Program-made: the position numbers and the translations under genes
Notes under the pieces: generated by a model
Databases searched by the model: none
Seen by the model: only the letters and a program-made list of their open reading frames with translations
What the model was told of the DNA's origin: nothing
In this document: positions 1 through 64,000 of the stretch, in pieces
Position numbering within the stretch: the first letter of the stretch is position 1
Layout of the letters: every line of letters starts with the position of its first letter
Source of the DNA: an uncultured Candidatus Peribacteria bacterium
Lineage (GTDB): Bacteria; Patescibacteriota; Gracilibacteria; BD1-5; UBA6164
Assembly (NCBI GenBank): GCA_964404065.1
Contig: CAYOIP010000001.1
Coordinates: 21,721-85,720 of the forward strand
Direction of reading: 5' to 3'
DNA length: 64,000 bases

Positions 1-471
1 GGTTTTTGTTATTTCACTATATTTTTCACTTGATTTCATAGAAATATAAACAATTCAATTATTATTCAATATTTCATAAAATTTATCAAATAGTTTAATA
101 GTTGTTTCTTTATCAGAGTGAATTAAAGAAGCAAAAGCAAAAATTATATCTAATTTTTTATCAAAGTTATATTCTTCAATATCTCAAACAATAAATTCTC
201 AATCTTGAAATTTTCATTTTGCATATTCTATAGCTTCTTTAGAGATATCAATTCAAACGTAATTTTTTGAAAAATTTCTTATATAAGAATATTCTCTTCA
301 AGAAAAACATCATATTTCTAAAATATTAATATCTATGCTTTTTCAAAATAGTTTTATTGCATTATCAATATCAAAGATTCTTGGTCAAATTTTATCAAAT
401 TTCTCTATTAATTCTTTAGTTTTTGAATTATAAACTTCAAAATTTAATTTTTTAACTTCTTTTTTAGTCAT
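1..471 (-). CDS. class I SAM-dependent methyltransferase; C-terminal part lies beyond the window start
   Basis: ATG at 471-469. Code-25 translation MTKKEVKKLNFEVYNSKTKELIEKFDKIGPRIF.... Motif I ILEIGCFSGRE (both Gly are TGA) and VGIDIS motif II. Confidence 0.65.
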
Positions 472-513
472 TTTGATTTTTTAAGATCTATTTTTTCTAT
501 AGTAATAGAAAAA

Positions 514-3162
514 TTATTTTTTCAAAACTAATTTATCATTTTCAATACTCAAAAGTACATCATCTCATGATTTTAATTCATCTTTTAATATAAAGTTTGA
601 AAGTTCATTTAAAACTATGTTTGTAATAGCTCTTTTCATAGGACGTGCTCAAAATTCACTATCAAATCAAACTTTTATTAAGTATTCTTTTAATTCTTTT
701 GAAAAATCTATTTTTATATTTTTAGCTTCTAATATTTTACAAACGTCTTTTAGTAATATTTCAACTATTTCTAAAATCATTTCGTGATTTATAGGATTGA
801 AAACTATTATATCATCTATTCTATTTAAAAATTCTGGTCTGAAATAATTCTTTAACTCTCATAACATTTCTTTATTTATTTCATCTTCTGATTTTTTTTC
901 TTCTATGAGAGAAGCAATTTTTTTACTTCAAATATTAGATGTTAAAATAATTATAGCATTTTTAAAATTAACAGTTCTTCATTTACTATCAGTTAATCTA
1001 CCATCATCAAGAACTTGTAAAAGTACATTAAATACATCAGGGTGAGCTTTTTCAACTTCATCAAAGAGAATTACGCTATATGGTTTTCTTCTAACAGCCT
1101 CAGTTAATTGTCCTCATTCTTCATATCAAACATATCCAGGAGGTGCTCCTATAAGTCTTTGAACAGAGAATTTTTCCATATATTCGCTCATATCAATTCT
1201 GATAAAAGCATCTTTAGAATCAAATAAATTTAGAGCTAGTGCTTTTGCAGTTTCAGTTTTACCAACTCAAGTAGGACCAAGAAATAAAAAGCTTCAAAGA
1301 GGTTTGTGTTCATCATTTAGTCAAGCTTTTGCTCTTTTAATAGCATTTGCAACTGCAAAAATGGCTTTATCTTGTCATACAACCGATTTTTTCAAATACT
1401 CTTCTAAATGCAATATTTTATCTTTTTCGCTTTGAACAAGTTTTGAAACAGGAATAGATGTCCATTTTGAAATTATTTCTGCAATATCCTCATCAGTTAC
1501 TTTATCTCTTAAATAAGATTTTCCTGAGTTTTTTATTTCTTCAAGTTTATTATCAATTTCAGAAATTTCTTTTTCTAGAGCAGGGATTTCAGAATAACTT
1601 ATTTTAGCTACTTCTTGGTAATTTGCTTCTCTTTCAAAAGTTTTTGCTTTTATTTTTAATTCTTCAATTTTTTCTCTTAACTGCTTTGATGCAACAATTA
1701 AATCTTTTTCTTTTTTCCAAGATATTTCTAAAGATTTATATTCTTCTTTTTTGGAAGCTATTTCGTGAGATAGTTTTTCTAATCCCCCCTCTAACTCCCC
1801 CCTAGCAGGGGGAGGAGGATTTTGGATTTTCCCCTCCTGCAAGGGAGGGGTTAGGGGAGGGGTATTTTCTGACTTCTTCGCCTCCAACTCTATCTCCAAA
1901 TTCCTTATTTTTTTCTCTAAAATATCAAGTTCAACAGGTTTTGAAATAGTTTTTAATTTTACTGAAGATAATGCTTCGTCAATCAGATCAATGGCTTTAT
2001 CAGGAAGTTTTCTATCAGTAATATATTTTATACTTAATTCAACTGCTGAAATTATAGCATTATCAGTTATTTTTATTCAGTGATGAGTTTCGTATTTATC
2101 TTTTATTCATCTAAGTATAGCTAGCGCATCTTCTCTTGAAGGTTCATCAACTAATACTTGTGCAAATCTTCTTTCTAAAGCTGGATCTTTTTCAATATAT
2201 TTTCTATATTCATTTATAGTTGTAGCTCAAATCAAATGCAAAGCTCATCTAGCTAAACTTGGTTTCAAAAGATTTCAAGCATCGGCTTGTCATTCCTGAT
2301 TTCAAGCTCAAACTATAGTATGAATTTCATCAATAAAAAGTATTATATTTCAGTTAGATTTTTCAACTTCTTTGATAACTGCTTTTAGTCTTTCTTCAAA
2401 TTCTCATCTATACTTTGCTCATGCAAGCAAAGCTCACATATCAAGAGTTATAATTCTTTTTCAAAGTAAATTTTCTGGAACTTCACGCTCAACTATTTTT
2501 CTAGCAATTCACTCAATAATTGCTGTTTTTCAAACTCAAGGGTCTCAAACTAAAACTGGATTATTTTTTGTCCTACGAGATAGTATTTGAATAGTACGTC
2601 TAATTTCTTCTTCTCTTCAGATTACTGGATCTATTTTTCCATTTCTTGCTTGCTCCACCAAATCTATTCAATATTTTTTCAGAGCATTTAGTTTATTTTC
2701 TGCGTCATTTGAAGTTACTTTTTCTCAATTTCTAAACTTTTCAATAACTTTTAAAATATCATCATATTTTATATTTAGAGTAGAGAATATGTTTTTTATT
2801 TTTTCGCTTCAAGATTTTAAAATTGCTAAAATAAGATGTTCTTCTGTTATAAATTCGTCTTTGTTTTTTCAAGCAATATTTTCAGCTTCTCTTAAAATGT
2901 CATTTAGAGGGTAAGAAATCCTCAAATCATAATGTCATTCAATTTTTGGGAAATTATCAATTTCTTTTTTAATACTTGATTTTAAAATCATTAAATCGGC
3001 TCCTAAATCAAGAAGTATTTCTTTTACAATGCTATCACTAGATTCAAGCATAGAGTAAAGTAAATGAAAATCAGTGATTTCAGGATTTTTTAAATTATTT
3101 GCAAGATTTTGGGCTTCTGCAATCCTAGAACTTGCATTTATGGTAAATTTTTCGATGTTCAT
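514..3162 (-). CDS. clpB: ClpB disaggregase (AAA+ chaperone), 882 aa, with a repeat-derived insert in the middle domain
   Basis: N-terminus [18 protein letters not shown].... NBD1 Walker A VGDPGVGKTA at ~2521-2550 has three Gly encoded by TGA. NBD2 FLGPTGVGKTE. C-terminus [15 protein letters not shown] then TAA. Standard-code fragments 1375-1899 and 2935-3162 are in the same frame. Confidence 0.95.
1784..1862. repeat. GC-rich palindromic element, double-arm copy A, inside the clpB CDS in frame
   Basis: cccccctctaactcccccctagcagggggagg-aggattttggatttt-cccctcctgcaagggaggggttaggggagggg. Two inverted units, each with its own hairpin. Read in frame as [32 protein letters not shown] (visible in ORF-track entry 1375..1899). 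Confidence 0.9.
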
Positions 3163-3255
3163 ATATTTTTAATTAAAAATTAAATTAGCACATATGTATT
3201 ATATGTGCTAATTTTAAAAGTCAAAAGATTTTTTTGCAAATAAAAAACACCACTT

Positions 3256-4221
3256 CTAATGATGGTGTTCATCGTGTCAATGTTCGTCATGTCAATGATT
3301 ATTATATTGTTCATCATGTCAGTCATTTGCAATCTTCTTTTTTCACTCAATATAAGCAAAGTACCGAACTGAAGTTTTAAATATTTCAAAAACTCATCAT
3401 AAATATCATAAAACTAGAATTAAAGCTATAAATATAATACTTAAAAGTAAAACTGTAATTATCAAAATAGCTTTAGTTGTGATAAAAGTAATTGCAGAAG
3501 CTATTAAAAAAGGGAAGAATAAAAATACTAAAAAGTTAATTATGATTCTTATATTTACTAAAAACATAAAAAAATATATTTTTGTTGTTGTTCTCAAATT
3601 TAAGATAGAAATTTTTATTGACTCAGAAATAGACTCTAAAGCTTTTTTATTGTTTAAAACTATTTCAAATCTAGCGTAAGCAAATAAAATATTTACTATT
3701 GTAGAAATAACAAGTAAAAATAAAAATACGTAACTTAAATATAAAATATATTCAACTCAAACAAATCTTAAACAAAAAAGATAAATATTCAAAAGACTCA
3801 TAAATTTGAACTGAGCAAAAATATTTCAAAATTCAAATAATGGCAAAAATCTATAAAGTCAGTTTCAAATACTATCAGATACGCTTACATAAGTTTCTAG
3901 AGTTTCTTTTTTTGAAATATACCAAATCAAGCCTCATTCAAAAATAGGCATAACTATCATATATAATACAAGAAGAATACTTCAAGAAATTAGTATTTCT
4001 GAAAAATATCAAGAGTGAAAAACATTTAATATAACTTTTAATGCTTTATCTTCTTGATGAAATAATTCAACATAAGTATAAATTGTTTGATAAACAAGTA
4101 TTATCATCAAAAAAATTATTGAGATAAGCCCAGGTATAAAATAAAATTTTTTTATTTTATGATCTTCATGCATTATATCTAGTGCTTTTGTGATAATATT
4201 TTTTTTAAGATTGTCATTCAT
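3256..4221 (-). CDS. multi-pass membrane protein of unknown function with a His/Asp/Glu-rich C-terminal tail
   Basis: Fragments 4009-4221 and 3406-3597 share a frame and join when TGA=Gly. Several hydrophobic spans. Ends ...NDGHDEQYNNHGHDEHGHDEHHH then TAG at 3258-3256. Confidence 0.6.
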
Positions 4222-6337
4222 TGTTAAAAACTCTTTTAATAAATTTTATAAAATCATAAATTCATTTGTTTGTAAAAATTATTTTTTTATCACTATTAAC
4301 GTATGATTTATAAATTGCATCAATTATAGCAAAATCTCAAGGTGAATTTTCATTTAAAGAAAATCATTTTATATTTTTATCTATTAAAACTACGTTTTCT
4401 TTTGTATAAAGACTTTTAAAAATTTGTTTTTCATCAAGAATTTGGACAACTTTTTTTTCTAATTCAAATCTTTTTTCTTTTGATAATACATTTGATTTCA
4501 ATTCTTCAAGTAAAATATCTAAACTTAGATTTTTTATATTTGAAAATGAAAATCATCATTTTGATTGACTAGAGTGAAAATATGGGAAAATATTATAATT
4601 TTGATATCATAAATTTAATCAAACTAAAAGTAAATCATAATTTTCTACTCAATCTAATATTTCTTTGTTTAAATCATCAATTGTTACAGAATTTATATTA
4701 ATAATTATTCAGTAACTTTCTAGATTATTTTTAATAATATTTACAACTTGTGAAAGTTCTTTATTGTTATCAATGTAATAAAGCTTTAAAACAAATTTTT
4801 CTAAATTTTCATTATAAAAATATTTTTCATCTAAAGATAATATTTTTGTCTTTTGTTCTTCACTTATTTCCTTTGGTTTTTCTACAACTCAAAAGTAGTT
4901 TTTTTCTATATTTGCTAGTTTTTCTTTATCAGTAGAAAAAACTATGTTAAATTCTTCAACTAGCTGCTTTTTTCCTCAAATTACAAATTCTATTTTATAA
5001 TTATTTTCTCAAACTACTAGGTTTCTATAACTAAGTTTTAATCTATAATAAAACTTAGTTTCTCCGGATTTATAGCTTGCCAATTTGTATCAATTTATAT
5101 AAATTTCATCTGGATTTTTATCTTTTGTAATTCAAGTTATTAGTATATTATCTTCACTAAAGAAGTTGTATTTTTTTGTAAAAGGAGAAGATATAAAACT
5201 TAAATCAGAGTTTGTTTTTCAAGTATTTGTTTGTCAGCTTGCTGAATTTTGAGTTAATTTATTTAATAATTGGTCTTTTTTATAAAATCAATTCTCATTT
5301 ATTATACTTACTAAATTTGTATTTTTTATCTCATTATTTTGTTTTAATCATTCCTCTAAAAATGGATTAGTTACTTCTTTATATCAATTTCACAAAGTTT
5401 TTAAAATATTTCAAGTATCAACTTTTCATAAAATAAAATTTCTTAAATTAAAATCTTTAATTTTATCTTCATTTATAAACAAAGAAACATATTGATTTAA
5501 AAAATATGGTTTTTGTTCAAGTCTAGGAATGCTATCTCAAATAATTTTATTTTTATCAAAAAATATATTTACATCTTTAAGTCTCAAAAAATGAGCTTCA
5601 TCTTTAAATATTTTAAAAATATATTTTGATATTAAAATATTTGATTCTTTATAATTTTCATTTTTTGTTAAAATAAGTTTTTGAATTCACAAACTATCAT
5701 CATAACTTACAGTTTCTACTTTGTAAGGACCAGAATAAATTCAATCAATTGGATTAAATTTTCCATATAATTCTTTGTTTCAAATATTATCTAAGACTGT
5801 TTTTGGAACAATTGGTTGGAAAAGAGCTTGTAGGAAATTTACATCTTTTAATTTATTTGAGAAAGTTATTATTCATGATTTTTCTTCAACAATAGTATCC
5901 TTTAGTAAAGATCATAAAGAATTATTTATATCAGAATTTTTTATGATATTGTAAGTTGCAACTACATCTTGGGCAGTTATATTTTCTCAATTTGACCATT
6001 TAACATTATCTTTCAGATAACATTCTATATAATTTAGGTTTTTTACATCACAATTTGCTAAATCAGATACAATTTCTTTTTTTTCAAAATCATATTTTAA
6101 TAAGCTTCTGTAAAGCATATAAATAATATTTTTATTGTAATCATTTGAACTTAAAAGTGGGTTTAGATGTGGAAAATCTCAGATAATTCATTCTGACACA
6201 CTTCATCATTCGCTAGGAGATTCAAGCGAATTATCGTATAAATAAACGTAAATTATGTGTCATCAAATTATAAATGAAAAAAATATACTTATCAGAAATA
6301 AGTATTTTTTTAACCTATTTATATTATCGCTATTCAT
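4205..6337 (-). CDS. ABC-transporter substrate-binding protein, family 5 (peptide/oligopeptide-binding-like), N-terminal membrane anchor
   Basis: 710 aa translated codon by codon with no TAA/TAG. MNSDNINRLKKYLFLISIFFSFIIGG anchor; FPHLNPLL; KDNVKWSNGENITAQDVVATYN. The 3' end overlaps the next start by 17 nt. Confidence 0.7.
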
Positions 6338-6429
6338 AAAAGTTTAATTAGTGTTAATTCTTTAAAAAACTAAAATTACTCAAAAACGAAAAGTTCGAGG
6401 AAGAAAAATTTCAAATTTTTCAGTAATTT

Positions 6430-6648
6430 TTATTTTATGAAAAAAAATACTAGAGAGTTTATAGTAAATAAAGTTCAAAGAACAATGGTTGTAATATGTA
6501 AAACTTTTTCTCATCATCTTTTTGTAACTTCTCACATTCATCCTCACATACTTGTAAGATTTAAAGAAACATTTTTATTTTGAACTAGTATTACAAGTAT
6601 AAGTAATATAGAAATAATTATTTGCGATATTGTTAAAGCAGTAGTCAT
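6430..6648 (-). CDS. secG: preprotein translocase subunit SecG
   Basis: 72 aa: MTTALTISQIIISILLILVILVQNKN...MGGGMGEVTKRGGEKVLHITTIVLGTLF. This is the SecG pattern (LLQ-like, Gly-rich loop, RG.E..L...T). Confidence 0.6.
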
Positions 6649-6651
6649 TTT

Positions 6652-7047
6652 TTATTTTTTAGAAAATAATATCGAATACAAAATATTCAAAATTGTAAAA
6701 ATTGCAACAGCAATTATAAAATTTATGCTTCAATTGATTTCAAAAGTCATTCCAGGAAGTGCTAAAATGTTATTTATTGCTTTTGATAACAACCATAATA
6801 AAAGTGCATTAATAAGCAAACTTACGATTGGATAAATGAAAAATAATGGAATTCCTAAAAGTTTCAAAACTGGTTTCACAAATGTATTTAAAAGTCACAA
6901 AATAACTCATCAAAGTAGATACGTTTTCCAAGCGTCAATTCAAGCTGGCAAAACTACAACTGCATTGGGATGAGTTTCATTATTTAAAAGATATGCAATT
7001 ATAAAAAGAATAGAAGCATTTAATAAAATGGAAAAAAAGATTTTCAT
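6652..7047 (-). CDS. DUF360 / phage-holin-4-like small membrane protein
   Basis: 131 aa; LLGGVILGLLNTFVKPVLKLLGIPLFFIYPIVSLLINALLLWLLS resembles the DUF360 core. Confidence 0.5.
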
Positions 7048-7069
7048 AGTTTTAAAGTTAGAAAATATT

Positions 7070-8494
7070 TTACAATTTATACTCAATTTTTTCTCAAATT
7101 CAAATATTTCCAGAAATTACATTTGATGATTTTATATAATCAAGTTCATCTATTTCTGGAGCATGGCTTTCTGGTATAACGGAAAGTTTATTTTTTGAGA
7201 TTTCGTGAATATATCAAGTTTGAATTTTTCAAACTCTTTGCTCATATTTTTTATCATAAATTTCTTCTAGGATTTCTCTCATTTCATAAACTCTTTGCTC
7301 AATAATTTTGTCATCAACTTTATTACCAAGTTTTGAAGAAGTTGCTAAAGGTTCATCATGATAACCAAAAAGAGAAACACTATCAAATTCATATTTTCTT
7401 GCAAAATTTTTTAGCATTTCAAAATCTTTTTCATCTTCCCCGGGGAACCCAACTATAAAGTTTGTATGAAGAAAAACATTTTTAAAATTTGCTTTTATGA
7501 AATCTAAAACTTTATAAATATGACTTTCATCGTAAAATCTTCACATAAGTTTTAAAACTTTTGGAGAAATATGTTGAAATGGAAGATCAAAATATGGAAT
7601 CATTTTTTTCAGTTTTGCAAGTCTTTCTAGATGAGAAAAAGTCAAGATATCGGGATACATATAGTAAATTCTATATTTAAAATCTCATGGAACTTTATCA
7701 ATTTCTTCAAGTAAATCTACAAGTTTAGATTCTCAGTAGATATCTGTTCAATATCTTGTTAAATCTTGAGCAATAATTTGAATTTCTTTAATTCCAGAAG
7801 AAATCATCGTTTTCACTTCAGTGAGTATATCTTCGATACTTCTTGATTTTTGTCTTCATCTGATGTTTGGAATTATACAAAAAGTACAATTATTATCACA
7901 TCATTCAGATATTTTTAGATATTCATATCCAAAATCAGCATTTAGGTAAGCTCTTACATCATCAGATTGCCAAATAAATGCTTTTGATGAAATATTGTCA
8001 CCTCAGATATTTTTTAAATAGTTTTTTAATTTTTCTGTTTTTAAGCTTATAATATTTTGATTTAGCTTTCTAAATCCCCCAACCTCCGCTACGCTTTGGT
8101 TTTCCCCCTTTACAAAAGGGGGAAGCGAAGTATGAGCAGGGGGATTTTTCATCCAATCAAGATTTTTACTTTCATTATGAGGAATAACAGCATAAAGATT
8201 TTTAAGGCTTGATAAAAATTCGTCATCTTTTACTTCTGTATAACATCACATAACAATAATTTTCTTTCATTTATCGTCATATTCTTTTATAAGATTTTCA
8301 GCTTCTTTTCTAGAACTAGATAAAAATCAGCAAGTATTTATTATCAAATACTCAACTTCTTTTTCGTCTGGATCAGTAAAAAACTCTATATCAACTTCTG
8401 AAGATAAATTAAAAATATTTCAAACCATAAATTCTAAATCAACTAAATTTTTAGAACATCCAAGGTTTATAGTGGAAAAATAAAATGTTTTCAT
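7070..8494 (-). CDS. rimO: ribosomal protein S12 methylthiotransferase RimO (radical SAM) with a repeat-derived insert
   Basis: MKTFYFSTINLGCSKNLVDLEFM; NTCGF; radical-SAM ISEGCDNNCTFCIIP; C-terminal TRAM-like end. Fragment 7229-7417 is in the same frame. 474 aa. Confidence 0.85.
8072..8147. repeat. GC-rich nested palindrome (divergent variant, copy B) inside the rimO CDS in frame
   Basis: aaatccccc...cgctt..ttttcccccttt-ac-aaaagggggaa-gcg...gggggattt. Outer 9-bp and inner 10-bp inverted repeats. Translated as NPPAHTSLPPFVKGENQSVAEVGGF. Confidence 0.8.
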
Positions 8495-8504
8495 GAAGCA
8501 AAAA

Positions 8505-8531
8505 ATAATAAGCTAAATTTTAGCTTATTAT
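8505..8531. repeat. AT-rich junction palindrome ATAATAAGCTAAA(T)TTTAGCTTATTAT, copy 1
   Basis: Lies between the ubiA-like stop (8528-8530) and the rimO ATG (8494). On the minus strand it is followed by a T-run and then the ATG. Confidence 0.7.
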
Positions 8532-9325
8532 ATGGAAAAAGTAGTTTTGGCAAATTTAATATAAAATATAAAAACAAGTATCATATACAAAAAATAATAA
8601 AATTGATATTTTCAAAAAGGAATATTATTTTTATATTTTGATTTAATAATAAATATTATAAAAAATAATGGGAAAAATAATATCAATATTCATTTAAAAT
8701 AAAAAATTGATGCTATAAAAGAAATTAAGAAAATACTTCAAAAAAATAAATTTGGTAAATATTTTATGCTAAATAAATTTTTATATAAAATTAAATTTAA
8801 ACATGCAAAAGAACTTCATAAAGTAAATAAGATAAAATTGTTTTCTAAAAAAGGATTTATTCATAAATAAATCGTTATTAATAACCATTTTATAAAATAA
8901 ATAATAAAAATATTTATTTCTCTGAGAAAATATTTATTTCTCAATTTAATTTTAGGATGACTATAAATAAAATTTAAAAAATAAAGCAAGAAAATAAAAA
9001 TCAAACTGATTTTTGAAATAAAAAAAGAAATAATAACTCAAATAAGAGGAATAATAACTCAAAGTATAAAAAATAAATTTTTATTTTTTATATCTAAATA
9101 TAAATTATGTTTTTTATTTTTTAAATCCTCATTTTTATCATAAAAATCATTAAGAAAATATATAAAACTATAACTTAAAGAATATCAAAAAATTCATAAT
9201 AAAAAGTGAAATAAATCTATTTCAATATTATAATTAATTTTAAAAATTAAATATAATAAAAAAAATAAATAAAAATTTCTTAAATTATGACTGATATATT
9301 TTATTTCTTTATAATCTTTAAACAT
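8528..9325 (-). CDS. UbiA-family prenyltransferase (integral membrane)
   Basis: 265 aa, highly hydrophobic; Asp-rich motif LNDFYDKNEDLKN (NDxxDxxxD). Confidence 0.6.
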
Positions 9326-9333
9326 GATAAAAA

Positions 9334-9347
9334 ATAATAAGCTAAAA
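9334..9347. repeat. half-copy of the AT-rich junction palindrome
   Basis: ataataagctaaaa lies immediately between the Fic stop (9349-9351) and the ubiA-like ATG (9325). Confidence 0.5.
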
Positions 9348-9348
9348 T

Positions 9349-10353
9349 CTAAACATACCTATTCATATTTAATAAATAATTTTCTACAAATAAATCTCTC
9401 ATCAAACTCACATCATTTAATTCATAAATTGCTAAAATTGCATTTATGTAATCTCTGTCTTTTATTTGCAAAAAACTAAACGGCACAAATCAATTTTTAA
9501 TAAGTGGAATATTTGCACTAATTCTTGAAGTTCTTTTATTTATATCCTTAAAAATTTGAAAATATGGAATAAAAACAAGTATAAAAAGTGATTGCTCAAA
9601 AGGATTTTTTATTTCATTAAGTTTTTGTAAAAATATACCAAATTGATCTTCAAGCTGAAATCTATTTTCTAACGGAGTATAACTTGACCCTCAAATACTT
9701 ACTGAAGAACTTCTAATTTTTCATAAATAATCTTCAAGCAACAATCATTTTCAAAGAAATTTATGAATATTTTGAAATTCAGTTTTACTAAAATTTATAT
9801 TATTTCTATTATCAATTATGTACTTTATTGCATTTTTGTGATTAAGTATCATTTGAGTTTCAACTTGGCTTTTTCACTCTGCAACAGAATTATATTTTAT
9901 AAGTATTTCTGTATCTAGATAACTATATGTATTTCATTCAAGTTTTGAAGATGAAAAACTCAGATCAATAAGCAAATTTTCTATTGCTCTTAAATTTTCT
10001 TTGTAATCATAAGTTGAAAGTATATTTTGATCTAAATATTTTTCTTTAATTAACTCATATTTTTCTCATAAGAAATTCGTTTCATTTGGTTTATAATTCA
10101 GTAAAAAATCAAAATTATATGATTTTTTTTCTCTTTCAAAAAATGGTTTTTGAAAATAATTTGAAATATTTTGTTTAATTTTATACTTTCATTTTGAAAT
10201 TTCTATAATTTTATCATCTTTTATTAAATCTTTAAAGTCTCTATAAATAGTTGTTCTTTCAAGATTTAACTGATTTATAACATCAGAAACTTTTATAATT
10301 TCTTTTTGAGTAAGTAGATTTAATATAAATTCTTGTCTTTGTTTTTTATTCAT
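9349..10353 (-). CDS. wHTH + Fic-domain protein with a degenerate Fic motif
   Basis: 334 aa. N-terminus MNKKQRQEFILNLLTQKEIIKVSDVINQLNLERTTIYRDFKDL (DeoR-like HTH). The Fic core position reads QIFKDINKRTSR instead of HPFxDGNGRxxR. Confidence 0.6.
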
Positions 10354-10373
10354 AATTTGAATTATAAAAATAA

Positions 10374-10435
10374 TGTTGCAAATATTATATTTTTTGTTGC
10401 AAAAATTGCAACATTATTTAGTAAGAATTGCAACA
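10374..10435. promoter_or_regulatory. cluster of TTGCAAC/GTTGCAA half-sites, including the perfect palindrome TGTTGCAAAAATTGCAACA (10395-10413)
   Basis: Four half-sites lie directly upstream of the HTH-Fic gene start (10353). Candidate operator. Confidence 0.4.
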
Positions 10436-10469
10436 TAGTTTTCAATAAATGGATTTTTGCAACTTAAAT

Positions 10470-10503
10470 CTAAAAATAAAAGGCTCGGAAAACCGAGCCT
10501 TTT
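10470..10503 (-). terminator. GC-rich intrinsic terminator of the standard-code cassette
   Basis: Minus strand: TGA-caaaaGGCTCGGttttCCGAGCCttttatttttag. This is the only GC-rich terminator stem seen in the window. Confidence 0.75.
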
Positions 10504-10504
10504 G

Positions 10505-11083
10505 TCATGTCATCATTGCAATTTGCATCACAATTGATAACACTACCCATTCAAATGTTACAGCAATTTCCCAAACATCTTTTTTTGTTATTTTTCTTCC
10601 TTTTGTTTCTATAAACAACTGGATTAACATGGATGAAAGTGCAATTCCATTTGCAATCCAAATAGTTACATCAACAGGAGGAGTTTTTAGATAATGCATT
10701 ACTCCTGGGAATACAACTACAATTGCAGCAACCATTAACGAAATTTGGGAAATGTTTTTATTTTTTTTATTCATATACCCAAAAATTGCTAATAGTAGAA
10801 CGCTTGAAAATACTAGCCCTTGAGTAGGATTTAATCCTATGTTTTTCATCCCACCTATGATGATACCTAATACAACACTTATATCACCTATCAGCATAAA
10901 TGAATAAAACTTCCAAGGACCATTATTTCTTTTCATAACTGCTATTTGTGCTATCATCAAGATTGTGAAACCTAACCAAGATAATAAAACGATATCATGG
11001 TTAGAGTGCTTGGTAGCATATATTGCTGGCAGAAATGATGCCATAGCCAACATATATGCAATATTTTGCAGTGACATGGTCAT
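10505..11083 (-). CDS. 7-TM membrane protein (possibly PQ-loop/SemiSWEET-like duplication) written in the standard genetic code
   Basis: The only long intact ORF in the supplied track (192 aa). 12 Gly all GGN, 5 Trp TGG, no internal TGA; ends in TGA at 10507-10505. AGGAG Shine-Dalgarno at ~11086-11090. SFLPAIYATK...LSW resembles a PQ-loop. Under code 25 it would read on to TAA at 10420-10418. Confidence 0.75.
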   Translation of the reverse strand: MTMSLQNIAYMLAMASFLPAIYATKHSNHDIVLLSWLGFTILMIAQIAVMKRNNGPWKFYSFMLIGDISVVLGIIIGGMKNIGLNPTQGLVFSSVLLLAIFGYMNKKNKNISQISLMVAAIVVVFPGVMHYLKTPPVDVTIWIANGIALSSMLIQLFIETKGRKITKKDVWEIAVTFEWVVLSIVMQIAMMT

Positions 11084-11149
11084 TTCTCCTAAAAATGAGT
11101 GAATTTTCCTATACTGAATTGAGAATTAATCTACCAGTATAAGATATGA

Positions 11150-11177
11150 AATATAAACACAAAACTATTTTTGTCAA
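11150..11177 (-). promoter_or_regulatory. candidate sigma70-type promoter of the standard-code cassette
   Basis: Minus strand TTGACA-16 nt-TATATT, immediately after the MFS stop codon. Confidence 0.35.
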
Positions 11178-11178
11178 A

Positions 11179-12357
11179 CTAATCTTTCCTCAAAAACCAG
11201 AAATAAACAGAGCTTAAACTAAAAAATAAAATTATTCATAGAACCAAAAATCCTAAACTATAAGATTTATTCATTATAAAAGCAATAGGAATCATTAAAA
11301 GTATTTGAATAATAGATGATAAAAATCATTTTATTGAAAGTATAGTTGATTTATATTTTTTTCATGGAATTAAGTTTATTATATGATCAGTATAAATATC
11401 ATACCTTCACCACATATATCAAATTACAACTGAAAATAATAGTCAAAGTAAATATGGATTTGTTATAAAATAGGCTCAAATATAATAAAAACTAAAAACA
11501 AAAATTTCAATTAACATCAATTTATGAAAATCAATTTTATCTTCTATCTTATGAGCAAATTGTCATACAATAAACCGAACAAATCTTGAAAGTCACATTA
11601 CAAATCATAAAAAAATTACTGGATAACCTAAACTTTCTAAATATGGAGTTCTAAAAGATCAATCAACTTGTAAAAATGCTATAATAACTGATGAAAATAT
11701 TATTACCTGAAATAATCATGTTCAAGAAGATAATTTTAAAGTTTCTTTTAAATTTTTTATATTTATTTTTTCATTTTCATGATGTTCTGATTTAACCGGG
11801 AAAAGTAAAAAAGCTACTAAAAGTCATATTATATCTATTCATAAAGCTATTATAAAAGGAAAAACTAAACTAATTTTTGTAAAAAAAGGTAGAGTAATTA
11901 TAAAAAATATACTTAAAAACGAAACCCATCATTTCATAGAAGATGAAATTTTTTTAAATTTACTTTCTTTTCAAAGAGATGTTAATGTATCATGTAAAAA
12001 GATTGAAGTATTTCATGTAGTAAAAGCATCTGCTCACAGTGCCATAAATATAGCTCAAGCAAAAAAATACCAAAAATTATCTCAAATAACAAACCATAAG
12101 CTAGATAATATTAAAAAGATTTTACTTATAATTATAGTAATTTTATTTCAAAATTTATCTCAAATATATCATGCAGGAAGCTGAAAAACTAAAGATGCAA
12201 TATATCAAGCAGTCATATAAAATCATATTTCCTGAGCTTGAGAGTTTTGCAAAGATAAATAATAAATACTCAAAATTGGAATAAAGTTTCTTCTTGAAGT
12301 GAAAAGTATTATAAAATGTTTCCAAATATTGGATTCAAGTCAAGTGAGTTTGAACAT
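11179..12357 (-). CDS. MFS-type transporter
   Basis: 392 aa, about 12 hydrophobic spans; motif-A-like GYIGDKFGNK. By hand count about 27 Gly are TGA versus 2 GGN. Confidence 0.65.
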
Positions 12358-12366
12358 TGCAAAAAA

Positions 12367-12392
12367 ATAATAAGCTAAATTTAGCTTATTAT
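12367..12392. repeat. AT-rich junction palindrome, perfect 26-nt copy
   Basis: ataataagctaaatttagcttattat lies between the stop at 12399-12401 and the MFS ATG at 12357. Confidence 0.75.
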
Positions 12393-12398
12393 ATAAAA

Positions 12399-12935
12399 TT
12401 ACCATTTAGGAACAAATTTTTTTTGGCTATAAGGTTTTATTCATCAATATCTTTCAAATATTTCTATTAATTTTCATAAATCAGTATATTTATCATCTAA
12501 AAAATATAATATTGGATCTCAAGAACTCATTAAAAAAGCAGATTTTCAAGAACCATATATATAAGCAGTATTTTTTGATGGTCAAGATGATTTACGTTCT
12601 TCAAGAAAATTAAATCTTCAATTAATTTGTTGTTTTGCTTCAATAATTGCTTTTTCAACTTCTCAACTATATTTTTCTCAAGGAAATCAATGAGAACTTA
12701 ATTTTCTAACTAAATTCTCAGATAACAGATTTTGAAGTTCAAATAAACGAATAGAATCACTAATTTCTAATATTCCATTAACAAGTAATACTCTACGAAT
12801 TACTTCTTGTACAGGTTGAGGTAATGAAAAAAAATATTTTTTTAATGTATCAAAATTTAGATAATAACCTAGTTGTTCTTTTTCTTCCAATGAAAAATCT
12901 TGATCAAATAAAGGAATAGTTAGATTAGAGTTCAT
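12399..12935 (-). CDS. hypothetical protein (178 aa)
   Basis: Fragment 12687-12935 extends through TGA codons to TAA at 12401-12399. No motif recognised. Confidence 0.5.
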
Positions 12936-12996
12936 AAATAAAATTAAAAAAATAAGAATTATTTATAATCCTTATTTATAAAAAGTCAATATTTTT

Positions 12997-13461
12997 TTAC
13001 AACTTAAATATTTTTATAAGTTTGTCTGTAAAACTTAATTCTCAGTTTTCATCTTCTACTATGAAATTTGGTAAAATTCATTTTAAATTTAAAGCAATAT
13101 TATTATCAATAGTTAAATCTAAAAAGTTAATTCATTTTTTTACCAAAGCAAGTCTTAAGATAACGGCATTTTCTCAATCGTAAATCAAAGTATAAGATGA
13201 AATTTTTGAAAAATCATAAAATGAATTATTTACTTTTATTCATAAATTTGTGATATAAACTTGAGTAGTTTCTTCTGAATTATTTTCTAAAAAAAAGCTA
13301 ACTCAAGTAATCAAAATAATTAAAAAACTCATCACATATTGGCGAGTCAAAAATCACCAAACAACAAGTCAAATTATCACAGATAAAGCTATTATATACC
13401 ACAAATTTCATCTATTTTTGTCATTTGAAAAACTCCAATTATAAATTATTTCATTGTCCAT
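12997..13461 (-). CDS. hypothetical membrane protein (154 aa)
   Basis: MDNEIIYNWSFSNDKNRGNLWYIIALSVIIGLVVWGFL...; two hydrophobic spans. The ATG lies 2 nt after the upstream stop. Confidence 0.5.
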
Positions 13462-13463
13462 TT

Positions 13464-13817
13464 TTATGAAAAATTATCAATTATTAATTTAAATATAATC
13501 CAACTCAAACTTGATAAAACAAGTCAGGCAAGAGCATAAAATATAGTCTTTTTTCATTCAGATTTTTCTCATTCAAGTCATCAAAGAGATATTCTAAAGG
13601 CTCAAATAATTATAAAAATTATTGAAATAGTTGCAGCAAATCACATCAGATAATCAATAGCATAGCTTATAATTTTTGGAATATCTCAAGTGTGAATATC
13701 TCAAGTTCTAATTTTTGTTTGATCAACTCACCCTAATATTCCAGCATCTGTTGCATAGATTTTTGAATGAAGTGAAAAAAGTAGTGGAATTATAAAATAT
13801 TTTATTTTATTTATCAT
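13464..13817 (-). CDS. T4SS-pilin-like small secreted/membrane protein (VirB2/TrbC-like)
   Basis: 117 aa. Signal peptide, then two hydrophobic helices flanking a GGLEGEKSEGKK loop. Same layout as the 48758-49132 paralog. Confidence 0.5.
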
Positions 13818-13841
13818 AATTTCAAGTTATCATTTAAATTT

Positions 13842-13879
13842 CCCCTCTACCTCAAGGGAGAGGGGTTAGGGGTGAGGGC
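13842..13879. repeat. GC-rich palindromic element, single-unit copy C
   Basis: cccctctacctcaagggagaggggttaggggtgagggc. Its terminal ...GGGCTATAT supplies the TAG stop of the upstream gene. Flanked by TTAAATT on both sides. Confidence 0.85.
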
Positions 13880-14586
13880 TATATTAAATTATAATTATCA
13901 ATTCAAGTTTTTAAGTTTGTAAAACTATCTAAACGAGGATTATAATATTCGCTTAAAAATTTTACAAGTTCAGTTTTATCAAGTTCAGAAGCTTTTATTC
14001 AAATAGATTCCAAACTAGTTTTTATAGTATTTATTCTAGTAGCAAGAGCTTTTTTGTTTTTATTTAAATTTTTTATTTGGTTTTTTATTCATATCAAATC
14101 ATCTTGTCCGTTTATTGATGCCCAGAAGTTTTTAAATTTCCCCACAAAACTTAGATCTCTAACAGAATTATCTCACTCATTATCTACAGCAACAACTATA
14201 TAAAAATCTTTTTTCATGATTTGAGCAACTTCAATTAATTTTTTTAAATATTCTATATATTCATAAGTTTGATTTTGTAGTAGAGAATTTGTTTGATTTA
14301 CAGCCAGTGAATTTAATTTGTTTAGGTATGTTTCTATATCAAGTTTTGTAGAACGAATCATGATTTGAATAGGGAAATCAATAGAGTTTAGAAATCTTTG
14401 AAAACTCATAATAATAGCATCTTGTTCTTCAATACTTTTAAGTAAAAAGTTTATAGTTGAACATTTTAATACTACTCTTGCTGAAAAATCTTTCATGATA
14501 ATTACATTGTCCCTTATTTGGGAAAAAGGTAAATATCTTTGTGTTGAAACATCTGAAATTTGTTTTTTTGCTTGATTTACTGGCAT
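13879..14586 (-). CDS. VirB4/PrgJ-like N-terminal fragment (235 aa, no ATPase domain)
   Basis: STQRYLPFSQIRDNVIIMKDFSARVVLKCSTINFLLKSIEEQDAIIMSFQRFLNSIDFPIQIMIRSTKLDIETYL resembles the N-terminal region of Gram-positive/CPR VirB4 ATPases. It ends ...NLI-TAG at the repeat edge. Confidence 0.45.
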
Positions 14587-14615
14587 AAGTTTGTTTTGTT
14601 GGTTATTGTATAATT

Positions 14616-14686
14616 CCCCCCACCTAGCATCCCCCTGGCAGGGGAGGAATTTTCCCCTCTTGCTAGGGAGGGGTTAGGGGAGGGGC
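14616..14686. repeat. GC-rich palindromic element, double-arm copy D
   Basis: ccccccacctagcatccccctggcaggggagg-aatttt-cccctcttgctagggaggggttaggggaggggc. It supplies the TAG stop of the PrgI-like gene. Confidence 0.9.
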
Positions 14687-15099
14687 TATATTTTATGTAA
14701 ATTATCTTCTAAAGTCTTTATTTTTTCCATTTTATCTTTGAAATCAATATTTTCTTCTTTTTTTGTATCTTGAACAATTATTCAAATATCAAGAGGAGAA
14801 AAACTATCAATTCAAGCTTTCCAAGTTCTTTCTTTAAAATTTATATTAAATCTTAAAAGAGCTAATATAAATGGTAAAAAAGTCATTTCATATTGTTTAA
14901 AAAGAGCAATAAACAAAGTTATTCAAAATATAATTATTGCAGGAATTGCAGCAACTTCACCTGAAGAATATTTTTCTAGTGAAACAAAAACTCCATAAGC
15001 AATTGCTCATCATCACATAATTATCATAAGTTGTTTTAAACTTAATCAAAGCAAAATTGGATCTTCATTTTCTATCTGAACAGGAATTTTGTATTGCAT
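14686..15099 (-). CDS. PrgI-family (VirB3-like) T4SS membrane protein
   Basis: MQYKIPVQIENEDPILLGLSLKQLMIIMGGGAIAYGVF... is the typical PrgI N-terminus. 137 aa. Confidence 0.55.
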
Positions 15100-15139
15100 A
15101 ATTAATATTTATTACTTAATTTTTTGTATTATATTCATT

Positions 15140-15589
15140 TTAACCCTTTTTTTCAAATATTTCTTGCCAAATCTTGTTTTCAAATTCATTCATTATTTTA
15201 TAATCATTTTCTTCTTCATGGTCAAATCATAAAATATGTAATAGAGAATGAATTAAAAGTTTATAAAATTCTTTTTCACTTCAAAGCTGGTATTCCACTC
15301 ACCCAGAAATAATTTTTTCTTCGCAAAAAACGACTTCTCAGGCTATGTCATCTTCTTTTAATTCTGAAAAATTATTATAATAATGAAAGCTTAAAACATC
15401 TGTAACACTATCTTTATTTCTATAGTTTTTATTTAAGTTTTGAATTTCTTCAGGAGTTATAAAAACTATATTTAAAATTCCCCTTTGTTCTTTATTTATA
15501 GTATTGCCCACTTCTAAAAAAATCCTTTTTATTATTTTATCATCTAACTTAAAGCTTGGAGGATTTATGATTTCAAATTTAAACATCAA
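15140..15589 (-). CDS. ybeY: rRNA maturation endoribonuclease YbeY
   Basis: Fragment 15338-15589 continues to HSLLHILGFDHEEEND (the H..LH..G.DH zinc motif). 149 aa. Confidence 0.85.
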
Positions 15590-15883
15590 TAATTATTAAG
15601 TATTATTTACTTAGATTATAGAAAAAATTTCAAAAAATAAAAATTTATTGAAATAATTAAACTTATTAATATAATACAAAAGTCTATTTTAATGGTATTT
15701 GTTTAGATTAATTTTTTTCCTTACAGCTAAAAATTATCTGAAAGTTTCTTTGTAAGATAAGCATATGAGAATTAATTTTTTCAGAAAGTTTATCGGGGCT
15801 TTCTAAATCCTTGTCTAAAAAAAGGAATACAAAAAAGTCTATCTAACCTTAAAATGGATTTTTTAAATTTATAAATAAATATT

Positions 15884-16117
15884 ATGACTTTATTAACTGA
15901 AGAACAAAGAAAAAAATTAAGTGAATCTTGAATAAGAGCTCCTTATGTGAATGAAAATTGCATTGGTTGTAGTGCTTGCGTGGCTATATGTCCGGATGTA
16001 TTTGATTTAAGTGATGAAACTTATAGAGCTTATGTAAAAGAATTAGAAAATTATGATAATTCATGTATAAATGATGCAATATCAGCTTGTCCAGTAAATG
16101 CAATTTCTTGGAAATAA
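15884..16117 (+). CDS. small 4Fe-4S ferredoxin
   Basis: 77 aa; NCIGCSACVAICP ... SACPVNAI cysteine pattern. Confidence 0.8.
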
Positions 16118-16200
16118 AACAATTAAATGTCAATATAATTTCTTGGCAAATGAGTTTAAAATATGATAGACTATATAAAAGTTTATCATTTTTTTATTTT

Positions 16201-19200
16201 ATGGCAGAAATACAAAAACAAAATGAGTGATTAAAAGAACAAAAATCACCTAAAGAACAAACACAAACAAATTTGAATTATATGCTATCAGAGCTAAAAA
16301 AATGAACTCCAACAAAAGAAAAAAGAGATCATATGGTTAATTATGTTATAAAATTAGCAGAAATAGAAAGTAAATACGAGTGAGAAAAAGAAAATATAAA
16401 AAAGGATGTAAGATTTTTTATAGAATCATCTCTTTGAAATAGACTATATAGTCATTTATGAGAATACAATATTAAAAAGTTTGATGTTGATTGAAATGGT
16501 GAAATAGATTCAGAAGAAGAAAAAAATTACTCACAAGCAATGACTGAAGCTATATCACAAATAATAATAATGTTATGAGTAAATAATTTCTCTCAAACTC
16601 ACTATGAATCAGCATCAAAAGAGTGAATAACAAATGTAGATAAAAAATTGGCAAATATAGTTAATTTATGAAAACACTTTTTATGAGAAAAGGGTGAAAA
16701 AAATTTTTCAGAAGCATTATATCAAAGAGAATTAAGTATAAAAGAAGAAGAACTAAAACAAATAAAAGAAAGAAAATTTGATATAACATCAAAAGAAAGT
16801 AGATGAGATTTAGCGTTATTATTGTTTAAAGAATTTTGAGATTGAGTAGAAGATATTTTAAGGTTTCTTTGAAATATTCCTGCATGAATTATTTTACTTC
16901 CAAGATATTTAACATATAGAACTCTAACAAGCGAGGATAATTTAAATATACAAAGTAAAACAGATGCACAAATAAAATTAAATGAATTAGTAAAAGAAAA
17001 TCCATCTCTTTGACTCATAGAACTATTATGAGAAAAATGAGTAGAAATGATAAAGAAATTAGCAGAAATGTTTACCAGCTGAAAACAATGAGACATTGCA
17101 ATGCTAGTAGTTACAATAGCATGACTTTTAGCAGGGTGAGCTTGAGCAGCAAAATTATGACTAAATCTTTCAAGGAAATCAGCTGTAAATTCAGCAAGAT
17201 TAGCTTGAAGAGAAGCAAGAATTGCCTGAGAAACTACTTCAAGAACAACTAGACAGTGACTGAAAAAATGAGCACAAAAAACCTGAAAGTTTGCTGAAGT
17301 TACTGGAAGAGTTGATGATATAGTTTGAGGAGCTTGAATTGGTCATATGACGGGGCAATTTGGATGAAGTGCTGAAAAGATAAAGAATATTCAAGAGTCA
17401 GCAAATGATTCACATTATCATTCTAACTTTTCAACAGAAATTCCAGAAAGTTTAAGACAGCAAAATCCACTTGCTTGGATAGATAAATCATGAGAAATTC
17501 ACTATAATCAAACATCTTTAGAAGAAAAATTTGGTATAAAAATTACCACAGAAAACGGAAAAACTCTTTTTGACTGAAAAACTTTAAAAGACCATAAACA
17601 AGCTCAAGAAATACTTGATTATTTAAAGGAGTTAAAAGCTCACGAAGTTACTCATAGAATACTGGAAGCTAGAGGAATAACTGAAATAAAAGTTTGAGAT
17701 AAAATATATTCTCAAGAAGATATTTGTAGTATAGTTGATTGAAGTAGAAAAATAGAAAAATCAGAACTTGAAGCACTTGAAAAAGCACTCAAAGAAAAAC
17801 TTTGAGATGATTTTAGACTCTTAAAAAATTGAGAGTTAGATGCTGATTTTTTAAGAAGATATGATACAAAGATGGTAGCTGGGTGAGAAGATGTGAGGAG
17901 GAAAAGTGAGGCTGCGAAGGTAAGTTATAGGTTGGAGCAAATTCCAAAAAATACTGAAACTTTACTTACTTATGAATGAAAGGAAATTACAATATTTTTG
18001 TGAAATAATCAAATGATTCAGGTAATTAAAACATCTGATTTACCAAAAGATATAAGAGATAATTATAGAACTCCTTATTTAATTATTCAACCTGATTTAT
18101 TTTCTCAATCAAAACAAGAAAAGTGATTTAAATGATTAAGACAATGAGAACCAGTTTTAATTTGAAGAAATAATGAAAGATTCCAATTTTGAAATGATGT
18201 TTCGAAAAATCATGTTTATATAGCTTTAGAATGAGATACAATAAAATTATTTGATGATAGTACAAATGGTACTTTTGTTAATAAAGATATTTGAACATGA
18301 ATTTGAAAAAAGGAATCTCCATTAAAAGGCGAAAAAGTTGTTGAAGCAAATAATATTCAAAGAAATCAAGAAGTTTTAGCTGTTTGAGATTTACATGGGA
18401 ATATTGAAGCACTATGGGGAAATCTAAATTCTTTATGAGTTATTGATAAAAATAAAAATTGGATAGGTTGAGATAGAAAATTAGTATTTCAATGAGATAT
18501 ACTTGCAGATAGAAATACTCAATGACTTCAAATATTACAAGAAATAGAAAGACTAAAACTTCAAGCAAAAAACGCTTGATGAGATATTACAATTATTGCT
18601 GGAAATCATGATGATATTGCTGTTTCATTTTTATTATGAAAATGAGTTGCTTGAAGCAATTGAAGATGAAACTATAAAGATTTTAGAGATTGATGAGTTG
18701 ATCAAGCATTATGAATGCAAGAGTTTAGAAGATTTATAAATTCAAATTGAGATTTAAATGCGAGAGAAATTTTAGCAAATATGAGAAAATCTCCAGAATG
18801 AATGAAAATATTAGAAAGCATTTGTAGTATGAAACTTGTTGAACAAATTGATGATACTTTGTTTGTTCATACAGATATTACAAATGATATGGCAGAGGCT
18901 ATTTGAAACCTAGGAGTTAATAGAATAAATTCAATTTATCAACATTGATTAAGAAAGGTTCTTTTAGAATGATGAGAAGTAAGAAATTTAGATAATTCTT
19001 TTCATCAATTAGTAGATATATTTTTGAATACAGATAATAGAAAATATATGTCAAATAATCGTGGAGAATTTTTAAAATCAAAGGGTATTAATACTGTTAT
19101 TCATGGTCATACTGATCATAAATGAGCTGATGCACCAGTTATTGGATGAGTTTTAGTGAAATCAGTAGATAATAGTTATGGTAAAAATCCTAAATATGTA

Positions 19201-20613
19201 GATAATCCATCAATTTGAATTATTCGTAAGGATGGAAATATACAGGTTTGAGCTGAAAAGTTATCTATAAATTGAGGAAAACATGGAGATTATTTGGAAG
19301 TTAAAAAATGATTAACTCAAGAAATGTTAGATTCTATAGATTTTTCTAAAGTATTAAATGAATTAGATTCTATAATAAATTCTTGAATAGATACAATAAA
19401 AATAAATTTAGAAAAATTAAAACAAATATATAATAGTTTTAAAGAAGTTTTAATATATTGAAAATATGTTTTTCTTGATTTATTAAAGTGAAATAAAGCA
19501 GAGGATTTATGAATAAAATTAGAAAAATTATCAAATCCTAGATTATCTATTCAAGAAAGAAAAGATATAATTATGTCATTACCAAGAGAAACTCCTGAGC
19601 AAAAAGCTTTTATTCGTTTAGAAATTCAAAGAACGAGAGAAATGATAGATGTTTGAAGGTGAATTACTTTAGATTTAATAGAATCAATTACAAAAGCCAT
19701 TAAACATTGTGAAAGTAATTGACTTGCTTTTAAAGATATTGATAAAACTCCATATCATTGAATAATTAGTGAATATATTAATTATCTTCCCGAAGATATG
19801 AAAATGAAATTTGTTGAAAGATATTATTCATTAATATGAGATTTATCAAGACAAGATATACTTTCACATTTTTCAAAAGATGAATTATTAGATAGGTTTT
19901 TCTGAATGAAAGCAAATTGAAAATTTGATGTTGAAGTTTCTTGATTATCAGTAAATTTTAAATTTGATAATATTGAAGATTATGTATCAGCTTTTTGAAA
20001 AGAAGAATGACGTAAGTCTGCTTGATTTCAAGTAAGAAAAAAGTGATCATGAAATGCAATAGCTTTAAAAGAACATGATGAAGATACTTTTTTACATGAG
20101 TCACAACATGTTAGAAATGATAAAATTTCTCCATTATCTTTATGAAAACAAAATCGTTGACTATGAGAAAATGAAAAATGAACATTGCAAGCATCCAATT
20201 TTAATAACATAGAACAAGTAGTTAAAGAAATTTTTTGAGAAAAATTAAAATGATTATTGAATATAAATGCTAAAGATGAAATAATTGCATGGTTTGCATG
20301 AAATCCATATAATCCAAATATTAATTGGATTAAAGAAGTTATGTTAATGAAATGAAAAGAAAGTCCTTATGATTACAGTTTAATGTTAAGAGCTGAAATT
20401 TGACAAATATTATCACATAATCCACAATTACAATGAATAGCAGGAGGTTATATTTGAGAATATATGGAAAAATATGATAAAATTATTATAAATATGATTG
20501 ATGTTGTTTGTGATGCCCCAAATCCTAGAAGACTTGATGAACTTATGATAACTCCATTTCAAGAATGGTATAAATTTATGCCATGACTTACAAAAGCTGA
20601 TTTTGCTATTTAA
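16201..20613 (+). CDS. 1470-aa multidomain protein: EF-hand loop, TM/Gly-Ala segment, FHA domain, PPP-family (calcineurin-like) Ser/Thr phosphatase, long C-terminal extension
   Basis: Every codon was checked and is open under code 25. EF-hand DVDGNGEIDSEE (~16486-16521). FHA LIGRNNERFQFGNDVSKNHVYIALEGDTIKLFDDSTNGTFVN (~18150-18290). Phosphatase motifs GDLHGN, GDILADR, GNHDD, HGHTDH (~18380-19120). An alternative in-frame ATG exists at 16150. Confidence 0.8.
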
Positions 20614-20626
20614 AACTAAATCCCCT

Positions 20627-20653
20627 AAAAATCTCTTCACAGAGATTTTTTTC
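20627..20653 (+). terminator. intrinsic terminator
   Basis: aaatctct-tcac-agagattt followed by a T-run. Confidence 0.6.
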
Positions 20654-20723
20654 TTGCAAAAAATTTTGACTTTTTATATAAAAGTATATAATATGTTTAT
20701 ATTTATTTTTTAAATTCAAAATT

Positions 20724-21716
20724 ATGAATACTTGAGATGTAAAAATTTATGAAACTACTGCTTGAAATATTGACGTTCAAGTTAATTTTAAAGAAGAAAC
20801 CGTTTGGCTGAATTCAGAACAAATAGCAACTATATTTTGAAGAGATAGATCTACTATTCAGAAACATATAAAAATGATTTATAAAAGATGAGAGTTAGAT
20901 GAAAAAACAACTTGTGCAAAAAATGCACAAGTTCGAATTGAATGATGAAGAAAAGTAAAAAGAGAGAAAAATTTATACAATTTTGACTTAATTTTAGCTG
21001 TTTGATATATAACTAACTCTACTGAAGCAATTAATTTTCGTAGATGGGTGAGTAATATATTAAAACAATATTTATTAAATTGATACGCTATCAATCAAAA
21101 AAGACTTCAAGAAAAATGATACAAAGAACTAGAAAATACTCTGGCTTTAGTGAAAAAAGCTATTTCTTCATGAGATATATGAAAAGATGAAGCTTTGTGA
21201 CTTTTAGATATTATTACAAAATATACTAATACTTGGCTATTACTTCAAAAATATGATGAAGATACTTTATCAGAAACAGGGAAAACAAAAGAAATTTATT
21301 ATAAACTACAAGCTAAAGAAGCATTGGAAAGTCTTGTAGAACTAAAAAAAGACTTGATAAAAAATTCACGCGCTACAGATTTATTTGCAAATGAAAGACA
21401 AAATTGATGAATTGAATGAATTTTTTGAAATATATATCAAACTTTTGGATGAATTGAACTTTATGAAAGTATTGAAGAAAAAGCAGCAAATTTACTTTAT
21501 TTTATAGTAAAAGATCATCCTTTTAGTGATGGAAATAAAAGAAGCTGAGCATTTTTGTTTATACTTTTTTTAGCAAAAAACAAAATACTTTTTGATGAAA
21601 ATGGTGAAAGAAAGATAAATGACAGAGCATTAGTTGCGATAACATTACTTATTGCTGAATCAAATCCAAAAGATAAAGACATCATGGTAAAGCTTGTTTT
21701 AAATTTAATAAATTAA
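20724..21716 (+). CDS. RhuM-family N-terminal domain fused to a Fic/Doc domain
   Basis: 330 aa. KIYETTAGNIDVQVNFKEETVWLNSEQIATIFGRDRSTIQKHIKMIYKRGEL is RhuM-like. HPFSDGNKRSGAF is the Doc-type Fic motif. Confidence 0.75.
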
Positions 21717-21750
21717 AAAACATCTTTTAAAAACAAATACTTCTTAGTTT

Positions 21751-21834
21751 TTAACATAAATGTTAATTTTTTAACATAAAACGCTTAACAAAAAGATTTT
21801 GGCTTACTTAAAATCAGACTATGTTTTTTAACAT
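21751..21834. promoter_or_regulatory. palindromes upstream of nrdA: TTAACATAAATGTTAA (21751-21766), TTAACATAAAACGCTTAA (21771-21788), ATGTTTTTTAACAT (21821-21834)
   Basis: Repeated TTAACAT/ATGTTAA half-sites lie in the 240-bp nrd leader. Candidate repressor (NrdR-like?) boxes. Confidence 0.4.
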
Positions 21835-21956
21835 TTTATTAACAAAACTGTTCTATTTTTGTTAGCAAAAATTTCAAAAATTATTACATTGAATTAATAT
21901 TAAGAAATTAATAAGAACTATTAATTTTTTATTTTTTACTCTTAAAAATTGGCATT

Positions 21957-24569
21957 ATGAAAATAAAATTTATAAAAAATAGAGATGGGGATTTAATGAT
22001 TTTTGATAGAACTAGAATAGAAAGAGCTATTGAAAAAGCTGCTGAAGCGGCAAATCATAGTGATTTTTCTTTTATTGATCAAGTTGTTGATGAAATTATT
22101 GAGGGGTTAAAAGATATAGTTTTAGCTTGAGAAAATGAAAGAGTTTTAGAAATAGAAGAAATTCAAAACGTTGTAGAAAATAAACTTATGGAATTTGGTT
22201 ATTTTGATATAGCAAAAAAATACATCATTTATAGAGAAAAAAGAGCTTTTGAAAGAGATTTAAAGAAAAAAGAAGTTCTAGAAAAGTTGCTACAAAATAA
22301 ACTAGAGGTTACAAAATCAAATGGGGAAAAAGAAGTTTATGATGTAGAAAAAGTAAAAGAAACTTATAAAAGAGTTTCTTATGGATTGGCTAGAATTTGT
22401 AAATTTGAAGAATTAGAAAGTTCTTTAAATAAATATTTAGTTGATTGAATTAAAACAAAAGATATTTTAAAAATGATGATAAAATCATCTATTGACTTAA
22501 TCACTGTAGAAAATACTTCTTGGCAATATATTGCTTGAAGATTAACAACAATTGATTTGTATAAAGAAGCTTCAAATAACAGAAAAATAGATATTGAGGA
22601 TATCTATAAACCATCAACATATAAAGCACTTTTTGATGAATATATCAAAAATGGACTTTACTATAAAGATTTTTATAAATATTACTCGCAAGATGATATT
22701 TTAGAAGCATGAAAAAAACTAAAAAAAGACACTGATTTTACATACAATTATACAACACTTTTGATGTATAAAAAAAGATATCTTTTAAATCCAAATAAAG
22801 TTATAAAAGAACTCCCACAAGAAATGTATATGAGTGCTGCTTTATTTTTAGCAATTCCAGAGAAAAAAGAAGATAGACTTGAAACAGCTTTCAAAATATA
22901 TGAATACTGCTCAAAAGCAATGATTTCTCTTCCAACTCCAACATTACTTAATGCTAGAACAAATTTTCACCAATTATCAAGTTGTTTTGTTTTCAACGTA
23001 GAAGATGATTTAAGGGCTATTTATCATAATATAGAAAATATGGCTCAAGTATCAAAATTTGGTTGATGAATAGGAGTTTATTTATGAAACATCAGATCAA
23101 AATGATGAGCTATAAGATGAGTAAATTGAGTTGCTTGAGGTGTAAATCCTTGGATAAAAGTAATTAATGATACTGCGATTGCTGTAAATCAACTATGAGC
23201 GAGAGCTGGAAGTATAAGTGTAACTTTAGATATGTGGCATAGAGATATATATGACTTTTTAGATCTTCAAACTGAAACTTGAGACATCAGAAGAAAAGCA
23301 TTTGATGTATTTCCTGCAGTTTCTGTGCCAGATATGTTTATGGAAAGAGTGCAAAATAATGAAGATTGGACGCTGTTTGACCCAAAAGAAGTTAAAGATG
23401 TAACTTGAAAAGCTCTGCAAGACTTTTTTGGAAAAGATTTTGAGAAATTTTATATAGAATGTGAAAAAAATGAAAAATTAACTTTAAAAGAAAAAACAAA
23501 TGCAAAAGAATTATTTAAAAAATTCTTAAAATCAACTGTTGAAACAGGTATGCCTTACGTATTTTTTAGAGATACAGTAAATGAATTAAATCCAAATAAA
23601 CATGTTTGAAATATTTACTCAACTCAACTTTGTACAGAAATTTGTCAAAATACTTCTCCTTCAAAATTTGTAGAAGAAACTTTAGAAGATGGAGTAATTT
23701 CTATAAAATATACTCCCGGAGATAACGTAGTTTGTAATCTAACTTCTATAAATATTGCAAAAGTAAATGATGAAAAAACGATTGAAAAGGTTGTTCCAAT
23801 TGTTATGAAAATCCTTGATAATGTAATTGATTTGAATTTTTATCCAGTAAAAGAAACAGAAATTACAGCTAAAAAATATCGTTCAGTTTGAGTTTGATAT
23901 TTAGGACTAGCTGAATATTTAGCAGTAAATAAAATATCTTACGAATCAAAAGAAGCCAGAGAAATAGTTGATAAAATGATGGAAAAATTTGCTTATGAAG
24001 TATTTAAATCATCAAATGAATTAGCAAAACAAAGATGAAAATATCAAGTTTTTGATGGAAGTGAATATAGTAAGTGAGTTATTTTAGGTAAAGATGCAAA
24101 ATGGTTTAAAGATAATTCAAACATAAAAGATGATTGGTCAGAACTAATAAAAAATATTAAAAAAGACTGACTTAGATTTGCTTATCATATAGCTCCAGCT
24201 CCAAATACTTCAACAGCTTGAGTTGTTGGAACTACTGCAGCAATGCTCCCTATTTATAAAAAATACTTTGTTGAAACTAATTCTGTTGCTCCTTCTGTTG
24301 TTGTTGCTCCAAATCTAAATAGTGAAAATTTTTGGTATTATAAAGAATATGTAAATATGAATATGGCTGATGTAATTGATATGGTTTCAGTAATTTACAA
24401 ATGGGTTGATCAATCAATAAGTTTTGAATGGATTATAAATCCAGCAAAAGTTTCACCTCGCGAGCTATATGAATATTATATTAAAGCACATAAACAATGA
24501 ATAAAAACAGTTTATTATGTAAGAAGTATGAGTTTAGAAGTGAATGAATGTGTAAGCTGTAGTGGCTAG
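21957..24569 (+). CDS. nrdA: ribonucleotide reductase class I alpha subunit with an N-terminal ATP-cone
   Basis: 870 aa. ATP-cone [55 protein letters not shown] (Gly mostly TGA); QLCTEI; C-terminus ECVSCSG. Three ORF-track fragments share the frame. Confidence 0.95.
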
Positions 24570-24584
24570 TTTTCTATAAAAAAT

Positions 24585-24664
24585 CCCCCCACCTAGCCTC
24601 CCTCGCAAGCTGGGGAAGAACTAAAAAACCCCTCCCGGCTTGCGAGAGGGGGTAGGGGAGGGGC
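24585..24664. repeat. GC-rich palindromic element, double-arm copy E, in the nrdA-nrdB spacer
   Basis: ccccccacctagcctccctcgcaagctggggaag-aactaaaaaa-cccctcccggcttgcgagagggggtaggggaggggc. Confidence 0.9.
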
Positions 24665-24686
24665 TTTATTAATTAACAAAAAAAAT

Positions 24687-25730
24687 ATGACACACGAAAT
24701 GTTAGCAAATCCTATATTTAATCCAGCTGGAAACGATGATGTTGCAAAAAGAACAATTATAAAATGAAATACTACTGGGTTATTTCAATTAAATGCAGTT
24801 AAATATACTTGGGCAAAAAGTATGTATCAAGTAATGATTTGAAATTTTTGGGTTCCAGAAAAAGTTTCAGGACTTTGAGAAGATGCAGTTCAATTTAAAA
24901 ATGCATTAAGCGAAGATGAAAGAAGAGCTTATAAATGAATTTTATCATTTTTAATATTTCTTGATTCAATTCAAACTGTAAATCTTCCAAATTTTAATGA
25001 TTATATAACTGCTCCAGAAGTGAATTTGATTTTATCAATTCAAGCTTATCAAGAAGCAATTCACTCTCAATCTTATGCTACTATTTTGGAAACTGTAGTT
25101 GATAGCAAAGATAGAGATGGAATTTATTATTTTTGGAGAGAGGATAAAAATTTACTTGAAAGAAATACTTTTATTTGATGAATTTATCAAGATTTTATTA
25201 ATAATCCAACTGATGAAAATTTCTTTAGATGAATAATTGCAAACTTTTTACTTGAAAGTATTTATTTTTATAATTGATTTGCATTTTTTGATACACTTGC
25301 TGATCAAACAAAAATGGTTGCAACAGATAGAATGATAAATTATATCAGAAGAGATGAATTAACTCATGTAACAATATTTGCAAATATTATAAAAGAAATT
25401 AAAAAAGAATTTCCAGACGTTTATAATGAAAAAATGATAAATGATATGATGGCAGTAGCAGTTGATCAAGAAATAAAATGGTCAAAACATATTTTATGAA
25501 AAAATATAATTTGAATGAGTCATATAAATATAGAGAATTATACTAAACGGCTAGCTAATAACAGACTTAGTATGCTTTGAATAAATCCATTATATCCAGA
25601 TGTGATAACTAATCCTTATAAGCATCTTGATAGATTACAAGATAATAACTCAGAAAAATGAAATTTCTTTGAATCAACAGTTACAAATTATTCACAATCA
25701 AGTTCTATGAACTGAAGTTGGGAATTTTAA
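24687..25730 (+). CDS. nrdB: ribonucleotide reductase class I beta subunit
   Basis: 347 aa. Iron ligand motifs QEAIHSQSY and RDELTHV; C-terminus NGSWEF. Confidence 0.9.
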
Positions 25731-25750
25731 AAAAGTGTTTTTTCCCCTTT

Positions 25751-27043
25751 TTAAAAACAATGTTTAAGAAAATCATTTATAGCTGAAAAACCAATTCTAT
25801 GATTTATGTCTCATAAACAAAGATCTTTTAAAATTATTAGTTTATAAACAAAATCATGACTCAGACCATTATCTCTTCAATTCAATAATAAATCTTCAAT
25901 AAGATATCAAAATGCTCTCACATCAATTAATTCTTGTTTATTTCAATTTCTATTATTATAAAAACTTGCTGCTCAGAAATCTCATAATAAAGAGTTTCAG
26001 TTTTGATTTGATAGGATATTGTGCGCATATATATCTCAATGCATAATTCATCTACTATGTAGATGAGCACAAGCGTTTGATATATCTTTTAAAACTTGCA
26101 ATATAAATTCTTGGGAAAATTTTGTATTCTCATCAAAAGTATCTCTAGTACAACTTTCAAGAGAAGGAGGATTTCAAAGTTTTTTATATTCATGTCAAAC
26201 TAATCATAAAACCAATCATTTTTTTCATTCTATTAAGTCAGTTATATTACCTATAATTTTTATTAGATTATTATGGTTTCATGAAGCAATTGCTGATTTC
26301 ATATCATCTTCAGGATATCAATCACTTGTAAGTTCTCATTTGAATAATTTTACTGCGACTTCTTCTTGGGAAGATTTTATTCTTGCTTTATAAACTGAAC
26401 TTGATGGGCTTTCTCAAATTTTTTCTAAAATTTCAATATCATTTATAAATATATTTGGAATATCAGGAATAGTTTTTGTATTAAATGATCAAGGATTTCA
26501 TCAGTCAGAATACCAAGCAAGTTTTGGTAAATCAAAAATCCATTCAGGAAATATATCAAATTTTCAAGCTGATATTCTTAATAGTTCGATACTTGAACAT
26601 CATTGCAATTTATCATTTAAATCTCTCAATAAGGTTCATACTAATGCAAATTTTCTAAGATTTATAAAATTTTCTATATCATCTGGAATCTCTGTTATAG
26701 GAGTTCATGACATAACAATCCAATTAGAATTTGTTGGAAGAGTTCATTTCGGCCATCTTGCTAGACCTTTACATCATTTTAATGAAATTATTCTAGCTCA
26801 TTCTATATTTGAAAGCACTCAAGGAACTTCTTCAAATCATTGATTTTGAAAGAATAATGCTTTTAAGTCTTGAAAATGAGAAAAATTATCGGGTAGTTTA
26901 GTTAATCATCAATTATTTGCTTCAATTATTCTAACTGTATGATTTCTTGCAAAATCAATAGCATTTTCAGGAAATACACCACAAGGATGTATTATAAGTT
27001 TTTGATTTTTTGGATTATATTCAAATCATTTTGTGGAGTTCAT
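25751..27043 (-). CDS. leucine-rich-repeat + Ser/Thr protein kinase fusion
   Basis: 430 aa. N-terminal LRR-like units (LTKLPDNFSHFQDLKALFFQNQGFEEVPG...). Kinase VAVKLFK, HGDIYAHNIL catalytic loop, GDFGAA. Confidence 0.7.
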
Positions 27044-27069
27044 AATTTATTTTTTAAAATTAAGATGGG

Positions 27070-27097
27070 ATTATATAAAAAAGTATTAATAAGTCAA
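27070..27097 (-). promoter_or_regulatory. sigma70-type promoter TTGACT-16-TATAAT
   Basis: Minus strand ttgacttattaatacttttttatataatccc. It shares the block cttttttatataatccc with the tRNA promoter. Confidence 0.5.
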
Positions 27098-27250
27098 AGT
27101 TTCTTTTTTGTAAAAACTTTAAAAAACTCAAAAATAAATTTGCATTTTTTAAAAAATCGTTAAACTTGACAACTAGGGTTTTAATATTTCTAAATTCTAG
27201 TTTATCCAATTTTATTTTATTATACTACCTTATTTGTTAATATTTTTATT

Positions 27251-28822
27251 ATGAAAAATTTTTTAATATCATTAATATCTGTATTACTTATAACTTGATA
27301 TGCAAGCGCTGCTTCAAATAGTTTATTTGAACAAATTTTTGATGGAACTAGTACTATTGATATTCCATCTGTTGTTAATAAACCATCAAGTATTTCAAGT
27401 TATAGTGTAAAAGTTATTGATGCTAATTTTGAGCAAATCAAAAATAGTTTAGTTAAATATTCTATTTCTAAAAGAATAGATATATATGATACTGCTATTG
27501 TAAAACTTCAAAAATTAGCAAATTCAAGAACTGTTAAATCAGAAAAAGATGCTTTAAATTACCTTAAAGGGTTAGCAAAAAAAGAAAAAGAATCTTTAGA
27601 AAAAGATACTTGATTGCTTATAGATTTATTTTGAGCTGATACAAGCATTTGTAATACTGATTATATTTTACAAGACTGAGATTGTGTAAAAAAAGTTTCT
27701 AAAACATATTCTTACGATGATAGCCTACCAAATAAAAGTTGTTCAGTTAGCAATGGTTATGGAAAACAATATTGGTATTGAACTTATTGGTCAAGTTGTC
27801 AAGTAAAATGATGTAATAGTTGATATTATATCTCAAATAATAGATGTGTAAAATGAAGTTCTTCTTCTTCAAGATATTATTCTGATAATTGTTATAATGA
27901 TGATTGTTCTTTAAGAACTACTTCTTGTTCAGTATATCATTGAGATGGAAAACAAGTTCGGGACTGAACAAACTGGTCAAAATGTTACGTAACTTCATGT
28001 GATAGTTGATATTATTTATCAGGAAATAATTGTGTTAATAGGTATGATTATAGATATGATTATGGAAATTGTTATAATGATGATTGTTCTTTGAGAACTA
28101 CTTCTTGTTCAGTTTCACATTGAGATGGACAAAAAGTTTGGGATGGAAATTCTTGGTCAAAATGTTATGTAACTTCATGTGATAGTTGATATCGTCTTTC
28201 AAAAAATTCATGTGTAAGAGATAGTTATTATTATGATTACAATGGAGATTATTACTGTTATGATTGAAGATGTGATTATGAAGATAGTAGATATTGTTCA
28301 GTAAGCCATTGAAGTTGAAGACAGTATTATAACTGATATAATTGGACTATATGTAGAGTTACATCATGTGATAGTTGATATTATGTTTCATGAAATAGCT
28401 GTGCAAGAGGAAATTACTATTATAACAATGATTATTACTATTATGATGACTATTATTATAATCATGACAATAATTACTGTTATGATTGAAGATGTGACTA
28501 TGAAGATAGTAGATATTGTTCAGTAAGTAATTGAAGTGGAAGACAATTTTATAATGGAAATTCTTGGTCTATTTGTTATGTAAATTCTTGTAATAGTTGA
28601 TATTATGTATCAGGAAATAGTTGTGTAAAAGATTATAGTAATAATTGTAATGGTTCTTCAATGCACTACGAAAATGATTCATGTTATGAAAATAATAGAT
28701 CTTGTTATATAGCATATTGAGTTTGAGAAAGAACATGGAATTGATCAAATTGGTCAGATTGTAGAGTTGTATCTTGTAATAGTTGATATTATAGCACTTG
28801 ATATAGTTGTTTAAAAAATTAA
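27251..28822 (+). CDS. secreted Cys/Tyr-rich tandem-repeat protein (523 aa)
   Basis: Signal peptide MKNFLISLISVLLITGYASA. About 6 repeats of C-S-V-x-x-G-x-G-x-x-x-W/Y-x-G-x-x-W-S-x-C-x-V-x-S-C-D/N-S-G-Y-Y-x-S-G-N-x-C with Tyr-rich linkers. Every codon was checked. Confidence 0.75.
27890..28547 (+). repeat. near-identical intragenic tandem repeats (180-bp period at 27890/28070; 222-bp period at 28253/28475)
   Basis: tgttataatgatgattgttcttt[a/g]agaactacttcttgttcagt... occurs twice. tactgttatgattgaagatgtga[t/c]tatgaagatagtagatattgttcagtaag occurs twice. Confidence 0.85.
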
Positions 28823-28825
28823 AAA

Positions 28826-28856
28826 AAATCAGTTTCTTTCGAAACTGATTTTTTTA
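28826..28856 (+). terminator. intrinsic terminator
   Basis: atcagtttc-tttc-gaaactgat followed by T7. Confidence 0.7.
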
Positions 28857-28867
28857 ATATTTCATTA

Positions 28868-28946
28868 TGGAGCGAGGGACCAGGTTTGAACTGGCACACC
28901 CAAGGGTTGAAGCCTTAGTACACTCACTCTTTTATGTTACCCTCGC
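28868..28946 (-). tRNA. tRNA-Gly with anticodon UCA (reads UGA), CCA encoded
   Basis: GCGAGGG-TA-ACAT-AAAAGAGTGA-GTGT-A-CTAAGG-CT[TCA]AC-CCTTGG-GTGT-GCCAG-TTCAAAC-CTGGT-CCCTCGC-T-CCA. Cloverleaf with a 7-bp acceptor, a short variable loop, and the Gly identity set G1:C72, C2:G71, G3:C70, U73. Confidence 0.85.
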
Positions 28947-28966
28947 AAGTGAAAAATGTATGGGGA

Positions 28967-28994
28967 TTATATAAAAAAGTTTTTTTTTGTCAAA
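28967..28994 (-). promoter_or_regulatory. consensus sigma70 promoter TTGACA-16-TATAAT driving the tRNA
   Basis: Minus strand ttgacaaaaaaaaacttttttatataatcccc. The -10 box ends ~20 nt upstream of tRNA position 1. Confidence 0.6.
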
Positions 28995-29067
28995 ATTTTT
29001 TAAAAATATTTTTTACTTTTAGGTATTATCTCATATACTTCTAAACGTTATTTTTTAAAAATATTTT

Positions 29068-31131
29068 ATGTTAGAAACACCAAATTACGTTGAGATTATT
29101 TCAAGTGAGTTATGATTTAAAAATTTTCAAATTGAAGTTGTTTTATCTTTAGTAGGAGAATGAGCTACTGTTCCATTTATTGCACGTTATAGAAAAGAAA
29201 GGACTTGAAATCTTGATGAATGACAAATCAGAGATATTATAGAGTTACAAAAGAAACAAGAAAATTTATTTAATGCAAAAAATACAGCCATTAACTGAAT
29301 TACTGAAGTTTGAATGATGACGGATGAATTAATGGCAAATATTATAAACGCAAAAACTCTAAAAGAAGTAGAAGAAATTTATAAACCATATAAATCAAAG
29401 AAAAAAACAAAAGCAATGCTTGCAATAGAAAAAGGTTTTCAAGTTGTAGCAGATAGTATAAAATGAAATTATTTAGAAATTCCAGAAAATTTATTAAAAG
29501 ATTATTCTAAAGAAGAAATAATAGAATGAAGTTTAGAAATTATTTGAGCTGAGATTTCAGCAAATGGAGAATTAAGACATCTTTTAATAGAAGAACTTAA
29601 AAAATATTGAATGATTTCTTCAAATAAAAAATCAGACAAAATGCTTGAAAAACTAAACGAAAAAGATAAAGAACAAATTAAAAAATTTGAAATATATTTT
29701 GAAAATTCTCTAAAAATTAGCTATATAAAACCATATCAAATATTAGCATTAAATAGATGAGAAAATCTTTGAATTTTGACAGTTAAAATAGAAAAAGATG
29801 AAATAATTTTTGATAAAATTAAAAATAAATATGCAAGAATTTTAGAGTTGAGAGAGGAGTTTATAGATGAACTTGAAACAGCTTTTAAAATATGATACGA
29901 AGCACTTTTTTCTTCAGTAGAAAATGAAATTAGATCGCAGTTAAATGAAATTTGAGAAGATGATTCTATAAAAACTTTTCAAACAAATTTATCTGCTTTG
30001 CTTTTAACTGCACCAGAATATGGAAAAACTATTTTAGCAATAGACCCAGGGTATAGAGCATGATGTAAAATAGCAATTTTAGATAATTTATGAAATCCTC
30101 AAAAGTTTGATAAAATATTTTTACATGAAATATTAAATGCTCGCGCGAAACTTCAAGAAATATTTTCAAAAAATAAAATTGATACAGTTGTTATATGAAA
30201 TTGAACTGCATCTGACGAAACCCAAGCTTTAGTTTGAGAATTATTTTCTGGAGATATTTTTATTGTAAATGAATCATGAGCTTCAGTTTATTCGGCTTCA
30301 GAAATCGCAAAAGAAGAATTTCCTGATTTAGATAGTTTAGATAGATGAACAATTTCTATTTGAAGAAGATATATTGATCCACTTTCAGAACTTGTAAAAG
30401 TACCAGTTGGAAGTATATGAGTTGGTATGTATCAACACGATATGCCAGAGAAAAAACTTGAAGAAAAACTTTGATATGTAGTTGAAGATTCTGTAAATCA
30501 AGTTTGAATAAATGTAAATACAGCTTCAATTTATCTTTTAAATCATATTTCTGGAATTGATAAAAGACAAGCAAAAAAGATTTATGCTGGAAGACCATAT
30601 AAATCTAGAAAAGAACTTCAAAAAGTTTTGTGAGAAAAAGCTTATGAGCAAGCAATTTGATTTTTAAGAGTTCCAGAAAGTAAGGAAGTTCTTGATAATA
30701 CAGATATTCATCCAGATCAATACGATTTAGCAAAATATATTATAGAAAATAAAAAAACAAAAGTTGATGATGAAATGAAAAAAATATATGCTGAAGTAAA
30801 TTCTGATACAGTTGATTTTATAATTGAATCTTATAATAATATTTGAAAAGAAAAAAGAGTGAATTCTACTCACTCAAAAGCAAAGAAAGCTGTTAGTATA
30901 GAAAGTTTAAAAGTTTGAGATGTGCTTGATGGAGTTGTAAGAAATGTAGTTGCATTTTGAGCTTTTGTGGATGTTTGATTAAAAAATGATTGACTTGTTC
31001 ATATTTCAGAGTTAGCTGATAGTTTTGTAAAAAATCCTATGGATATAGTTCAAGTTTGAGATAAAGTAAAAGTAAGAGTTACAAATATAGATTTAGAGAA
31101 AAATAAGATTCAATTAAGTATGAAAAACTAA
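29068..31131 (+). CDS. tex: transcription accessory protein Tex (YqgF-like + S1 domains)
   Basis: 687 aa, every codon checked. GEGATVPFIARYRKERTGNLDE; ILAIDPGYRAGCKIAILD; S1 domain [31 protein letters not shown]. Confidence 0.9.
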
Positions 31132-31163
31132 AAAAATTGCAGAAATTTTTCTGCAATTTTTTT
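31132..31163. terminator. bidirectional terminator between tex and recA
   Basis: ttgcagaaa-tt-tttctgcaa flanked by A-run and T-run. Confidence 0.6.
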
Positions 31164-32145
31164 ATAAACTATTTTTTATAATTTCTTCTATTTCAGAAGC
31201 AATTTTTGGGTTTTCAATCAAAAATTGTTTGGCATTTTCTCTTCATTGTCATAATTTTGTTTCTCCAAACGAATAGAAAGCTCATGATTTTTTAATAACT
31301 TCTAATTCTGATCAAATATCAACTATTTCTCAAACTTTAGAAATTCATTCATTGTACATTACATCAAATTCAGCTTCTTTAAATGGAGGTGCAATTTTGT
31401 TTTTTACTACTTTTACTTTTGTTCTATTTCAAGTAGCTTCTTTATCTATTCAAACTCAATTTTCAATTTTATCTTTTTTTCTAACATCAAGTCTTTGAGA
31501 AGCATAAAATTTTAGTGCATTTCATCAAGTTGTAGTTTCAGGACTACCAAACATTACTCATATTTTCATTCTTATTTGGTTGATAAAAATTACACTACAT
31601 CAAGTTTTTGAAATAGGTCATGTAATTTTTCTTAAAGCTTGACTCATTAAACGAGCTTGCAATCACATATGACTATCTCACATTTCTCATTCTATTTCAG
31701 CTTTTGGAGTTAATGCAGCAACACTATCAACAACTATTAAATCAACAGCTCCAGAACGAACTAGAGCATCAACTATTTCTAAAGCTTGTTCTCCATAATC
31801 AGGTTGAGAAATAATTAAATTATCTATATCAACTCAGATTTTTTTAGCATATGCAGGATCTAGGGCATGCTCAGCATCAACAAATGCTGCAGTTCATCAA
31901 GATTTTTGCACTTCAGCTATAGCATGAAGTGTAAGAGTTGTTTTACCTGAAGATTCTGGTCAGTAAATCTCAATAATTCTTCATTTTGCATATCAACCTC
32001 AAAGTGCTATATCAAGTGAAAGTGATCAAGATGAAGTTGTTTCAACGTTCATACTTTCTTTATCTCAAAGTTTCATAACAGTTCATTTTCAAAATTGTTT
32101 TTCTATCATTGATAGTGCTTGTGCTAATGCTTCTTTTTTATCCAT
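31162..32145 (-). CDS. recA: recombinase RecA
   Basis: 327 aa. [81 protein letters not shown]. Confidence 0.97.
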
Positions 32146-32426
32146 TTGTATATAAATTAAATATTAAAAGTATATATAGAGTATTTATATTTTTTTATAA
32201 GTCAAAACTTTTTTATAAAAATCTTTTTGTTATTTTAGTTTTTATATATTTTATAGATTTATAATCTTGTTTCATTTTTTTGAACAATAAGTATTTAAGC
32301 CAAAAAAATTAAAAAATTTCTAAAAAAATCATAAATGTTAATAGATTGTTAAAAACTGATTTTTTTGCTCTCAAAATAAATAAATAAATTGTCTAGAGTT
32401 TTTTTAGAAATTGTAGTAACTTAGTA

Positions 32427-32454
32427 TTGACTTTATTTTAAAAAAGAGTAAATA
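32427..32454 (+). promoter_or_regulatory. candidate promoter TTGACT-16-TAAATA upstream of rsmH
   Basis: agtattgactttattttaaaaaagagtaaatatt. Confidence 0.35.
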
Positions 32455-32518
32455 TTATTCATCAAAAATAAGTAAAACAAAAACAAAAAAATCACTTATT
32501 AACATTTTTTTAACAAAA

Positions 32519-33475
32519 ATGAAGAAAAAAGAAGAAAAAAAGTTTAGTGAATTGCATAAATCTGTATTATTGTGCGAGTTAGTTTGAGGAATTGAAATAA
32601 AAAAAAATGCAAAAAACATAATTGTTGATTGCACACTTTGAATGGGGTGACATGCTAGAGAAATTTTAAAAAAATTACATAAGTGAGATATATTTGTTTG
32701 ATTTGATGCTGATAAAAGAAATCTTGACATAGTAAAACCAGAACTAGAAAAAGAGTTTGAGTGAACTGGAATAGAAATTAAGTTTATAAATGATAATTTT
32801 GTAAATTTAAAATTTAGATTAAACGAAATTTGAATAGAAAAGATTACTTGAATTTACTATGATTTAGGGATTTCTTCACTTCACATAGATGAAGGTGAGA
32901 GATGATTTAGTTTCAAATTAGACGGACCACTTGATATGAGATTTGATACGAGTTATTGAATTACAGCAAAAGAAATAGTGAATTCTTACTCTAAAGATGA
33001 TTTGATAAAGATTTTTAGAGAATATGGGGAAGAGCCAAGTTCTAGAAAAATAGCTGAAGAAATAATTTTGGAAAGAAAAAAATGATTTAGATTTAAGACA
33101 ACTAAAGATTTAGCTGACATAATTTGAAAAGTTTCTAGGTTTCCAAAATCAAAAACAAGAATCTTCCAAGCTTTAAGAATAGAAACAAACAAAGAATTAG
33201 AGGTTATAAAAAAGTCTGTGAGTGACGCAATAGAAATGCTTGAAAGTGGAGGAAATATTTTTGTAATAAGTTTTCATTCGCTTGAAGATAGAATTATAAA
33301 AGACATTTTTAAAAAAGAGAGTAAGGATTGTATTTGTAGTGAATTAATATGTGTGTGCAAACACAAAAAAAAGTTAAGTGTCTTAACTAAAAAACCATTG
33401 CTTCCATCTAGTGAAGAAATAAAAGTAAATCCTAGATCTAGAAGTGCAAAAGCGAGAAATGCTAAAAAGATTTAA
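32519..33475 (+). CDS. rsmH: 16S rRNA (cytosine1402-N4)-methyltransferase RsmH
   Basis: HKSVLLCELV, DCTLGMGGHA, YDLGISSLHIDEGERGFSF, SFHSLEDRIIK. Fragment 33218-33475 is in frame. Confidence 0.9.
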
Positions 33476-33496
33476 AAAAATAACCACTACAACGAA

Positions 33497-33865
33497 ATGA
33501 ATCCAAATTTGATAATAATTAAATCCGGACATTTTAGATTTTTCTCTGAAAGAAAAACTACAAGAGAAAATTTTAAATTATGAATTAATACAACATATAT
33601 TTTGTCGCTTTTGTTTATTTGATTTTTATGAATTTATTATGTTTGGACTCTAAACATAAATGCAACAAAATGATATAATATAAGAAATTTAGAAATTCAA
33701 AAAAATAGTTTAAATGTTGAAAGAGAACTTTTAGAAGTAAAAATAGCTGAGGCAGAAAGTCTTTCAAACTTGATGGAGTGGGAATGAATTGACAATATGG
33801 AAAAAGTAGAAAATGCAGAATTTTTGGTAGTAAAAGATATGAAAAATTATGCTTTCAAATATTAA
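33497..33865 (+). CDS. FtsL-like cell-division membrane protein
   Basis: 122 aa; single TM (TTYILSLLFIGFLGIYYVW) then a coiled-coil. Sits directly after rsmH, as in dcw clusters. Confidence 0.45.
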
Positions 33866-33878
33866 AAAAAATTATACA

Positions 33879-33915
33879 AAAATAAGTCAAAATTAATTTT
33901 GACTTATTTTTTTTA
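33879..33915 (+). terminator. intrinsic terminator
   Basis: aataagtcaaaa-ttaa-ttttgacttatt followed by T-run. Confidence 0.65.
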
Positions 33916-33957
33916 TTCTTATTATTTGAATATAATTTATTTTTTATAGTTAGTTTT

Positions 33958-35076
33958 ATGGTTAGAGTTGTTTGAATTGGTAGTGAAAAACAAGAATTAA
34001 GTTTAGAGTTGAAAAGTATGTATGAAGCATATTTTAAATCAAAAGAATTTGAACTTGCTTTATTAAATGTATTAAAACTTGATGAAATTTATGGAAAATC
34101 TCCAACTATTTTAGAAGTTTTTACAAAAATTTTTGATTGAGAAAATTTAGAAAATAATGAATTTTCTTTAGTAAAAAGAGTATTTTTAGATTCTTATTTT
34201 ATGGAATCTTTATCACAAACTTTATCTGATGAAGATTTTGAAATGTTTTTTTCATATATAAAAAAAACAAATTCTAATTTAGTACTAGCTAATTGATTTT
34301 ATTACCCTTCTTCTTCTTTTAAAAAGGAAAATAAAATAGTAGTTATAACATATATTGTATGAGAATTTTTATGAGCTATTAAAAATTCATATGTTTCAAA
34401 TTTAATAAATCAAACTACTACTCAAGTAGAATGAATTATTTGAGAATATGCTGGAGAAGAAATAGAAATTATAAAACAAGCAAAAAAATATAGTGTTATA
34501 AAAATTTGAGAAGAATACAAACTATATGACAATGAAACAAAAAAGATTTTATCAGAATATTTACTTTTAAATAAAGAAATTCTCACATTAAAAAATGGAG
34601 ATTTTGTAATGATTATTACTTCAAGAAGAGATATATTTGAACAATATGCTATTTCTTTAGAAACTTGAGAGCAAATTACTCCAAGTTTTCAAATTTCATA
34701 TGACATTGAAAAATATCCAACACAAACTGTTATTTTTATTAGAACTAATTCAACTTTAGAAAAAAAACCATATAGTTTAGAAACAAAAGATTTTTTGAAT
34801 CCTGAAGTTTTTCCAGTTCCAGAAAAAAAAGATTTTTTATCTATGGATGAAGTAGATGCTTTATTAAAATGAGTCACTGGAGAGCCAGGAGGAAAAGAAC
34901 TTGCATTTCCTGATGAAGATGAATGGGCTCGGGCAATAGCAGAAATGCAACAAGATTGACCAGATATAAAAATATTTGAAACTCCAATATTAGATGAAAT
35001 AGAAAGATGACTAAATTTTAAGAGACTAGATGAAATGTGTAATTGACAAGCAAAGCCGGAAGATATAAAAAATTAA
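33958..35076 (+). CDS. hypothetical protein (372 aa)
   Basis: Open under code 25 from ATG 33958 to TAA 35074-35076. No motif recognised. Confidence 0.5.
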
Positions 35077-35085
35077 TATATAAAT

Positions 35086-35694
35086 ATGCCAGAAAGTTTA
35101 AAAAAATTGATTAATCTTATAGGTTTTTTACCTTGAGTTGGAGAAAAGTCAGCTACTAAACTTGCATTTTTTTTACTGAATTCAAATAAAAATTATCTAG
35201 AAAATCTTGCAAATTTACTAAATAATTTAAAATCAAGTATAGGAAAGTGTGAAAATTGTGGAAGTTTGGTTGATATGTGAAAAGAACTTTGTGAAATCTG
35301 CACTGATGAAAGTAGAGATAAAAATATAATTTGTGTAGTTGAAGAATATCTTGATAAAATGACAATTGAAAATTCTTGAATTTTTAATTGAACTTATCAT
35401 ATACTTGGATGAGCTATTTCACCGATAAATGGAGTTTTTATTTGAGATTTAAATTTTGAAAAATTATTTAAAAAAATTGCAGAACACGAGTGAGGTTTAG
35501 AGCTAATTATGGCTACAAACCCAAATATTGAATGAGAAGCAACGGTTCAATATATTTTATGAGAATTAGAAAAAAGATGACTTAAAAAATTTGTAAAAAT
35601 TACAAGACTTTCTAGATGACTTTCTAGTTGATATATAGAATATGCTGATAATATTACACTTATAAATTCTATAAAAGAAAGAAAAGAAATTTAA
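35086..35694 (+). CDS. recR: recombination protein RecR
   Basis: LPGVGEKSATKLAFFLL (HhH), zinc finger CENCGSLVDMGKELCEIC, Toprim ICVVEEYLDKMTIE. 202 aa. Confidence 0.9.
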
Positions 35695-35728
35695 CCCCCA
35701 CCTAACCTCCCCCTTATCAAGGGGAGGG
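35695..35728. repeat. GC-rich palindromic element, single-unit copy F, starting 1 nt after the recR stop
   Basis: cccccacctaacctcccccttatcaaggggaggg; hairpin CCTCCCC-ttatcaa-GGGGAGG. Confidence 0.85.
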
Positions 35729-35749
35729 ATTATAATTAATAAATAATTT

Positions 35750-35935
35750 ATGTCAGAATTTGCACCAGGAGGATGAATTCCAAAAATGACAAGATGACAA
35801 GTAAGAAGATATATTAAAGAAATGGAAGAAAAAAGACTTAAAGCTCAACTTGAACTTGAAAAAGCAAAACTTGCTTGAGAATTATCAAGTGATGAAGATT
35901 TAGAAGATTTAGATAAAAAAATAGATGATTTATAA
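35750..35935 (+). CDS. small hypothetical protein (61 aa, charged/coiled)
   Basis: MSEFAPGGGIPKMTRGQVRRYIKEMEEKRLKAQLELEKAKLAGELSSDEDLEDLDKKIDDL. Confidence 0.4.
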
Positions 35936-35951
35936 ATCATCTATTTTTTTG
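35921..35951. terminator. bidirectional terminator hairpin overlapping two convergent gene ends
   Basis: atagatgat-ttataa-atcatctat followed by T7. Confidence 0.5.
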
Positions 35952-36150
35952 TTACTTCAATATATGAAGGAGCTTTGTATCATTCCATAAAATTATACTC
36001 TTCTCATAATCATTCAAGTTTTCATCATTGTACTTCAATTGCCATTCTAGTAGCATCTGCAAATCAGTCTAATATATCTTGTGGGATAGGTTTTCAAGAA
36101 TTTAGTCTTGCCCACATACCATTAGTAGCATTTCATAAATTTTCACACAT
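35941..36150 (-). CDS. small hypothetical protein (69 aa)
   Basis: MCENLGNATNGMWARLNSGKPIPQDILDGFADATRMAIEVQGGKLEGLGEEYNFMEGYKAPSYIEVTKK. Weak call. Confidence 0.3.
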
Positions 36151-36206
36151 ATTTATTAAGTTAAAAAATAAGATAATATTTTATATAAAAATTTTAAAAA
36201 TCAAAT

Positions 36207-37211
36207 TTATTTTCCATATTTTTCCCACATATCAGCCATAAGTTTTACAGATTCATATGGGTAATTTCAACTTGCTGATTCTGCTGATAGCATAGTATAA
36301 GTTACTCATAAGTCAATAGCAGTATATATATCTGTCATCTCTGCTCTTGTCGGACGAGGAACTGAAATCATAGATTCAAGTACTTGAGTTGCCCAAATAC
36401 ATTCTTTTCAATATTTTTTTGAAACTTCTATAATTAATTTTTGTAATCTTGGTAATTCCAAAATATCAACTTCAACTCATAAATCTCCTCTAGCAATCAT
36501 AACTACATCTGATAATTGAACTATTTCTTCTAAATTTTTTATAGCTTCATGTCTTTCAATTTTTACAACTATTTTTGCTTTAGAGTTATTTTTTTCTAAG
36601 ATTTCTTTCAATTTTTTTACATCACCAGAGCTACGAACAAAAGATAAAGCTACATAATCAGGATTTTGAGTAATTCAAAACTCTAAATCAGCTAAATCTT
36701 TTTTTGTTAAAGGATCAATTGATAATGAAGCAGTTGAAGTATTTATTCATTTATTTGAAGATAAAACTCAATCATTTAAAAATTCTATATATAAACGATT
36801 TTGATTTTCTCTTTTTTCTAAAACTTTAGCTGAAATATATCAGTCATTGAAAAGTAGTATGTCTCAAACATTTACTTCTTTTGTTAAATGTGGGACAGAA
36901 ACATAAAGATGTTGTTTATCACAATTATTTATATTTTCTAGATCATATATTAGATGAGAACATTCTCACGTCTTAAAATTAATTGGTCAGTTAGGAAATT
37001 TTCCAAGTCTTATTTTTGGTCATTGAAGGTCAATTAATATCTTTGTTTCAGGGGATATTTTTCTTACTCTTTCTATTTTTGTTTGGTGTTCTTCATAACT
37101 TCCATGAGACATATTCATACGAGCAATTGCAATGTAAGGTAATATTTTTTTAAGCATTTCTTCATTTTCACTTGCAGGACCAATAGTTGCAACTATTTTT
37201 CTTTTAGTCAT
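36207..37211 (-). CDS. pyk: pyruvate kinase, short form (334 aa; A and B domains only)
   Basis: KIVATIGPAS, ARMNMSHGS, MIARGDLGVEV, TMLSAESASGNYP, then the protein ends 20 aa later. Confidence 0.85.
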
Positions 37212-37271
37212 TTTTTTATATTATAAATTTAAAATATTGTGTATTATATAAATTTATTTTTAAAATCAATT

Positions 37272-38279
37272 TTATTTTATCCATCAGTCAGACAAATCTT
37301 TAATAGTCTGTGCTAATTTTATAGGATCATGTCTAACTACATCACTTTCATTTACAAAATCTCTTTCAATAATTTTATAATTTTTTCATTCAAAAAGAGA
37401 AATATCTTTTAATTTTACCGGTTTTTTTCATTCTTCAATCTTATATTTTTCTACTATTTCATCACTTATATGTCAATTATTTACAAAAACATAATCAATT
37501 ACTTTTCAAGCATATTTTTCCATATTATCTATAAAATCTTTTAATTCATATGTTGTAGTTTCTCATTTTTTTGTCATGATATTACAAACATAAATTATTT
37601 TTGCAGAAGTTTTTGATAAAGCCTCTTTCATACCTTTTGATAACAAATTTGGAACTATAGAAGTGTAAAAATCTCCAGGTCCTAGTATGATAAAATCACT
37701 ACTCATTATAGCTTCATAAGCTCTTGGATTTAGTTTTCATTCTCATCCGACTAAAAAAGCATTTATTACATTTTGATTTATATTATGTGTTCTAGTAAAG
37801 TCATTTTTTGAGCTAACATCTATATATTTTTCTCAAATAATTTCTGTTCCATCTTCAAATTTTACTCAAAGATGAACATCCTCTAAAGTAACAGGAATTA
37901 CTTTTCATTCAACATCAAACATTTTGCAAGCTTCATCTAGTCAAGCCTCAAAACTTCATTTTATATGATTTAATGCAGTAAGTAGTATATTTCAAACTTT
38001 ATTTGATCAAATTACTCAAGTTTCTCAGTCAAATTTGTATTCAAAAAGTTTTCTAACTATTCCAGTATCGCGAGCCAGAGCACACATAGCTCATCTAATA
38101 TCTCAAGGAGGTAAAACTCAATATTTATCTCTTATTTCTCAAGTAGTTCCACCTGAGTCAGTCATAGCAACAATAGCTGAAAGGTTTCTTTCTTCTTCGC
38201 TAAAAATTTTTTTTAATCAATAAAGAACATTAAAAGTTCAAGCTCAACCTCAAATGGTTGTTATATTTATTTTTGTCAT
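37272..38279 (-). CDS. YvcK/CofD-family protein (gluconeogenesis factor-like, UPF0052)
   Basis: TTIGGGAGTFNVLYGLK, AMTDSGGTTGEIRDKYGVLPPGDIR, ILGPGDFYTSIVPNLL. Confidence 0.8.
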
Positions 38280-38289
38280 AATAGTTTAT

Positions 38290-38796
38290 TTATAAATTTA
38301 TATAATATCTATTTCCTTCTCAATTTTTAATTTTTTTATCAAAAATTCAACCATTATTTTGAATTACTTTGTTTGATCAAATATTTGCTACATCACATCA
38401 TAAAAAAACTTTTTCTAATCAAATCTTTTTTGCTTCTTTTAAAGCTAAAGAAAGCATTTTACTTCAATATCATTTTCATCTAAATTTTGGTGCAATTCCA
38501 TATCATATATGTCATCAAACTTCTATTAAATTAGGATGATTTATATGATGTCTTACTTGAATTGCTCAAAGTATTTCAAATTCTTTCTCATCATCAATTA
38601 GAAAAAATAAATGAGCTGGAACTTTTCAAGGCATTTCTCATAGTTCTTTATTAACATTTTCTAAAAACTCTTCAAAGTTTTTTCAATGAAATAAAACACT
38701 TGGAGAAGTTGGAATAATTTCAGATTCTCACCATTCTTTTATAAGTTTCTCATAAGCATTTTTATGAGTTTTATTTGGGAATATTAGTTGGAGCAT
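38290..38796 (-). CDS. GNAT-family N-acetyltransferase
   Basis: 168 aa; IGYGIAPKFRGKGYGSKMLSLALKEAKKIG (acetyl-CoA binding motif A). Confidence 0.7.
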
Positions 38797-38801
38797 AGAT
38801 T

Positions 38802-39362
38802 TTAATTAGTATATTCTCTTATTTTATTTACAATTTCTCTTCAAGTTATCATACTTTCTTCATTTCTACTAAAATATAAATATAAATCAGTCATAGATTT
38901 TTTTAAATTTTGTTTTTTATCATTACCTCAATTAAAAAATGTTCTAACACTTTCAATTATTTTAATTAATCCAATATTAATATCTTCTTTATCAATACTA
39001 TCTATTAAATCAATTAATCTATCAAATACCATAACTAAATCAAGTCAATAAAAATCTTCATCATTTTTATTTTCAAAAAAAGATGTTATAATATTAAATG
39101 CTCAATTTATATCTCAATATTTAATATAATTAACAAAGTTTATCATATTTTTAATTCAAAAAAAATCTTTCAATCATTTTCATATTTTCATAGCTAAAAA
39201 AGTCTCATCTTCTGTTAATCATTGTTCAGTATAAAATCTAACATGTTCTGCAATCATATTCTGAGCAAAATCTATTCTTCATTTTCAATTAGGTTTTCAA
39301 GCTAATATTAATAATCTTTGTCACATTCTTGAAAGATGTTCTTCAGGTGTTCTAGGAGGCAT
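38802..39362 (-). CDS. hypothetical protein (186 aa)
   Basis: Open under code 25. The stop lies 5 nt before the next ATG. No motif recognised. Confidence 0.45.
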
Positions 39363-39420
39363 GAGTTTAAGTTTATTAAAAAATAAGAAACTATTATAAT
39401 AAGATTAATTGTAAATCAAA

Positions 39421-41232
39421 TTATTTTTCTAATACTGCTTTTATTCTTCTAACTCATCTAGAACTGGCTTCTTCTTTTAAAATCTTAAATTTTCACATAA
39501 TTCCAGTATTTTCTACATGTGGTCATCCACAAAGTTCTCTTGAAAATATTTCTCAAGAAGGAGATTTAAATGTATAAACTTTTACGATATCAGGATATTT
39601 TTCCCAAAAACTTCATTCTACTCAGTTTTCTTTTGCAACATTTTTATCCATTTCTTCTAAAACAACTTCAGCTTGTGCTGAAATAGCTTGGTTTACATAA
39701 TCTTCTACTTCTTTCAATTGTTCAGGTGTAACTTTATCTTCATTTGTGAAATCAAATCTAAGTCTTTCAGCAGTTATATTTGATCCAGCTTGATGAACAT
39801 GATTTCATAGGACTTTTCTAAGTCATGCCAACATTAAGTGAGTAGCTGAGTGAAGAGCTGTTGTAGTTTCTGAGTGATCAGCTAATCCTCAAGCAAATTT
39901 TTGAGCAGCTCAAGCGCGTGATAATTCTTGATGTTTTTTAAAAGCTTCATTGAATCAATCAACATCAACTTTTAGTCATTTTTCTAAAGCTAACTCCTGA
40001 GTCATCTCAATTGGGAAACCAAAAGTTTGAAATAAATCAAAAGCTTCTTTTCAAGAAATTTCTGATTTATTCCCCTCTCCTTGCAGGAGAGGGGCTAGGG
40101 GTGAGGTTTTTTTATCAAACTCTCTCAATCATTTTTCTAATGTAGTTAAAAATTGTTTTTCTTCTCTATCAATCTCTTCTAAAATTATAGACTTTCTATC
40201 AAGTACATTTGTATAAATTGGTGAAAATTTTTCTATTACTTTGCTTGCAACTGGAGATAAAAATTGTCACTGAAATCCTAGTTTATATCATTGTCTGATA
40301 GCACGTCTTAAAAGTCTTCTTAAAATATATCATTGATCTACATTTGATGGAGTTACAGAGTCAGAAATCATTATAACAGAAGTTCTTAAGTGGTCTGCTA
40401 TTATTCTTACAGAATTTTTTGTATTTTCGTTATATTCAATATTTAAAGTTTTACATATAACTTCAATAATATCTGAAAAAATATCAGTTTCATAAACACT
40501 TGGAGCTCAAGTTAAAGTTCTTGTAATTCTTTCAAGTCACATTCATGTATCTACGTTTTGCATTGCTGCTTTATTAAAATTTTCATTTTCATCTTTAACA
40601 TATTCCATAAATACATTATTCCAGATTTCCATCCAGTTTTTATCATCATTTCAAACTGTGCTTTCTTTTGGTGGAAGTTCTTCTTTTCATACCCGATAAA
40701 ATATTTCAGTATCTGGTCAGCAAGGTCCTGTTGCTCCAGCTGGTCCCCACCAATTATCTTTTTTTCAAAGATAACTTATATTTGTAATTCCTAAACTTCT
40801 CCAAACATCAGCAGAAAAATCATCTTTTGGAGCATTCAAGTCTCACTCAAAAACTGTTACAGCTATTTTTTTAGGGTCAATTGCTAGCCAATCTTTTGAA
40901 GTTAAAAATTCATAAGACCATTTTATAGAATCTTCCTTGAAATAATCTCAAAGCGACCAATTTCCAAGCATTTCAAAAAATGTTAAGTGAGTATTATCTC
41001 AAACATCTTCTATATCTCAAGTTCTTATACATTTTTGATAATCAGCTAACCTTTTTCCAAGAGGGTGTTTTTCTCATAACAAATATGGAACCAAAGGTTG
41101 CATTCCGGCAGTATTAAATAAAACAGTTGGATCATTTTCAGGAACTACTGAAGCAGAAGGGATGATAGAATGATTTTTTGATAAGAAAAAATCAATATAT
41201 TTTTGTCTAATTTCATGACTTGTAATTTGCAT
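39421..41232 (-). CDS. alaS: alanine--tRNA ligase, short form (603 aa) with a repeat-derived insert
   Basis: The N-terminal two thirds was translated line by line. [27 protein letters not shown] (Trp=TGG and Gly=TGA in one motif), GPCGPDTEIFY, editing-domain HSATHLM and CGGPHV. Confidence 0.95.
40072..40106. repeat. GC-rich palindromic element, single-unit copy G, inside the alaS CDS in frame
   Basis: cccctctccttgcaggagaggggctaggggtgagg (24 of 35 nt are G/C by count). Translated as [12 protein letters not shown]. Confidence 0.9.
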
Positions 41233-41449
41233 ATTATAAAATATAAAAATGTAAAAATGTAGGGAACAAATATTTTTGTTCCAACCAAATAAAGTTGAGC
41301 TTTATTATAGTAAAAAACTTTATTTTTCAAATATAAAATCATATTTTAATTATTAGACAATTTTATATATGTTTGTCAATACTAGATTTTGGTAAAAGAA
41401 GAGGGAATATGGTAAAATTTTTAGGAATTTAATAATAATATTTAAAAAA

Positions 41450-43612
41450 ATGAATCCAGTTGAAGAGTGAATTTATAAATATAAAAATTACTGAGAACTA
41501 TCAAGCGAGGTATGAAAATATAATGAAATTCAAAGTGCATTAAAAGAATGATGGGAAATTTTACTTGCCATAGAAGCAAAGTATTGAAAAGATAGTGCTT
41601 TATATAGACAATTTGAAAAAGAATATAGAGATTTATATGAAACTATAAAATCATCTTTTGAAGACGATAAAAAATTTTCTCAGGAAGAAAGAGCAAAAAT
41701 TATATTTGAGTTATGAGATGTAGTTTTATTAGCACAAAAAGAGTGAATCAGAGAAAAAAAAGCTTGGTATAGTAGATTATGAGATTGGGCGAAAGGAACA
41801 AATACAAATGAAGTAAAACAAAAAGCAGAAGCTTTAAGAGATAAAAAAGTTGAAGATTTTTCAGTTGATGAAGCAATATCAGCTATGAATTATTTAAGTG
41901 TTAATTATAAAAATTATGATGAAACTTCAAAATGAGAAGATAATGTTTCAAAGGCTAAAAGATGAGCAGCACAACTGTTATGAAGTTATTCAACAATAAA
42001 TGAACTTGATGATAGGCATGAAGTTAGATTATTTCAAGATAAATTAATTCAAAAAATATTTTGAAATGAAGTTAGCTTTAATGATAAATATATAGTTTGA
42101 TTCAATAATGAAAGATGAAACTATTTAGTTACTATTTGAGATTTTGAAAAACAACTAAAATGATGAATAAAAGTTTGAGATATAAACTCAAGAGCTTTAT
42201 GAAACTACTTTTTATATTTAAAAAATCAAAATAGACTTGAAACAACAAATTTATTAAATATTTTTGGTCCAGATGTGTTGTTTGAATTGGCAAAAATATG
42301 GTGAGAAAGTAATGATACAGACACAAAATATGCGTTTAATTATTTGAAAGATAATTGAGGATGAGAAATTTTAGATATCATAAAACTTTTTTCTTCACCA
42401 GATGTATTTTTAAAAGAAGCGTATAAGCTAAAAAACAATCCCAAAAAAGCAGAACTTGCTTTAGAATTATTAAACAAAAATTTGAATTCTATAAAGGAAC
42501 AATTTAAAAAAGATTTGAAGGAAAAATTTAAAAAATCAAATCCAAATATGTCTGAAAGTGAAATTGACAAGATAATTGAAGAAATGTTTGATGAATTAAT
42601 GAGGTATAAAGACCTAAATTGACTTCTAGATATTTATAAAACTTTTGATGAATATAATAAGAAATATAAATTATGACTTGATATAAATAAAGAAGCTGAG
42701 GAATTATTAAAACAAAAAACTCTGAATTTAAAAACTCAAATATTGAAAAATTCTCAAGAACTTGAATTTGCAAAAAAAGAATGAAATAATAATAAAGTTC
42801 AAGAATTAGAGAAAAATCAAAAAAAATTAGAATTAGAATTAAGTGATCTAAAATTAGCCGGGAAAGCAAACCAAAAATTTACTAATCAAGATATTTCAGA
42901 TTTTGTTTCATGAAAAAAGGAAATTTCTAAAGCTATAGAAGAGTTCATAAAAAATGACAAAGAATTTGCAAAGTTATACGATCAAGTTGATAAAGAAAAA
43001 AAACAATATGAAGGAAAATATTGAGAGGAGGGAAAACAAGAAAATAAGTTTCAAGAAATTAAAGTTTCAAATAAACAAATTGATTATGGGGATGGAACTG
43101 TTATTGAATATAAAGAAAGTTGATGAAATTATTTAATTAATACTTCATATAATAAAATAAAAGTTAATCATCAAGAATTTTTAATTATATCTTCTTCAAA
43201 AGAGGCGCTTAAAAATTTAGTTAAATTTAGAGAAACTTTAGATGAGTTAAATTTAAGTTGATTATGGAGATATAGAGAACAAATTTTTAAATGAATTGCT
43301 AATAAATATGTTATTAATTTTAACTTAAAAGATAATTATTTATGAGAAAATGAAATGAAAATATTTTTACTTGCAATTTTAAAATCCGTTTGAATAGAAC
43401 CTAAAAGTAAAACCAATTTTACTGTTTTAAAACAATGAATTATGGAGAAAAATAATTCTTGAATTTTTAATAATCAAAAAGAAATTAATAGATATTTTGA
43501 AAGTATGCTTGATAAGGAATTTATTTCTAGATTTGATTCTAATAGAAATGGGTCTTTTAATTTTCAGGCATTTTCTGATAGTTTAGATTGATTAGCTTGA
43601 ATAAGAGTTTAA
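41450..43612 (+). CDS. hypothetical K/E/N-rich protein (720 aa)
   Basis: Every codon was checked and is open under code 25. No TM, long coiled-coil-like stretches, EF-hand-like DSNRNGSFNFQAF near the C-terminus. Confidence 0.6.
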
Positions 43613-43614
43613 TT

Positions 43615-43929
43615 ATGGAAAGAAAAAATATAGAAACAAGAATAATAAATATTCTAAAATATATAAATCATCCGATTACAGAAAAACTAGAACAATCTCT
43701 AAGTCTTTTTACTATACAAGAATTAACTCAAATTTTAGAATATTTAGAAACTTGAACCTTAAATCCAATTTATGATTTTTTAGAAGATAAGAAAAAAGAA
43801 TATTTAGAAATATTAGAATTCTTAAAATTTAAAAATAGATATGTTAAACTTAATTCTCTAAAAGTAAAAGAAAGATTTGAGTCAGAAAATGACAAACAAG
43901 AAATAGAACTTATTGATTTTAATTTTTAA
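43615..43929 (+). CDS. hypothetical protein (104 aa)
   Basis: The ATG lies 2 nt after the upstream TAA. MERKNIETRIINILKYINHPITEKLEQSL... Confidence 0.5.
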
Positions 43930-43938
43930 AAAATATTT

Positions 43939-45999
43939 ATGTCAGAACAAGAAAAAAAAGAGCAAACTTTAACTCAAGAAACTCAAATTAGGCAAGAATA
44001 TACTGAAGATGATTTAAGAGTTCTTCTTGTTGATTTATGAATGCTAGAAGAAAATTTATTTTCAAATAAAGATTGAATAGTTGATGGAAATAGTGGTGAT
44101 AGTGAAATAGATAAAAAATATAAAGAATGATTAAAGAAAGCAAAAGATATTAAAACAAAAATAGAATTAGTTCAAAGACTTTATTGAGAATTTAGTAGAG
44201 ATAGTTATATAAAAACAACTATTTCATCTCATTTAGATTCAAAAAAAGATTATTTAGATGATGAAGATAGGGATAATATATATAAAATTCAAGAAGAAAC
44301 ACAAAAGATATTAAATGATTATCCAGAATATAAAGAAGTTATAGTTAATCATATAGAATCTAATTTTGATAAATTAAATTATATTGTTTCTAATTACCAA
44401 AAAAATTGAATTGATAAAAAAATCATATCTAATTATTTAAAGATAGATTATAAATTAACTTTAAATGAATGATTTAATAGATTGAGAATAATATTAGAAC
44501 ACATAAATAAGTCAGAAAAAATCATTGATAAAAAAAACATTGTAGATAATTTTCTAAATATAACAAAAAGTGTTTCAGTTGATTTTAGTTGAATGTCTGA
44601 AATAGAAAAAAATAATGACCCATATTGACTTAAAAAATTAGATAAAATATATAATTTTGATTTTACAAATAAGTCACAAGAATTAGATATATATAATTTA
44701 TTAAAAATTTGAATTAAAGATTTAGAATATATAAACAAACTTTACAAAGAAAATAATAAACAAGAATTAATAAGTTTTATAGATAATTTAGAAAATAAAA
44801 ATGATTTGTTAAAAATTGAAAGTATCAAAAAAATTTATTTAGAAGAAAGAAAAAATGAATATGATATAAAAGATTTAGATTTTTGAAGATTAGATGATGT
44901 TTTATTAAAAATAGAAAAAATAAAAGATTTAAAAACAAAAGAAAAAATTATTAATTTACTTAAGGAGTTCAAAAATGGGGGAATTAATGTAGGAAATAAA
45001 GAACAAAAAGAAAAAGAATTAAATGAAATATTTTCTTCTGCATTAAAAGACATTTCTAAAAATATAAATGATGATGATAAAATAAATGACAATCATTATG
45101 AATTAAGTATTCTACACTCTATTGCAATAACTTTTTCAACAGATTTTACTCTTGAGCAAATAGAAAAATTACAAGAAAATATTTGAAAAAATGTAAATAT
45201 AAGATTATTAAAACTAGAAGAAAAATTAAGTAATCCAAATGATTTATATAGGTATAAAAAATGATTGGCATCTTTAAGAGAAAATGACAATTCACCAGAA
45301 AACACTCAGTTAAAATTAGATTATTATAATAGTTTTTCTTTATGAAAAAATACTTATTCTCAAGGTATAAGATGAAAAGCTGAAGAAGAAAAAAAACAAC
45401 CAAAAATTACTGAATCAAAAAAAGCACAAATTCAATATCATTACCAAAAACTTTGATTAAAAGTTCAAGTTTGAAATAATTGAGAAATATTATGAAAATA
45501 TTGAGAGAAAAGTTTTTCTCAAAAACTTCAAGGTTGAAAAATAGAAGTTTGAGCCGATGAGAAAATGATTTACACAACATCACTTTGATACAAATTTGAA
45601 TTTGAGAATAGTGAATTTTGAGCTATGAAAGTAGTTGAAATAACTCAAAGATTTGATTATTTAAACAAAATCTGACTTGGATATTTTGGTGAAAATTTCA
45701 AGAAAATGATGGATTGTATTCCAAGTTTTCTTCCTAATCAAGCATTAAGATTAAATATAGACGAAAAGACTTGAGATTTTTTAGATCAAGTTGAATTAGG
45801 TAAAATTTTAGAAATATTTATAAATATTTGATTTCTTGAAAATATAAATTTTAGTCAAAATATATCAAATATTCAGGAGGTTACTGATGGACAGATGATG
45901 TATAGAGTTTGAAATCTAGAAAATTGAAGTGCATTTATTGATTGAAAATTTGATATAAAATTATTTTGAGAATTATTACAAGAAAAAAATAAAGTCTAA
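43939..45999 (+). CDS. hypothetical K/E/N-rich protein (686 aa)
   Basis: Every codon was checked and is open under code 25. Starts 9 nt after the upstream stop. Confidence 0.6.
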
Positions 46000-46018
46000 A
46001 ATTTAGACTTTATTTGTT
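45988..46018. terminator. hairpin at convergent gene ends
   Basis: aaagtctaaa-a-tttagacttt. It overlaps both stop codons (45997-45999 on + and 45996-45998 on -). Confidence 0.5.
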
Positions 46019-46940
46019 TAAGTAATTTAAATAATTTATATAAAAATTTATTATTTATCCAAATATAACTATCACTTACTTTTTTTATATCTGGAGTAAA
46101 TTTTAGTTTAAAATCAGTTACTCAAGCAAGTGGTGAATTTTTATCTTCAGGGCTTGCTATTCATAAAAAATCATAATACTTAGATCAAATTTCTTTGGCT
46201 TTCTTTATAGCGTACCATTGCATACTATACGGAGCCATTAAGTTTCTAAATTCTTTTAGAGAAGTAGAAGCTCAATAATAATAAATAGAAATTTCTTTAT
46301 TAAAAATAAATATTCAAGCAGAAAGTATTTTGTCTCAAATTTTTGTAAAAATAAGAGAACTTTCAGGGATAATTTCTAAAAAATTTTTATAATATTCTAA
46401 ACTATTTCAAGAAAATCAGTCTCTTGAAGTTGTTTCTAAAATTAGCGAGTAAAATATTTTTATATTTTCTAGAGTTTTTTCTACTTCAAAAACTTCAACT
46501 CATTTTTTAGTTGCAAGTCAGATATTATATCTTCACTTTGGTTTCATTTCTGATAAAATTTCTTCTTCAGATTTTTTTAAATCAATAAGAGCTGTATAGG
46601 GAGTAATGAATTTTTTATAGTGTCAAGGTTTTAGCCCCCCCTCTAACTCCCCCCTAGCAGGGGGAGAAATAGGACTTTCCTCCCCTGCCAGGGGGAGGTT
46701 AGGTGGGGGGATTTTAAAACTCTCAACTTGCACAAATAAACAACTTTGCAATTTACAAAGTTTAATTAATTCCTCAAAATTAACTTTTTCTAAATCTTCT
46801 ATTCATAAAGCAAAAAGTCAGTATTTTCAAAATCAAATACTTCTTTTTTCTACTAATATTTCATCAACCTCAAAAACATCACTTGCTTGATGTGATTTTA
46901 ATAGTAATTTTTTCCAATTATTTGATTGCCAAATAGACAT
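45996..46940 (-). CDS. FemAB-family peptidoglycan bridge-forming aminoacyl transferase (FemX/MurM-like) with a repeat-derived insert
   Basis: 314 aa. MSIWQSNNWKKLL, MKPKGRYNIGLATKKGVEV, GVTDFKLKFTP. Insert [30 protein letters not shown]. Confidence 0.7.
46635..46710. repeat. GC-rich palindromic element, double-arm copy H, inside the FemAB-like CDS in frame
   Basis: ccccccctctaactcccccctagcagggggag-aaataggactttcc-tcccctgccagggggaggttaggtgggggg. The left arm shares 31 identical nt with copy A. Confidence 0.9.
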
Positions 46941-46944
46941 AGTT

Positions 46945-47955
46945 TTAGTTTTTATGTAAATGTTTAATTGCATTCTCTGTGATTTTTCTTCCACGAGATG
47001 ATTTTTCTATAAATCAGATTTGAAGTAAATATGGTTCAACCACATCTTCAAGAGTTGCTTCTTCTTCTCAAATACTTGATGCGAGTGTTCCAAGTCCTAC
47101 AGGACCTCACGAAAATTTTAAATTTATTGTATCAAGATATTTTTTATCTAAATAATCAAGTCCAATCTCATCAATTCATAAATCTATAAAAATTTCTTTC
47201 CAAGTTTTTTGCTCATTTATATTGTGCCCTATAATTTTATAATCTCTAATAATTTTTAAAAGTCTATTTGAAATACGAGGAGTTCATCTACTTCTAGATG
47301 AAATTGCTTCAATTAAATCTTTTTGCATTTCTAGTTCTAGTATTGATGCATTTCTTACAAGAATTTTTGATAAATCACTTCCTGAATAAAAATCAAGTTT
47401 TAGAACATTTCCAAACCTATCTCTTAGAGGGCTAGATAATGCACTGAGTTTTGTAGTAGCTCATATTAAAGTAAAAGATTGAACTGGCATTCTAACACTT
47501 TGCGCTCAAGTTCATTTTCAAACAACAATATCTATAACAAAATCTTCCATTGCAGTATAAAGTATTTCTTCAATTTGTGGTTTTAAACGGTGAATTTCAT
47601 CTATAAAAAGTATGTCTCAGGCTTCAATATTTGATAATATACTAACAAGATCTGCTTGTTTTTCTATAGCAGGACCAGATGTGATCTTTAAATTGCTTCA
47701 CATCTCGCTTGCTATGATGTTTGATAAAGTAGTTTTTCATAGTCCCGGAGGTCAGTAAAAAAGAATATGCTCTAAAGCTGCATTTCTGAGTTTTGCTGAA
47801 GCGATTGAAACTCAAAGATGTTTTTTTATTTGTTCTTGTCCAACATATTCTCAAAGTGTTTTTGGTCTAAGAGAATTTTCATTTAGATCAATATCTTTTA
47901 CAGTAGTTTCAATAACTCTATCGGGTTTTTTAGTTTTTGATGAACTTAATGCCAT
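46945..47955 (-). CDS. ruvB: Holliday junction helicase RuvB
   Basis: [49 protein letters not shown]. 336 aa. Confidence 0.95.
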
Positions 47956-47979
47956 ATAAATATTTTAAAGGTTAATTTT

Positions 47980-48070
47980 CCCTCACCCCAACCCTCTCCT
48001 TTGAAGGAGAGGGAGTAGAAGGATTTTTTATCCCCCTCTACCCTCAAGGGAGAGGGGCTAGGGGTGAGGG
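47980..48070. repeat. GC-rich palindromic element, double-arm copy I
   Basis: ccctcaccccaaccctctcctttgaaggagaggg-agtagaaggattttttat-ccccctctaccctcaagggagaggggctaggggtgaggg. The right arm lies inside the 3' end of the methyltransferase CDS. Confidence 0.9.
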
Positions 48071-48616
48071 TTTTACTATCATAACTATTCCATCTTCAAT
48101 ATCAATAGGAATAATATTGTATGCAATTTTATTATCTTCTAAATACTCCCAAAATCAAATCATTTTTTCTCTAAATTTTATTACGTCATCTATAATTACA
48201 ATACCTCAAGGTAATACTTTATCCCAAACTAATTCTAAAAAATCTTTAGTTCTTCTTTTCATTCCATCAATAAATACAAAATCAAAAGTTTCATTTAAAG
48301 CTGGAATTATATCTAAAGCATTTCAATTTATAGCATTTATTGCATTTTCTACTCAAGCAGTTTTGAAATTTTCCAGCGCTTCTATATAAGATAATTTTGA
48401 AAACTCTATTGTTGTTAGTTTTCCTCAAATTTCTTTTAACTCTAAAGCAAAATTTATTGCACTATATCAATTTGCAGTTCATATTTCAAGCATATTTTTA
48501 GTTTTTGAGACTTTAATTAAATCTCTTAAAAATCTAGCATTTACTTCTGAAATATTTGGAATTTCGTTTTGTAATCAGTGTTTTTTTAGTTCTTTTAGAA
48601 ATACATCAACATTCAT
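48038..48616 (-). CDS. class I SAM-dependent O-methyltransferase (family-3-like) with a repeat-encoded C-terminal tail
   Basis: LEIGTANGYSAINFA, FDFVFIDGMK, GGIVIIDDV. Ends ...IVMIVKPSPLAPLPGG-TAG, with the last ~10 codons and the stop inside repeat copy I. Confidence 0.7.
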
Positions 48617-48695
48617 TTTTTTGGCTTTAATATTTAATATAATAAAATATAAAAATAAAAAATTATAAGTCAAGAATTAAATTTTCTAGAAAAAC

Positions 48696-48724
48696 TTGCT
48701 TTTTAGACACATTTTTATTATAAT
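48696..48724 (+). promoter_or_regulatory. candidate promoter TTGCTT-17-TATAAT
   Basis: cttgctttttagacacatttttattataatg, 34 nt upstream of ATG 48758. Confidence 0.4.
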
Positions 48725-48757
48725 GCCGGTGTTTTATTTATTTAATAAATTTTTATT

Positions 48758-49132
48758 ATGAATAATTTAGTAAAAAATTCGCTATATTCTTTCGTATGAG
48801 CTTTTTCAGCTTTACAATTTAGTATTTCAAGTGCTAATGGATGAGCTATGAATTTTAATCCAGGTTGAGTAAGATCATGAGTAAAATGAACAAATAATAC
48901 TGTTGATGTTGCTGCTCAAAATCTTATTAGTACTTTAGCAACATTTTTAACTATTGTTGCTGTAATTTACGCTTTATATGGATGATTTAATATATTAACT
49001 GCTTGAGGTGAAGAAGATAAAGTTAAAAAATGAAAAACTATTTTGATTCAAGCTCTTATTTGACTTGTAGTTATCTGGTTAGCTTACTCAATAGTAAGTT
49101 GGTTAATTACATTAGTATTACCTTCAGCTTAG
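48758..49132 (+). CDS. T4SS-pilin-like small protein (paralog of 13464-13817)
   Basis: 124 aa. Signal-like N-terminus, LATFLTIVAVIYALYGGFNILTAGGEEDKVKKGKTILIQALIGLVVIWLAYSIVSWLI. Confidence 0.5.
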
Positions 49133-49151
49133 TTTTACTAATTTGTTTTTT

Positions 49152-49181
49152 AAAATCTCAATGAAAATTGAGATTTTTTTA
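49152..49181 (+). terminator. intrinsic terminator
   Basis: aaaatctcaat-gaaa-attgagatttt followed by T-run. Confidence 0.65.
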
Positions 49182-49293
49182 TTTTGAAATTTTCAAAATA
49201 TTTGACAAATAAAAAAATATATAATAAAATTTTATTGTAGGGAAAAGTGTTTATTATTTTAAACATTTTCCAATAATTTTTAATTTTAAAATT

Positions 49294-52200
49294 ATGAAAA
49301 CAAAAACAAATATTTTTAAATTAATTACATTGTTATATTTTTTTATAATAATGCTTTTTTCATGAAAATCATATGCTGACTTAACTGCATCAGATTGAAT
49401 AACAGCATCAACTTCTTGAGTAAAATATACTTATTATGAAGTTACTTGGTGCAGTCCTCATTATACTGAAATTACTTCATTAACTCAAATTTGTGAAAAA
49501 TGATATTTTTATAATAATGGTTGAGTTTGAGTAATGACATATAAGTGAGAAAATTTTAAAAATTGAAATGTAAAAGTTAAAACTTGACTTCCATGAGTTA
49601 CTAGAACATCAAGTGTTTGACTTTTAGATTTGTTTGATGTATCAAGTATAAAATTTGAATGAGAATGAACATATACTATAAATGTTTTACTTGTTGATTA
49701 TGCCTATAATGCTTCAAAATTTGATTTTACATATAAAATAGACAAAACAGCTCCACAATTTCAATTAACTTCAATTACTGAAAATACCCCTTATACTTAT
49801 GTTGATACTTCTTTACCAAGACTTAGTTGATTAAATTGAAATATTGTTAAATATGATAGTAATACAAATATTTCAAATGATCCAGATAAATATACAAATC
49901 CATGACTTGTTTTTACTGATAATACATATACTTGAGATATTCCAGTCGAAAGAACATGACATCAAAGACAAAATTTGTATGTTTTTTACTTCAAAGATGT
50001 AAATTCTTGAGATTGAGCTTGAAAACCTTTTAATTTAAATGTTACATATAGTGATAACTATAACTCATATTTAAAGTGATGAACAACTTTGGTTTCTTGA
50101 GTAGATAAACCTTTTGCACTTATGCCTGAAACTTGAAATATCCCAATAAAATCAAATATATCATTATGAACAGTTGCTTGATTAGTTACTTCGGATCTTA
50201 CTTCAAATAGTGATATAAATTCTCAAAAAAAATATAGACTAAGACTTTATGATAATTCGACTTGAAAAAATTGATGAGATTCAAATTTTTCTGAAATTAC
50301 ATTTTATGCTGTTAGGGACAATACAGCACCTAATATGTGATGAAATGGTTTAGCTTCAACAAGTAATGAAGCTTCGCAAAGAGCTTTAAAATTTGATTCT
50401 TCTACTACTGTTTGGGATACTTGAGCAACTCCATCAAATTCTGAAACTTCATGAGCTGTTTCAAAGTTTATTTCTGCCACATCCTCAAAAACTCTATATT
50501 CTACACTTTCAGATATTTGAATATGATGAAGTGATTCTACAAAATATTCTTGGTATAATGCTTGAATTCCACTTTCTGGAACTACAAAAATCCAAATAGA
50601 AACAAGTGGTGATAAAACAAGTTATAGCGATGTATTTTCATATAGTAATAGATTTATTAATACAGATGTAACAAGAAATAAAGATTTTTCAATAGTTGAT
50701 TTAGATAGACAAAATTGATATAGAAAATATACTGCAAAATTTGTAACAACTTGAATAACTTGAGATAATAATTTATGTGATAATGTATGAAACTGTTTAA
50801 GTCCAAAAATTGATTTTAGAGTTGTTGCAAATGCTATAGCTACGACTACTTCAAATATATCTTTAGCTTCTCCTGTGAAAGTTTTTGCAAACTGAACTGA
50901 TAAATATACTATAACTTCAAATTTTGAAGATACTTACTGAAATAAAATAGTTTGAGTAACAGCCGTAGAAAATTGAAATAAAATTATAAAAACAGTTGAT
51001 ACATATTTTGACTTTGAAAATTGACTATATTCTGATCAAAAATCAGATACTCCATCTTGAACAAAATTAGCAATAATAAATGATGCGCAAATTGATAATT
51101 CAACATCTACAACTTCAACAATAAATTCTTCTTCAAATATATATTTCAAAGAAATTGCTGAATCTTGAGCAAATACAAATGCATGAGTTTATAGTTTTTA
51201 TGTAGCATCAAAAGTCCCAACTAGTTGATTATATCCATATTTATCTAATAATACGAAAATTAAATTAACATCTATCAGACCAAGAGCTATTGAATGAACT
51301 ATATCATGAGTTTGAATTTATCCAACTTCTATATCATGACTTTGACTTTTTTCTTGAAATGTAAATTTATGAAATGCAACAAATTTCTTAACTTATGATA
51401 AGGCTTGAATTGATAATTGAACAACAACAACTGATTTAAGTAGTTTTAATTCAGCTAATTATTGAAAAATTACTTTAAGTAATGCAAATGATGTGAAATA
51501 TAATACTTTATCTTTAAGAAAGTTAGAGCTTGAGTTTGCTTCACCATTTGTTTATGGAATGGAAAACTTCAGTTTATCACCACTTTATAGTTTTAACGCA
51601 TATGCTTCACATACAAAAAAATTATATGAATTATCAACTTGAGTAGGGTTCAATAAAATATTCGAACAATTTTTATCAGCATATGGATCTGATAAACATA
51701 CTTCTTGAGTAGTAAATTTTGATTATAAGAATTCTAGTATTTGAAATGTAAATAATTGATATTCTTTTGCTTGAAATTACTATAGAGATAATATGTTATT
51801 GGCAAATTGATTAGAATTTGAAGTTAAATCATCACCAGCTTTATCAAGTTATGATTCTAATAATGAATTAAAATACTGATATGTTTCATATTTAGCATAT
51901 GATTTATGATGATATACTATATATATTCCTTCAGTTTCAAGAAATGTATCAAATTTATTAACATGATGAAATAATTCTAAATTATCATCTAGATTTTATT
52001 TTCCAGATTGAAATACTCCTTATGTAATTATATGAGATTGAGTTACAAATTTATGAGTTTGACCAAATTTATCTATAGCCGTAACTGGGCTAACAAATAG
52101 AAATATGCAAATGACTGATGATACTACTTGATCAAAAGCATCAGTTAATATTTGAGAGAATGTTTCAAGATATGATTTAATAACAACATTTAAGAAAAAT

Positions 52201-53106
52201 GTTTCTTCGTTAAGTTCTTGATTATGAGGAACTAGTTGAGTTGATTGGTGTGAAAATCTATGAATAATAAATCAAAATTTTATAAATAATGGAGATAATA
52301 AAAATTGTACTATTGATATAAATTGAGAAAAAGTTTCTTTTATAAAATGAAGTGTAAATATTGATTGTTGATCTAATAATTGTGTATTACCAAATAATGT
52401 TAAAAGAACTATTATTGTTCAAGATGGTTATACTTATATAAAATCAAATATCTCAACATACAATAAAAGTTCTCAATTACTTATTTGAACTTTATCTCAA
52501 GCTGGATTGCAAAATATTGATATACCGGATGATTTAAGTTTTGACATAACAACACAACCAAAAACTAAATGATGGACTTTTATTGATTCGAAAGTTACAA
52601 ATATTGATGCATTTATAGTATCTCAGTGACCAATGGTTACTTATGATCAAACAAAAACTAAACTTTATTGAAATACTATTGAAGCCAATGAATTGAGAAA
52701 CCAATTACAAATTTATGGTTCTGTATTATCTCTAAATACTATTTGAGGATTTAAAGATGTTTGACTTAACTTCGAATGTCCTTACATAATAGATAATTGT
52801 ACTTCAAATGAATCAGCAATATTTGATTTAGTATTTTTAAGAAGATATAATTTAATTTGAAAAAAGTTTTATGATGATACTTATACTTGAACTGAGGTTG
52901 CAGCTTATCATCCAAATTGATATGATATTGCTAAAAGATCTTGATGAAAAACTTGATACTTTAATTTAACAGATAGTGAATCTTGTTGAACTCCGGATTC
53001 AGATTTAAGATGTATTACTGATTCAGATTACAAAAAATATCCACTTTTCATACAAAGAGATACTATGTGGAATTCTTCGCCAAGTATAATGTTTAGTGTT
53101 GATTAG
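49294..53106 (+). CDS. large secreted S/T/N-rich surface protein (1270 aa), unknown family
   Basis: All 1270 codons were checked; no TAA/TAG. Signal peptide MKTKTNIFKLITLLYFFIIMLFSGKSYA. No cytoplasmic-type motifs. Confidence 0.7.
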
Positions 53107-53129
53107 GAAAAACTTTTTACTTTAAAATA

Positions 53130-53168
53130 AAAATAGCTAAAATTAAGTATAAATTTTAGCTATTTTTT
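53130..53168 (+). terminator. intrinsic terminator
   Basis: aaatagctaaaat-taagtataa-attttagctattt followed by T-run. Confidence 0.65.
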
Positions 53169-53174
53169 GATATT

Positions 53175-55328
53175 ATGAAATTACAAAAATATTTTAAATT
53201 TATTATATTACCAATTTTTATAGTTTTTATAGTATTATTTTCTTATAATTACTTTTTATCATTATTAAATAATAAACAAGATTTAATTAATTTTTGATTA
53301 AATAATATAGATTCAATTTATTTATCAGGTAAAAGAATTACTATTTTAGAGAAATCAGATTTTTGAAAATATTTTTCAGATAAAGAATGAGTTTCTATAA
53401 GATTTGATATTTGAAAAAATATCATAAAAAATCAAAACATTTTAAAATTTAAATGAGACTTAAATCCTTGATTAGCAAATTTAGCTTTTAATATTTGTGA
53501 CTTTAAAAAATGTAATCATAAACAATATAATCTTTTTTTTCTTAAATCAGATTTAAAATATACATACTTTTTGCTTAAAGAAGTGTCAGAAATAAATAAA
53601 GAAGTGTTAGATAAGAAAAATATCTATTCGTTTTGGAATATTTACTTTTTTTCATCTGATTGAAGTGAAATTAGTCTATTTGATTTTTGATGATTTGAAA
53701 TATATAGAAATGATTTTTTTATTTCTTACACTTGATTAGAAAACTATATTTATAATTTTATAAAAAATTTTAAATTAATAAATTTATTCTACTATTTATT
53801 ATTTATTTTTCTTTTTTCTTTATCTTATAAATTTAGAGATTTTATAATTTGAAATTTCAAAAAATCTTATTTTTTGTGAGTTTTGGGGATATTTTTTATT
53901 TCATTATTACATTTATATAAATCTTGAAATTTTATAATGTATGATGAATATTATAGTTGGGTAACTATAACTCAAAGTTTTAAAGATATAATTTTATCAA
54001 CAGCAGGAGATGTGCATCCACCAGGATACTATTTTTTATTAAAAACCATATCATTAATTTTTTGAGATGATATTATAATATTAAAAATTATAAATATACT
54101 TTTAATTTTCCCTTTATTTTATTTTCTTTATAAATTATATAAATTAATTTTTGAAAATAATTATAAACAAGTATTACTTTTGACTTTGTTATTAATTTCA
54201 TTAAATACATATTTTTTTATGTTTTCTTCAATAATTCGTATGTATTTATTTTGAACTTTGCTTTTTGTTTCTTCAAGTTATTTTTTACTTTCATATTTAA
54301 AATTTAATAAAACAAAAGATTTATTTTTTTATATAATTATAGCAATTTTATCATTATATACTCATAATTATTTGATTTTCCTTATTTTTTCTCAATTTTG
54401 TTTTGCTTTATATTTTTTATTTAAAAATGGGAGGTTAAAAGAGAATATTAAAAAAATCATTTTTTCCTATTTTATAATTTGATTATTTTATTTACCATGG
54501 TTGTTTGTTTTATTAAAACAAACAACCAATGTTTCAAATAAATATTGGATTGATAAATTGGATATTTCAAATATTTCGCAGTTCTTTATAAATTATATTT
54601 TTTACTTAAATAATGATATTTCTTGACCAAGTTTAATATTTAAAAATTATTTGATTATAAGTTTTGTTATTATATTACTTTTAGTTCTAATTTTATTTAA
54701 TTATATTAATAAAAATAAAACTAATATTTTCTCAAAATATTTAATATTTTCTTTTTTAATAACATTATTTATAGTTATTTTTTATTCTATATTTAAAACT
54801 CCTATTTTTAATGAAAGATATTTTTTGTTTATTTTACCATTTTTCATAACTTTTTTTGTGTTTTTTGATTATAAAAAATTATTTATTTTATTTTTCATTT
54901 CTTTTATAGTTTTTTCCCAAAACATTTGAATAAGGTATTTAGATAATAACTTTTATTATAAAGACATAGATAAATATTTTATGAAAATAATTACAACTGA
55001 AACCCCAGATATTATTATAAATAATGATATGGCAACATTAGTAGTTTTTGATTATTTAATAACAAAAAAATGATTAAATATAAAAAATTCTATTTTTGTC
55101 CAAAAAGATATAACTCAAAGTGAATTTGCATATAACTGATGAAGTCTTTTTTATAAATATCAAAATATTGATAAAAATAACATAAATAACATAAAAGAAA
55201 AAAAAATAATTTTATTTAATTCCTGAGAACATCAAAAAAATATAATTATTCCAAATAATTGGAAAAAGTTATGAGAAAATAAAGTAAAAATACCATATAC
55301 TATTTATGAAAATCTTTTGACAAAATAA
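53175..55328 (+). CDS. GT-C fold membrane glycosyltransferase (ArnT/PMT, GT39/83-like) with an extra N-terminal domain
   Basis: 717 aa, all codons checked. YDEYYSWVTITQ and AGDVHPPGYYFLLK near the first loop. About 10 hydrophobic spans. ORF-track fragments 54258-54482 and 54651-54929 are in frame. Confidence 0.6.
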
Positions 55329-55373
55329 GTTATATAATATATAATTTCATTGTTTATTTTTTAATATAAAATT

Positions 55374-57725
55374 ATGTTAAAATACATAAAATTCACTTTT
55401 CTAATCATTTCTCTTTTATTTTCATTAAGTGTTTATGCTTGAGTAGTTCCTGGAACAATTATTAGTTCTACGCAAACATGAGGTTGATGATGTTGAAGTC
55501 AATCTTGTATTTTAAACTATACTTGTGCCTGTTGAAATGCAGTTGCTGATAGTATGAGTTGTTGAACTTATAATGATTCAGCTTGTTGAGATTCAGTCGC
55601 TGATAGTATGGATTGTGCTTGTTGGTCATCATACTCAACAAATAATAGTACAACACATTATTTTTCTTCAAATCTTTCAACAGATTCTACTAAGAGTTGT
55701 CAAGTTAGTTTTATTTGAAGTTATGAATGTTGAAATACATCTTGTTCTGCTACTACTTGATATAATACTGATATGTCTCCAAATACGGCATATCAAAACT
55801 CTATGCCTTCTTGGAGTTCATCAAGTCATTCTAGTTCTACTTGTAGTATGAGGTGAAGAACAGCAACTAATGATTCCTCAGTTCCAATAGCAACATTAAA
55901 TTGAGTTTCATCAGTTTTTACTTCAGATAATGATAAATGGTGTAATATAAAAAAATATAGATCTGAATCTTGATACACATATAAAGCAGATGAAAATCCT
56001 TGATGTGAAAGTTATAGAAAATCAAATACTACTGAAAATCCTTGAATATGAGAAGATTTATTAAAATGACTTGAAATAAATATACCTTGAGATGTTTCAT
56101 GAATATGAGAAGTTCAAGTGAGACTTTGAAATTGTAGTAAAACTTATAAAGTTACAAATCAAGATATAACTTCTTTAATAAATTCTTCATGAGTTTGGTA
56201 TAATCCAAATCAAAAAAATAGTTTTACAATTCCTTATAGTTGAAATATTACATGATGATCTTTTATGTGACAAAGTTGATTATTATGATCTTTTTGAGTA
56301 ACTAGGTTGGATCAATGTTTAGAAGAATGAAAAAATTCCATCTCAGTTTTGATAAAAGATATGGCAAGGAGTAATAGTGATTGACTTGTATTATCTGCAA
56401 ATGTATGAGCAAAATTTACTGCATGAACAATAAATATAGACAATTCAAATTCAAAACTTAACTTAACTTGAGATCTAGAAACTACATCATTAAGTTGAAC
56501 AACAGTTTCAGGAGGATTTAATGGAACACTAAGTAATTCTTGAGTTTGGAGAAACTATTCTTTGACTGGATGAATAAAATCAGTTGAAGAATATAGATGA
56601 TGAGCTTTTAATGAATGTAAAAGTTTTACTTGATCATTAACTTGAGACTGTAATACTAGTAGTGTTACGCCAAAACCAAGTGCAACTAATTGACTTGTAT
56701 GGACTGCACCAAGTTGAGTTCAAACAGATTGAAAATTTATGCAATTCAAATGTGATACTTTAGGTCCATTTCCAACAAGTGCTGAATGTGCAACTTGATG
56801 TCCTACTTGAAAAGAATGGAATGCAAACACTTGAAAATGTGAGGCAATAACTTGTAAAGCTGTAGTTTGATGAGTTGAAACTACAATTATAAATGGAACT
56901 AATTGAGTAGTAAATGCTGATGGAACTTGTGTAGCATATTGTATTCCAGGGCATAGTGTGAGTTGTGTAGTAAAAGAGTGATGAAGTCTTGCCTGAGAGT
57001 GTTGATCTGCAAATGGAACTATAGATAATAATAGTTTCCCACTTTTTACATCATTATGTAATAAATGAGTATTTGAAAAAACTGATGAAGTTTGAATAGA
57101 CTGAACTTATAATTGGAAATGTAAAACAGAAACATCTTTTGTAGATTGTAGTGCATATAAATCTTGTAATCTTCCTTGGGGGTGAAATATATTACATGGT
57201 CAAAGTGTTACAGCATATAAAGATTCAATAGTTCAATTAGCATCAGATTGTAGTTTTGAAATGAGAACATGTAATTATTGAATTTTAAGTGGATCTTATA
57301 CTAATCCAGTTTGTGGTAATTATTGTAACAATCAATCGTATGTTCCACCTCCATTTTCTAGATATATAGTTAATCCACCTAATAGTTCTGCTCAACGGAT
57401 TTCTAATTTACCAGATACTTATTGGTGAGCTAATTTTGTAGCATATAGGGATTTTTATGTATCAGAAGATTTACATAATGCAACTTTTTATATGGCATCT
57501 GATAATTATTGAGAAGTATTTTTAGATTGAGAATTATTATCTACTACGCCATCTAATTCATTTGAAACTAATTATTCAGTAATTACTAAACCTATTTTAA
57601 CAGCTGGTTTACACAAAGTTAGATTTGTTGTAAATAATACTCATAAACGGTGATGAGGTATATTTTCAATGCAAGTAAATGGTAGAGAAATTTGGAAAAG
57701 TGATGATAAATGGTGTATAGAATAG
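55374..57725 (+). CDS. secreted Cys-rich protein (783 aa) with a PA14-like C-terminal domain
   Basis: All codons checked. Signal peptide; many CxxC/CxxxC modules (CPTGKEWNANTGKCEAITC; CNLPWGGNILHGQSV...C). C-terminus NATFYMASDNYGEVFLDGELL...GLHKVRFVVNN...GGIFSMQVNG. Confidence 0.6.
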
Positions 57726-57741
57726 AAAACTTGCTCAATTT

Positions 57742-57778
57742 AAAAACTACTTTAGTTTATTGGCTAAAGTAGTTTTTT
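57742..57778 (+). terminator. intrinsic terminator
   Basis: aaaactactttag-tttattgg-ctaaagtagtttt followed by T-run. Confidence 0.65.
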
Positions 57779-57916
57779 GATAATTATAAATTTAAGAAAT
57801 AAAAGCTAAATTAGTTTAAAATAATACAATTATATTCAAATTAAATTTGATTTTATTAGAATAAATTCTATACTATTTTAGATAATATTATGTTTATAAT
57901 GTAAAAATATCTAAAT

Positions 57917-59047
57917 ATGTTTAATAGGTTGATAGAAAAAAAAATATATGAATATATAAAAAAAGATGTTATTTTATTACTTTTGTGAGCTAGACAAGTA
58001 TGAAAAACAACTATTGTAAAGAATTTAAAATGAGTTTTAGATAATGAAAATAATGAAACTTTTTATATAAATTTAGAAAATCCTGAATTTTTAGATTTAT
58101 TAAATATTCATCCAGAAAACTTATTTAAAATTATTTGAAAATCTTTAGGTAAAAAAATAGTTTTTATTGATGAAATACAATATTTAAAAAATCCAAGTAA
58201 TTTTTTAAAATATATTTATGATGAATATAAGTGAATTATAAAACTCATAGTAACTTGAAGCAGTGCTTTTTATATTGATAAAAATTTTAAAGATTCACTT
58301 GCTTGAAGAAAACAAATTTTTTATATAAATACATTAAATTTTAAAGAATTTTTGATTTTTAATAAAAAACAAGATTTAATAAAATATATAGAAAATAAAG
58401 AAGTTATTCCTCTTATAAAAAAAGATGAAATAATGAATTATTATCATGAATTTATAATTTATTGATGATATCCTGCCGTAGTACTAGAACCGAACTTAAA
58501 TGAGAAAAAGAATCTATTGGAAGAGATAGGATTATCATACATTAAAAAAGATATTTTAGAAGCTTGAGTAGAATATGAAGAAAAATATTATTTTATATTA
58601 AAAATATTATCAAGTCAGATTTGAAACTTGTTAAATATAAATGAAATCTCAAATACTATAAATTTAAATGTTCAAACAGTTGAAAGATATATCTATATAA
58701 TGAAAAAGTCATTTCATATAGCTACTATTAAACCATTTTATAAAAATATAAGAAAAGAACTTACAAAAATGCCAAAAGTATATTTTTATGATTTGTGATT
58801 AAGAAATTTTTTTATAAATAACTTTGAAAGTTTTGATTATAGAGTTGATAAATGAGAATTATTAGAAAATATTGTATTTAAACAATTAATTGATTTAAAT
58901 AAACTTGAAGATATAAAATTTTGGAGAACTCAAAATAAAAATGAAGTTGATTTTGTTTTAGAAAAAGAATATAAAGCTTATGAAGTAAAAATAAATAAAG
59001 ATAAATTTATTTTTGAAAAATATAAATTATTTACCGATTCATATAAT
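57917..59047 (+). CDS. AAA+ ATPase with a DUF4143-type C-terminal domain
   Basis: 376 aa. Walker A LLLGARQVGKTT, Walker B VFIDEIQY, later FYDLGLRN. In-frame TAA at 59045-59047. Confidence 0.75.
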
Positions 59048-59126
59048 AATTTTTCTTTAGAAGTTATAGATTTAGATAAAAGTATATTTTTGTAATGAAT
59101 AATGTTTCGTAAAATTTATCAAAAAT

Positions 59127-59152
59127 AAAATCACCTTTCAAAGGTGATTTTT
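59127..59152. terminator. hairpin between convergent genes
   Basis: aaatcaccttt-c-aaaggtgattt. Confidence 0.5.
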
Positions 59153-59165
59153 AAAGTATAAATTT

Positions 59166-59726
59166 TTAGTCTTGAATACAAAGAAATTCATAATTTGATG
59201 AAGTTGCTCTCAAAGTTGATCAAGTTGGACAAGAAGCGTCTAATGAAACAGAAACATTACCTCAATCGGTAATATTAATCATGTAGGCTGTCGCTCATCA
59301 CCAGCATGGTCATGTGTTGGGAAGCATTTGAACACTGTCATAACACCCAGCAACAACTGCTCAAGACGGAAATGTGGCTGTTGTTGTACTTGCACTTGAA
59401 GCACTTGGAGTATTATTACACAAAATTTTACCATTAGTATAAGCACAAATTCATCATTCAGTATGAGGTCATGAAACAACTAAAGTCCAAACATAATTCC
59501 ATATAGCAGCAAAATAAGTATTTATATTATTATAATACTCTGCAGTTAATATATCACCTTGATTTACCGTATTTGCAGTTGCAATGTTTGTAGTAGTGTC
59601 AATAGTTATAGGAGCTGAGGGTCAAGTAGTATAAGCATAAACTACACCTCAAATCAAAGCAAGTGACGTAACTATTACAGATGTTGTTTTTAAAACATCT
59701 TTAAAGTATTGTTTTACATTATTCAT
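59166..59726 (-). CDS. small secreted/anchored protein (186 aa), unknown
   Basis: Translated line by line. N-terminal TM VIVTSLALIGGVVYAY, several Cys, locally higher GC. Confidence 0.5.
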
Positions 59727-59791
59727 AGATAGAAAAATTAAAAAATTAAAATACAGATAAATTTTATTATAATCATGCTGTAAAGTCAAAT

Positions 59792-60304
59792 TTATTTTTT
59801 GTTTGATATCAAATTATTTTGTGCTATACAAAGAGATTTGATATCTTTATTTTTTATCTCTTCACACCATTTTTTTCATTCAACTCATTTTGCTAATCTA
59901 TAATTTAGATTTAAAAAACATATATCTTGTCTTTCTGTGGCAGTTTTTCCATCTTTCTCAACTAATTTTTTACAATCATCAGCGTTTTTTGCTTGATTTA
60001 TTTCATCAAACATAAATTTTATTTGAGCTATACAATTTTCTTTTAAATCTTTATTTTTTATTTCTTCACATTTTTTATAATCATCATATTTTATTGAAGA
60101 AGAAAGTATTTGATTAAAAAGTTTAACAGTTTTAGAATCTTTTTTAAATTCTTTTACTCAAGTTGATTTATTTGTAATTATTTCACTTTGATCATCTTTT
60201 TCTCTAAAAAAAGAGAAGATTATTAAGGATAATCAAATCAAAACTAAAATAGCTAAAATAAAAAATAATTTTTTGTTTATTTTTTTTGATTTTAAGTTAT
60301 TCAT
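59792..60304 (-). CDS. membrane-anchored protein (170 aa) with repeated C-E-E-I-K-N-K-D-x-K-x-x-C-I-A-Q modules
   Basis: TM FFILAILVLIGLSLIIFSFF. KKCEEIKNKDLKENCIAQ and KWCEEIKNKDIKSLCIAQ. Confidence 0.5.
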
Positions 60305-60471
60305 AAAAAGCATTCAAAAAGTAAAATTAATATAATAATAACCATATTTTTTTAAAATCAAGTTTATAATTTTTTACAACTTTTGTCACCTTTTTATTTT
60401 TTAATCGTTTTTATATTTGATTTAAAAAAAATAAATCTTATAATACATAATTATTTCTTAATTTTTCTATT

Positions 60472-63400
60472 ATGAAATCAAAAAATAAGATAATTTTGAC
60501 TTTGTTGTCATTTATTATGCTTTCTCTCATTATACTTCCAAATCTCAAAGCTGATTTGGATGCCGAAAGCATTAAAAACGCTCAGATTTTAGCTGATGCT
60601 TGAGTTATAGTAAATAATTCATCTAATCCTAAAGCTTATAATCTAACTTCTTCTATAACTAGAAGGGAAATGTTAAAAGTTATGTTAAATTTAGCTTGAG
60701 TTACTCCAAGTCAGACTTGCGAGTGAAAATTTGCAGATATGCCAAAATCGGATTGGTGATGTAAATATGCTGAAACAGCTTTAAAACTTTGATATATTGC
60801 AGCGAATAAAAATTTTAGACCAAATGATTCTGTTTCAAAATCAGAAAGTTTAAAAATGATTTTTAAAGCAAAATGAATAACTGTTTCTCAAACTTCTGAT
60901 TGGAGAGTTTGATATATGCAAAAAGCAGTAGAGCTTTGATATTCTGAGAGTTTTTCAGATTATGATAGTGCTTGAAAAAGAAGTTTTGTATTTAATATAT
61001 GAGCAAAAACTATCTCTTCAAGTAAAATAAAAGAACAAGTTTTAAATTATGAAAAACCAAAAGTACTTTTAGCTTTTGCAGATAATATGAATAGAACATC
61101 AGTATTATCAAACTTAAAAGTTTATCCTGAAATAGCTTATACTACAAATTGGATAGATGATAAAAATTTAGAACTGGTAATTTCAGATTTAGTTAGAAAT
61201 GAAACTGATTTACTTGTAAATGTCCTTGATAGCGCTTTAACTTCATCTTGAGAAAAGCTTGAAGAAACTTATGTAAAAAAGTTTAAAATTGATGGTGAAG
61301 CTTTAATTGATTTTGTAACTCCATCTTGATTAGTAACTGATTTAAATCAAAATATTACCGTTCGTTTTTCAAAACCTATGGTTGCTTTAACAAATCTTGA
61401 TAATCAAGCAAAATGTCCAATTGAAATCACTCCTAAAATTTCAGGAAAGTGTGTTTGGATAACAACTTCTACTTTTCAATTTAGGCCTGAGAAAGGATTT
61501 CCAACTTGAGGAAAATATTTGATAAATATTCCTTCTTGAATAACTACAATTGCTTGAGATAAAACTATAAACTCAAAATCATTTGAAATAACAACACCTG
61601 ATTTTGCTTTAGTTTCAGATATAACTACACTTTGAGCAGACGAAAAATTAAATTTTGCTTTTAATGATGAAGTGAGTTTAGATAGTTTTAAAAACAATTT
61701 TAAATTATCTTCAATTTCAAATGACAGTTTAACTTTTTCTTATTATAAGTGAGAATCTGATTTGGAAGAAAATAAAAATATAATATCAGTTTATCCAAAA
61801 TCTTGAGATTGGTGATATGACAAAAACTATACATATTCTATTTTTAATAAACTTACTTCTTCAAGATGAAATGTTGGGTTAAAAAATACTATTTCAAAAA
61901 ACTTTACTACCAATGATTTTTTGGTTAGTTATAATCCAGTAGTATTTTTAAATGAAAATGCGGAAGAAAAATACGATATTTCAAATTTTAAACAATCGCA
62001 AAATAAGGATGTAATTACAATTTCAAATCCTTCTGTATTACTTTCTTTTTATAAAGAAATTTCTTTAGATAAAAGCTTATTTTCTTCAAATCTTCCTTTT
62101 GAATTACATTATGTAAAAACTTCAAATTATGATAATTGAAAGGTGGAATTATTAGAAGATAAAAAACAAGTTTTAATAATTTTTTCTTGAAGTGTAAATA
62201 GTAGTTTAACTTTTAAAATATTGCTTTCAAAAATATCATCAACTTCAGACAAAGTCTTAAATTTCAAAACAAAATCAAATAATTCTATTATTTCCTACAA
62301 ACAAGTAAATTATAAAAAAGCTTGTATAGAAACAAAAGAGGGAATTATTTCAAATCTAAATCAATATTTTTCTTTTGATAAATATGGAAAAGTTGATTAT
62401 GCGTATGAAGTTAATGAGTGGACTAAAGATAGTGACTGTTCTTACTTAGCTTGAAAACATAGATATATTTTAAATACAAGATTAAACCCTAGTTCAGATT
62501 ATAAATTAACAATAAAATCATCTCTTCCAGATTTAGATAATTATCCTTTAGATAAAGATTATAATTATAATTTTTCAACACCAAAAGCATTAAACGAAGA
62601 TAAAAGTGTTTCTATAATTGATTGAAGACAACTTGTTTTAGTTCCAAATGATGTAACTCCAATTTCAGTTTGATTACAATCAGTAAATTTATCACAAGTT
62701 TCTGCAAAAGTGTGTGTTGGAGATTTGGATATTTTATCAAATAGTTATTTAAAAAATGGAGATTGCGTTACAAAAACTATTAAACTAAATAATTTATGAT
62801 TTAAACCAAATATTTCTGTAATTGATTTAGAAAAAGTTTATGGGCAAATATTAGCAAAAAAATATATTACTTTAGAAGTTTCAAAACTAAGTGAAGATAA
62901 AACAAGTTATGAAGCTAAAAATGATTATTATATTCAGAAATCAAGTTTTGTTATAAGTGATATTTCTGCAACGATTAAATCAGCAAAAAATAATTTATTA
63001 TGGTTACATAACTATTCTTCTTGAGCTAATTTAACTGACGAAATAGCAAAAATTGAAAGCTTTAAAAAGGAAGCAAAATATTCAGTTTTTGGAAGTTATG
63101 AGTGAGAAAAAGTAACTTTAGATAAAAATATTTCATTTTCTGCTAAATCTGATTGAATGTATGAACTTGGAGAATCAAATTTCAATACTTTATTAATTAC
63201 TCTAAAATCTTGAGAACAAGTAATTTTAGATAATGTTTATAGTTATTACTATGCAAACCAAAATATTTATAATTACATAACAACTGATAAACCAGTTTAC
63301 AAGGCTTGAGAAAAAGTTCAAATTTCAGGAATTTCAAGAATATTGTCAGCAAAATGATACACTATAAATACTTCACCTGTTCAAGTTTATGTAAGAGATA

Positions 63401-64000
63401 GCCAATATAAAGAAATATTAAATAAATCAGTTTCTCTAAATTCTCTTTGAGCATTTGATTTAAGTTTTGATTTAAAATCAGATACAAAACTTTGAAATTA
63501 TACAATTGAAGTTTGAGGAAACTCTCTTAGCTTTGCTGTTGAAGAATATGAAAAACCAGATTTTAAAGTTGAATCAAAATCTAAAAAAGATAGTTATGTA
63601 TTTGGTGAAACAGCAAAAATAGATGTTGCTTGAGAATATTATATAGGACTTCCATTATCTAACTGAGAATGAAGTTATAATTTAACGTCTTCAGAATTTT
63701 ACTTTGATTGATGAAAGACAACTTGATATGATTTCTGAGAACAAAATAATTTCTGGTGGGGTATAAGACCAATGTCTTCAAAACTTGGATGAGTTTATTA
63801 TTGAGATAACAATACAGAAAAAACTTGAAAATTTGTTTTATGAGCTGATGGAAAAACTACTATAGATTTACCTTTAGAGGACTCTACTAAAGATAAAATC
63901 TATACAGTAAGTTCTACAGTTACAGATCCAAATACTAAAAAATCAATTTCAAATAATGCTACTTTTAAAGCAATAAGAAGTAAAACTTTCTTATGAATAA
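60472..64000 (+). CDS. SLH-like N-terminal domain + bacterial alpha-2-macroglobulin family protein (3' end beyond the window)
   Basis: All codons to the window end were checked. Signal peptide. SLH-like KFADMPKSDWGCKYAETALKLGYIAANKNFRPNDSVSKSESLKMIF. MG-domain hallmark FAVEEYEKPDFKVES. ORF-track fragments 61921-62139 and 62221-62454 are in frame. Confidence 0.7.

Follow-up and report, generated by a model that had tools for sequence, protein, structure and literature searches.

Evidence for a two-change genetic code, with UGA as glycine and rare CGG as tryptophan, in an AT-rich Gracilibacteria-group bacterium

We analysed a 64,000-nucleotide stretch of DNA (the window) and find it highly probable, from codon usage, ortholog columns and a tRNA gene, that it follows a code with two changes. 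UGA would be glycine, read by a tRNA-Gly(UCA), with UAA and UAG as the only stops, and the rare codon CGG would be tryptophan. The window is chromosomal DNA from an uncultured, very AT-rich (24% GC) bacterium that belongs to the Gracilibacteria group (Patescibacteria/CPR). The NrdB protein reaches 96% identity with proteins of MAGs that carry the title Candidatus Gracilibacteria or Patescibacteria group, and the 76 loci with orthologs of the protein encoded at 3256-4221 mostly bear the same titles and include HOT-871 and 28_42_T64. These closest protein relatives point to a placement in Gracilibacteria. Two Logan contigs (17.1 and 10.7 kb, run SRR5011273) match the window at 100% identity; the 1.8 kb that they add beyond it contains no tRNA.

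The longest ORF under the standard code (table 11), on the minus strand at 10505-11083, has the 192 amino acids that the original prediction had given as the maximum, and only two ORFs reach at least 150 amino acids. Stop-to-stop ORFs of at least 100 amino acids cover 16% of the window under this code. With TGA as a sense codon, a greedy non-overlapping choice at the same cut-off yields 47 ORFs that cover 93% of the window, and the gaps between them hold approximately four to six more of 44-72 amino acids, in line with the predicted number of about 51 genes. The complete genes among the 47 stop at TAA (34) or TAG (11). That all end at these two codons follows automatically from treating TGA as a sense codon, and a non-circular check comes from full-length NCBIfam models, which run to within a few residues of these ends (Table 1).

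Table 1. Features of the window discussed in the text, with the extent of NCBIfam model matches for seven proteins.
Feature	Position	Strand	Details
Whole window	1-64000		GC 24.4%; gene-dense, Gracilibacteria-type; probably read with UGA as Gly and CGG as Trp
ClpB Walker A, VGDPGVGKT	2524-2550	-	GTT TGA GAC CCT TGA GTT TGA AAA ACA; 3/3 Gly are TGA
CGG, residue 286 of conserved Gracilibacteria protein 3256-4221	3364-3366	-	Invariant Trp site
Outlier gene	10505-11083	-	Standard-code signature; 192-aa membrane-like protein
CGG, residue 277 of MFS transporter 11179-12405	11575-11577	-	Motif SRFV[CGG]F
CGA, residue 71 of RhuM/Fic/DOC family protein	20934-20936	+	Sole CGA of 19,857 in-frame codons
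NrdA, SKFGGGIGV	23052-23078	+	Gly codons GGT, TGA, TGA, GGA
CGG, NrdB residue 288	25548-25550	+	Trp/aromatic position
CGG, residue 237 of Cys/Trp-rich repeat protein 27251-28822	27959-27961	+	First W of repeated W-x4-W motif
Terminator-like hairpin	28822-28855	.	T-runs on both strands; between tRNA(UCA) and the end of gene 27251-28822
tRNA, anticodon UCA	28868-28946	-	79 nt, CCA encoded; ARAGORN, Rfam RF00005
Sigma-70-type promoter	28966-28993	-	TTGACA, 16 nt, TATAAT; 12/12 consensus; upstream of tRNA(UCA)
RecA P-loop, YGPESSGKT	31939-31965	-	Gly 1 TGA, Gly 2 GGT
CGG, orphan gene 33958-35076	34930-34932	+	Database match is the window's own protein only
CGG, AlaRS residue 180	40693-40695	-	Trp in closest relative L138
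AlaRS, GNWSLGDY	40942-40965	-	GGA AAT TGG TCG CTT TGA GAT TAT; Trp is TGG, last Gly is TGA
RuvB Walker A, YGPPGLGKT	47731-47757	-	Gly codons TGA, GGA, TGA
CGG, residue 675 of gene 55374-57725	57396-57398	+	Same codon in independent Logan assembly
CGG, residue 759 of gene 55374-57725	57648-57650	+	Same codon in independent Logan assembly
ClpB			NCBIfam model span 6-880 of 882 residues
RecA			NCBIfam model span 2-324 of 327 residues
NrdB			NCBIfam model span 4-341 of 347 residues
AlaRS			NCBIfam model span 4-602 of 603 residues
RuvB			NCBIfam model span 22-335 of 336 residues
RsmH			NCBIfam model span 11-317 of 318 residues
RecR			NCBIfam model span 2-200 of 202 residues

In-frame TGA accounts for 1004 of 19,857 codons (5.06%), GGN for 1.63% and TGG for 0.66%. 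TGA and GGN add up to 6.7% glycine, which is a normal content, and TGA supplies 76% of all glycine codons. The reference orthologs comprised 80 RecA and 116 AlaRS sequences, plus NrdA, NrdB and RimO; scans of genome contigs with RecA and AlaRS returned mostly standard-code bacteria rather than close relatives, and these served as references. TGA lies opposite 100 ortholog columns, of which 77 are conserved: glycine in 75, threonine in one, alanine in one and tryptophan in none. Nor do the TGA columns fall mainly at gaps or protein ends. Conserved tryptophan columns have TGG in 17 of 17 cases, and all other codons with conserved columns behave as in the standard code (CAG and ACC had none). At conserved glycine columns the codons are TGA (75), GGA (25), GGT (9), GGG (4) and GGC (1), with 12 non-glycine codons. 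Glycine is the commonest residue opposite 24 of the 28 TGA codons of RecA in 80 bacteria, alignments of RecA, AlaRS and NrdB to PDB chains likewise place TGA at glycine, and Gracilibacteria orthologs carry TGA or GGN at the TGA sites of the window. The five motifs quoted in the original prediction are present when verified codon by codon, with slightly shifted coordinates for ClpB (2524-2550, given as 2521-2550) and NrdA (23052-23078, given as ~23060-23085). In combination with the tRNA described below, these comparisons strongly support the predicted reading of UGA as glycine, neither stop nor tryptophan.

The single tRNA gene of the window has the anticodon UCA. It has G1:C72, C2:G71, G3:C70, the discriminator U73 and a short, 5-nt variable loop; the three pairs and U73 are the criteria for tRNA-Gly(UCA) identity used in PMC8629427. 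The Rfam model RF00005 matches it with 44 bits over 71 of 71 model positions when 211 bases are searched, whereas the whole-window search at the gathering threshold missed it. A copy in the relative L221, whose proteins are ~72% identical to those of the window, is identical at 79 of 79 positions. By these features the gene is a tRNA-Gly(UCA) and the predicted decoder of UGA, which would be the main glycine codon. The tRNA retains the acceptor-stem and discriminator elements recognised by bacterial GlyRS, and termination would proceed through UAA and UAG alone. RF2 is presumably absent. A search for motifs of class-I release factors gave no match within the window and the fetched loci, which is uninformative on this point.

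Genomes that use table 4, with UGA as tryptophan, are those of Mycoplasmatales, Entomoplasmatales and some insect endosymbionts. Like them, this organism has UGA as a sense codon and a small AT-rich genome, and a public protein collection's copy of the protein encoded at 55374-57725 has W at 65 of 65 TGA positions. However, the ortholog alignments refute this reading: not one of the 77 conserved columns that face TGA is tryptophan, and Trp and Gly are written TGG and TGA within the one AlaRS motif (40942-40965), as the original prediction noted in excluding code 4. Table 4 would also raise tryptophan to 5.7% and leave glycine at 1.6%, and the tRNA(UCA), with U73 and G1:C72, is without the G73 typical of tRNA-Trp. 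Its probability is negligible, and equally close to nil is that of UGA as a stop or selenocysteine codon in a window made of pseudogenes or selenoprotein genes. ARAGORN does label the tRNA as tRNA-SeC, but from the anticodon alone, and a 79-nt molecule that has U73 and a variable loop of 5 nt is without the long extra arm of tRNA-Sec. This shape and the presence of the 1004 in-frame TGA codons at conserved glycine sites in full-length housekeeping genes refute both the stop and the selenocysteine reading.

CGG occurs nine times in the window (4.5 per 10,000 in-frame codons), and the five of these nine that are testable all fall at tryptophan positions. At NrdB residue 288, ortholog codons are TGG (41), TAT/TAC (10), CGG (2), TTT (1) and CAT (1), with no arginine codon, and PDB homologs have tyrosine. 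At AlaRS residue 180 the window has TAT CGG GTA TGA, where the relative L138 (83% identical) has TAC TGG GTA TGA. Across the family this residue is D (75), W (21), I (14), Y (3), V (1) or E (1) and never R; because most of the wider family has aspartate, the case here rests on the closest relative and the 21 members with W. Residue 286 of the conserved protein 3256-4221 is encoded by TGG (65) or CGG (10) and nothing else in 75 orthologs from species-representative genomes. In the protein database it appears as W in 56 sequences and R in 50. The repeat protein 27251-28822 reads DGKQV[CGG]DGTNW in one repeat and DGQKVWDGNSW in another, and that position is W, W, Y and Y in the remaining repeats. 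For residue 277 of the MFS transporter, the closest 20 cluster representatives have W (16), R (2), Q (1) and A (1), and they include homologs without sign of TGA having been translated as W; a scan with the MFS protein gave no match. Homolog searches found nothing covering the CGG sites of genes 55374-57725 and 33958-35076, and L138, a syntenic relative, does not have the latter gene. The four CGG codons covered by the Logan contigs, including that at 3364-3366, are identical in this independent assembly. The CGG codons do not fall within GC-rich palindromic elements and their flanks are AT-rich, except for a CGG inside a terminator hairpin at 10493-10495.

The original prediction assigned the window to NCBI table 25, which holds for UGA but is incomplete as regards CGG. 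Table 25 keeps the other 63 codons standard, and CGG at tryptophan sites would then reflect true Trp-to-Arg substitutions. This is the published code for the Gracilibacteria group, CGG is arginine in many higher-GC relatives, and the case against it is carried by five codons only. Nevertheless, those five include none at an arginine site, and the invariant tryptophan site has CGG in 10 species and AGA in none, despite AGA making up ~84% of the arginine codons of the window. A change from tryptophan to arginine is radical, and its repeated tolerance at conserved positions is improbable. We therefore consider unmodified table 25, which would mistranslate these CGG codons as arginine, very unlikely. 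Also unlikely is a CGG in transition, a codon that is decoded poorly or with two meanings, Trp and Arg, and that survives only where TGG mutated to CGG. The great rarity of the codon, the window's lack of a tRNA that decodes it and the "complicated history" of CGG in Gracilibacteria described by Shulgina and Eddy (PMC8629427) are consistent with such a state. However, the same invariant tryptophan site keeps CGG in several species with orthologs ~69-72% identical to the protein of the window, which implies that its reading as tryptophan has long been acceptable.

Under the favoured reading of CGG as tryptophan, the decoder would be a tRNA(CCG) charged by TrpRS. No tRNA with the anticodon CCG or UCG, and hence none of Trp identity (G73, no A20), was detected in the window or in ~1.5 Mb of flanking sequence from relatives. 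From the sequence evidence, the cell presumably translates this DNA under the two-change code.

Relatives add comparative evidence on both codons. In more than 20 related MAGs, CGG occurs at four different tryptophan columns and never at Arg/Lys columns, and in higher-GC relatives it occurs only at Arg/Lys columns. These codon counts rest on families anchored on real genes of the window. An all-against-all tally over six-frame ORFs of the relatives was rejected, as spurious short off-frame and antisense ORFs placed CGA at leucine columns and, in standard-code genomes, CGG at tryptophan columns. The conserved arginine columns of the window itself are occupied by AGA (53), CGT (4), AGG (2), CGC (1) and no CGG. 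CGG also outnumbers CGA (nine against one), though every other codon box is dominated by A-ending codons, and CGA seems nearly gone from this genome segment. Its sole site is a variable column with S, A, G, R and T in five standard-code homologs, R being the residue of the homolog with the highest local similarity. In related MAGs, CGA lies at arginine columns 221 times, at lysine columns 48 times and at tryptophan columns never; the CGA codons at Arg/Lys columns include the three of the relatives with CGG at tryptophan. This distribution argues against CGA as tryptophan in this lineage.

The claim that the whole window is recoded has one exception, gene 10505-11083, which has the look of a gene with a standard-code past. 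Its glycine codons are 12 GGN, it has no internal TGA, and its GC3 is 0.26, compared with 0.045-0.18 in other genes. Its last codon is TGA, after which come a GC-rich hairpin (~10478-10503) that contains the CGG at 10493-10495, and a T-run. If UGA is read as sense, the frame continues for 28 codons to a TAA at 10418-10420. A search for the donor gave no match in phages, plasmids, PHROGs or Pfam. We tentatively raise the possibility, which we hold to be rather doubtful, of a lineage of more than 20 species-level MAGs with CGG alone reassigned to tryptophan atop UGA as glycine, with CGA as arginine or unassigned, and with one or more standard-code genes of recent import, among them 10505-11083, in which the UGA stop must now be read through.

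Among known codes, table 25 is that of Candidate Division SR1 and Gracilibacteria (Campbell et al., 2013; Rinke et al., 2013, as cited in PMC8629427). The window shares with it UGA as glycine, a tRNA-Gly(UCA) with the same three acceptor pairs and U73, stops at UAA and UAG only, an AT-rich genome and Gracilibacteria relatives, and differs in CGG, which is arginine there. For Absconditabacteria, Codetta predicted UGA as glycine and both CGA and CGG as tryptophan (Shulgina and Eddy, 2021, eLife, PMC8629427), and the paper notes a prediction of CGG as tryptophan for some Gracilibacteria as well, put as a possibility. The window resembles the Absconditabacteria code in UGA, in CGG at tryptophan sites, in very low GC, in very rare CGN codons and in AGA as the main arginine codon. 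Unlike that code, neither the window nor its relatives give any sign of CGA as tryptophan, and all relatives found here are named Gracilibacteria. Given that CGG as tryptophan was predicted in 2021 for both groups, the code of the window is of an already known kind. Two genera of Bacillota, Anaerococcus and Onthovivens, have moved only CGG to tryptophan and kept CGA as arginine (PMC8629427; PMC13092985), likewise in low-GC genomes with very rare CGG. However, these belong to an unrelated phylum and have not reassigned UGA. They also lack tRNA(UCG) and read CGA with an inosine tRNA, whereas CPR bacteria are reported to be without inosine tRNA (PMC8629427) and to use tRNA(UCG) for both CGA and CGG, so that a split between the two codons would need an undescribed tRNA arrangement.

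Gene calls, protein family assignments and structure predictions all depend on the code chosen. The standard code shatters the genes of this organism, table 25 would put arginine at conserved tryptophan sites, and table 4, applied to this contig by a large public collection of proteins, makes tryptophan ~5% of residues. The comparative evidence from the DNA of more than 70 related genomes suggests that CGG as tryptophan extends into Gracilibacteria proper. CGA does not appear to share the change of CGG, a point of relevance to how a split can arise in a codon box that is served by a wobbling tRNA. If true, the split may have come about, for example, by loss of tRNA(UCG), with CGA driven near extinction.

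Read with the standard code, the window (GC content 24.4%) has 16% of its length in stop-to-stop ORFs of 100 aa or more, and its longest ORF from start to stop, 10505..11083 (minus), is 192 aa long, the upper limit given in the original prediction. Reading TGA as a sense codon yielded 47 ORFs of 100 aa or longer that do not overlap and together cover 93%. The gaps between them hold a few extra ORFs of 44-72 aa, in agreement with the estimate of about 51 genes. NCBIfam matches include ClpB, RimO, YbeY, NrdA, NrdB, RecA, RsmH, RecR, pyruvate kinase, YvcK, AlaRS and RuvB. The matches that span whole models (ClpB, RecA, NrdB, AlaRS, RuvB, RsmH and RecR) end within a few residues of TAA or TAG, which indicates that these two codons are real terminators and that in-frame TGA does not mark a protein end. 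All five motifs previously quoted for the recoding were found with the claimed codons, their coordinates being off by a few bases at most.

In-frame TGA occurs 1004 times (5.06%), the four standard glycine codons (GGN) 323 times (1.63%) and TGG 132 times (0.66%). Together, TGA and GGN make up 6.7%, a normal glycine content; if TGA were Trp, Trp would stand at 5.7% and Gly at 1.6%. To keep the comparison code-neutral, we masked TGA, CGG and CGA and aligned the window proteins to orthologs translated from the DNA of those standard-code organisms that the scans retrieved (80 RecA, 116 AlaRS, 30 NrdB, 19 NrdA and 11 RimO). Of 100 columns facing a window TGA, 77 were at least 70% conserved: 75 for Gly, one for Thr, one for Ala and none for Trp. 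This excludes table 4 (UGA = Trp). Conserved Trp columns were matched by TGG in 17 of 17 cases, and all other codons with conserved columns to judge by had their standard meaning. Conserved Gly columns carry TGA (75), GGA (25), GGT (9), GGG (4) and GGC (1), with non-Gly codons at 12. In RecA, Gly is the commonest residue at the columns of 24 of the 28 TGA codons, and phmmer alignments to solved RecA, AlaRS and NrdB structures agree residue by residue with TGA as Gly. Gracilibacteria orthologs have TGA or GGN at the window's TGA sites. TGA columns did not align mainly to Trp, gaps or protein ends, and UGA almost certainly encodes glycine in the window, as originally proposed.

The claim that the whole window is recoded holds generally, with TGA at Gly sites, except for the gene at 10505-11083 (minus). 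Its 192 codons include 12 GGN but not a single TGA; with TGA accounting for 76% of Gly codons in the rest of the window, such an outcome has a chance of ~3-4e-8. GC3 is 0.26 in this gene versus 0.045-0.18 in other genes. Its terminal TGA (10505-10507) is followed one codon on by a hairpin and then a T-run. The gene was probably acquired recently from a standard-code donor; searches of phages, plasmids, PHROGs and Pfam gave no homolog. The host would read the terminal UGA as Gly and continue for 28 more codons to a TAA at 10418-10420.

The likely UGA decoder is the single tRNA that ARAGORN found in the window. It is 79 nt long with an encoded CCA, an acceptor stem of GCGAGGG/CCCTCGC (G1:C72, C2:G71 and G3:C70), discriminator U73, anticodon loop CUUCAAC and a variable loop of 5 nt, and it matches the glycine identity set, the criterion used in PMC8629427. 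ARAGORN's tRNA-SeC label derives from the anticodon only and was rejected, as the architecture is not that of tRNA-Sec. A search restricted to its 211-base neighbourhood gave 44 bits (threshold 29) with the Rfam tRNA model, matched at all 71 positions; at the gathering threshold over the whole window, Rfam missed this tRNA and returned nothing. Automated pipelines would overlook or misname it. Locus L221 of a related genome carries an identical 79-nt copy despite orthologous proteins being ~72% identical, from which we argue for strong functional constraint. In L007, from the related Gracilibacteria MAG ALOHA_ZT_17, an ARAGORN prediction at 1479-1556 (minus), labelled Asn, has the anticodon AUU; this unusual A34 anticodon may reflect a mis-call or an odd tRNA.

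Table 25 describes the window in its UGA part; its CGG = Arg assignment very likely does not apply, as five CGG codons fall at Trp positions. The codon table has nine CGG and one CGA; in the other four-codon boxes, A-ending codons exceed G-ending ones from ~4-fold (GGN) to 19-fold (TCN). The nine CGG codons have AT-rich flanks, save the one inside a terminator hairpin, and those at 3366, 11577, 57396 and 57648 are identical in independent Logan assemblies (run SRR5011273). The Trp positions comprise all five CGG codons with comparable residues in homologs or repeats. At NrdB residue 288, solved homologs have Tyr. The AlaRS column in the family has D 75, W 21, I 14, Y 3, V 1, E 1 and no R, and L138, the closest relative (83% identical), is recoded too. 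For protein 3256-4221, a conserved Gracilibacteria protein, 106 database proteins have W 56 and R 50, the pattern expected if "R" only reflects the pipelines' translation of CGG. The remaining four repeats of protein 27251-28822 have W, W, Y and Y, and the MFS representatives include proteins without sign of TGA = W translation. Conserved Arg columns of the window use AGA (53), CGT (4), AGG (2) and CGC (1), never CGG. Of the further CGG codons, one is in the orphan gene 33958-35076, whose sole database match is the window's own protein, two (57396 and 57648) are in protein 55374-57725, whose homologs stop short of the region, and one lies inside a terminator hairpin. From these comparisons, CGG very likely encodes tryptophan in the window.

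Features bearing on the genetic code of the window
Feature	Position	Strand	Details
NrdB CGG codon	residue 288		ortholog codons TGG 41, TAT/TAC 10, CGG 2, TTT 1, CAT 1; Arg codon 0
AlaRS CGG codon	residue 180		TAT CGG GTA TGA in window; TAC TGG GTA TGA in L138
Protein 3256-4221 CGG codon	residue 286		75 orthologs from species-representative genomes: TGG 65, CGG 10, nothing else
Repeat protein 27251-28822 CGG codon	residue 237		DGKQV[CGG]DGTNW vs DGQKVWDGNSW; near-identical neighbouring repeat has TGG
MFS transporter CGG codon	residue 277		motif SRFV[CGG]F; 20 closest cluster representatives W 16, R 2, Q 1, A 1
tRNA, anticodon UCA	28868-28946	minus	ARAGORN
tRNA(UCA) promoter	28993-28966		12/12 consensus
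tRNA(UCA) terminator-like hairpin	28855-28822		
GC-rich terminator hairpin	about 10478-10503		AAAAGGCTCGG-TTTT-CCGAGCCTTTT; 3' of gene 10505-11083

Relatives came from a scan with NrdB (57 loci, nearly all titled Candidatus Gracilibacteria or Patescibacteria group or with evidently automatic labels, e.g., Peribacteria) and an alignment-based scan with the lineage-specific protein 3256-4221 (76 loci from that group, two complete genomes, HOT-871 and 28_42_T64, among them). The closest are up to 96% identical in NrdB protein and 84-91% in nrdAB DNA. Even with the closest species among L001-L057, synteny is lost directly outside nrdAB (21700-25750) at both operon ends, and no orthologs of the genes at 25751-27043 (downstream) and 20724-21716 (upstream) were found in the 57 loci. 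Around alaS, synteny with L138 is kept for ~20 kb. The gene at 20724-21716 (plus; RhuM/Fic/DOC family) has 40-46% identity over its full length to plasmid-borne Proteobacteria homologs, and in two of the fetched plasmid homologs the gene adjoins type I restriction-modification genes.

Codons in relatives were tallied within gene families built around real window genes. CGG occurs only at Trp columns in >20 low-GC related loci (four different columns, two genome groups) and only at Arg/Lys columns in higher-GC relatives, a clean split. Every CGA tallied lies in an Arg or Lys column (R 221, K 48, W 0), among them the three seen in CGG = Trp relatives. The window's lone CGA (20934-20936) is in a variable column of the RhuM/Fic family protein. 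In CPR bacteria, which have no inosine tRNA, CGA and CGG are decoded by tRNA(UCG) and tRNA(CCG) (PMC8629427), so that the two codons should be hard to separate; loss of tRNA(UCG) would fit the near absence of CGA in the window.

The contig's proteins, with 55374-57725 (P0001) and 33958-35076 (P0263) as examples, are translated with TGA = Trp in a large public protein collection. P0001 differs from the table 25 translation at 65 positions, all W for G at TGA, and 74 of the collection's 106 Gracilibacteria homologs of protein 3256-4221 have this pattern, which biases sequence and structure searches with these proteins. The 372-aa orphan 33958-35076 (plus) lies between recR and 33497-33865, a small gene after rsmH; in L138 the counterparts of these neighbours adjoin without it. 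The collection's precomputed annotation gives Phage_holin_4_2 (PF04020) for 6652-7086 (minus), a small gene adjoining rimO that overlaps opposite-strand ORFs at 6437-6835 (132 aa) and 6836-7270 (144 aa). Protein 27251-28822 (plus) has six Cys-rich repeats of ~60 aa with the core C-S-V-x-x-G-x-G-x-x-x-[W/Y]-x-G-x-x-W-S-x-C-x-V-x-S-C-x-S-G-Y and is probably secreted, given its hydrophobic N-terminus; neither Pfam nor NCBIfam matched it, and none of the fetched relatives had an ortholog.

Table 25, in which UGA = Gly, has been published for SR1/Absconditabacteria and Gracilibacteria, and Shulgina and Eddy (PMC8629427) predicted CGA and CGG = Trp for Absconditabacteria, a case repeated by later surveys; their paper also has a CGG = Trp prediction for some Gracilibacteria. 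Unlike in the Absconditabacteria code, CGA in the window's lineage shows no sign of a Trp meaning. As UGA = Gly was published and CGG = Trp was predicted earlier, the window's code has already been described in kind, and it matters chiefly for correct annotation.

Follow-up and report, generated by a model that had tools for sequence, protein, structure and literature searches.

GC-rich palindromes that lie within the genes of an AT-rich bacterium raise the question of what these sequences are and how they come to reside in reading frames. We addressed this in a 64-kb stretch of a Gracilibacteria genome (hereafter the window, meaning the whole stretch of DNA analysed), in which the initial annotation had marked nine blocks, A to I, as copies of one dispersed element. 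All nine blocks are present, with a GC content of 0.57–0.69 compared with 0.244 for the window. Segments of 30 nt with a GC content of at least 0.6 form 12 islands, ten of which are the nine claimed copies (copy I splits in two); the remaining two are one tRNA and one coding stretch. The core pattern CCCCTARCCCCTCYC, with up to three mismatches, matched 11 times in the window against 0.11 expected from shuffles, and both a loose regular expression and an nhmmer profile recovered exactly 13 units at eight loci and nothing else. Copy B escaped the nhmmer profile even at E ≤ 10. Both its palindrome and its in-frame insertion are genuine, but the claim of a single family stands for eight loci and not for B, which may be an old, decayed dimer whose membership of the family is not demonstrable. 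In Rfam, no family matched the element at gathering score.

The units share one architecture. A C-rich stem, a loop and a G-rich stem are followed by a 3-nt loop (TTA or CTA) and a G-rich tail that mirrors the stem. This three-block geometry fits all 13 units, with Watson–Crick pairing at 7–10 of 8–10 positions and mirror symmetry at 6–10 of 8–10. The first loop spans 3–8 nt, slightly wider than the published 3–6, and the second is TTA, CTA, GTA or TTG in 12 units and 4 nt long in D_L. The G-rich strand of a unit carries four G4 tracts, and a linker, YTAG or CTAR, sits on the other side of the hairpin from the head of a REP. As initially described, A, D, E, H and I each consist of two inverted units around a short spacer, with different subtypes paired in A, D, E and H, whereas C, F and G are single units. 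The blocks fold very stably (−15 to −63 kcal/mol). Copies A and H do share the 31-nt identical arm noticed earlier, and the pairs C/I_R and A_R/D_R are also nearly identical.

Five copies reside in genes. Genetic code 25 (UGA read as glycine) is confirmed by UGA at the glycines that are invariant in the two Walker A motifs of ClpB and supported by a tRNA with the UGA-decoding anticodon UCA (28868–28946, minus strand), and hence the reading frames used for these copies. One public source applies the wrong genetic code to the translations of this genome. Copy A (1784–1862), a dimer with its tails outward, lies in clpB (514–3162, minus strand), where an 81-nt block encodes 27 amino acids at a turn at the tip of M-domain motif 1. 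Copy B (8072–8147), a divergent nested palindrome, adds about 20 amino acids in frame to a linker of a RimO/MiaB-type radical-SAM methylthiotransferase (7070–8494, minus strand). The single unit G (40072–40106, minus strand) encodes 12 amino acids of alanyl-tRNA synthetase (AlaRS; 39421–41232, minus strand), and the dimer H (46635–46710) sits in a FemAB-family gene (45996–46973, minus strand) as a 78-nt block encoding 26 amino acids. Copy I (47980–48070), a dimer of 91 nt, overwrites the stop codon of an O-methyltransferase gene (48038–48616, minus strand) and encodes a C-terminal extension, PSPLAPLPGG. As the initial annotation had it, A, B, G and H lie within long open reading frames (ORFs) that they do not break, and every in-gene copy is free of stops in the host frame. 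The in-gene dimers, of 81 and 78 nt, are read in the only frame of the coding strand that is open, and the intergenic dimers measure 71, 80 and 91 nt. These frame statistics suggest translation: the in-gene copies would be transcribed and would appear in the proteins as loops rich in Pro, Ser, Gly and Leu, at permissive positions, namely the ClpB M-domain tip, inter-domain linkers and one C terminus.

The other copies lie between genes, mostly at stop codons, which are found 0–1 nt from C, D, F and I. The single unit C (13842–13879, minus strand), with its C-rich side first, and the 71-nt dimer D (14616–14686) each place their last base within a TAG stop, that of an ORF at 13879–14586 (minus strand) and that of a PrgI-family ORF at 14686–15099 (minus strand), respectively. 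The single unit F (35695–35728, plus strand) begins directly after the TAA stop of recR (35086–35694, plus strand), and the 80-nt dimer E (24585–24664) occupies the spacer between two ribonucleotide reductase ORFs (21957–24569 and 24687–25730, both plus strand). All three single units present their C-rich side first in the transcript, as had been claimed, but three of three is not significant.

Comparison with relatives shows that in this Gracilibacteria lineage the family has undergone a recent expansion and that its in-gene copies are derived. Block-free orthologues were found for all five in-gene copies, at 77–89% identity, in line with the recent gain and Rickettsia-like in-frame residence proposed initially. 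Orthologues of ClpB (860 amino acids, 81–89% identity) lack copy A, which stands in place of 15 nt relative to clpB of the close relative L124; the same dimer, with a 3-nt in-frame deletion, occurs in L128. In AlaRS, copy G takes the place of a conserved ancestral segment of about 18 amino acids with no net change in length, and a unit of the same subtype and orientation occupies the same site in L130. The insertion formed by copy B is missing from nearly all RimO orthologues; a diverged form is shared with P0242, and the distant relative L297 carries a genuine TM unit at this protein site. A syntenic 294-amino-acid FemAB orthologue in L127 lacks copy H, and the O-methyltransferase of the same relative terminates ...GIVMIIK* without the tail from copy I. 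Three close relatives (L124, L126 and L127; 42 kb) contain 0 copies compared with nine in the window, which, together with the identical A/H arm and the near-identical pairs, argues for a recent burst. The same protein sites in ClpB, AlaRS and RimO are occupied in non-sister lineages, a recurrence that could reflect few permissive sites instead of targeting.

These events were not clean insertions. They replaced 15 to about 45 nt of host sequence, left AlaRS unchanged in length and produced no target-site duplication. The TTAAATT repeat reported around copy C exists, but it does not directly adjoin the element, its P is ~0.04 uncorrected for nine copies, and no other copy has a counterpart. 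We also considered a MITE and rejected it, since the inverted arms come with no consistent duplication at their flanks, and the copies replace host sequence instead of duplicating it.

Few short bacterial repeats are as widespread as the BoxC/PIT/TM motifs. Their ability to form triplexes or G-quadruplexes has been investigated, but to our knowledge no function and no means of spread has been established for them since the 1990s; Bachellier, and Hoyne and Maher in 2000, are said to be further sources for BoxC and PIT (potential intrastrand triplex) repeats. The window element is a member of this family (TMECO in E. coli, also called the G4-hairpin switch) and is neither lineage-specific nor new, contrary to the novelty implied by the initial annotation. 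Published descriptions place the family in E. coli and cyanobacteria, and in over 260 genomes; in E. coli, other Enterobacteria and cyanobacteria it also goes by the name of HPG1 G4-hairpin-duplex switch (Holder 2015, PMC4666352; Kaplan 2016, PMC5100583). In E. coli K-12, five closely spaced inverted TM pairs of differing subtypes are described and copies are 'always' intergenic (PMC4666352), a trait that describes the E. coli copies but does not define the family. We found the exact hairpin-plus-tail pattern, in its G4-tract version, in at least 120 species genomes of many phyla, and the exact pattern in 5,001 of 5,426 E. coli genomes; the unit sequence is nearly identical across phyla of 24–71% GC. 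At up to three mismatches, the E. coli TMECO pattern CCCTCNCCC N3-6 GGGNGAGGG N3 GGGNGAGGG fits only I_L (1 of 13 units); the other 12 miss it because the tracts in the window are four long (G4/C4) rather than G3/C3. The Gracilibacteria relative L297 bears the G3 form. What appears to be new here is the behaviour, that is, in-frame residence in genes with partial replacement of ancestral sequence, and we found no report in the open-access literature contradicting the initial statement that no equivalent is known in code-25 bacteria.

In other phyla the repeat is associated with DUF559, which we take to be a Vsr-like PD-(D/E)xK nuclease family with putative activity. Among 120 genome loci selected by their TM units, all seven DUF559 ORFs lie within 81 nt of a unit and have inverted units on both sides. 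In the reverse direction, 46 independently chosen DUF559 loci, all from one Bacteroidota-type subfamily, have a unit upstream in 29 cases, downstream in 21 and on both sides in 19, with constant orientation and an enrichment of about 40-fold compared with the remainder of these loci. The E. coli gene ycjD ends in a TM-type hairpin. The Alphaproteobacteria loci speak against the link, because the units there flank DUF559 with the opposite polarity. In Bacteroidota, TM-DUF559-TM cassettes lie in frame at fixed sites of leucyl-tRNA synthetase (LeuRS) and chorismate synthase (AroC), with whole cassettes at identical sites in many contigs; LeuRS site 1 occurs in empty, solo, remnant and full states, including ORF-less alleles. 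Between the halves of the host gene, Pfam detected only DUF559 (PF04480) and MTES_1575, and no intein or Hint domain in the larger cassettes. The Vsr-like clade that contains DUF559 also holds a group I intron homing endonuclease (PMC3424549). Also against the link, 94–99% of the strict TM units from genome and viral loci have no DUF559 nearby, and a search for a DUF559 ORF in the window and 112 kb of eight related Gracilibacteria loci found none.

The explanation that we favour, and consider reasonably probable overall, is that the blocks are BoxC/PIT/TM copies that arose in a recent burst through repair-type copying and have DUF559-cassette relatives elsewhere. In genes, single units or back-to-back inverted pairs replace a short host stretch without a target-site duplication, and the in-gene copies that survive are those that preserve the frame. 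New copies would most likely arise during break repair or gene conversion with an existing copy as the template, rather than through cut-and-paste transposition; that host sequence is replaced, that duplications are missing and that different copies have near-identical arms all suggest this. Judging from other phyla, the autonomous relative would be a small cassette of two inverted TM units around a DUF559 gene, which would behave as an intein-less homing element and decay to ORF-less dimers and solo units. The window dimers would then be the ORF-less state, either moved in trans or remaining where an ORF has been lost, and some mobilising enzyme would presumably act in Gracilibacteria. This is the weakest step, because the available Gracilibacteria DNA contains no DUF559. 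More tentatively, BoxC/PIT/TM repeats could be the ends and footprints of a bacteria-wide family of homing cassettes that lack an intein, insert in frame and are driven by DUF559 nucleases. The repeat sequence would then be under constraint: on either strand, two of its three frames would have to encode flexible Pro/Gly-rich linkers, which would allow residence in essential genes. The burst in Gracilibacteria would represent an ORF-less, MITE-like phase of this life cycle, in a genome whose compactness makes coding sequence the chief place to land. We regard this joint reading as possible rather than probable.

It is somewhat unlikely that the repeat spreads without an enzyme of its own. In that case hairpin, triplex or G-quadruplex DNA would stall replication and cause breaks, template switching or ectopic gene conversion would copy units, and the link to DUF559 would be secondary, the gene having inserted into, or been retained beside, existing TM pairs. 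Consistent with this idea, Holder et al. tie TM loci to local deletions and rearrangements, report that the E. coli motifs are unlinked to mobile elements and ascribe their variability to structure-induced instability (PMC4666352). The window events are indeed replacements without target-site duplication, most units are distant from DUF559 and the Gracilibacteria DNA examined yielded none. Enzyme-free spread nevertheless leaves unexplained the near-identity of units across phyla that differ so widely in GC content, the regular, fixed-orientation bracketing of DUF559 and the cassettes at identical LeuRS and AroC sites in many contigs.

Selection as cis-acting signals, whether terminators, stabilisers of mRNA 3′ ends (for the stop-adjoining copies) or hairpin/G-quadruplex switches, seems improbable. 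The proximity of C, D, F and I to stop codons, the stability of the folds and the regulatory G4-hairpin switch proposed by Kaplan et al. (PMC5100583) speak for it, whereas in E. coli PIT elements acted neither as promoters nor as terminators (PMC4666352). Five copies lie inside coding sequence, and loose terminator criteria (a GC-rich hairpin followed by a U-run) are satisfied by 2 of 13 units, one of them on the wrong strand. Separate, AT-rich terminator-like hairpins are present in the window, and close relatives have no units at the same gene boundaries. We think it very improbable that the in-gene blocks are absent from the mature protein through ribosomal bypassing or some splicing step. 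There is a precedent in the GC-rich mobile 'byp' inserts that are bypassed in AT-rich Magnusiomyces mitochondrial genes, and each site has a strong hairpin; but skipped elements need not keep the frame, whereas the in-gene copies are all stop-free, their dimer lengths are multiples of 3, unlike those of the intergenic dimers, and the larger DUF559 cassettes carry no intein or Hint domain. That assembly errors or chimeras produced the blocks, or that they are ancestral protein segments, is hardly credible. Extreme local GC contrast could in principle stem from chimeric reads, but the ClpB dimer recurs, minus 3 nt in frame, in the independent Logan assembly of L128, other assemblies have TM units at the same protein sites, and close orthologues lack the segments.

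The results indicate that TM repeats can live in frame in essential genes of a minimal code-25 genome, and that the same protein sites have been struck repeatedly in separate lineages bears on how these repeats spread. The DUF559 gene bracketed by the repeat in other phyla may explain that spread, and, as far as sequence can tell, the bracketing and the LeuRS and chorismate synthase cassettes offer a concrete candidate enzyme and candidate substrates. In-gene residence, repeated sites and DUF559 cassettes together make the nature of TM repeats experimentally testable. For annotation, such inserts lengthen proteins, make odd low-complexity segments and shift stop codons.

Among known systems, the window units share with BoxC/PIT/TM repeats the three-block build, a nearly identical stem sequence, inverted pairs, a copy number that differs sharply between close relatives and the lack of any known transposase or target-site duplication. 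They differ from the E. coli repeats in having G4/C4 instead of G3/C3 tracts, in their host, a code-25 Gracilibacterium of 24% GC, and in that coding sequence contains five of the nine copies, which, from their reading frames, are apparently translated. Rickettsia palindromic elements (RPEs), of about 100–150 bp, are confined to Rickettsia and are not GC-rich islands. Like the window copies, they are dispersed palindromes that lie in frame in genes, add peptide at permissive surface positions and are missing from orthologues, and their mobilising enzyme is likewise not known. Length and host set them apart from a family of 35-nt units and 70–90-nt dimers found in many phyla, and they have no sequence relationship to TM units, as judged from the Rfam null result and a comparison by description.

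The REP/RAYT system (REPtrons) also combines a short hairpin repeat, single or in inverted pairs, with one nuclease-type gene that it brackets in inverted orientation. That gene is a Y1 HUH transposase, whereas TM units bracket the PD-(D/E)xK, Vsr-like DUF559; TM units have no GTAG or CGTC head, and REPs are extragenic. The Bacteroidota cassettes resemble homing endonuclease genes and inteins in lying in frame at fixed sites of the highly conserved LeuRS and AroC genes with empty, full and degenerate alleles, whereas in Gracilibacteria only ORF-less elements recur at the same sites. Unlike those systems, TM-DUF559-TM has no intron or intein splicing domain, judging by Pfam domain content, so that the DUF559 cassette would stay in the host protein. 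Yeast mitochondrial GC clusters have an unrelated sequence and host and no mirror-repeat tail, but they too are short GC-rich palindromes in a very AT-rich genome with reassigned UGA; they are mobile, and some lie in frame in the protein gene VAR1.

The GC-rich blocks picked out in the initial annotation are real, and their anatomy had been described accurately. Scanning the window (24.4% G+C) for GC islands, defined as 30-nt stretches at 60% GC or above, returned 12 islands: ten make up the nine claimed blocks, one is a tRNA and one is a coding stretch. There were 11 occurrences of the core motif, where chance predicts 0.11, and a loose regular expression and an nhmmer profile recovered the same 13 units in eight loci. 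These loci are five back-to-back inverted dimers (copies A, 1784-1862; D, 14616-14686; E, 24585-24664; H, 46635-46710; and I, 47980-48070) and three single units (copies C, 13842-13879; F, 35695-35728; and G, 40072-40106). Copy B (8072-8147), a more AT-rich nested palindrome apart from the other copies, had been counted with the family and is not recovered by the same measure: the nhmmer profile missed it even at E ≤ 10. No Rfam family matched in the window at gathering score.

Read in the G-rich orientation, the unit has five parts: first a C-rich stem (8-10 nt) and a loop (3-8 nt), then the complementary G-rich stem, followed by a second loop of 3 nt (TTA, CTA, GTA or TTG; 4 nt in D_L, one unit of copy D) and a mirror G-rich block. 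Four sequence subtypes are distinguishable among the window units, and in the dimers the tails point outward and the hairpins inward. Predicted hairpin stability is very high, ranging from -15 to -63 kcal/mol, as RNA or DNA; folding z-scores are modest for some copies because shuffles of equally GC-rich sequence fold well too. The units lack the REP-type GTAG head.

The novelty implied earlier for the element is not supported: it is neither lineage-specific nor a new family. An exact pattern of hairpin, linker and tail matched at least 120 loci in GTDB species genomes, with about two chance matches expected under uniform base composition. Among the matches listed, the hosts include Nostoc, Okeania, Sphingomonas, Mesorhizobium, Devosia, Paludibacter, Prevotella, Chitinophagaceae, Anaerolineae, Planctomycetota, Sporomusa, Saganbacteria and Amesbacteria, and host GC spans 34-71%. 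Window units share with the GTDB matches not only stems, YTAG linker and tail but also the ATT/GTY left flank (compare CCCCTCTCCTCAAGGAGAGGGGTTAGGGGTGAG from Paludibacter with CCCCTCTCCTTGCAGGAGAGGGGCTAGGGGTGAGG from copy G). The motif is also present in 5001 of 5426 complete Escherichia coli genomes, and in K-12 it is located between lldD and trmL. Holder et al. (2015) described it as the 'triplex motif' TMECO, formerly BoxC and PIT, with 3610 copies across 262 genomes of Proteobacteria, and also abundant in cyanobacteria; they reported neither promoter nor terminator activity, no transposon link and an association with local genomic instability (PMC4666352). Kaplan et al. (2016) characterized this sequence as a G-quadruplex-hairpin-duplex switch (PMC5100583). 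Both papers came to light through the E. coli G3-tract form; literature searches with the G4-tract form matched only G-quadruplex oligonucleotide papers. On this evidence, the window family is a G4-tract variant of the BoxC/PIT/TM repeat. The likeness to Rickettsia palindromic elements drawn earlier remains a fair analogy for behaviour, although the element is not one of them.

How the in-gene copies are read depends on the genetic code. Taking only TAA and TAG as stops raises coverage of the window by open reading frames from 16% to over 100%, and both ClpB Walker A motifs (VXDPXVXKT and GPTXVGKT, where X is UGA) have UGA at their invariant glycines; UGA is therefore a sense codon and the code is code 25. 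For the same reason, a 79-nt tRNA with anticodon UCA at 28868-28946 on the minus strand, labelled 'SeC(tca)' by ARAGORN, is more likely to be the code-25 tRNA-Gly(UCA). Database copies of the window's ClpB, AlaRS and RimO (P0001, P0121 and P0241) are 95-97% identical to the code-25 translations, the visible differences being W for G (for example, AlaRS EKWLREF versus EKGLREF); code 4, not code 25, appears to have been used for this genome in one public source. The names under which the closest homologues are recorded in databases put the organism in Candidatus Gracilibacteria/Altimarinota. Elsewhere in the window, cumulative GC skew reaches its minimum at 15587-16062, with genes all on the minus strand over 1-15586 and on the plus strand from 16063, and this interval may be a replication origin. 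Within 13879-15099, a PrgI-family ORF (14686-15099, minus strand) adjoins copy D, and the relative L127 has a T4SS-pilin-like ORF; the two suggest genes for type IV secretion or a pilus.

Comparison with orthologues indicates that all five in-gene copies (A, B, G, H and I) are derived, in keeping with the in-frame insertion originally proposed: the blocks are absent from orthologues of ClpB, AlaRS, FemAB and the O-methyltransferase, and copy B is absent from nearly all of its orthologues. ClpB orthologues at 81-89% identity have 860 aa, and the window protein carries 27 element-encoded residues at the same point, copy A being an 81-nt block in place of 15 nt in the relative L124. In solved ClpB structures, the aligned position is the turn between the first two long helices of the M-domain, which we take to be an exposed tip. 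AlaRS is 603-606 aa in all orthologues and alike in the query, with no length change attending copy G (about 37 nt where about 40 nt were ancestral), whose peptide stands in place of the conserved LVNGFQIAFERTGQKIDT. The FemAB protein with copy H has 325 aa, versus 294 aa in the syntenic block-free orthologue of L127. At copy I, the O-methyltransferase of L127 ends ...GIVMIIK*, and the window protein continues through the element as PSPLAPLPGG*, giving the tail ...IVKPSPLAPLPGG. Copy B, in the RimO-type methylthiotransferase, is an older in-frame insertion, because its roughly 20 residues are missing from nearly all orthologues and recur, diverged, in one relative at 81% identity. The methylthiotransferase of L128, the closest element-bearing relative, was rejected as an empty site for copy B, the gene being a paralogue. 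L128 has another TM-like unit (L128:4239-4273), which is in frame close to the 3' end of a paralogue of MiaB type and encodes PPLNTPLIGGTLGG.

These comparisons also exclude two other origins. The ClpB dimer recurs, with a 3-nt in-frame deletion, in the independent assembly L128 and so is not an assembly artefact, and the block-free orthologues exclude an ancestral protein segment. A clean-insertion model was likewise rejected, because the ClpB and AlaRS events replace host sequence. No target-site duplication is consistent across the window copies; the TTAAATT beside copy C, suggested as one, is not flush with the element and has no counterpart at other copies. TM units are absent from three relatives (L124, L126 and L127; 42 kb in all, protein identity 77-89%), and the expansion is accordingly recent and lineage-specific. 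Each dimer has one open frame per strand, and the in-gene dimers A (81 nt) and H (78 nt) are read in it; intergenic dimers measure 71, 80 and 91 nt. A rough estimate from frame counts puts the probability of four random insertions all being frame-compatible below 0.001. We infer that the in-gene inserts are translated; bypass or splicing of the blocks is unlikely, as the frame statistics count against it.

Element-type peptides occur at identical protein positions of ClpB, AlaRS and RimO in non-sister Gracilibacteria. The DNA confirms TM units at the ClpB site in L129 and L298, at the AlaRS site in L130 (with the subtype and orientation of copy G) and at the RimO site in L297, as the G3 form CCTCACCCTAACCCTCTCC...GGAGAGGGG. 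Because the ancestral AlaRS segment was overwritten, the insert-free sisters cannot be revertants, and each occupied lineage must have acquired the element either on its own or through recombination. Recurrence at the same sites could reflect either targeting or a scarcity of permissive sites. One Gracilibacteria ClpB of 929 aa has two separate element-like insertions (L298:3063-3161 and 4039-4190).

In other phyla, the association of the TM repeat with DUF559 is solid. DUF559 is placed in the Vsr-like PD-(D/E)xK group, one member of which is a homing endonuclease of a group I intron (PMC3424549). Of 120 TM-selected loci searched with a profile, seven contained DUF559 ORFs, all of them at most 81 nt from a unit and bracketed by inverted units. 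In two Chitinophagaceae loci, a TM unit lies in frame inside LeuRS (L031) or chorismate synthase (L049) and is directly followed by a DUF559 domain embedded in the host gene (Pfam E-values of 1e-34 and 1e-27, respectively); in L031 a second, inverted unit comes after the domain. In E. coli K-12, the DUF559 gene ycjD (L125:16041-16840 region) has its 3' end inside a TM-type hairpin. Within about 170 nt downstream come a partial duplicate of the ycjD 3' end and a canonical TMECO, the latter at about 170 nt.

The reverse test used 46 metagenomic DUF559 loci chosen by peptide patterns only. Because an eight-sequence DUF559 alignment was too divergent, the patterns came from a Bacteroidota pair, and the sample represents one DUF559 subfamily. 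A TM unit lay within 150 nt upstream in 29 of the 46, within 150 nt downstream in 21 and on both sides in 19, always oriented tail-hairpin, ORF, hairpin-tail, which is the polarity of the window dimers. With 11 TM matches elsewhere in the same loci, enrichment per kb near DUF559 was about 40-fold. Cassettes were in frame within housekeeping genes in 18 of 46 cases; nine occupied a single chorismate synthase site and eight lay in LeuRS at two or more sites, and one further cassette (L270) is cut by the locus start, leaving only its downstream LeuRS half visible. Host-cassette junctions are TM-encoded peptides such as LTPNPSPKERG and SPLLGRGVGGEV. One LeuRS site, with the same anchors throughout, displays all states from empty to full: 33 aa between anchors when empty (L276 and L293), 42 aa with a solo unit (L270), 82 aa where two inverted units enclose an ORF-less remnant (L268) and 178-191 aa with the full cassette (L031, L252 and L255). 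Stop-free TM-DUF559-TM cassettes of about 150 aa were seen among Bacteroidota-type contigs (L251-L262, L268-L270, L276, L293, L031 and L049). They look like intein-less homing cassettes, of which we found no description in the literature; among open-access papers, none linked DUF559 with these repeats by title or abstract.

The association could run in either direction, with the nuclease mobilizing the repeat or the nuclease gene homing into repeat pairs. The majority of TM units in genome and viral loci have no DUF559 beside them, and unit polarity is reversed in the three cassettes from Alphaproteobacteria. The strict TM pattern occurs in at least 120 viral or prophage loci of IMG/VR contigs (L131-L250), with up to five copies per contig (L186); among the matches listed, DUF559 is nearby in only 1 of 120 (L198), and phages are therefore not obviously the cassette vehicle. 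A search for DUF559 ORFs found none in the window or in 112 kb from eight Gracilibacteria loci. For the window, spread without an enzyme, by way of structure-induced breaks and templated repair, is a serious rival to nuclease-driven movement, and it fits the replacement-type junctions. A terminator role is rejected and a stabilizer role is unlikely: only 2 of the 13 units pass loose terminator criteria, one of them on the wrong strand, separate AT-rich terminator-like hairpins are present in the window, and relatives have no elements at the same gene ends.

What seems to be new is the set of in-frame, apparently translated copies in essential genes, the code-25 and very AT-rich host, the recent burst, the recurrent use of the same protein sites and, in other phyla, the regular pairing of this family of repeats with cassettes that encode DUF559 nucleases. 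The finding offers a testable route to explaining the long-puzzling BoxC/PIT/TM repeat. In E. coli K-12, the 23 TMECO copies, including five inverted pairs of two subtypes, are reported to be 'always' intergenic (PMC4666352), whereas the window carries in-frame copies within essential genes.

Follow-up and report, generated by a model that had tools for sequence, protein, structure and literature searches.

Why does a GC-rich palindrome lie inside the coding sequence of a chaperone gene in an AT-rich (24% GC) genome, and is it part of the chaperone? The palindrome, which is imperfect, occupies bp 1784–1862 of the window, i.e., the whole 64-kb stretch of Gracilibacteria DNA analyzed, and consists of two GC-rich arms, CCCCCCTCTAACTCCCCCCTAGCAGGGGGAGGAGG and CCCCTCCTGCAAGGGAGGGGTTAGGGGAGGGG, flanking an AT spacer. 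The initial annotation called it a double-arm dispersed repeat crossed by the minus-strand frame of clpB, and both the sequence and the frame are as quoted there.

The host gene, clpB (bp 514–3162, minus strand), encodes 882 amino acid residues and forms one uninterrupted ORF only with genetic code 25, in which UGA specifies glycine. A table-11 reading yields just a 174-residue fragment and 35 "stops", and it was rejected. Code 25 was adopted because the in-frame UGA codons, 35 in number, coincide with conserved Gly positions; one of them supplies the glycine in GPT-G-VGKT, the Walker A motif of NBD2. At bp 28868–28946 there is a tRNA whose anticodon is UCA, and the GC content of the window is 24.4%. 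The code-25 product has the makeup of a class 1 AAA+ disaggregase, as follows. There is an N-domain, two AAA+ modules with two Walker A and two Walker B motifs between them, and an M-domain coiled coil in AAA-1; the ILFDEVEKA motif is also visible. The best homologs are ClpB proteins of Candidatus Gracilibacteria, the Pfam domains in the homologs include Clp_N, AAA, AAA_lid_9, AAA_2 and ClpB_D2-small, and the M-domain can be aligned with those of 1qvr and 4d2q.

clpB is under purifying selection: between the window and L125, both of which carry the insert, dN/dS is 0.094 and dS is 0.59. The earlier description of the gene as otherwise intact, with all Walker motifs, holds under code 25. That clpB is a decaying pseudogene split by a repeat, or that the insert is an assembly chimera, has practically no chance of being right. 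The standard code does make the gene look shattered, but with code 25 the ORF is intact, UGA falls on conserved Gly positions, and the dN/dS ratio is low. As for a chimera, an assembly made independently from a different sequencing run (ClpB protein P0003, Logan run SRR28335222) has the same insert, which is therefore not an assembly artefact.

The extent of the element was defined by DNA and protein alignments with three empty-site orthologs, L001, L127 and L004, and a filled one, L125. A foreign block of 84 nt (bp 1783–1866, minus strand) encodes residues N433–G460 in frame. In the empty-site orthologs its place is taken by 18 nt of loop-coding sequence, TGAAACAAAAAAGAAGAT, specifying the six residues GNKKED; the closest orthologs, of 860 residues, read EAKKVE(G)NKKEDLEKL across the empty site. 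The gene is thereby longer by 66 nt, or 22 residues, with 28 residues in place of 6. Of the Pro/Gly-rich insert of about 30 residues described initially, the composition and the M-domain location stand and the size does not. The initial annotation also missed the reassigned code, the class to which the repeat belongs, and the replacement of host sequence. The argument also depended on repeat-free relatives having no homologous segment at the site, and L001, L127 and L004 are indeed without it. Alignment to the empty-site orthologs reveals no flanking direct duplication, i.e., no target-site duplication, at the clpB block. Because 18 nt of host sequence were replaced and no target was duplicated, cut-and-paste transposition is disfavored, and the block does not look like a MITE or other transposon.

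Each arm is a unit found by a geometry detector. The left arm (bp 1784–1814, minus strand) reads CTCCCCCT-GCTA-GGGGGGAG-TTA-GAGGGGGG, that is, a C-stem, a loop, a G-stem, a 3-nt loop and a mirror-repeat tail. The right arm (bp 1831–1861, plus strand) reads CCCCTCCT-GCAA-GGGAGGGG-TTA-GGGGAGGG. Between the arms lies the AT-rich spacer (bp 1815–1830, GGATTTTGGATTTT on the plus strand), which from its sequence and the computed folds would be the apex of a long hairpin. Computed as Watson–Crick pairing only, the folding energy of the element is −48 kcal/mol in the mRNA sense (z −2.7) and −59.5 kcal/mol for the plus strand (z −4.0). Two of the six reading frames through the element are open, and the clpB frame, as the initial annotation had it, runs straight through with neither a stop nor a frameshift. 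Since the frame is conserved and the gene is under selection, translation probably proceeds through the hairpin of about −48 kcal/mol, and the element would be carried in the clpB transcript and in the protein.

The palindrome is not a chance structure, as judged from arm counts far above those of shuffled sequences and from the folding z-scores. Arms with the full hairpin and mirror-tail geometry number 12 in the 64-kb window versus 0 in each of 20 shuffles, and GGGGAGGGG occurs 3 times versus 0. The arms form GC islands that are conspicuous against the surrounding DNA. Several copies are intergenic: a single arm at bp 13842–13878 (plus strand; GGGAGAGGGG-TTA-GGGGTGAGGG), close to the type A motif of the E. 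coli TM_ECO repeats, and double arms, recognized by geometry and folds, at bp 14618–14683 and bp 24586–24662. In the last of these, the inner stem has a different sequence and its complementarity is kept. A single arm at bp 35694–35727 (minus strand) adjoins the 3′ end of an ORF at bp 35086–35694. The double arm at bp 47981–48070 is flanked by ruvB and an O-methyltransferase gene, and the methyltransferase ORF (bp 48038–48673, minus strand) terminates within the right arm, with a product ending in IVKPSPLAPLPGG.

Intrinsic termination was considered for the intergenic copies. A consensus scan calls no arm a terminator, and this reading was dropped because the hairpin is followed by a G-tail rather than a T-run. 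A search of Rfam returned no family at the gathering threshold; with a permissive cut-off the matches, all below threshold, were to miRNA precursors of animals and plants, which are generic hairpins.

Parts of the arms are shared with other genomes. Identical copies of the 31-nt left arm lie in clpB, at bp 46635–46667 of the window, and in rsmA of metagenome contig L128, which makes three loci in two genomes; L128 was the single contig matched when metagenomes were scanned with this arm. The 20-mer of the right-arm tail, GGGAGGGGYTAGGGGAGGGG, together with the same upstream hairpin, is found at no fewer than 120 loci in many bacterial phyla. At the protein level, a search with a 59-residue concatenation of the encoded peptide gave no match, probably owing to composition filtering.

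The known repeats that these arms resemble most closely are the G/C-rich class II intrastrand triplex motifs, which in E. coli are BoxC or TM_ECO (Holder et al., NAR 2015, PMC4666352) and also carry the name HPG1, a "G-quadruplex-hairpin-duplex switch" (Kaplan et al., NAR 2016, PMC5100583). In the hairpin of such a motif, a C-rich stem pairs with a G-rich one across a loop of 3–6 (up to 9) nt. Both clpB arms have this hairpin with at most one mismatch each (CTCCCCCT/GGGGGGAG around the loop GCTA, CCCCTCCT/GGGAGGGG around the loop GCAA), and in both the mirror repeat is perfect (GGGGGGAG-TTA-GAGGGGGG and GGGAGGGG-TTA-GGGGAGGG). The units are also over-represented, as triplex motifs are. By geometry, then, the clpB arms belong to the G/C-rich triplex-motif class, with triplex formation itself putative. 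The strict TM_ECO expression, CCCTCNCCC-N3-6-GGGNGAGGG-N3-GGGNGAGGG, matches no window copy at 0–1 substitutions, the clpB arms included; one copy, at bp 47980–48013, matches with 2 substitutions.

The likeness to BoxC/TM_ECO goes beyond the order of C-rich stem, 3–6-nt loop, G-rich stem, TTA or CTA loop and G-rich mirror third segment. In some window copies the core is nearly identical, as seen by comparing GGGAGAGGGG-TTA-GGGGTGAGGG of the window with GGGAGAGGG-TTA-GGGTGAGGG of E. coli (sequences in Table 1 of PMC4666352). Both families are multi-copy, occur as single units and as inverted pairs, vary strongly in copy number among close relatives, and are linked to local sequence replacement and instability. 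There are three differences. First, all 23 TM_ECO copies of E. coli MG1655 are intergenic, the motif being "always located intergenically" (PMC4666352), whereas several copies here are within coding sequence and in frame: inside clpB, inside alaS, and inside rsmA of L128. Second, the published surveys cover Proteobacteria and Cyanobacteria, whereas the present host is a CPR member of the Gracilibacteria with 24% GC and code 25. Third, a comparison of coordinates places the tails of a pair outward here and inward in E. coli. Repeats of the BoxC/triplex-motif type have been known for decades and described as strictly intergenic; the same architecture is found here in a CPR bacterium with a reassigned stop codon.

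Within the window, a coding copy outside clpB is a single arm (bp 40072–40106, plus strand) in frame within alaS (bp 39421–41232, minus strand), placed by geometry and by alignments to orthologs and PDB structures. A conserved segment of about 18 residues, LVGGFQIAFERTGQKVDT in the orthologs, is replaced there, about 54 nt having given way to about 51 nt with about no net change in length; the Pfam tRNA-synt_2c match covers residues 7–449. A double arm at bp 46635–46709, identified by geometry, lies in an open frame in a FemAB-family ORF (bp 45996–46994, minus strand). The Pfam FemAB match is downstream of the element, and since the part upstream has no Pfam hit, this copy is only probably coding. 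Elsewhere, both arms in the L128 rsmA gene are in frame and are spanned by the Pfam RrnaAD match, and L125 has an in-frame arm in a radical-SAM gene, which is not an ortholog of the window's gene. Judged from these alignments and frames, several housekeeping genes have been colonized by the repeat family. In the annotation of Gracilibacteria genomes, predicted proteins are lengthened and distorted by the arms, and the resulting low-complexity Pro/Gly segments should not be taken for functional motifs.

This behavior is that of the Rickettsia palindromic elements (RPEs), which are palindromic repeats lying in frame in protein genes (Ogata et al. 2000 and 2002, as summarised in PMC10969869). Here, too, the repeat is in frame, palindromic, and present or absent among orthologs. 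On the terms of that summary, the bacterium is in both cases small, AT-rich and host-dependent, and the repeat has entered numerous unrelated housekeeping genes in frame, with an extra translated peptide at positions compatible with the fold. The RPEs it describes differ in being about 100–150 bp long and in belonging to other sequence families that are not GC-rich units of the triplex type; the units here are arms of 30–37 nt or pairs of about 80 nt. In addition, host codons are often replaced here, and different arms have repeatedly struck the same sites. Because size, composition and host differ, the clpB element is not filed as an RPE; kinship in sequence with the RPEs is not to be expected. 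It is nonetheless a real RPE-like phenomenon, in which an already known class of repeat appears in a new setting, and in-frame colonization of housekeeping coding regions has here a second natural example after the RPEs.

A segment within a gene need not be in the protein. It might be removed from the mRNA in the manner of an intron, or bypassed by the ribosome; programmed bypassing is known from T4 gene 60 and from the GC-rich "byp" elements of yeast mitochondria. The clpB element is likewise a very stable GC-rich hairpin in AT-rich coding sequence, and it presumably resembles the bypass elements derived from GC clusters. Against this, all coding copies examined are in frame and stop-free, the only internal indel being 3 nt; the changes in length are +66 nt in clpB, +36 in L003, +69 in L004, +135 in L002 and −3 in alaS, a tally in which the database proteins were ascertained as intact ORFs and the window's own copies were not so selected. 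Because a removed or skipped segment would escape constraint on frame, these lengths make either process very improbable. There is also no in-frame stop past a take-off codon and no match to an intron or other family in Rfam, and at 28 residues the segment is far too short for an intein.

Where the insert sits in ClpB bears on whether the chaperone could accommodate it. Alignment with the E. coli and T. thermophilus proteins places it directly after the residue equivalent to E. coli E432, in the turn of M-domain motif 1. The initial annotation had assigned the site to the DnaK-docking part of the M-domain; this does not hold, as the motif-2 tip is where DnaK docks (Carroni et al. 2014, PMC4023160). 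The flanks are M-domain helices, as had been stated. In the AlphaFold2 model, helices at residues 410–431 and 455–511 are joined by an unstructured stretch, residues 432–454, at the motif-1 tip, and pLDDT is below 50 over residues 434–457. The model is of moderate quality (mean pLDDT 68, pTM 0.39), and its input, P0001, is the window's ClpB translated with code 4, which differs by 35 G-to-W substitutions, all outside the M-domain. Thus, the insert is predicted to be a disordered loop between intact helices. To call it helix-breaking within a coiled coil, as was done at first, is an overstatement because it lengthens a short turn that is already variable: across Gracilibacteria orthologs the motif-1 turn is a short loop differing in sequence and length, and several lineages have other Pro/Gly inserts at this turn. 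Lineage-specific loop insertions in the M-domains of ClpB and Hsp104 similarly fall at a motif-1-tip turn that varies in length and sequence, with the difference that the extra residues here come from a dispersed DNA repeat, have a composition foreign to the gene, and recur as the same sequence at other loci.

We therefore propose, with a probability of roughly 80%, that a copy of a dispersed BoxC-like repeat replaced the motif-1 turn of ClpB, was kept in frame, and is translated as a tolerated flexible loop in a functional chaperone. In an ancestor of the lineage to which this genome and the sources of P0003 and P0013 belong, a double-arm copy would have entered clpB and overwritten the six-codon turn at the tip of motif 1, possibly as a recombination- or repair-type patch. 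Selection would pass only those copies that are read in a stop-free frame (2 of the 6), change the net length by a multiple of three, and lie in a surface turn. The clpB copy appears to be of this kind in all three respects, from which it would follow that the element is expressed within ClpB. The product would be a flexible Pro/Gly-rich loop lengthening an existing helix–helix turn; the AAA+ core would be spared, as would motif 2, to which DnaK binds, and the chaperone would still function.

Is the loop only tolerated, or is it useful? The motif-1 tip makes a regulatory head-to-tail contact with the neighboring motif 2, ClpB-E432A is repressed, and deletion of motif 1 also alters ClpB regulation (PMC4023160). 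Since the insert touches the motif-1 tip of this contact, to call it functionally silent would go too far, and an effect on ClpB function is possible. An adaptive insert, in which the loop or its nucleic-acid structure has been co-opted and retained by selection, could act by loosening or retuning the repressing contact, or by slowing the ribosome or modulating clpB mRNA. The start of the insert right after the E432 equivalent suits the first route, and two further observations suit adaptation generally: the element has undergone 0 substitutions between lineages at a dS of 0.59, and arms have been gained at this ClpB site at least three times independently. Similar arms are present, however, in alaS, rsmA, the radical-SAM gene, the 3′ end of the methyltransferase gene and intergenic DNA, so a ClpB-specific role is not needed; the peptides at the site differ widely among lineages; close relatives manage without an insert; and scarcity of permissive turns would explain the recurrence equally well. 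An adaptive origin is, on balance, unlikely. Whichever holds, a natural insertion at the motif-1 tip of a repressing contact is a ready-made test of how much perturbation that contact tolerates.

The distribution among relatives bears on the history. In a neighbor-joining tree, the carriers, i.e., the window's ClpB, P0003 and P0013, form a single clade. P0013 has the same flank; its element is very different, with a left arm nearly identical to an arm in the NBD2 insert of the same gene. Different arms occupy the same ClpB site in the lineages of L002, L003 and L126. In NBD2 there is a second ClpB site, with arms in L002, L004 and P0003. The alignments thus indicate that the same ClpB and AlaRS sites have been struck independently in several lineages. 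Codon replacement and recurrence at the same turns map surface loops of ClpB and AlaRS that tolerate 10–30 extra residues. Close relatives differ sharply in arm load: 12 arms were counted in the 64 kb of the window and 0 in 20 kb of L001.

The proposal of a tolerated loop leaves one feature to be explained. Between the window and L125, 12.7% of clpB nucleotide positions differ. In the element there are 0 substitutions, where about 9 synonymous ones are expected, and the sole difference is an in-frame deletion of 3 nt; it is the only 81-nt stretch of clpB with 0 differences. One copy has thus stayed frozen in nucleotide sequence as its host gene diverged. Simple neutral "tolerated junk" would not lead to this pattern, and the absence of change implies constraint at the nucleic-acid level, homogenization by gene conversion, or recent transfer of the patch.

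It is thus possible, although the odds are against it, that the element is actively maintained in a homing-like manner, with ongoing gene conversion, transfer of patches between strains or a dedicated enzyme overwriting loops, the clpB copy being young or refreshed. The identity of the element in a gene 12.7% divergent fits this well, as does P0013, where the clade and flank are the same and the element matches another arm of its own gene. The identical 31-nt arms at three loci in two genomes, the persistence of GC-rich DNA in a 24% GC genome, the replacement rather than duplication of host sequence, and the contrast in load are also in keeping with it. On the other side, no transposase or candidate enzyme was found in a Pfam scan covering four window ORFs. 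Nor is there a conversion-tract signature, because identity between the window and L125 stops near the edges of the element, extending about 19 and about 12 nt into the flanks, which is within chance. The literature on triplex motifs reports no tie to mobile elements (PMC4666352).

A broader version holds that the BoxC/triplex repeats of Gracilibacteria actively "patch" loop-coding segments of clpB, alaS, rsmA and other genes at hotspots, and are kept identical across lineages at a dS of about 0.6. We regard it as rather doubtful and offer it tentatively. If true, it would mean that an orphan repeat class has dedicated machinery for mobilization or gene conversion, or else that non-B structure in coding regions is under direct selection. 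The contrast in arm load among close relatives would then make such machinery discoverable by comparison of gene contents.

The arms may also be set beside other short, dispersed, hairpin-forming repeats, namely REP/BIME elements and MITEs. They differ from both in that the clpB junction has neither a target-site duplication nor terminal inverted repeats that would mark a known IS. REPs are by definition extragenic and go with RAYT transposases, and among the four window ORFs scanned against Pfam there was neither a RAYT nor another transposase. With REP/BIME elements the arms share a conserved tetranucleotide beside the hairpin, YTAG here and GTAG in the REPs of E. coli.

The gene that hosts the element lies in a window with a GC content of 24.4%. 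With the standard code, the longest minus-strand ORF around the element is merely 174 aa; reading UGA as a sense codon yields a single unbroken clpB ORF of 882 aa (514–3162, minus strand). UGA encodes conserved glycines, e.g., in the NBD2 Walker A motif (GPT-UGA-VGKT). The best database match, P0001, differs from the code-25 translation by 35 G-to-W changes and nothing else, and therefore represents this gene in a code-4 translation. At 28868–28946 (minus strand) there is a tRNA whose anticodon is UCA; ARAGORN labels it 'tRNA-SeC', but it is most probably code 25's tRNA-Gly(UCA). The close homologs of the window's ClpB are all ClpBs of Candidatus Gracilibacteria. These observations identify the organism as a Gracilibacterium using genetic code 25, in which UGA is Gly. 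The clpB gene is intact and retains both Walker A and both Walker B motifs; the initial annotation had described it in these terms, and the description holds under code 25. The same genes carry the code 4 translation, with W at UGA, in public protein databases, and apparent identities drop by ~4%. Antisense ORFs that are long under code 25 overlap clpB and other genes, such as one of 387 aa at 1751–2914 (plus strand). In a genome so AT-rich and with one stop codon fewer, they are most probably artefacts, not genes.

The segment from 1784 to 1862 is a GC-rich, imperfect palindrome of two arms, with a computed fold of −48 kcal/mol for the mRNA-sense strand and −59.5 kcal/mol for the plus strand. 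The arm layout is as follows: a C-rich stem, a short loop, a complementary G-rich stem, a 3-nt loop (TTA or CTA), and a G-rich tail mirroring the G-stem. A detector of this geometry, which both clpB arms pass, finds 12 arms in the 64-kb window and 0 in 20 shuffles. The clpB left arm shares an identical 31-nt stretch with the arm at 46635. Further GC-rich islands built in this way are located at 13842–13878, 14618–14683, 24586–24662, and 35694–35727; three more, at 40072–40106, 46635–46709, and 47981–48070, involve genes discussed below. Thus, the clpB element is one of several dispersed copies of a repeat, as the initial annotation recognized, though code 25 and the membership of the repeat in a known pan-bacterial class were missed.

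Comparison with relatives defines the insertion. The nearest orthologs (860 aa) have EAKKVE(G)... at the empty site. In the DNA of three empty-site relatives (L001, L127, and L004) the homologous segment is absent, and 18 nt, TGAAA(C/T)AAAAAAGAAGA(T/C), stand in place of the window's 84 GC-rich nt. Alignment to these three loci reveals no target-site duplication. The replacement adds a net 66 nt (22 codons). That is, a foreign block is indeed present, but the earlier estimate of an insert of about 30 aa must be revised to a net gain of 22 aa, as host sequence was replaced rather than purely added to. P0003, a relative's ClpB encoded at locus L125 and obtained in an independent sequencing run, has the same block less one Pro codon. 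A neighbor-joining tree groups the window's ClpB with P0003 and P0013 in one clade, and the simplest account of these three is therefore a single ancestral event. Different arms occupy the same ClpB position in other clades (P0012/P0014, locus L003, and P0025, locus L126), and further lineages probably hold remnants of arms there. A second insertion hotspot lies in NBD2, after the TSNIGSKKI segment (alignment columns ~733–739). It is empty in the window and is filled by different GC-rich arms in L002 (4039–4190), L004 (7040–7130), and P0003, with inserts of +135, +69, and about +63 nt, respectively. All of these ClpB insertions, at both sites, are in frame. In the sequence fetched for L001 (20 kb) and L127 (4.3 kb), with ~87% clpB nucleotide identity, there are 0 arms, compared with 12 in the 64 kb of the window. 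Closely related lineages seem to differ sharply in arm load, a pattern already described in Enterobacter and E. coli strains.

Alignment to the ClpB structures 1qvr and 4d2q places the insert directly after the equivalent of E. coli E432. The turn replaced is the equivalent of S433–R440 (KDPDSQE in T. thermophilus), at the tip of M-domain motif 1. The core of the initial annotation, a repeat copy presumably translated inside the M-domain, is upheld, and the peptide quoted for it is confirmed in translation through the element in the clpB frame. Its assignment of the insert to the DnaK-docking part was imprecise, as DnaK binds at the tip of motif 2 (Carroni et al. 2014, PMC4023160). The insert had also been considered helix-breaking. 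An AF2 model of the code-4 protein P0001 (49-sequence alignment, mean pLDDT 68) instead has helices at 410–431 and 455–511, with residues 432–454 between them lacking regular structure and pLDDT <50 over 434–457. The element is thus predicted to lengthen an existing helix–helix turn, with no helix interrupted. We consider it likely that a palindromic repeat of the BoxC/triplex-motif type overwrote the motif-1 turn in an ancestor of the lineage, that it is translated as a flexible Pro/Gly loop of ClpB, and that it is tolerated because it is located in a surface turn. As to function, E432A is a repressed ClpB variant, and deletion of motif 1 makes ClpB hyperactive and toxic with activity retained (Carroni et al. 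2014, PMC4023160). Since motif-1 variants alter ClpB, the insert could plausibly affect its regulation. An adaptive role of the insert in ClpB regulation is considered unlikely.

Between the two carriers, the window and L125, clpB has a dS of 0.59 and a dN/dS of 0.094, indicating strong purifying selection while the insert was present. This value makes a pseudogene hardly credible, and an assembly artefact is equally so, given the same insert in the independent sequencing run of L125. The alignment of the two genes averages 9.7 differences per 81 nt, and its sole zero-difference stretch consists of the element plus the sequence directly adjoining it. For the 27 codons of the element (~21.7 synonymous sites), a pS of 0.41 predicts ~9 changes; 0 are observed. 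A very different double-arm element is found in P0013, which belongs to this clade and matches the window exactly over the 31 nt upstream; the left arm of that element is almost identical to an arm in the same gene's NBD2 insert. The frozen element, the differing element in P0013, and the arms common to several loci point to one of three causes: the nucleic acid itself may be constrained, the copies may be homogenised among themselves, or the patch may have been replaced recently. An active process that maintains or patches the arms would fit both the freezing and the repeated use of the hotspots, and we regard it as a serious, if less likely, possibility.

Other genes carry arms as well. In alaS (39421–41232, minus strand), the single arm at 40072–40106 is read in frame inside the Pfam tRNA-synt_2c match. 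The alaS orthologs are of equal length (603–606 aa) and have a conserved LVGGFQIAFERTGQKVDT (~18 aa) where the arm sits; it follows that the arm replaces host sequence with length unchanged. Different Pro/Gly arms are found at the same AlaRS spot in three other Gracilibacteria lineages (P0150, P0151, and P0159). Gracilibacteria AlaRSs are all short, ~604 aa. A FemAB-family ORF (45996–46994, minus strand) contains the double arm at 46635–46709 in open frame near its N-terminus. The stretch upstream of that element has no Pfam support, so its coding status is only probable and where the ORF truly starts is uncertain; the frame and the end of ruvB share ~50 nt. An O-methyltransferase ORF (48038–48673, minus strand) ends in an arm (48033–48070) of the island at 47981–48070, which supplies the last ~10 codons (PSPLAPLPGG) and the stop codon. 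A RimO/MiaB-like radical-SAM gene (ORF 7070–8494, minus strand) has a different GC-rich palindrome in frame at 8065–8141, AAATCCCCC...CCCCCTTTACAAAAGGGGG...GGGGGATTT. Its translation, NPPAHTSLPPFVKGENQSVAEVGGF, falls between the UPF0004 and Radical_SAM domains, and the palindrome may represent another or a decayed repeat family. L125 has arms within a radical-SAM gene. A metagenome scan with the 31-nt arm returned one contig only, L128 (Ga0193956_1017431), from a related code-25 organism. Its rsmA/ksgA has two in-frame arms (1098–1132 and 1266–1298), both spanned by the Pfam RrnaAD match, and one, which immediately precedes the conserved ANIPYYITSPI motif, shares 31 identical nt with a window clpB arm. 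Double-arm copies lack stops in only 2 of 6 frames, so the coding copies would be those that selection has spared, an argument for their translation. Removal of the segment from the mRNA, or ribosomal bypass, is very improbable, as every coding copy keeps its frame and freedom from stops and no intron-like RNA family in Rfam is matched.

The repeat class is already known and pan-bacterial. The BoxC motif, CCCTCNCCC-N3-6-GGGNGAGGG-N3-GGGNGAGGG, has 23 copies in E. coli K-12, always intergenic, five of which make inverted pairs; it is tied to local rearrangement, is not associated with mobile elements, and has 3610 occurrences across 262 proteobacterial genomes, related G/C-rich motifs being abundant in cyanobacteria (Holder et al., PMC4666352). 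Kaplan et al. 2016 (PMC5100583), describing a 'G-quadruplex-Hairpin-Duplex switch', likewise place copies in intergenic regions only. Some copies in the window come close to the E. coli core (TM_ECO), and the clpB arms satisfy the general geometry but fail the strict regex. Tails point outward in the window pairs, in contrast to inward in the E. coli pairs. The 20-mer tail GGGAGGGGYTAGGGGAGGGG, searched against one genome per species, matched at least 120 loci (L005–L124). Among the matches listed, which include Sphingomonas, Planctomycetota, Chloroflexota, Acetobacteraceae, Omnitrophota, and other CPR, nearly all have the same hairpin upstream and some are double arms of the window type; the genomes with tail and hairpin range from 36% to 71% GC and represent many phyla. 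The spread of the tail thus goes far past the Proteobacteria and Cyanobacteria of published surveys. What is new is the colonisation of housekeeping-gene coding regions in a CPR bacterium, together with the recurrent insertion hotspots and the freezing at the nucleotide level. Our literature search found no description of these motifs in Gracilibacteria or within coding sequences; one preprint places Gracilibacteria among the phyla of highest inverted-repeat density. Functionally, the nearest parallel is offered by the Rickettsia palindromic elements, which enter many genes in frame (review PMC10969869). Several of the tail matches are at contig ends, as expected of assembly-breaking repeats. 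Elsewhere in the window, large ORFs at 16063–20613, 49294–57725, and 60472–64000 (1516, 1270, 717, 783, and >1176 aa among them) are present; the majority have signal-peptide-like N-termini and presumably encode surface or secreted proteins.

Follow-up and report, generated by a model that had tools for sequence, protein, structure and literature searches.

The rimO gene in the stretch of DNA analysed here (64,000 nucleotides, the window) contains a 76-nt GC-rich nested palindrome that lies in frame with the coding sequence. We consider it probable that this insert is an orphan, collapsed and non-autonomous relic of a nuclease-associated element, belonging to a set of structured repeats designated family C, and that it is translated as a disordered loop. 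The features discussed below are as follows, the minus strand being the coding sense.

7070-8494, minus strand: rimO (ribosomal protein S12 methylthiotransferase), 474 aa, genetic code 25, host of the element
8030-8071, minus strand: downstream flank in coding sense, R142-E155, RKLNQNIISLKTE; differs from all eight congeners, common to the sister contig
8072-8147, no strand assigned: family C GC-rich nested palindrome, collapsed form, read as N117-F141
8072-8080, no strand assigned: left outer arm AAATCCCCC, inverted-repeat pair with 8139-8147
8081-8101, no strand assigned: side module with weak hairpin AACC (8081-8084)/GGTT (8098-8101), containing CCTCCGCTACGCTTTGG (8083-8099)
8102-8124, no strand assigned: central hairpin P2, TTCCCCCTTT-ACA-AAAGGGGGAA, a variant of the family core CCCCCTTRWTAAGGGGG
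8102-8111, no strand assigned: inner arm TTCCCCCTTT, pairs with 8115-8124
8115-8124, no strand assigned: inner arm AAAGGGGGAA, pairs with 8102-8111
8118-8138, no strand assigned: other side module, containing GGGGGAAGCGAAG (8118-8130), GCGAAGC mini-hairpin broken
8139-8147, no strand assigned: right outer arm GGGGGATTT, inverted-repeat pair with 8072-8080
8148-8155, minus strand: upstream flank in coding sense, W114-M115-K116 in place of L-I-F-K, common to the sister contig

GC content in the window is 20-28% and hardly any long open reading frame is seen there with translation table 11; coding becomes dense once TGA is taken as a sense codon. The rimO frame likewise stays open only with TGA as sense. 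It has 15 in-frame TGA codons, and because these sit at glycine positions (for example in the radical-SAM motif ISEGCDNNCTFC) the gene is read with code 25, in which TGA is glycine. The best NCBIfam match of the 474-aa product is RimO (TIGR01125) at 335.7 bits, slightly below the equivalog cut-off of 357 bits, and the product passes the MiaB/RimO subfamily cut-off. The six iron-sulfur cluster cysteines (C13, C55, C84, C199, C203 and C206) are invariant in an alignment of 19 orthologues. Pfam places UPF0004 at residues 9-99 and Radical_SAM at residues 194-364, so that the insert (N117-F141) lies in frame between the N-terminal MTTase domain and the radical-SAM core, as an earlier note on this DNA had proposed. 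No other domain is matched by Pfam in this protein. An intein was considered and rejected: the insert is 25 aa long and no Hint or splicing domain was found in it.

The two outer arms of the palindrome (9 nt, AAATCCCCC and GGGGGATTT) and its two inner arms (10 nt, TTCCCCCTTT and AAAGGGGGAA) are each 100% complementary, bearing out the nested inverted repeats described in the earlier note; the spacing given there for the inner arms, 2 nt, needs correction to 3 nt (ACA). The order of parts across 8072-8147 is AAATCCCCC-AACC-TCCGCTACGCTTT-GGTT-TTCCCCCTTT-ACA-AAAGGGGGAA-GCGAAGTATGAGCA-GGGGGATTT. The AACC/GGTT side stem is 4 bp only, around a 13-nt loop. Local GC is 0.56, compared with 24.5% for the genome, and the predicted RNA fold of the element has a free energy of -37.4 kcal/mol (z = -3.4).

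In coding sense the element yields the peptide NPPAHTSLPPFVKGENQSVAEVGGF. AlphaFold2 gives pLDDT values below 50 at residues 119-153 of RimO and is confident in the domains on either side. The region between the two matched blocks measures 97 aa here against 51 aa in Thermotoga maritima RimO (PDB 4JC0). Translation of the insert most likely yields a disordered, Pro/Gly-rich loop that has no function for RimO and is neutral baggage as far as that protein is concerned.

The element is absent from eight RimO orthologues of the same genus (G001-G003 and G005-G009), each of which is 454 aa long, and the gene studied here is longer than these by 60 nt (20 aa). The linker is therefore longer than in the congeners, as predicted in the earlier note, by 20 aa rather than the roughly 25 aa anticipated; the net gain is smaller than the insert itself because the native codons adjoining it differ too. 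Where the congeners' linker reads LIFK followed by LQTLKSKLxGVKQD, this RimO has WMK followed by RKLNQNIISLKTE. The flank at 8030-8071 is possibly a co-conversion tract.

A sister RimO, P0003 (473 aa, from a Logan contig of SRR24079443), carries an insert at the same site and shares the unusual flanks (DWIKN... and KKLNQNI...). At the DNA level its insert is a family C copy of canonical type, with stems that are decaying from GC to AT. The 3' half of the two inserts is about 71% identical and the 5' module is at random level. The insert thus appears either to be older than the split of the two lineages or to have been passed between them, and its 5' half was apparently replaced later in one or other of the two. 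Since, outside the linker, this gene, the sister contig and G002 are approximately equidistant, with our gene no nearer to the sister than to G002, vertical inheritance and transfer of an allele with co-converted flanks account equally well for the shared site.

The genome as a whole (G000; 1.28 Mb, a MAG of 134 contigs, 97% complete) contains around 80 GC-rich palindromic islands. Two main poly-C/poly-G families can be recognised amongst these: family A (CCCCCCTCTAAC-TCCCCCCTAGCAGGGGGAG and so on) and family B, which approximates the Escherichia coli TM_ECO/BoxC consensus CCCTCTCCC..GGGAGAGGG-TTA-GGGTGAGGG. A third set, family C, has the common core CCCCCTTRWTAAGGGGG and the architecture AAATCCCCC, side hairpin, CCCCCTTnnTAAGGGGG, side hairpin, GGGGGATTT. 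The rimO element has both the outer stem AAATCCCCC/GGGGGATTT and the C5TT-loop-AAG5 central hairpin that characterise family C, its central loop and stem being a variant (TTT-ACA-AAA rather than the TT-RWT-AA of the family), and the same outer arms are found at the ends of canonical and long-form copies.

A profile HMM built from ten canonical family C copies, with the rimO and MtaB copies excluded, was used to search the genome with nhmmer. The rimO element was recovered at full length (model positions 2-63) in coding-sense orientation with E=2.8e-4 and 20.6 bits; nine copies were found at E <1e-8 together with about four weaker ones, giving the rimO element at least 13 relatives. Sequence comparison therefore assigns the rimO palindrome to a family of GC-rich structured repeats separate from the two main ones, the third in this genome. 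The earlier note had suggested either a second subfamily or an old decayed copy; the first option is in part correct. It had also allowed for a variant unique in the genome or a linker of normal length for RimO in this clade, and neither was found: the variant has relatives and the linker is abnormally long.

Further family C copies lie within genes whose identity was confirmed with Pfam. The hosts are MutL (in the linker that joins DNA_mis_repair to MutL_C), an exonuclease-DinG helicase (between the exonuclease and helicase domains), a PP-loop/TilS-like protein, an HI0933-like flavoprotein, ArgRS, a pilin-like protein, an unnamed 330-aa ORF and an MtaB-like paralogue of RimO, where the copy occupies the same interdomain linker as in RimO itself.

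Two of these copies are of particular relevance to the history of the rimO element. The only other place in the 1.28-Mb genome with the 17-nt stretch CCTCCGCTACGCTTTGG (8083-8099) is the MutL copy, and with the coding-sense 17-mer CCAAAGCGTAGCGGAGG only the rimO and MutL copies are found genome-wide at up to three mismatches. Similarly, GGGGGAAGCGAAG (8118-8130) occurs elsewhere only in the copy within the MtaB-like paralogue, and the coding-sense 13-mer CTTCGCTTCCCCC finds only the rimO and MtaB copies at up to one mismatch. Compared with the MtaB copy, the rimO copy has gained 6 nt (CATACT in coding sense, adding His-Thr) that break the GCGAAGC mini-hairpin. The rimO copy of this genome is thus a mosaic, with a 3' module common only to the MutL copy and a 5' module common only to the MtaB copy, and an old and diverged member of the family. 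The second option raised earlier, that of an old decayed copy, is therefore also partly true: the sister copy is of canonical type, and in this genome the 5' half appears to have been swapped and one side hairpin is broken.

All the in-ORF family C copies in this genome are used in one orientation and one frame (NPPVLSDIPLIKGD...), which is a stop-free one. We considered this strict preference as proof of coding function but it is weakened by two observations: only two of the six frames of the canonical element are stop-free, and in other genera many copies lie between genes and two are read in antisense. For these reasons the frame bias is mostly a stop-codon filter. The use of a single frame could instead reflect selection on the peptide rather than neutrality.

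Several genomes carry a long form of the element, [AAATCCCCC][P1 TGTCC-loop-GGACA][P2 TCCCCCTTnnTAAGGGGGA][spacer 12-30 nt][P2'][P1' e.g. TGGCTGAAAGCCG][GGGGGATTT], which comprises two units in inverted orientation: a left unit, the spacer and a right unit. The copies within genes of our genome are of a collapsed form with one shared P2. The P1 side hairpin co-varies, with all four Watson-Crick pair types present at stem position 5 (C-G in 22 copies and T-A, G-C and A-T in six each), and 56 of 75 copies have a perfect P1 stem of at least 4 bp. A co-varying hairpin implies that structure matters, and not sequence alone. In copies with an asymmetric purine arm, the third segment is its mirror image (GAGGGGGA then AGGGGGAG, in the MtaB, C68 and G016 copies), which is what a triplex-type unit would require. 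In the rimO element, TTCCCCCTTT, AAAGGGGGAA and (C)AGGGGGATT are triad-compatible at nine of ten positions by inspection and the G5 core is mirror-symmetric, but Watson-Crick pairing with the far C5 arm explains this equally well; because the C5 and G5 runs are symmetric, triplex and cruciform look alike here.

The distribution of family C is patchy. Its core was not found in the nine other genomes of the same genus (G001-G009) but is present in five other genera of the family and order (G013, G016, G019, G024 and G026). Copies in G016 are about 92% identical to the MutL copy of our genome and lie in a different host protein; for comparison, RimO identity between these two genomes is 55%. A scan with GACATCCCCCTTRWTAAGGGGGA across one genome per species returned 43 stretches, mostly from Gracilibacteria or other Patescibacteria. 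The remainder included three Latescibacterota MAGs (GC 0.44-0.64) and one stretch each from Trueperaceae (Deinococcota), Marinamargulisbacteria and Leptolyngbya. Viral contigs, scanned separately, yielded a single match to the motif.

Linkers of this kind appear to have received elements more than once. Amongst other Gracilibacteria, the RimO linker holds a single family B unit in G018, a double family B unit in the P0045 organism and, in P0051, a short hairpin that may be a remnant. The MtaB linker of G003 has another element again, and the MutL site of G002 holds an element that is different or decayed, between flanks that are about 97% alike to those of our genome (33/34 and 30/31 positions). 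These comparisons point to the RimO linker as a repeated landing site.

What might move such elements is suggested by genes encoding DUF559 (PF04480), found in 24 of 41 relatives. Our genome has two, each bracketed by family B units and located in frame inside a helicase gene (the hosts, RecG and RecQ, were named from motifs). Eight congeners have an empty site where this genome and G007 carry the 166-aa RecG cassette. Six cassettes have DUF559 between family C-type units (G019:C18, two in G026, and one each in G032, G033 and G038). The G019:C18 gene is free-standing and the other family C-type cassettes keep the frame open for 616-767 codons. By eye, the hosts in G026 and G033 are TsaD-like, RarA and one gene not confidently named; the NCBI annotation for G033 is also RarA. 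Family A double elements are found upstream of free-standing DUF559 genes at G019:C22 and G016:C8. Searching regions with the G033 nuclease identified DUF559 within LeuRS-type synthetases (Capnocytophaga), RecG (Winogradskyella), methylmalonyl-CoA mutase, DegT aminotransferases and others; in the two such genes that were read, the nuclease has hairpin or mirror-repeat units on either side.

A maximum-likelihood tree of 15 DUF559 domains resolves three groups that correspond to the flanking repeat families, as labelled by eye for these 15 sequences (support 98/95 for B, 97/95 for A and 87/88 for C). The tree requires two label changes, the minimum, a figure matched by none of 200 shuffles. Bracketing by units and the match between nuclease clade and repeat family are thus both seen in relatives, and we infer from this association and co-phylogeny that a DUF559 nuclease probably moves family C elements. 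Both DUF559 genes of our genome are B-clade, and no cognate C-clade gene was found in the assembly (134 contigs, 97% complete). The orphan status and decay of the rimO element fit this lack of a C-clade nuclease. No MTTase architecture was found among 84 candidates searched for a rimO allele with a full-length DUF559 cassette in the linker. Our literature search found no biochemical activity for DUF559 on such structures, and no description of in-frame palindromic elements in Gracilibacteria or of a link between DUF559 and repeats.

If the rimO insert is a relic of this kind, its history may have run as follows. The element would have arrived at rimO by a nuclease-driven homing or insertion event, or by mobilisation in trans, with the odd flanks common to the sister contig (~15 nt and ~45 nt) representing a co-conversion tract. 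Spacer or nuclease would have been lost by recombination between two identical palindromic hairpins, a collapse that leaves two units sharing one central hairpin. Later exchange between copies in the genome would then have swapped the element's 5' half. Persistence may be explained by three properties: the linker is variable and surface-exposed, the net length is a multiple of three and, with only TAA and TAG as stop codons, a GC-rich element would seldom close the frame.

A wider proposal can be advanced tentatively, and we hold it at somewhat less than even confidence: that the GC-rich palindromes found in Gracilibacteria genes, rimO included, are the ends and worn relics of an undescribed mobile element. 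Such an element would consist of a DUF559 (Vsr-like PD-(D/E)xK) cassette with inverted-repeat ends of hairpin or triplex type, would insert in frame at conserved sites in housekeeping genes without splicing, would spread between alleles with co-conversion of flanks and would collapse to translated scars of 50-90 nt, and it would do so across phyla. The proposed cassette hosts are RecG, RecQ, RarA and TsaD in the genomes studied here and LeuRS-type synthetases, RecG and methylmalonyl-CoA mutase in Bacteroidota, amongst others.

The main rival is spread and homogenisation without a dedicated enzyme, in which a hairpin, cruciform (or triplex) stalls replication and leads to template switching and non-allelic gene conversion, with DUF559 as a passenger or an independent targeter. 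Modules have been swapped between copies, the elements at the MutL site in this genome and G002 are wholly different despite their near-identical flanks, no transposase, target-site duplication or C-type nuclease was found in this genome, and Holder et al. tie such motifs to local genomic instability (PMC4666352). We nevertheless think this explanation unlikely: nuclease clade co-varies with repeat family, the cassettes behave as units with presence/absence polymorphism, and near-identical copies in different genera and phyla are hard to account for without transfer of a defined element.

It is improbable that the rimO insert belongs to the classical MITEs, or to REP/REPIN-type elements that depend on a transposase (RAYT/Y1 or an IS enzyme) from another locus. 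Its terminal inverted repeats are those expected of a MITE, its palindromes are nested, the long form is double in the manner of a REPIN and, in one Latescibacterota MAG, the motif lies within a MITE of ~290 nt with 19-nt terminal inverted repeats. The likeness to REP/REPIN-RAYT systems also extends to structured repeats in inverted doublets, to a single-copy enzyme gene bracketed by the repeats and to an enzyme clade that co-varies with repeat type, as DUF559 does here. Against this, the Y1/RAYT domain PF01797 has no match in our genome, on which ground membership of that group was rejected, and does not track with family C across 41 relatives. No target-site duplication was seen at the rimO insert or the RecG cassette, where A-rich runs at the junctions hide short duplications, and reading copies by eye revealed no GTAG/CGTC tag. 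In the related autonomous unit the gene is that of a PD-(D/E)xK nuclease, DUF559, and not of a Y1 or other transposase, and the elements are intragenic and in frame.

It is very improbable that the palindrome is a selected cis-acting signal in rimO, whether for pausing or ending transcription, for RNase cleavage, for antisense termination or for a pause in translation that helps the domains fold. The predicted mRNA hairpin is stable, TTTTT follows the element on the plus strand, and in other genomes many of the intergenic copies are preceded by an A-run and followed by a T-run, as bidirectional terminators are. Eight congeners do without the element, however, the sister copy is decaying and the same element occurs in unrelated genes; in addition, a consensus terminator scan of window positions 7000-9000 does not call it, and Rfam, at gathering and permissive thresholds, matched no family at the motif in seven motif-carrying loci. 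Chance, native lineage-specific expansion of a linker that does differ in length among RimO proteins, or an assembly artefact are contradicted by the data: the window has one occurrence of ATCCCCC-N40-70-GGGGGAT where 100 dinucleotide shuffles give an expectation of 0.00, the element is recovered by a profile made without it, exact 17-mer and 13-mer stretches are shared with other copies and an independent metagenome contig has an element at the same site.

Several previously described systems resemble family C in part. The Rickettsia palindromic elements (RPEs; Ogata et al. 2000, via PMC10969869) are, according to the latter source, short palindromes repeated in frame across unrelated housekeeping genes and translated as an extra peptide at sites where the fold tolerates it, with no transposase known. 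The likeness concerns the behaviour of an in-frame palindromic insert only. Family C differs in its host phylum, in being 50-76 nt long and GC-rich in an AT-rich genome (RPEs are ~100-150 bp), in its units of hairpin plus third segment, in its spread across phyla and in having full-length relatives with a DUF559 nuclease.

The BoxC, PIT and TM_ECO repeats have been described as intrastrand-triplex motifs (Hoyne and Maher 2000; Holder et al. 2015, PMC4666352). In common with these, family C has an oligo-C/oligo-G unit with a pyrimidine arm, a purine arm and, as its third segment, a purine mirror repeat, is found as inverted pairs and occurs in many phyla, and its asymmetric members keep the mirror rule. 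Its consensus differs from that of TM_ECO and its second loop is a hairpin module of 13-23 nt rather than 1-6 nt. The second loop of the rimO element, at 14 nt, lies outside the 1-6 nt range of ITxF, and the element does not match the TM_ECO consensus. TM_ECO is 'always located intergenically' in E. coli (PMC4666352), whereas the rimO element is intragenic and in frame.

Homing endonucleases and inteins offer a further parallel, in that a nuclease-bearing insert is found at conserved sites in essential genes, close relatives differ in whether they carry it (RecG) and the flanks may have been co-converted. Here, in contrast, the insert appears to stay in the protein, and small derivatives that lack the nuclease are scattered over many non-homologous sites. 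The GC clusters of yeast mitochondria are GC-rich palindromic mobile elements in a very AT-rich genome, some of them in frame within a coding gene (var1); these are organellar, unrelated in sequence to family C and not known to have an associated nuclease of DUF559 type.

Taken together, at least three different families of structured, translated repeats are found in genes of Gracilibacteria, and one of them, family C, has a defined modular anatomy of outer stem, two side hairpins and central hairpin in long and collapsed forms. The BoxC, PIT and 'triplex motif' repeats, long unexplained, gain a testable candidate for a moving enzyme in DUF559, since units bracket DUF559 genes in distant phyla and nuclease clades track repeat type. 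Nuclease cassettes and scars lying in frame in essential proteins (RimO, MutL, MtaB, ArgRS, RecG and RecQ) represent a route to variation in protein length, and annotation pipelines and orthology methods should recognise such in-frame cassettes and scars.

Repeats are present not only in RimO but also in both other MTTase paralogs of the source genome (G000; contigs are numbered C and the loci read L):

G000:C64:1930-1990 (L033), family C copy in the MtaB-like gene
G000:C98:1901-1965, family B unit in the third MTTase paralog

The copy in the MtaB-like gene occupies the same interdomain linker as that in RimO, with a net gain of 5-6 aa compared with the same-genus genomes, whilst the family B unit of the third paralog lies directly past the CxxxCxxC region. 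A separate AT-type insertion of ~26 aa is found further along the linker in P0020, a RimO relative (..WVYENVIEQEINFSDKKILKFQKLPQ); this does not resemble the GC-rich elements.

Within the window there is also a hybrid element, located in or near an open frame of 124 codons, that combines a family C-type central hairpin with a third segment, GGTTAGGTGGGGG, typical of family A:

window 35689-35744, hybrid repeat element CCCTCCCCTTGATAAGGGGGAGGTTAGGTGGGGG

Family C copies are seen in other genomes. In the relative G016, both members of a pair of paralogous proteins (~520 aa, function unknown; L025, G016:C5; L030, G016:C8) carry a near-canonical copy at the same position (AKNPPVLSDIPLIKGDSQSGAKAGG), so the element was duplicated together with the gene. 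A short tandem array, TTAGGGGGATCAATTAAGGGGGATTTAGGGGGATC, comes after the central hairpin of family C in the cyanobacterium Leptolyngbya sp. JSC-1 (L112). The family C left unit is contained in a ~290-nt MITE, with terminal inverted repeats of 19 nt (CATTGTCGTAAACTTAAGG), of a Latescibacterota MAG:

L084, L089, L095, L096, L106, L116, L118, L120, MITE copies in Latescibacterota MAG 30dZY2.bin.79

Most of these eight copies, the ones that were read, are inserted within BoxC-like motifs (GAGAGGGGGCCAGGGGG / MITE / GGGGCCAGGGGGTGAG), an arrangement suggesting that one repeat served as the target of another element.

Outside the window, G000 has two DUF559 nuclease genes, each with family B (TM_ECO-like) units on both sides:

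G000:C14:3480-3990 (L139, L141), DUF559 gene
G000:C51:3550-4090 (L140), DUF559 gene

Both lie in frame within helicase genes, between conserved helicase motifs, and the hosts look like RecG and RecQ. The RecG cassette (166 aa) is also found in the relatives G007, G012 and G021; its site is empty in eight same-genus genomes. In bacteria that use the standard code, in-frame DUF559 domains occur inside LeuRS-type synthetases (Capnocytophaga), RecG (Winogradskyella), methylmalonyl-CoA mutase, DegT aminotransferases and a DNA methylase (proteins P0127-P0162), with hairpin or mirror-repeat units flanking the nuclease in both loci read (L151, L152).

Two further G000 genes each contain two different repeat-derived segments, examples being NPPPALGAKLEGGF plus KVPLNKGDVVRQEDF, and NPPVINDIPLDKGDIS beside NPSPPKERLGEGS:

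G000:C35:3800-4921 (L155), TilS-like gene
G000:C23:179-2908 (L154), DinG-like gene

In the MutL linker, the element of the relative G002 (L044) differs from that at the same site in G000 (L043) and is AT-enriched, whereas the flanks match at ~97% (33/34 and 30/31 positions). Judged from these sequences, the element at the MutL site changes much faster than its flanks.

Follow-up and report, generated by a model that had tools for sequence, protein, structure and literature searches.

A standard-code-style gene cassette ending in TGA within a variable island of a TGA = glycine Gracilibacteria genome

The closest described parallels to the locus considered here are the code-11-compatible phages predicted for Gracilibacteria and Absconditabacteria, in which TGA stops are backed up by nearby TAA or TAG codons (Liu et al., 2023, mBio; PMC10746230); in the same study the integrated prophages are all densely TGA-coded (PMC10746230). 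Like those phages, the cassette described below lacks in-frame TGA codons, is readable under either code and is found in a code-25 host. They differ in several respects: the phages are whole genomes, whereas the cassette is a single chromosomal gene without phage neighbors; the phage stops have their backups, whereas the cassette has none for 28 codons (24 in the homolog L002 and 82 in L003); and the cassette has no match to viral contigs or PHROGs. These phages are evidence for a standard-code-style gene pool interacting with these bacteria.

A second parallel is presented by phage morons and single-gene islets, which likewise form compact units with their own promoter, Shine-Dalgarno (SD) sequence and terminator, sit between resident genes with little spare DNA, and are unlike their surroundings in composition. 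The cassette differs from them in lying outside any prophage, within an island that lacks an integrase and whose only repeat is a 36-nt leader element. At the protein level, the comparison is with the PQ-loop/SWEET/SemiSWEET/KDEL-receptor superfamily, with which the cassette protein shares its size of ~190 aa and a prediction of seven helices, but from which it differs in having no Pfam or PDB sequence match, no detectable repeat and no PQ motif.

Genetic code of the host and the variable island

The window, i.e. the whole 64 kb stretch of DNA that was analyzed, is ~24% GC and belongs to a Gracilibacteria genome in which TGA is read as Gly. It contains 96 long ORFs if only TAA and TAG are stops versus 26 under table 11, and summed over its 50 predicted genes the TGA:GGN ratio is 1011:326. 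It also encodes a tRNA with the anticodon UCA (Table 1), whose acceptor stem GCGAGGG/CCCTCGC (including G1-C72, C2-G71 and G3-C70) and discriminator U73 we take to match the identity elements of tRNA-Gly. When MiaB is aligned with 18 standard-code homologs, eight of its 15 TGA positions fall on invariant Gly and none on Trp. The genome of the homolog discussed below places TGA at the Gly of holB GQ / LSKGAFNALLKTLEEPP and of NMO QGGMG, and code 4 (TGA = Trp) is ruled out by such alignments for both hosts. Both therefore read TGA as Gly and, for the window, the tRNA and the MiaB alignment agree with the UGA = Gly genome of the original prediction. The available BD1-5 genomes are reported to be without prfB (PMC6851277).

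The cassette is part of a five-gene island bordered by a DUF5673 gene (12997-13461) and MiaB (7070-8494). The comparison with sister genomes proposed at the outset was informative: in five of five sister species (L005, L006, L007, L009, L012) the flanking genes lie 52-86 nt apart and the island is missing from the locus. Pfam assignments identify no integrase or transposase within it. Three copies of the palindromic 36-nt MiaB leader element are carried by the island versus a single copy in the sister genomes; the duplicated copies precede two other island genes and none flanks the cassette. A 16-nt repeat (10454-10469 / 12994-13009) was considered as an insertion scar and rejected, as its occurrence is estimated to be at chance level in such AT-rich DNA.

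Anatomy and composition of the cassette

The cassette would occupy ~0.7 kb (11177-10472, minus strand) and combine a promoter, a strong SD, a TGA-free ORF, a TGA stop and a strong terminator in a single self-contained unit (Table 1).

Table 1. Features of the cassette and its genomic context (positions in the window)
Feature	Position	Strand	Remarks
Candidate -35 hexamer TTGACA, sigma-70-type promoter	11172..11177	-	begins 1 nt past the MFS stop TAG (11181-11179)
Candidate -10 hexamer TATATT	11150..11155	-	putative promoter of the cassette
Shine-Dalgarno AGGAG	11086..11090	-	8 nt 5' of ATG 11077; just 2 nt 5' of ATG 11083
CDS, 190 codons	10508..11077	-	TGA-free; predicted 7-TM protein of an orphan family; alternative ATG 11083 adds Met-Thr
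TGA	10505..10507	-	stop in the ancestral code of the family, Gly in this cell; same spot in L002, L003 and L004
Predicted intrinsic terminator	10472..10503	-	stem 10503-10493 / 10488-10478, core GGCTCGG/CCGAGCC, loop TTTT, T-run TTTTATTTTT
Predicted code-25 read-through tail GQKARFSEPFIFRFKLQKSIYGKLCCNSY	10418..10504	-	ends at TAA 10420-10418; crosses the terminator and enters the downstream gene's TTGCAA operator array
tRNA-Gly(UCA)	28868..28946	-	labeled SeC by ARAGORN; anticodon UCA; decodes the TGA of the cassette as Gly
Variable island, five genes	8495..12996	-	178-aa unknown, MFS, cassette, HTH-Fic, UbiA-like (Pfam); 4.5 kb; strain-specific

The candidate promoter agrees with the consensus at 11 of 12 positions with a spacer of 16 nt, but since comparable matches are frequent in AT-rich DNA (169 observed vs 157 expected), its function is best regarded as putative. 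The SD is a clearer outlier: none of the 49 other predicted genes has an SD-like motif, leaving the cassette alone among the 50, in line with the earlier contrast between its AGGAG and the A/T-only leaders of native genes. The spacing of this SD, together with the homolog alignment, which spans Met at 11077 through Thr190, favors the second ATG as the start. The coordinates and sequence of ORF 10505-11083 as first delineated stand, while the 192-aa product assigned to it would give way to one of 190 aa.

Directly after the TGA come the hairpin AAAAGGCTCGG-tttt-CCGAGCCTTTT and a T-run. The stem of 11 pairs, six of them G-C, is the best in 20 kb, and at -17.2 kcal/mol it is the strongest among the GC-rich hairpins of the window. 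With a G+C-rich stem-loop and an adjoining U-run, it has the sequence features of a rho-independent terminator and probably acts as one. Both the TGA end and this terminator were recognized in the original prediction; its further statement that every other terminator in the window has an AT-rich stem was overstated, as GC-rich hairpins are also present at 24629-24651 and 35706-35727. With no gap, the terminator leads into the operator array that belongs to the following native gene. Under code 25 the frame continues for 29 codons (TGA as Gly plus 28) before reaching a TAA, which is the read-through length first estimated. The publicly available protein was translated under code 4, starts late and carries a false 29-residue tail (TGA as Trp plus 28). 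For both the window cassette and L002, all hits in Rfam searches at permissive thresholds were noise driven by the terminator, and no riboswitch or leader RNA emerged.

The coding sequence itself is as unusual as its signals. No table-11 ORF in the 64 kb is longer, and the other three of at least 120 aa are two that each form a fragment of a larger code-25 gene and one antisense frame, leaving it the sole long intact standard-code ORF, as had been asserted. All 12 of its Gly codons are indeed GGN (five GGT, four GGA and three GGG), with no internal TGA; with TGA accounting for 76% of Gly codons in native genes, the chance of such a count is P = 3e-8, and the next-lowest TGA share among native genes with at least eight Gly codons is 50%. 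The neighboring MFS gene has 27 TGA versus two GGN codons, the very contrast first drawn. The codon-usage and GC-window comparisons suggested there extend this picture: the synonymous-codon log-likelihood of the gene is the worst of the 50 (z = -4.8), every other codon family deviates too, and GC3 is 0.258 versus a native 0.106 +/- 0.031 (maximum 0.176; z = +4.9). Total GC is also above that of the neighbors, as claimed, at 32% vs 24.5%, a difference of only z = 1.95, and the rise to 29-38% GC is confined to about 10450-11150. By composition and signals, the gene is thus foreign to this genome.

The protein family and its second lineage

Seven TM helices are predicted for the cassette protein, and K/R residues in loops 2, 4 and 6 imply an N-out/C-in topology; it is predicted to be an inner-membrane protein. 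Searches of Pfam, NCBIfam, PHROGs, PADLOC and PDB sequences produced no significant or reproducible match. An AlphaFold2 model built from a three-sequence alignment is poor (pLDDT 59), and Foldseek comparisons with PDB and BFVD likewise gave nothing significant or reproducible. The sole lead to a viral relative was a weak fold match to an unnamed protein, A0A898KB22 (E = 0.009, TM 0.51), obtained with a low-confidence model. The HupE/UreJ metal transporters, which reached 18.8 bits against a Pfam cut-off of 23 and matched only one of the three members, were rejected because the match is sub-threshold and missing in the homologs.

The original prediction of a 7-TM PQ-loop/SemiSWEET-like protein stands with respect to the seven helices and is not supported with respect to the family. 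None of the three members matches Pfam PQ-loop or MtN3_slv at E <= 10, and a 3+1+3 repeat (TM1-3 / TM5-7) was not recovered when the N-terminal half was compared with the C-terminal half (hhalign probability 0.5%, E = 0.12, from a shallow alignment of three sequences). Fold comparison of the pLDDT 59 model gave TM-scores of 0.45 to KDELR and 0.44 to SWEET, with Foldseek E > 1. With neither a profile match nor an internal repeat, membership in this superfamily was rejected. Judging from topology, a small-solute transporter or channel may be the likeliest role for this uncharacterized family.

Only four loci of the family are known, namely the window copy and L002, L003 and L004, all in TGA = Gly genomes. 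The latter three represent a second lineage, 42% in GC, whose assignment to Gracilibacteria is only loosely supported, by a composition and TGA use resembling those of 40-45% GC Gracilibacteria loci and by an A2M protein that shares 46% identity with a counterpart from a Gracilibacteria MAG. The window protein is about 41-42% identical to its homolog in this lineage from end to end. The L004 allele is a pseudogene; in this lineage, a dN/dS of 0.23 at a dS of 0.48 points to purifying selection. Taken with the end-to-end identity, this indicates a real protein under selection and, as the constraint operates in a code-25 lineage, one whose core is evidently still useful there.

The second lineage also reproduces the cassette architecture. 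Every copy has a GGAGG-type SD (in the homologs GGAGGG, 6 nt ahead of the ATG), no internal TGA, and a GC-rich hairpin with a T-run; L002 has a candidate TTGACA + TAATAT promoter, and in the L003 terminator stem a base change keeps pairing. Genes beside the homologs are without SD and end in TAA or TAG. In all copies the conserved C-terminus ...AM(M/L)T is followed by TGA and homology stops exactly there; the frame beyond is unconserved, with a 1-nt indel 5 nt past the TGA and read-through tails of 28 (window), 24 (L002) and 82 (L003) residues, the next code-25 stop lying past the terminator T-run in every copy. As homology ends at TGA in lineages only 41% identical, a terminator follows, and the frame beyond is not conserved, the family can only have arisen where TGA is a stop, and the ORF boundaries show a standard-code ancestry.

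Origin of the cassette and the fate of its product

We searched widely for a donor. HMMER, run exhaustively over 1.84e9 sequences representing about 15e9 proteins, among them the Logan assemblies of the same runs, recovered no standard-code relatives, and word-index and word-index profile searches found nothing beyond the four code-25 loci. No standard-code relative was present in 185,579 GTDB species genomes, and no standard-code, phage or mobile-element relative in IMG/VR and JGI metagenomes; an exact-DNA scan of the latter, for which the second lineage's conserved leader served as query, returned L004 again and nothing else. No relative was detected by tblastn against INPHARED phages and PLSDB plasmids, and PHROGs and PADLOC gave no phage or defense match for the protein. 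The HMMER and profile scans found no outgroup homologs from which phylogeny could identify a donor.

We consider it fairly probable that the locus is a self-contained foreign cassette in a code-25 variable island, from a family that evolved under a TGA-terminating code and reached this genome laterally. A mobile Gracilibacteria pool is a likelier source than the chromosome of a standard-code host because the other carriers are themselves code-25 and have the same 'standard-code' features. The immediate source would then be a code-neutral mobile pool among Gracilibacteria, akin to the code-11-compatible phages; the lack of mobile-element or phage relatives in IMG/VR, INPHARED, PLSDB, PHROGs and PADLOC counts against it, as do an island free of integrase and transposase genes and a TGA stop that, unlike those of the phages, has no close backup. 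Within the import from a table-11 host or prey first envisaged, the foreign nature, lateral arrival and standard-code ancestry hold up, whereas no table-11 donor emerged from ~15e9 proteins. Recent arrival is plausible for the window copy; the family itself is not recent, given its dS in the second lineage. The original prediction had named best hits only within the same lineage as an argument against import, and four of four loci are indeed in TGA = Gly genomes; its other caveat, that homologs might lack TGA by chance, does not apply because they share the SD, TGA stop and terminator.

In this cell the UGA would be read as Gly by tRNA-Gly(UCA), with no RF2 expected. Transcripts reaching the TAA may thus yield a protein in which the Gly is followed by a 28-residue cytoplasmic tail, basic in character and not conserved, while those ended at the putative terminator would be stop-less mRNAs, on which ribosomes would run off and need rescue.

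Recent direct transfer from a table-11 chromosome of a host or prey, the TGA stop being simply read through, is in our view unlikely. The gene does show every standard-code hallmark and is missing from sister genomes. There is, moreover, a second cassette of comparable anatomy, recovered from roughly 1 Mb of related loci: an MlaA gene (L054 9124-9858; Pfam MlaA E = 1e-44) in the Gracilibacteria MAG SO_2016_LW3 bin 25, with a candidate TTGACA promoter, a GGGAGG SD, a GC-rich terminator and a TGA-free frame with 20 GGN codons (P = 1e-9), at 39% GC within a 26-27% GC genome. Imports of this kind do take place, as MlaA is characteristic of diderm bacteria. It is, however, a large well-known family and ends in TAA, thereby crossing the code boundary without a read-through problem, whereas the window gene is an orphan with a TGA stop. 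Against direct transfer, the donor searches found no standard-code homolog, even though any host numerous enough to sustain an epibiont would be expected to have been sampled by now, and the sole relatives belong to a different code-25 lineage, in which the gene is of long standing.

That the standard-code features are kept by selection, either as a code-dependent switch or through a 'bilingual' pool expressible in both epibionts and standard-code hosts, strikes us as very improbable. If true, it would explain why, across lineages differing at 58% of residues, a code-25-only orphan family has retained an SD, an ORF free of TGA and a TGA stop by a terminator. The switch or sentinel version proper, to which we give little credence, holds that the TGA against the terminator is itself selected, such that the intact 190-aa protein is released only if UGA acts as a stop or tRNA-Gly(UCA) fails. 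In a normal cell, read-through onto a stop-less mRNA would leave the product tagged, degraded or inactive; the trigger could be a standard-code phage bringing RF2 or disabling that tRNA, under which a TGA-free cassette would be among the few host genes still translatable. The TGA and hairpin are kept in three of three second-lineage alleles, a stop past the T-run recurs in every copy, and many of the phages predicted for Gracilibacteria are code-11 users (PMC10746230). Yet with three close alleles the conservation of the TGA does not reach statistical significance, and by our estimate from base composition chance alone would put a stop past the terminator in about half of cases. The protein has no match to known defense or phage proteins, an RF2-bearing phage of these hosts was not found in the library searched, and the L004 pseudogene shows the gene to be dispensable.

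It is highly improbable that this is a native Gracilibacteria gene, free of TGA by chance or through an expression-linked codon preference. All known homologs do reside in code-25 genomes, and in the 42% GC lineage the lack of any TGA in a set of 15 Gly codons (0.8^15 = 0.035) is not extreme and, by itself, not significant. The corresponding value in the window, P = 3e-8, the deviation of all other codon families, the only SD among 50 genes, the end of homology at the TGA with a terminator inside the would-be coding tail, and the absence from five sister species, with variable regions in both lineages, all argue against it. An assembly or binning artefact, in which a standard-code fragment was mis-joined into a Gracilibacteria contig, might account for the sharp GC step and foreign signals but is scarcely credible, as it needs two mis-joins 0.7 kb apart, a Logan contig of SRR5011273, built with another assembler, shows 100% identity across 10,715 bp that take in both junctions, the promoter and terminator abut the native MFS stop and operator array, and the homologs are likewise embedded in code-25 contigs from three independent samples. 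The contig is not an obvious chimera and we judge chimerism unlikely.

A changed genetic code is often viewed as a firewall against gene exchange, and under the preferred reading of a laterally acquired cassette this locus is a chromosomal example of the asymmetry of that firewall. A standard-code gene was acquired by a TGA = Gly bacterium and, in the second lineage, has been retained although its stop is a sense codon and its terminator lies within the frame. The locus suggests, with MlaA as a second example, that a small pool of standard-code-style cassettes, so far unsampled, moves among Gracilibacteria, which fits the reports of code-11-compatible phages. As the public translation illustrates, such genes get mis-annotated. 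The cassette should express unchanged in E. coli, making an orphan CPR membrane protein directly testable.

Genetic code and identity of the host

The window has a G+C content of ~24% and contains 96 ORFs of 100 codons or more if only TAA and TAG are taken as stops versus 26 under table 11, the summed ORF lengths being 83 kb (all six frames, overlaps counted) and 10 kb, respectively. Over the 50 predicted genes the ratio of TGA to GGN codons is 1011:326, while TGG is still used. A tRNA with the anticodon UCA is labeled 'SeC' by ARAGORN; its acceptor stem GCGAGGG/CCCTCGC and discriminator U constitute the glycine identity set of bacterial tRNAs. The D-arm region of this tRNA-Gly(UCA) is apparently unusually long, and a scan of the window at the Rfam gathering thresholds recovered no RNA family at all, this tRNA included. 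In the window MiaB, 8 of the 15 TGA codons align with invariant glycines of 18 standard-code homologues and none with tryptophan. Thus, the MiaB alignment, the codon counts and the UCA tRNA together establish that the window uses table 25, wherein TGA encodes glycine. This MiaB is 63-79% identical to those of MAGs labeled Candidatus Gracilibacteria, Peribacteria or Patescibacteria, and the source organism is a Gracilibacterium. Many of its native genes without a Shine-Dalgarno (SD) motif display a T-rich motif, (C)TTATTTTTTAA, ~10-20 nt before the ATG, which may be a native promoter or initiation signal.

A standard-code cassette within a composite island

The longest table-11 ORF in the 64-kb window has 12 glycine codons (GGT 5, GGA 4, GGG 3) and not a single TGA (P = 3e-8, given a TGA share of 0.763 in native genes). 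By synonymous-codon log-likelihood it ranks last among the 50 genes (z = -4.8), and its GC3 is 0.258 versus 0.106 +/- 0.031 (z = +4.9); overall GC is a milder outlier (z = 1.95), and the 100-nt GC profile limits the step to ~10450-11150. The standard-code-style gene of the original prediction is real and far beyond chance. It carries an AGGAG SD, no SD-like motif being present upstream of the other 49 genes. The AGGAG lies 8 nt from the ATG at 11077 and 2 nt from that at 11083; because of this spacing, and because the alignment with the homologues begins at the second Met, we place the start at 11077, with a predicted product of 190 aa. A promoter match, TTGACA-16-TATATT, starts 1 nt past the stop of the MFS gene that lies upstream. 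The terminal TGA is followed after 1 nt by an 11-bp hairpin (core GGCTCGG/CCGAGCC, -17.2 kcal/mol) and the run TTTTATTTTT. The accompanying claim that all other terminators have AT-rich stems does not hold: there are two further GC-rich hairpins, CCCCTCTCGCAAGCCGGGAGGGG plus T6 and CCTCCCCCTTATCAAGGGGAGG, both odd for a 24% GC genome.

Features of the window and of related loci
Feature	Coordinates	Strand	Remarks
Cassette ORF	10505-11083	-	TGA 10507-10505
Cassette hairpin	10503-10478		stem span
Read-through stop	10420-10418		TAA
Island	8495-12996		178-aa unknown gene, MFS transporter, cassette, HTH-Fic protein, UbiA-like protein
UbiA-like prenyltransferase gene	8528-9325	-
HTH-Fic gene	9349-10353
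Palindromic element, 3 copies	8498-8533, 9329-9351, 12359-12394		each upstream of a gene start, within ~5 nt
TTGCAA array	10376-10462
T4SS-pilin-like gene	13464-13817	-
TraC-like gene (weak)	13879-14586	-
tRNA-Gly(UCA)	28868-28946	-
GC-rich hairpin	24629-24651	-
GC-rich hairpin	35706-35727
Genes with T-rich upstream motif (examples)	38802-39362, 35941-36150, 29068-31131, 55374-57725
holB-cassette intergenic region/5' leader	L002 2294-2535, L003 2425-2667, L004 895-1137		240 nt
L004 allele	1039-1572		pseudogene
MlaA cassette	L054 9000-9950 region		TTGACA promoter, GGGAGG SD, TAA stop, GC-rich terminator

The Logan assembly of SRR5011273, made with a different assembler, equals window 3155-13869 at 100% identity and thereby reproduces both cassette junctions. 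In five sister species (L005, L006, L007, L009 and L012) the homologue of gene 12997-13461 is separated from MiaB by 52-86 nt versus 4.5 kb in the window; the island is missing between the same flanking genes. As its other four genes are AT-rich and TGA-dense, the island is composite, with the cassette being its only part written in 'standard code'. The window copy has been imported, as its position in this island, its unameliorated composition and its foreign expression signals show.

The window has exactly three copies of a palindromic element of 36 nt, ATATAATAAGCTAAATTTAGCTTATTATTTTTT (core TAGCTTATTATTTTTT), which precede MiaB, the UbiA-like gene and the MFS gene. In eight of nine sister loci the MiaB strand has one copy, which is always located upstream of MiaB; of these, L012 has an additional 2-mismatch match on the opposite strand and the L010 copy has 2 mismatches, while L013 has no copy. 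Thus, the single MiaB-leader copy in the sisters versus three in the window suggests that the island grew by insertions duplicating this MiaB leader/terminator element. Taken as its longest ORF, the MFS gene would start at 12405 and read through the element (stretch concerned: 12357-12405, minus strand); its true start is probably the ATG at ~12357 (MFKLTGLES...), right behind the element as for MiaB and the UbiA-like gene. The UbiA-like gene is extreme even for this genome, with 12.5% G+C, 9 TGA and zero GGN. Five TTGCAA palindromes are clustered within 87 nt (versus 48 in all 64 kb) in the gap that separates the cassette terminator from the start of the HTH-Fic gene, and probably form an operator array of the HTH-Fic regulator inside the code-25 read-through tail of the cassette. 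Beside the island, the pilin-like and TraC-like genes, conserved in the sister genomes, form a type-IV-secretion-like cluster of the kind typical of CPR bacteria.

The protein and its relatives

The cassette protein has seven predicted helices in a weak structural model (pLDDT 59, pTM 0.55). The PQ-loop resemblance proposed for it could not be sustained: searches of Pfam, NCBIfam, PHROGs, PADLOC and PDB sequences gave no reproducible match, and no repeat between the N- and C-terminal halves is detectable. With the weak model as query, Foldseek retrieved nothing from PDB at E < 0.3, the best TM-scores being 0.45 (KDELR) and 0.44 (a SWEET). The best viral structure match, again with this query, was an unnamed 194-aa protein (E = 0.009, TM 0.51). 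Polar residues that are conserved within the helices (Q44, Q111, N143, Q153, E157, E176) lead to the guess that it might be a transporter or channel.

An exhaustive scan with HMMER, covering 1.84e9 cluster representatives, recovered a single true homologue in addition to the cassette gene: P0002 (41% identity, E = 2e-35); P0003, a repetitive 1437-aa protein (E = 1.4e-08, 29% identity over ~40 residues), was treated as spurious. A profile search added P0004 and the truncated P0005, while GTDB genomes, IMG/VR, JGI metagenomes, INPHARED and PLSDB yielded no relatives. The public version of the cassette protein, P0001 (NCBI/Logan; window 10418-11053, minus strand), is a code-4 translation (TGA = Trp) starting at an internal Met and carrying a false 29-residue tail, WQKARFSEPFIFRFKLQKSIYWKLCCNSY; the P0002 and P0004 entries are also lengthened at both ends.

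P0002, P0004 and P0005 are encoded next to holB on three syntenic contigs (L002, L003, L004) of ~42% G+C, where TGA falls at glycines of holB 'GQ', 'LSKGAFNALLKTLEEPP' and NMO 'QGGMG', and these genomes likewise read TGA as glycine. The homologue loci each have a TTGACA / TAATAT promoter, GGAGGG 6 nt ahead of the ATG, an ORF devoid of internal TGA (15 and 14 GGN), and a TGA right behind the last conserved residue (...EVAMLT) followed by a GC-rich hairpin and T-run; the flanking genes have no SD and stop at TAA or TAG. The alignment of the two protein lineages covers Met1 to the residue preceding the TGA. Past it, L002 and L003 differ by a 1-nt indel, and their code-25 tails of 24 and 82 residues show no similarity to the 28-residue tail of the window. 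In the L003 terminator stem an A-U pair has become a G-U wobble and a G-C pair is added at the base, with pairing kept. L002 and L003 show a dN/dS of 0.23 at dS = 0.48, and the homologue is a real gene under purifying selection within a code-25 lineage. The L004 allele, from landfill metagenome 3300014205, has a ~270-nt frame-shifting deletion and synteny with L002 and L003 is lost ~60 nt beyond the terminator; the gene is thus dispensable, and its site is variable in this second lineage too. The holB-cassette leader is 94-95% identical among the three strains versus 84-88% for the coding sequence; it has no Rfam match and contains a hairpin, CCGATGG-n-CATCGG, and a CTTCC/CCTCC stretch with the potential to pair with the SD.

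Fate of the UGA and origin of the family

An earlier study reports that prfB is missing from the BD1-5 genomes it could examine (PMC6851277); because of this, and because tRNA-Gly(UCA) is present, the UGA of the cassette would be read as glycine in this cell. Transcripts reaching the downstream TAA would then yield a 219-residue protein (190 + Gly + a 28-residue basic tail), whose tail would be cytoplasmic in the predicted topology, with its K/R-rich loops 2, 4 and 6; those ended at the terminator would have no in-frame stop and need ribosome rescue. Since the homologue is under selection in a code-25 lineage, the TGA/terminator arrangement is compatible with function.

The ORF boundaries show that TGA was a terminating codon where the family evolved, because the conserved part stops at the TGA and the terminator then lies inside an unconserved tail; a native code-25 gene would not have its conserved part stop at a glycine codon and then hold a terminator in such a tail. 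The most economical source would be a code-neutral mobile pool. Among the predicted Gracilibacteria phages, 34 of 38 are code-11-compatible, i.e. have no in-frame TGA, and elements of this sort may pass back and forth between hosts with code 25 and hosts with the standard code; Gracilibacteria prophages, unlike these phages, are TGA-dense (Liu et al., 2023, PMC10746230). The code-11-compatible phages have a 'backup stop' whereas the cassette has none, and no viral or plasmid homologue of its protein was found in IMG/VR, INPHARED or PLSDB. The original prediction of a recent import from a table-11 bacterium, possibly a host or prey, stands as to foreign, standard-code ancestry, but the family taken as a whole is not recent (dS = 0.48 between L002 and L003). 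The HMMER scan gave no donor clade, and no standard-code donor was found in any database searched; each carrier is a code-25 bacterium, which weakens the host or prey donor on the prediction's own terms.

A signature scan of ~1 Mb of Gracilibacteria loci uncovered one more clear case in L054 (Gracilibacteria MAG SO_2016_LW3 bin 25), an MlaA lipoprotein gene (Pfam MlaA E = 1e-44) with 20 GGN and zero TGA (P = 1e-9), whose cassette has 39% GC in a 26-27% GC genome. Thus, standard-code-style single-gene cassettes recur in Gracilibacteria. The cassette is a variant of two known phenomena, lateral gene islands and the code-11-compatible elements of code-25 bacteria. What these leave unexplained is that standard-code features, among them the TGA stop set against a terminator, are retained in both of the deeply diverged lineages of an orphan family whose known members all belong to code-25 genomes.
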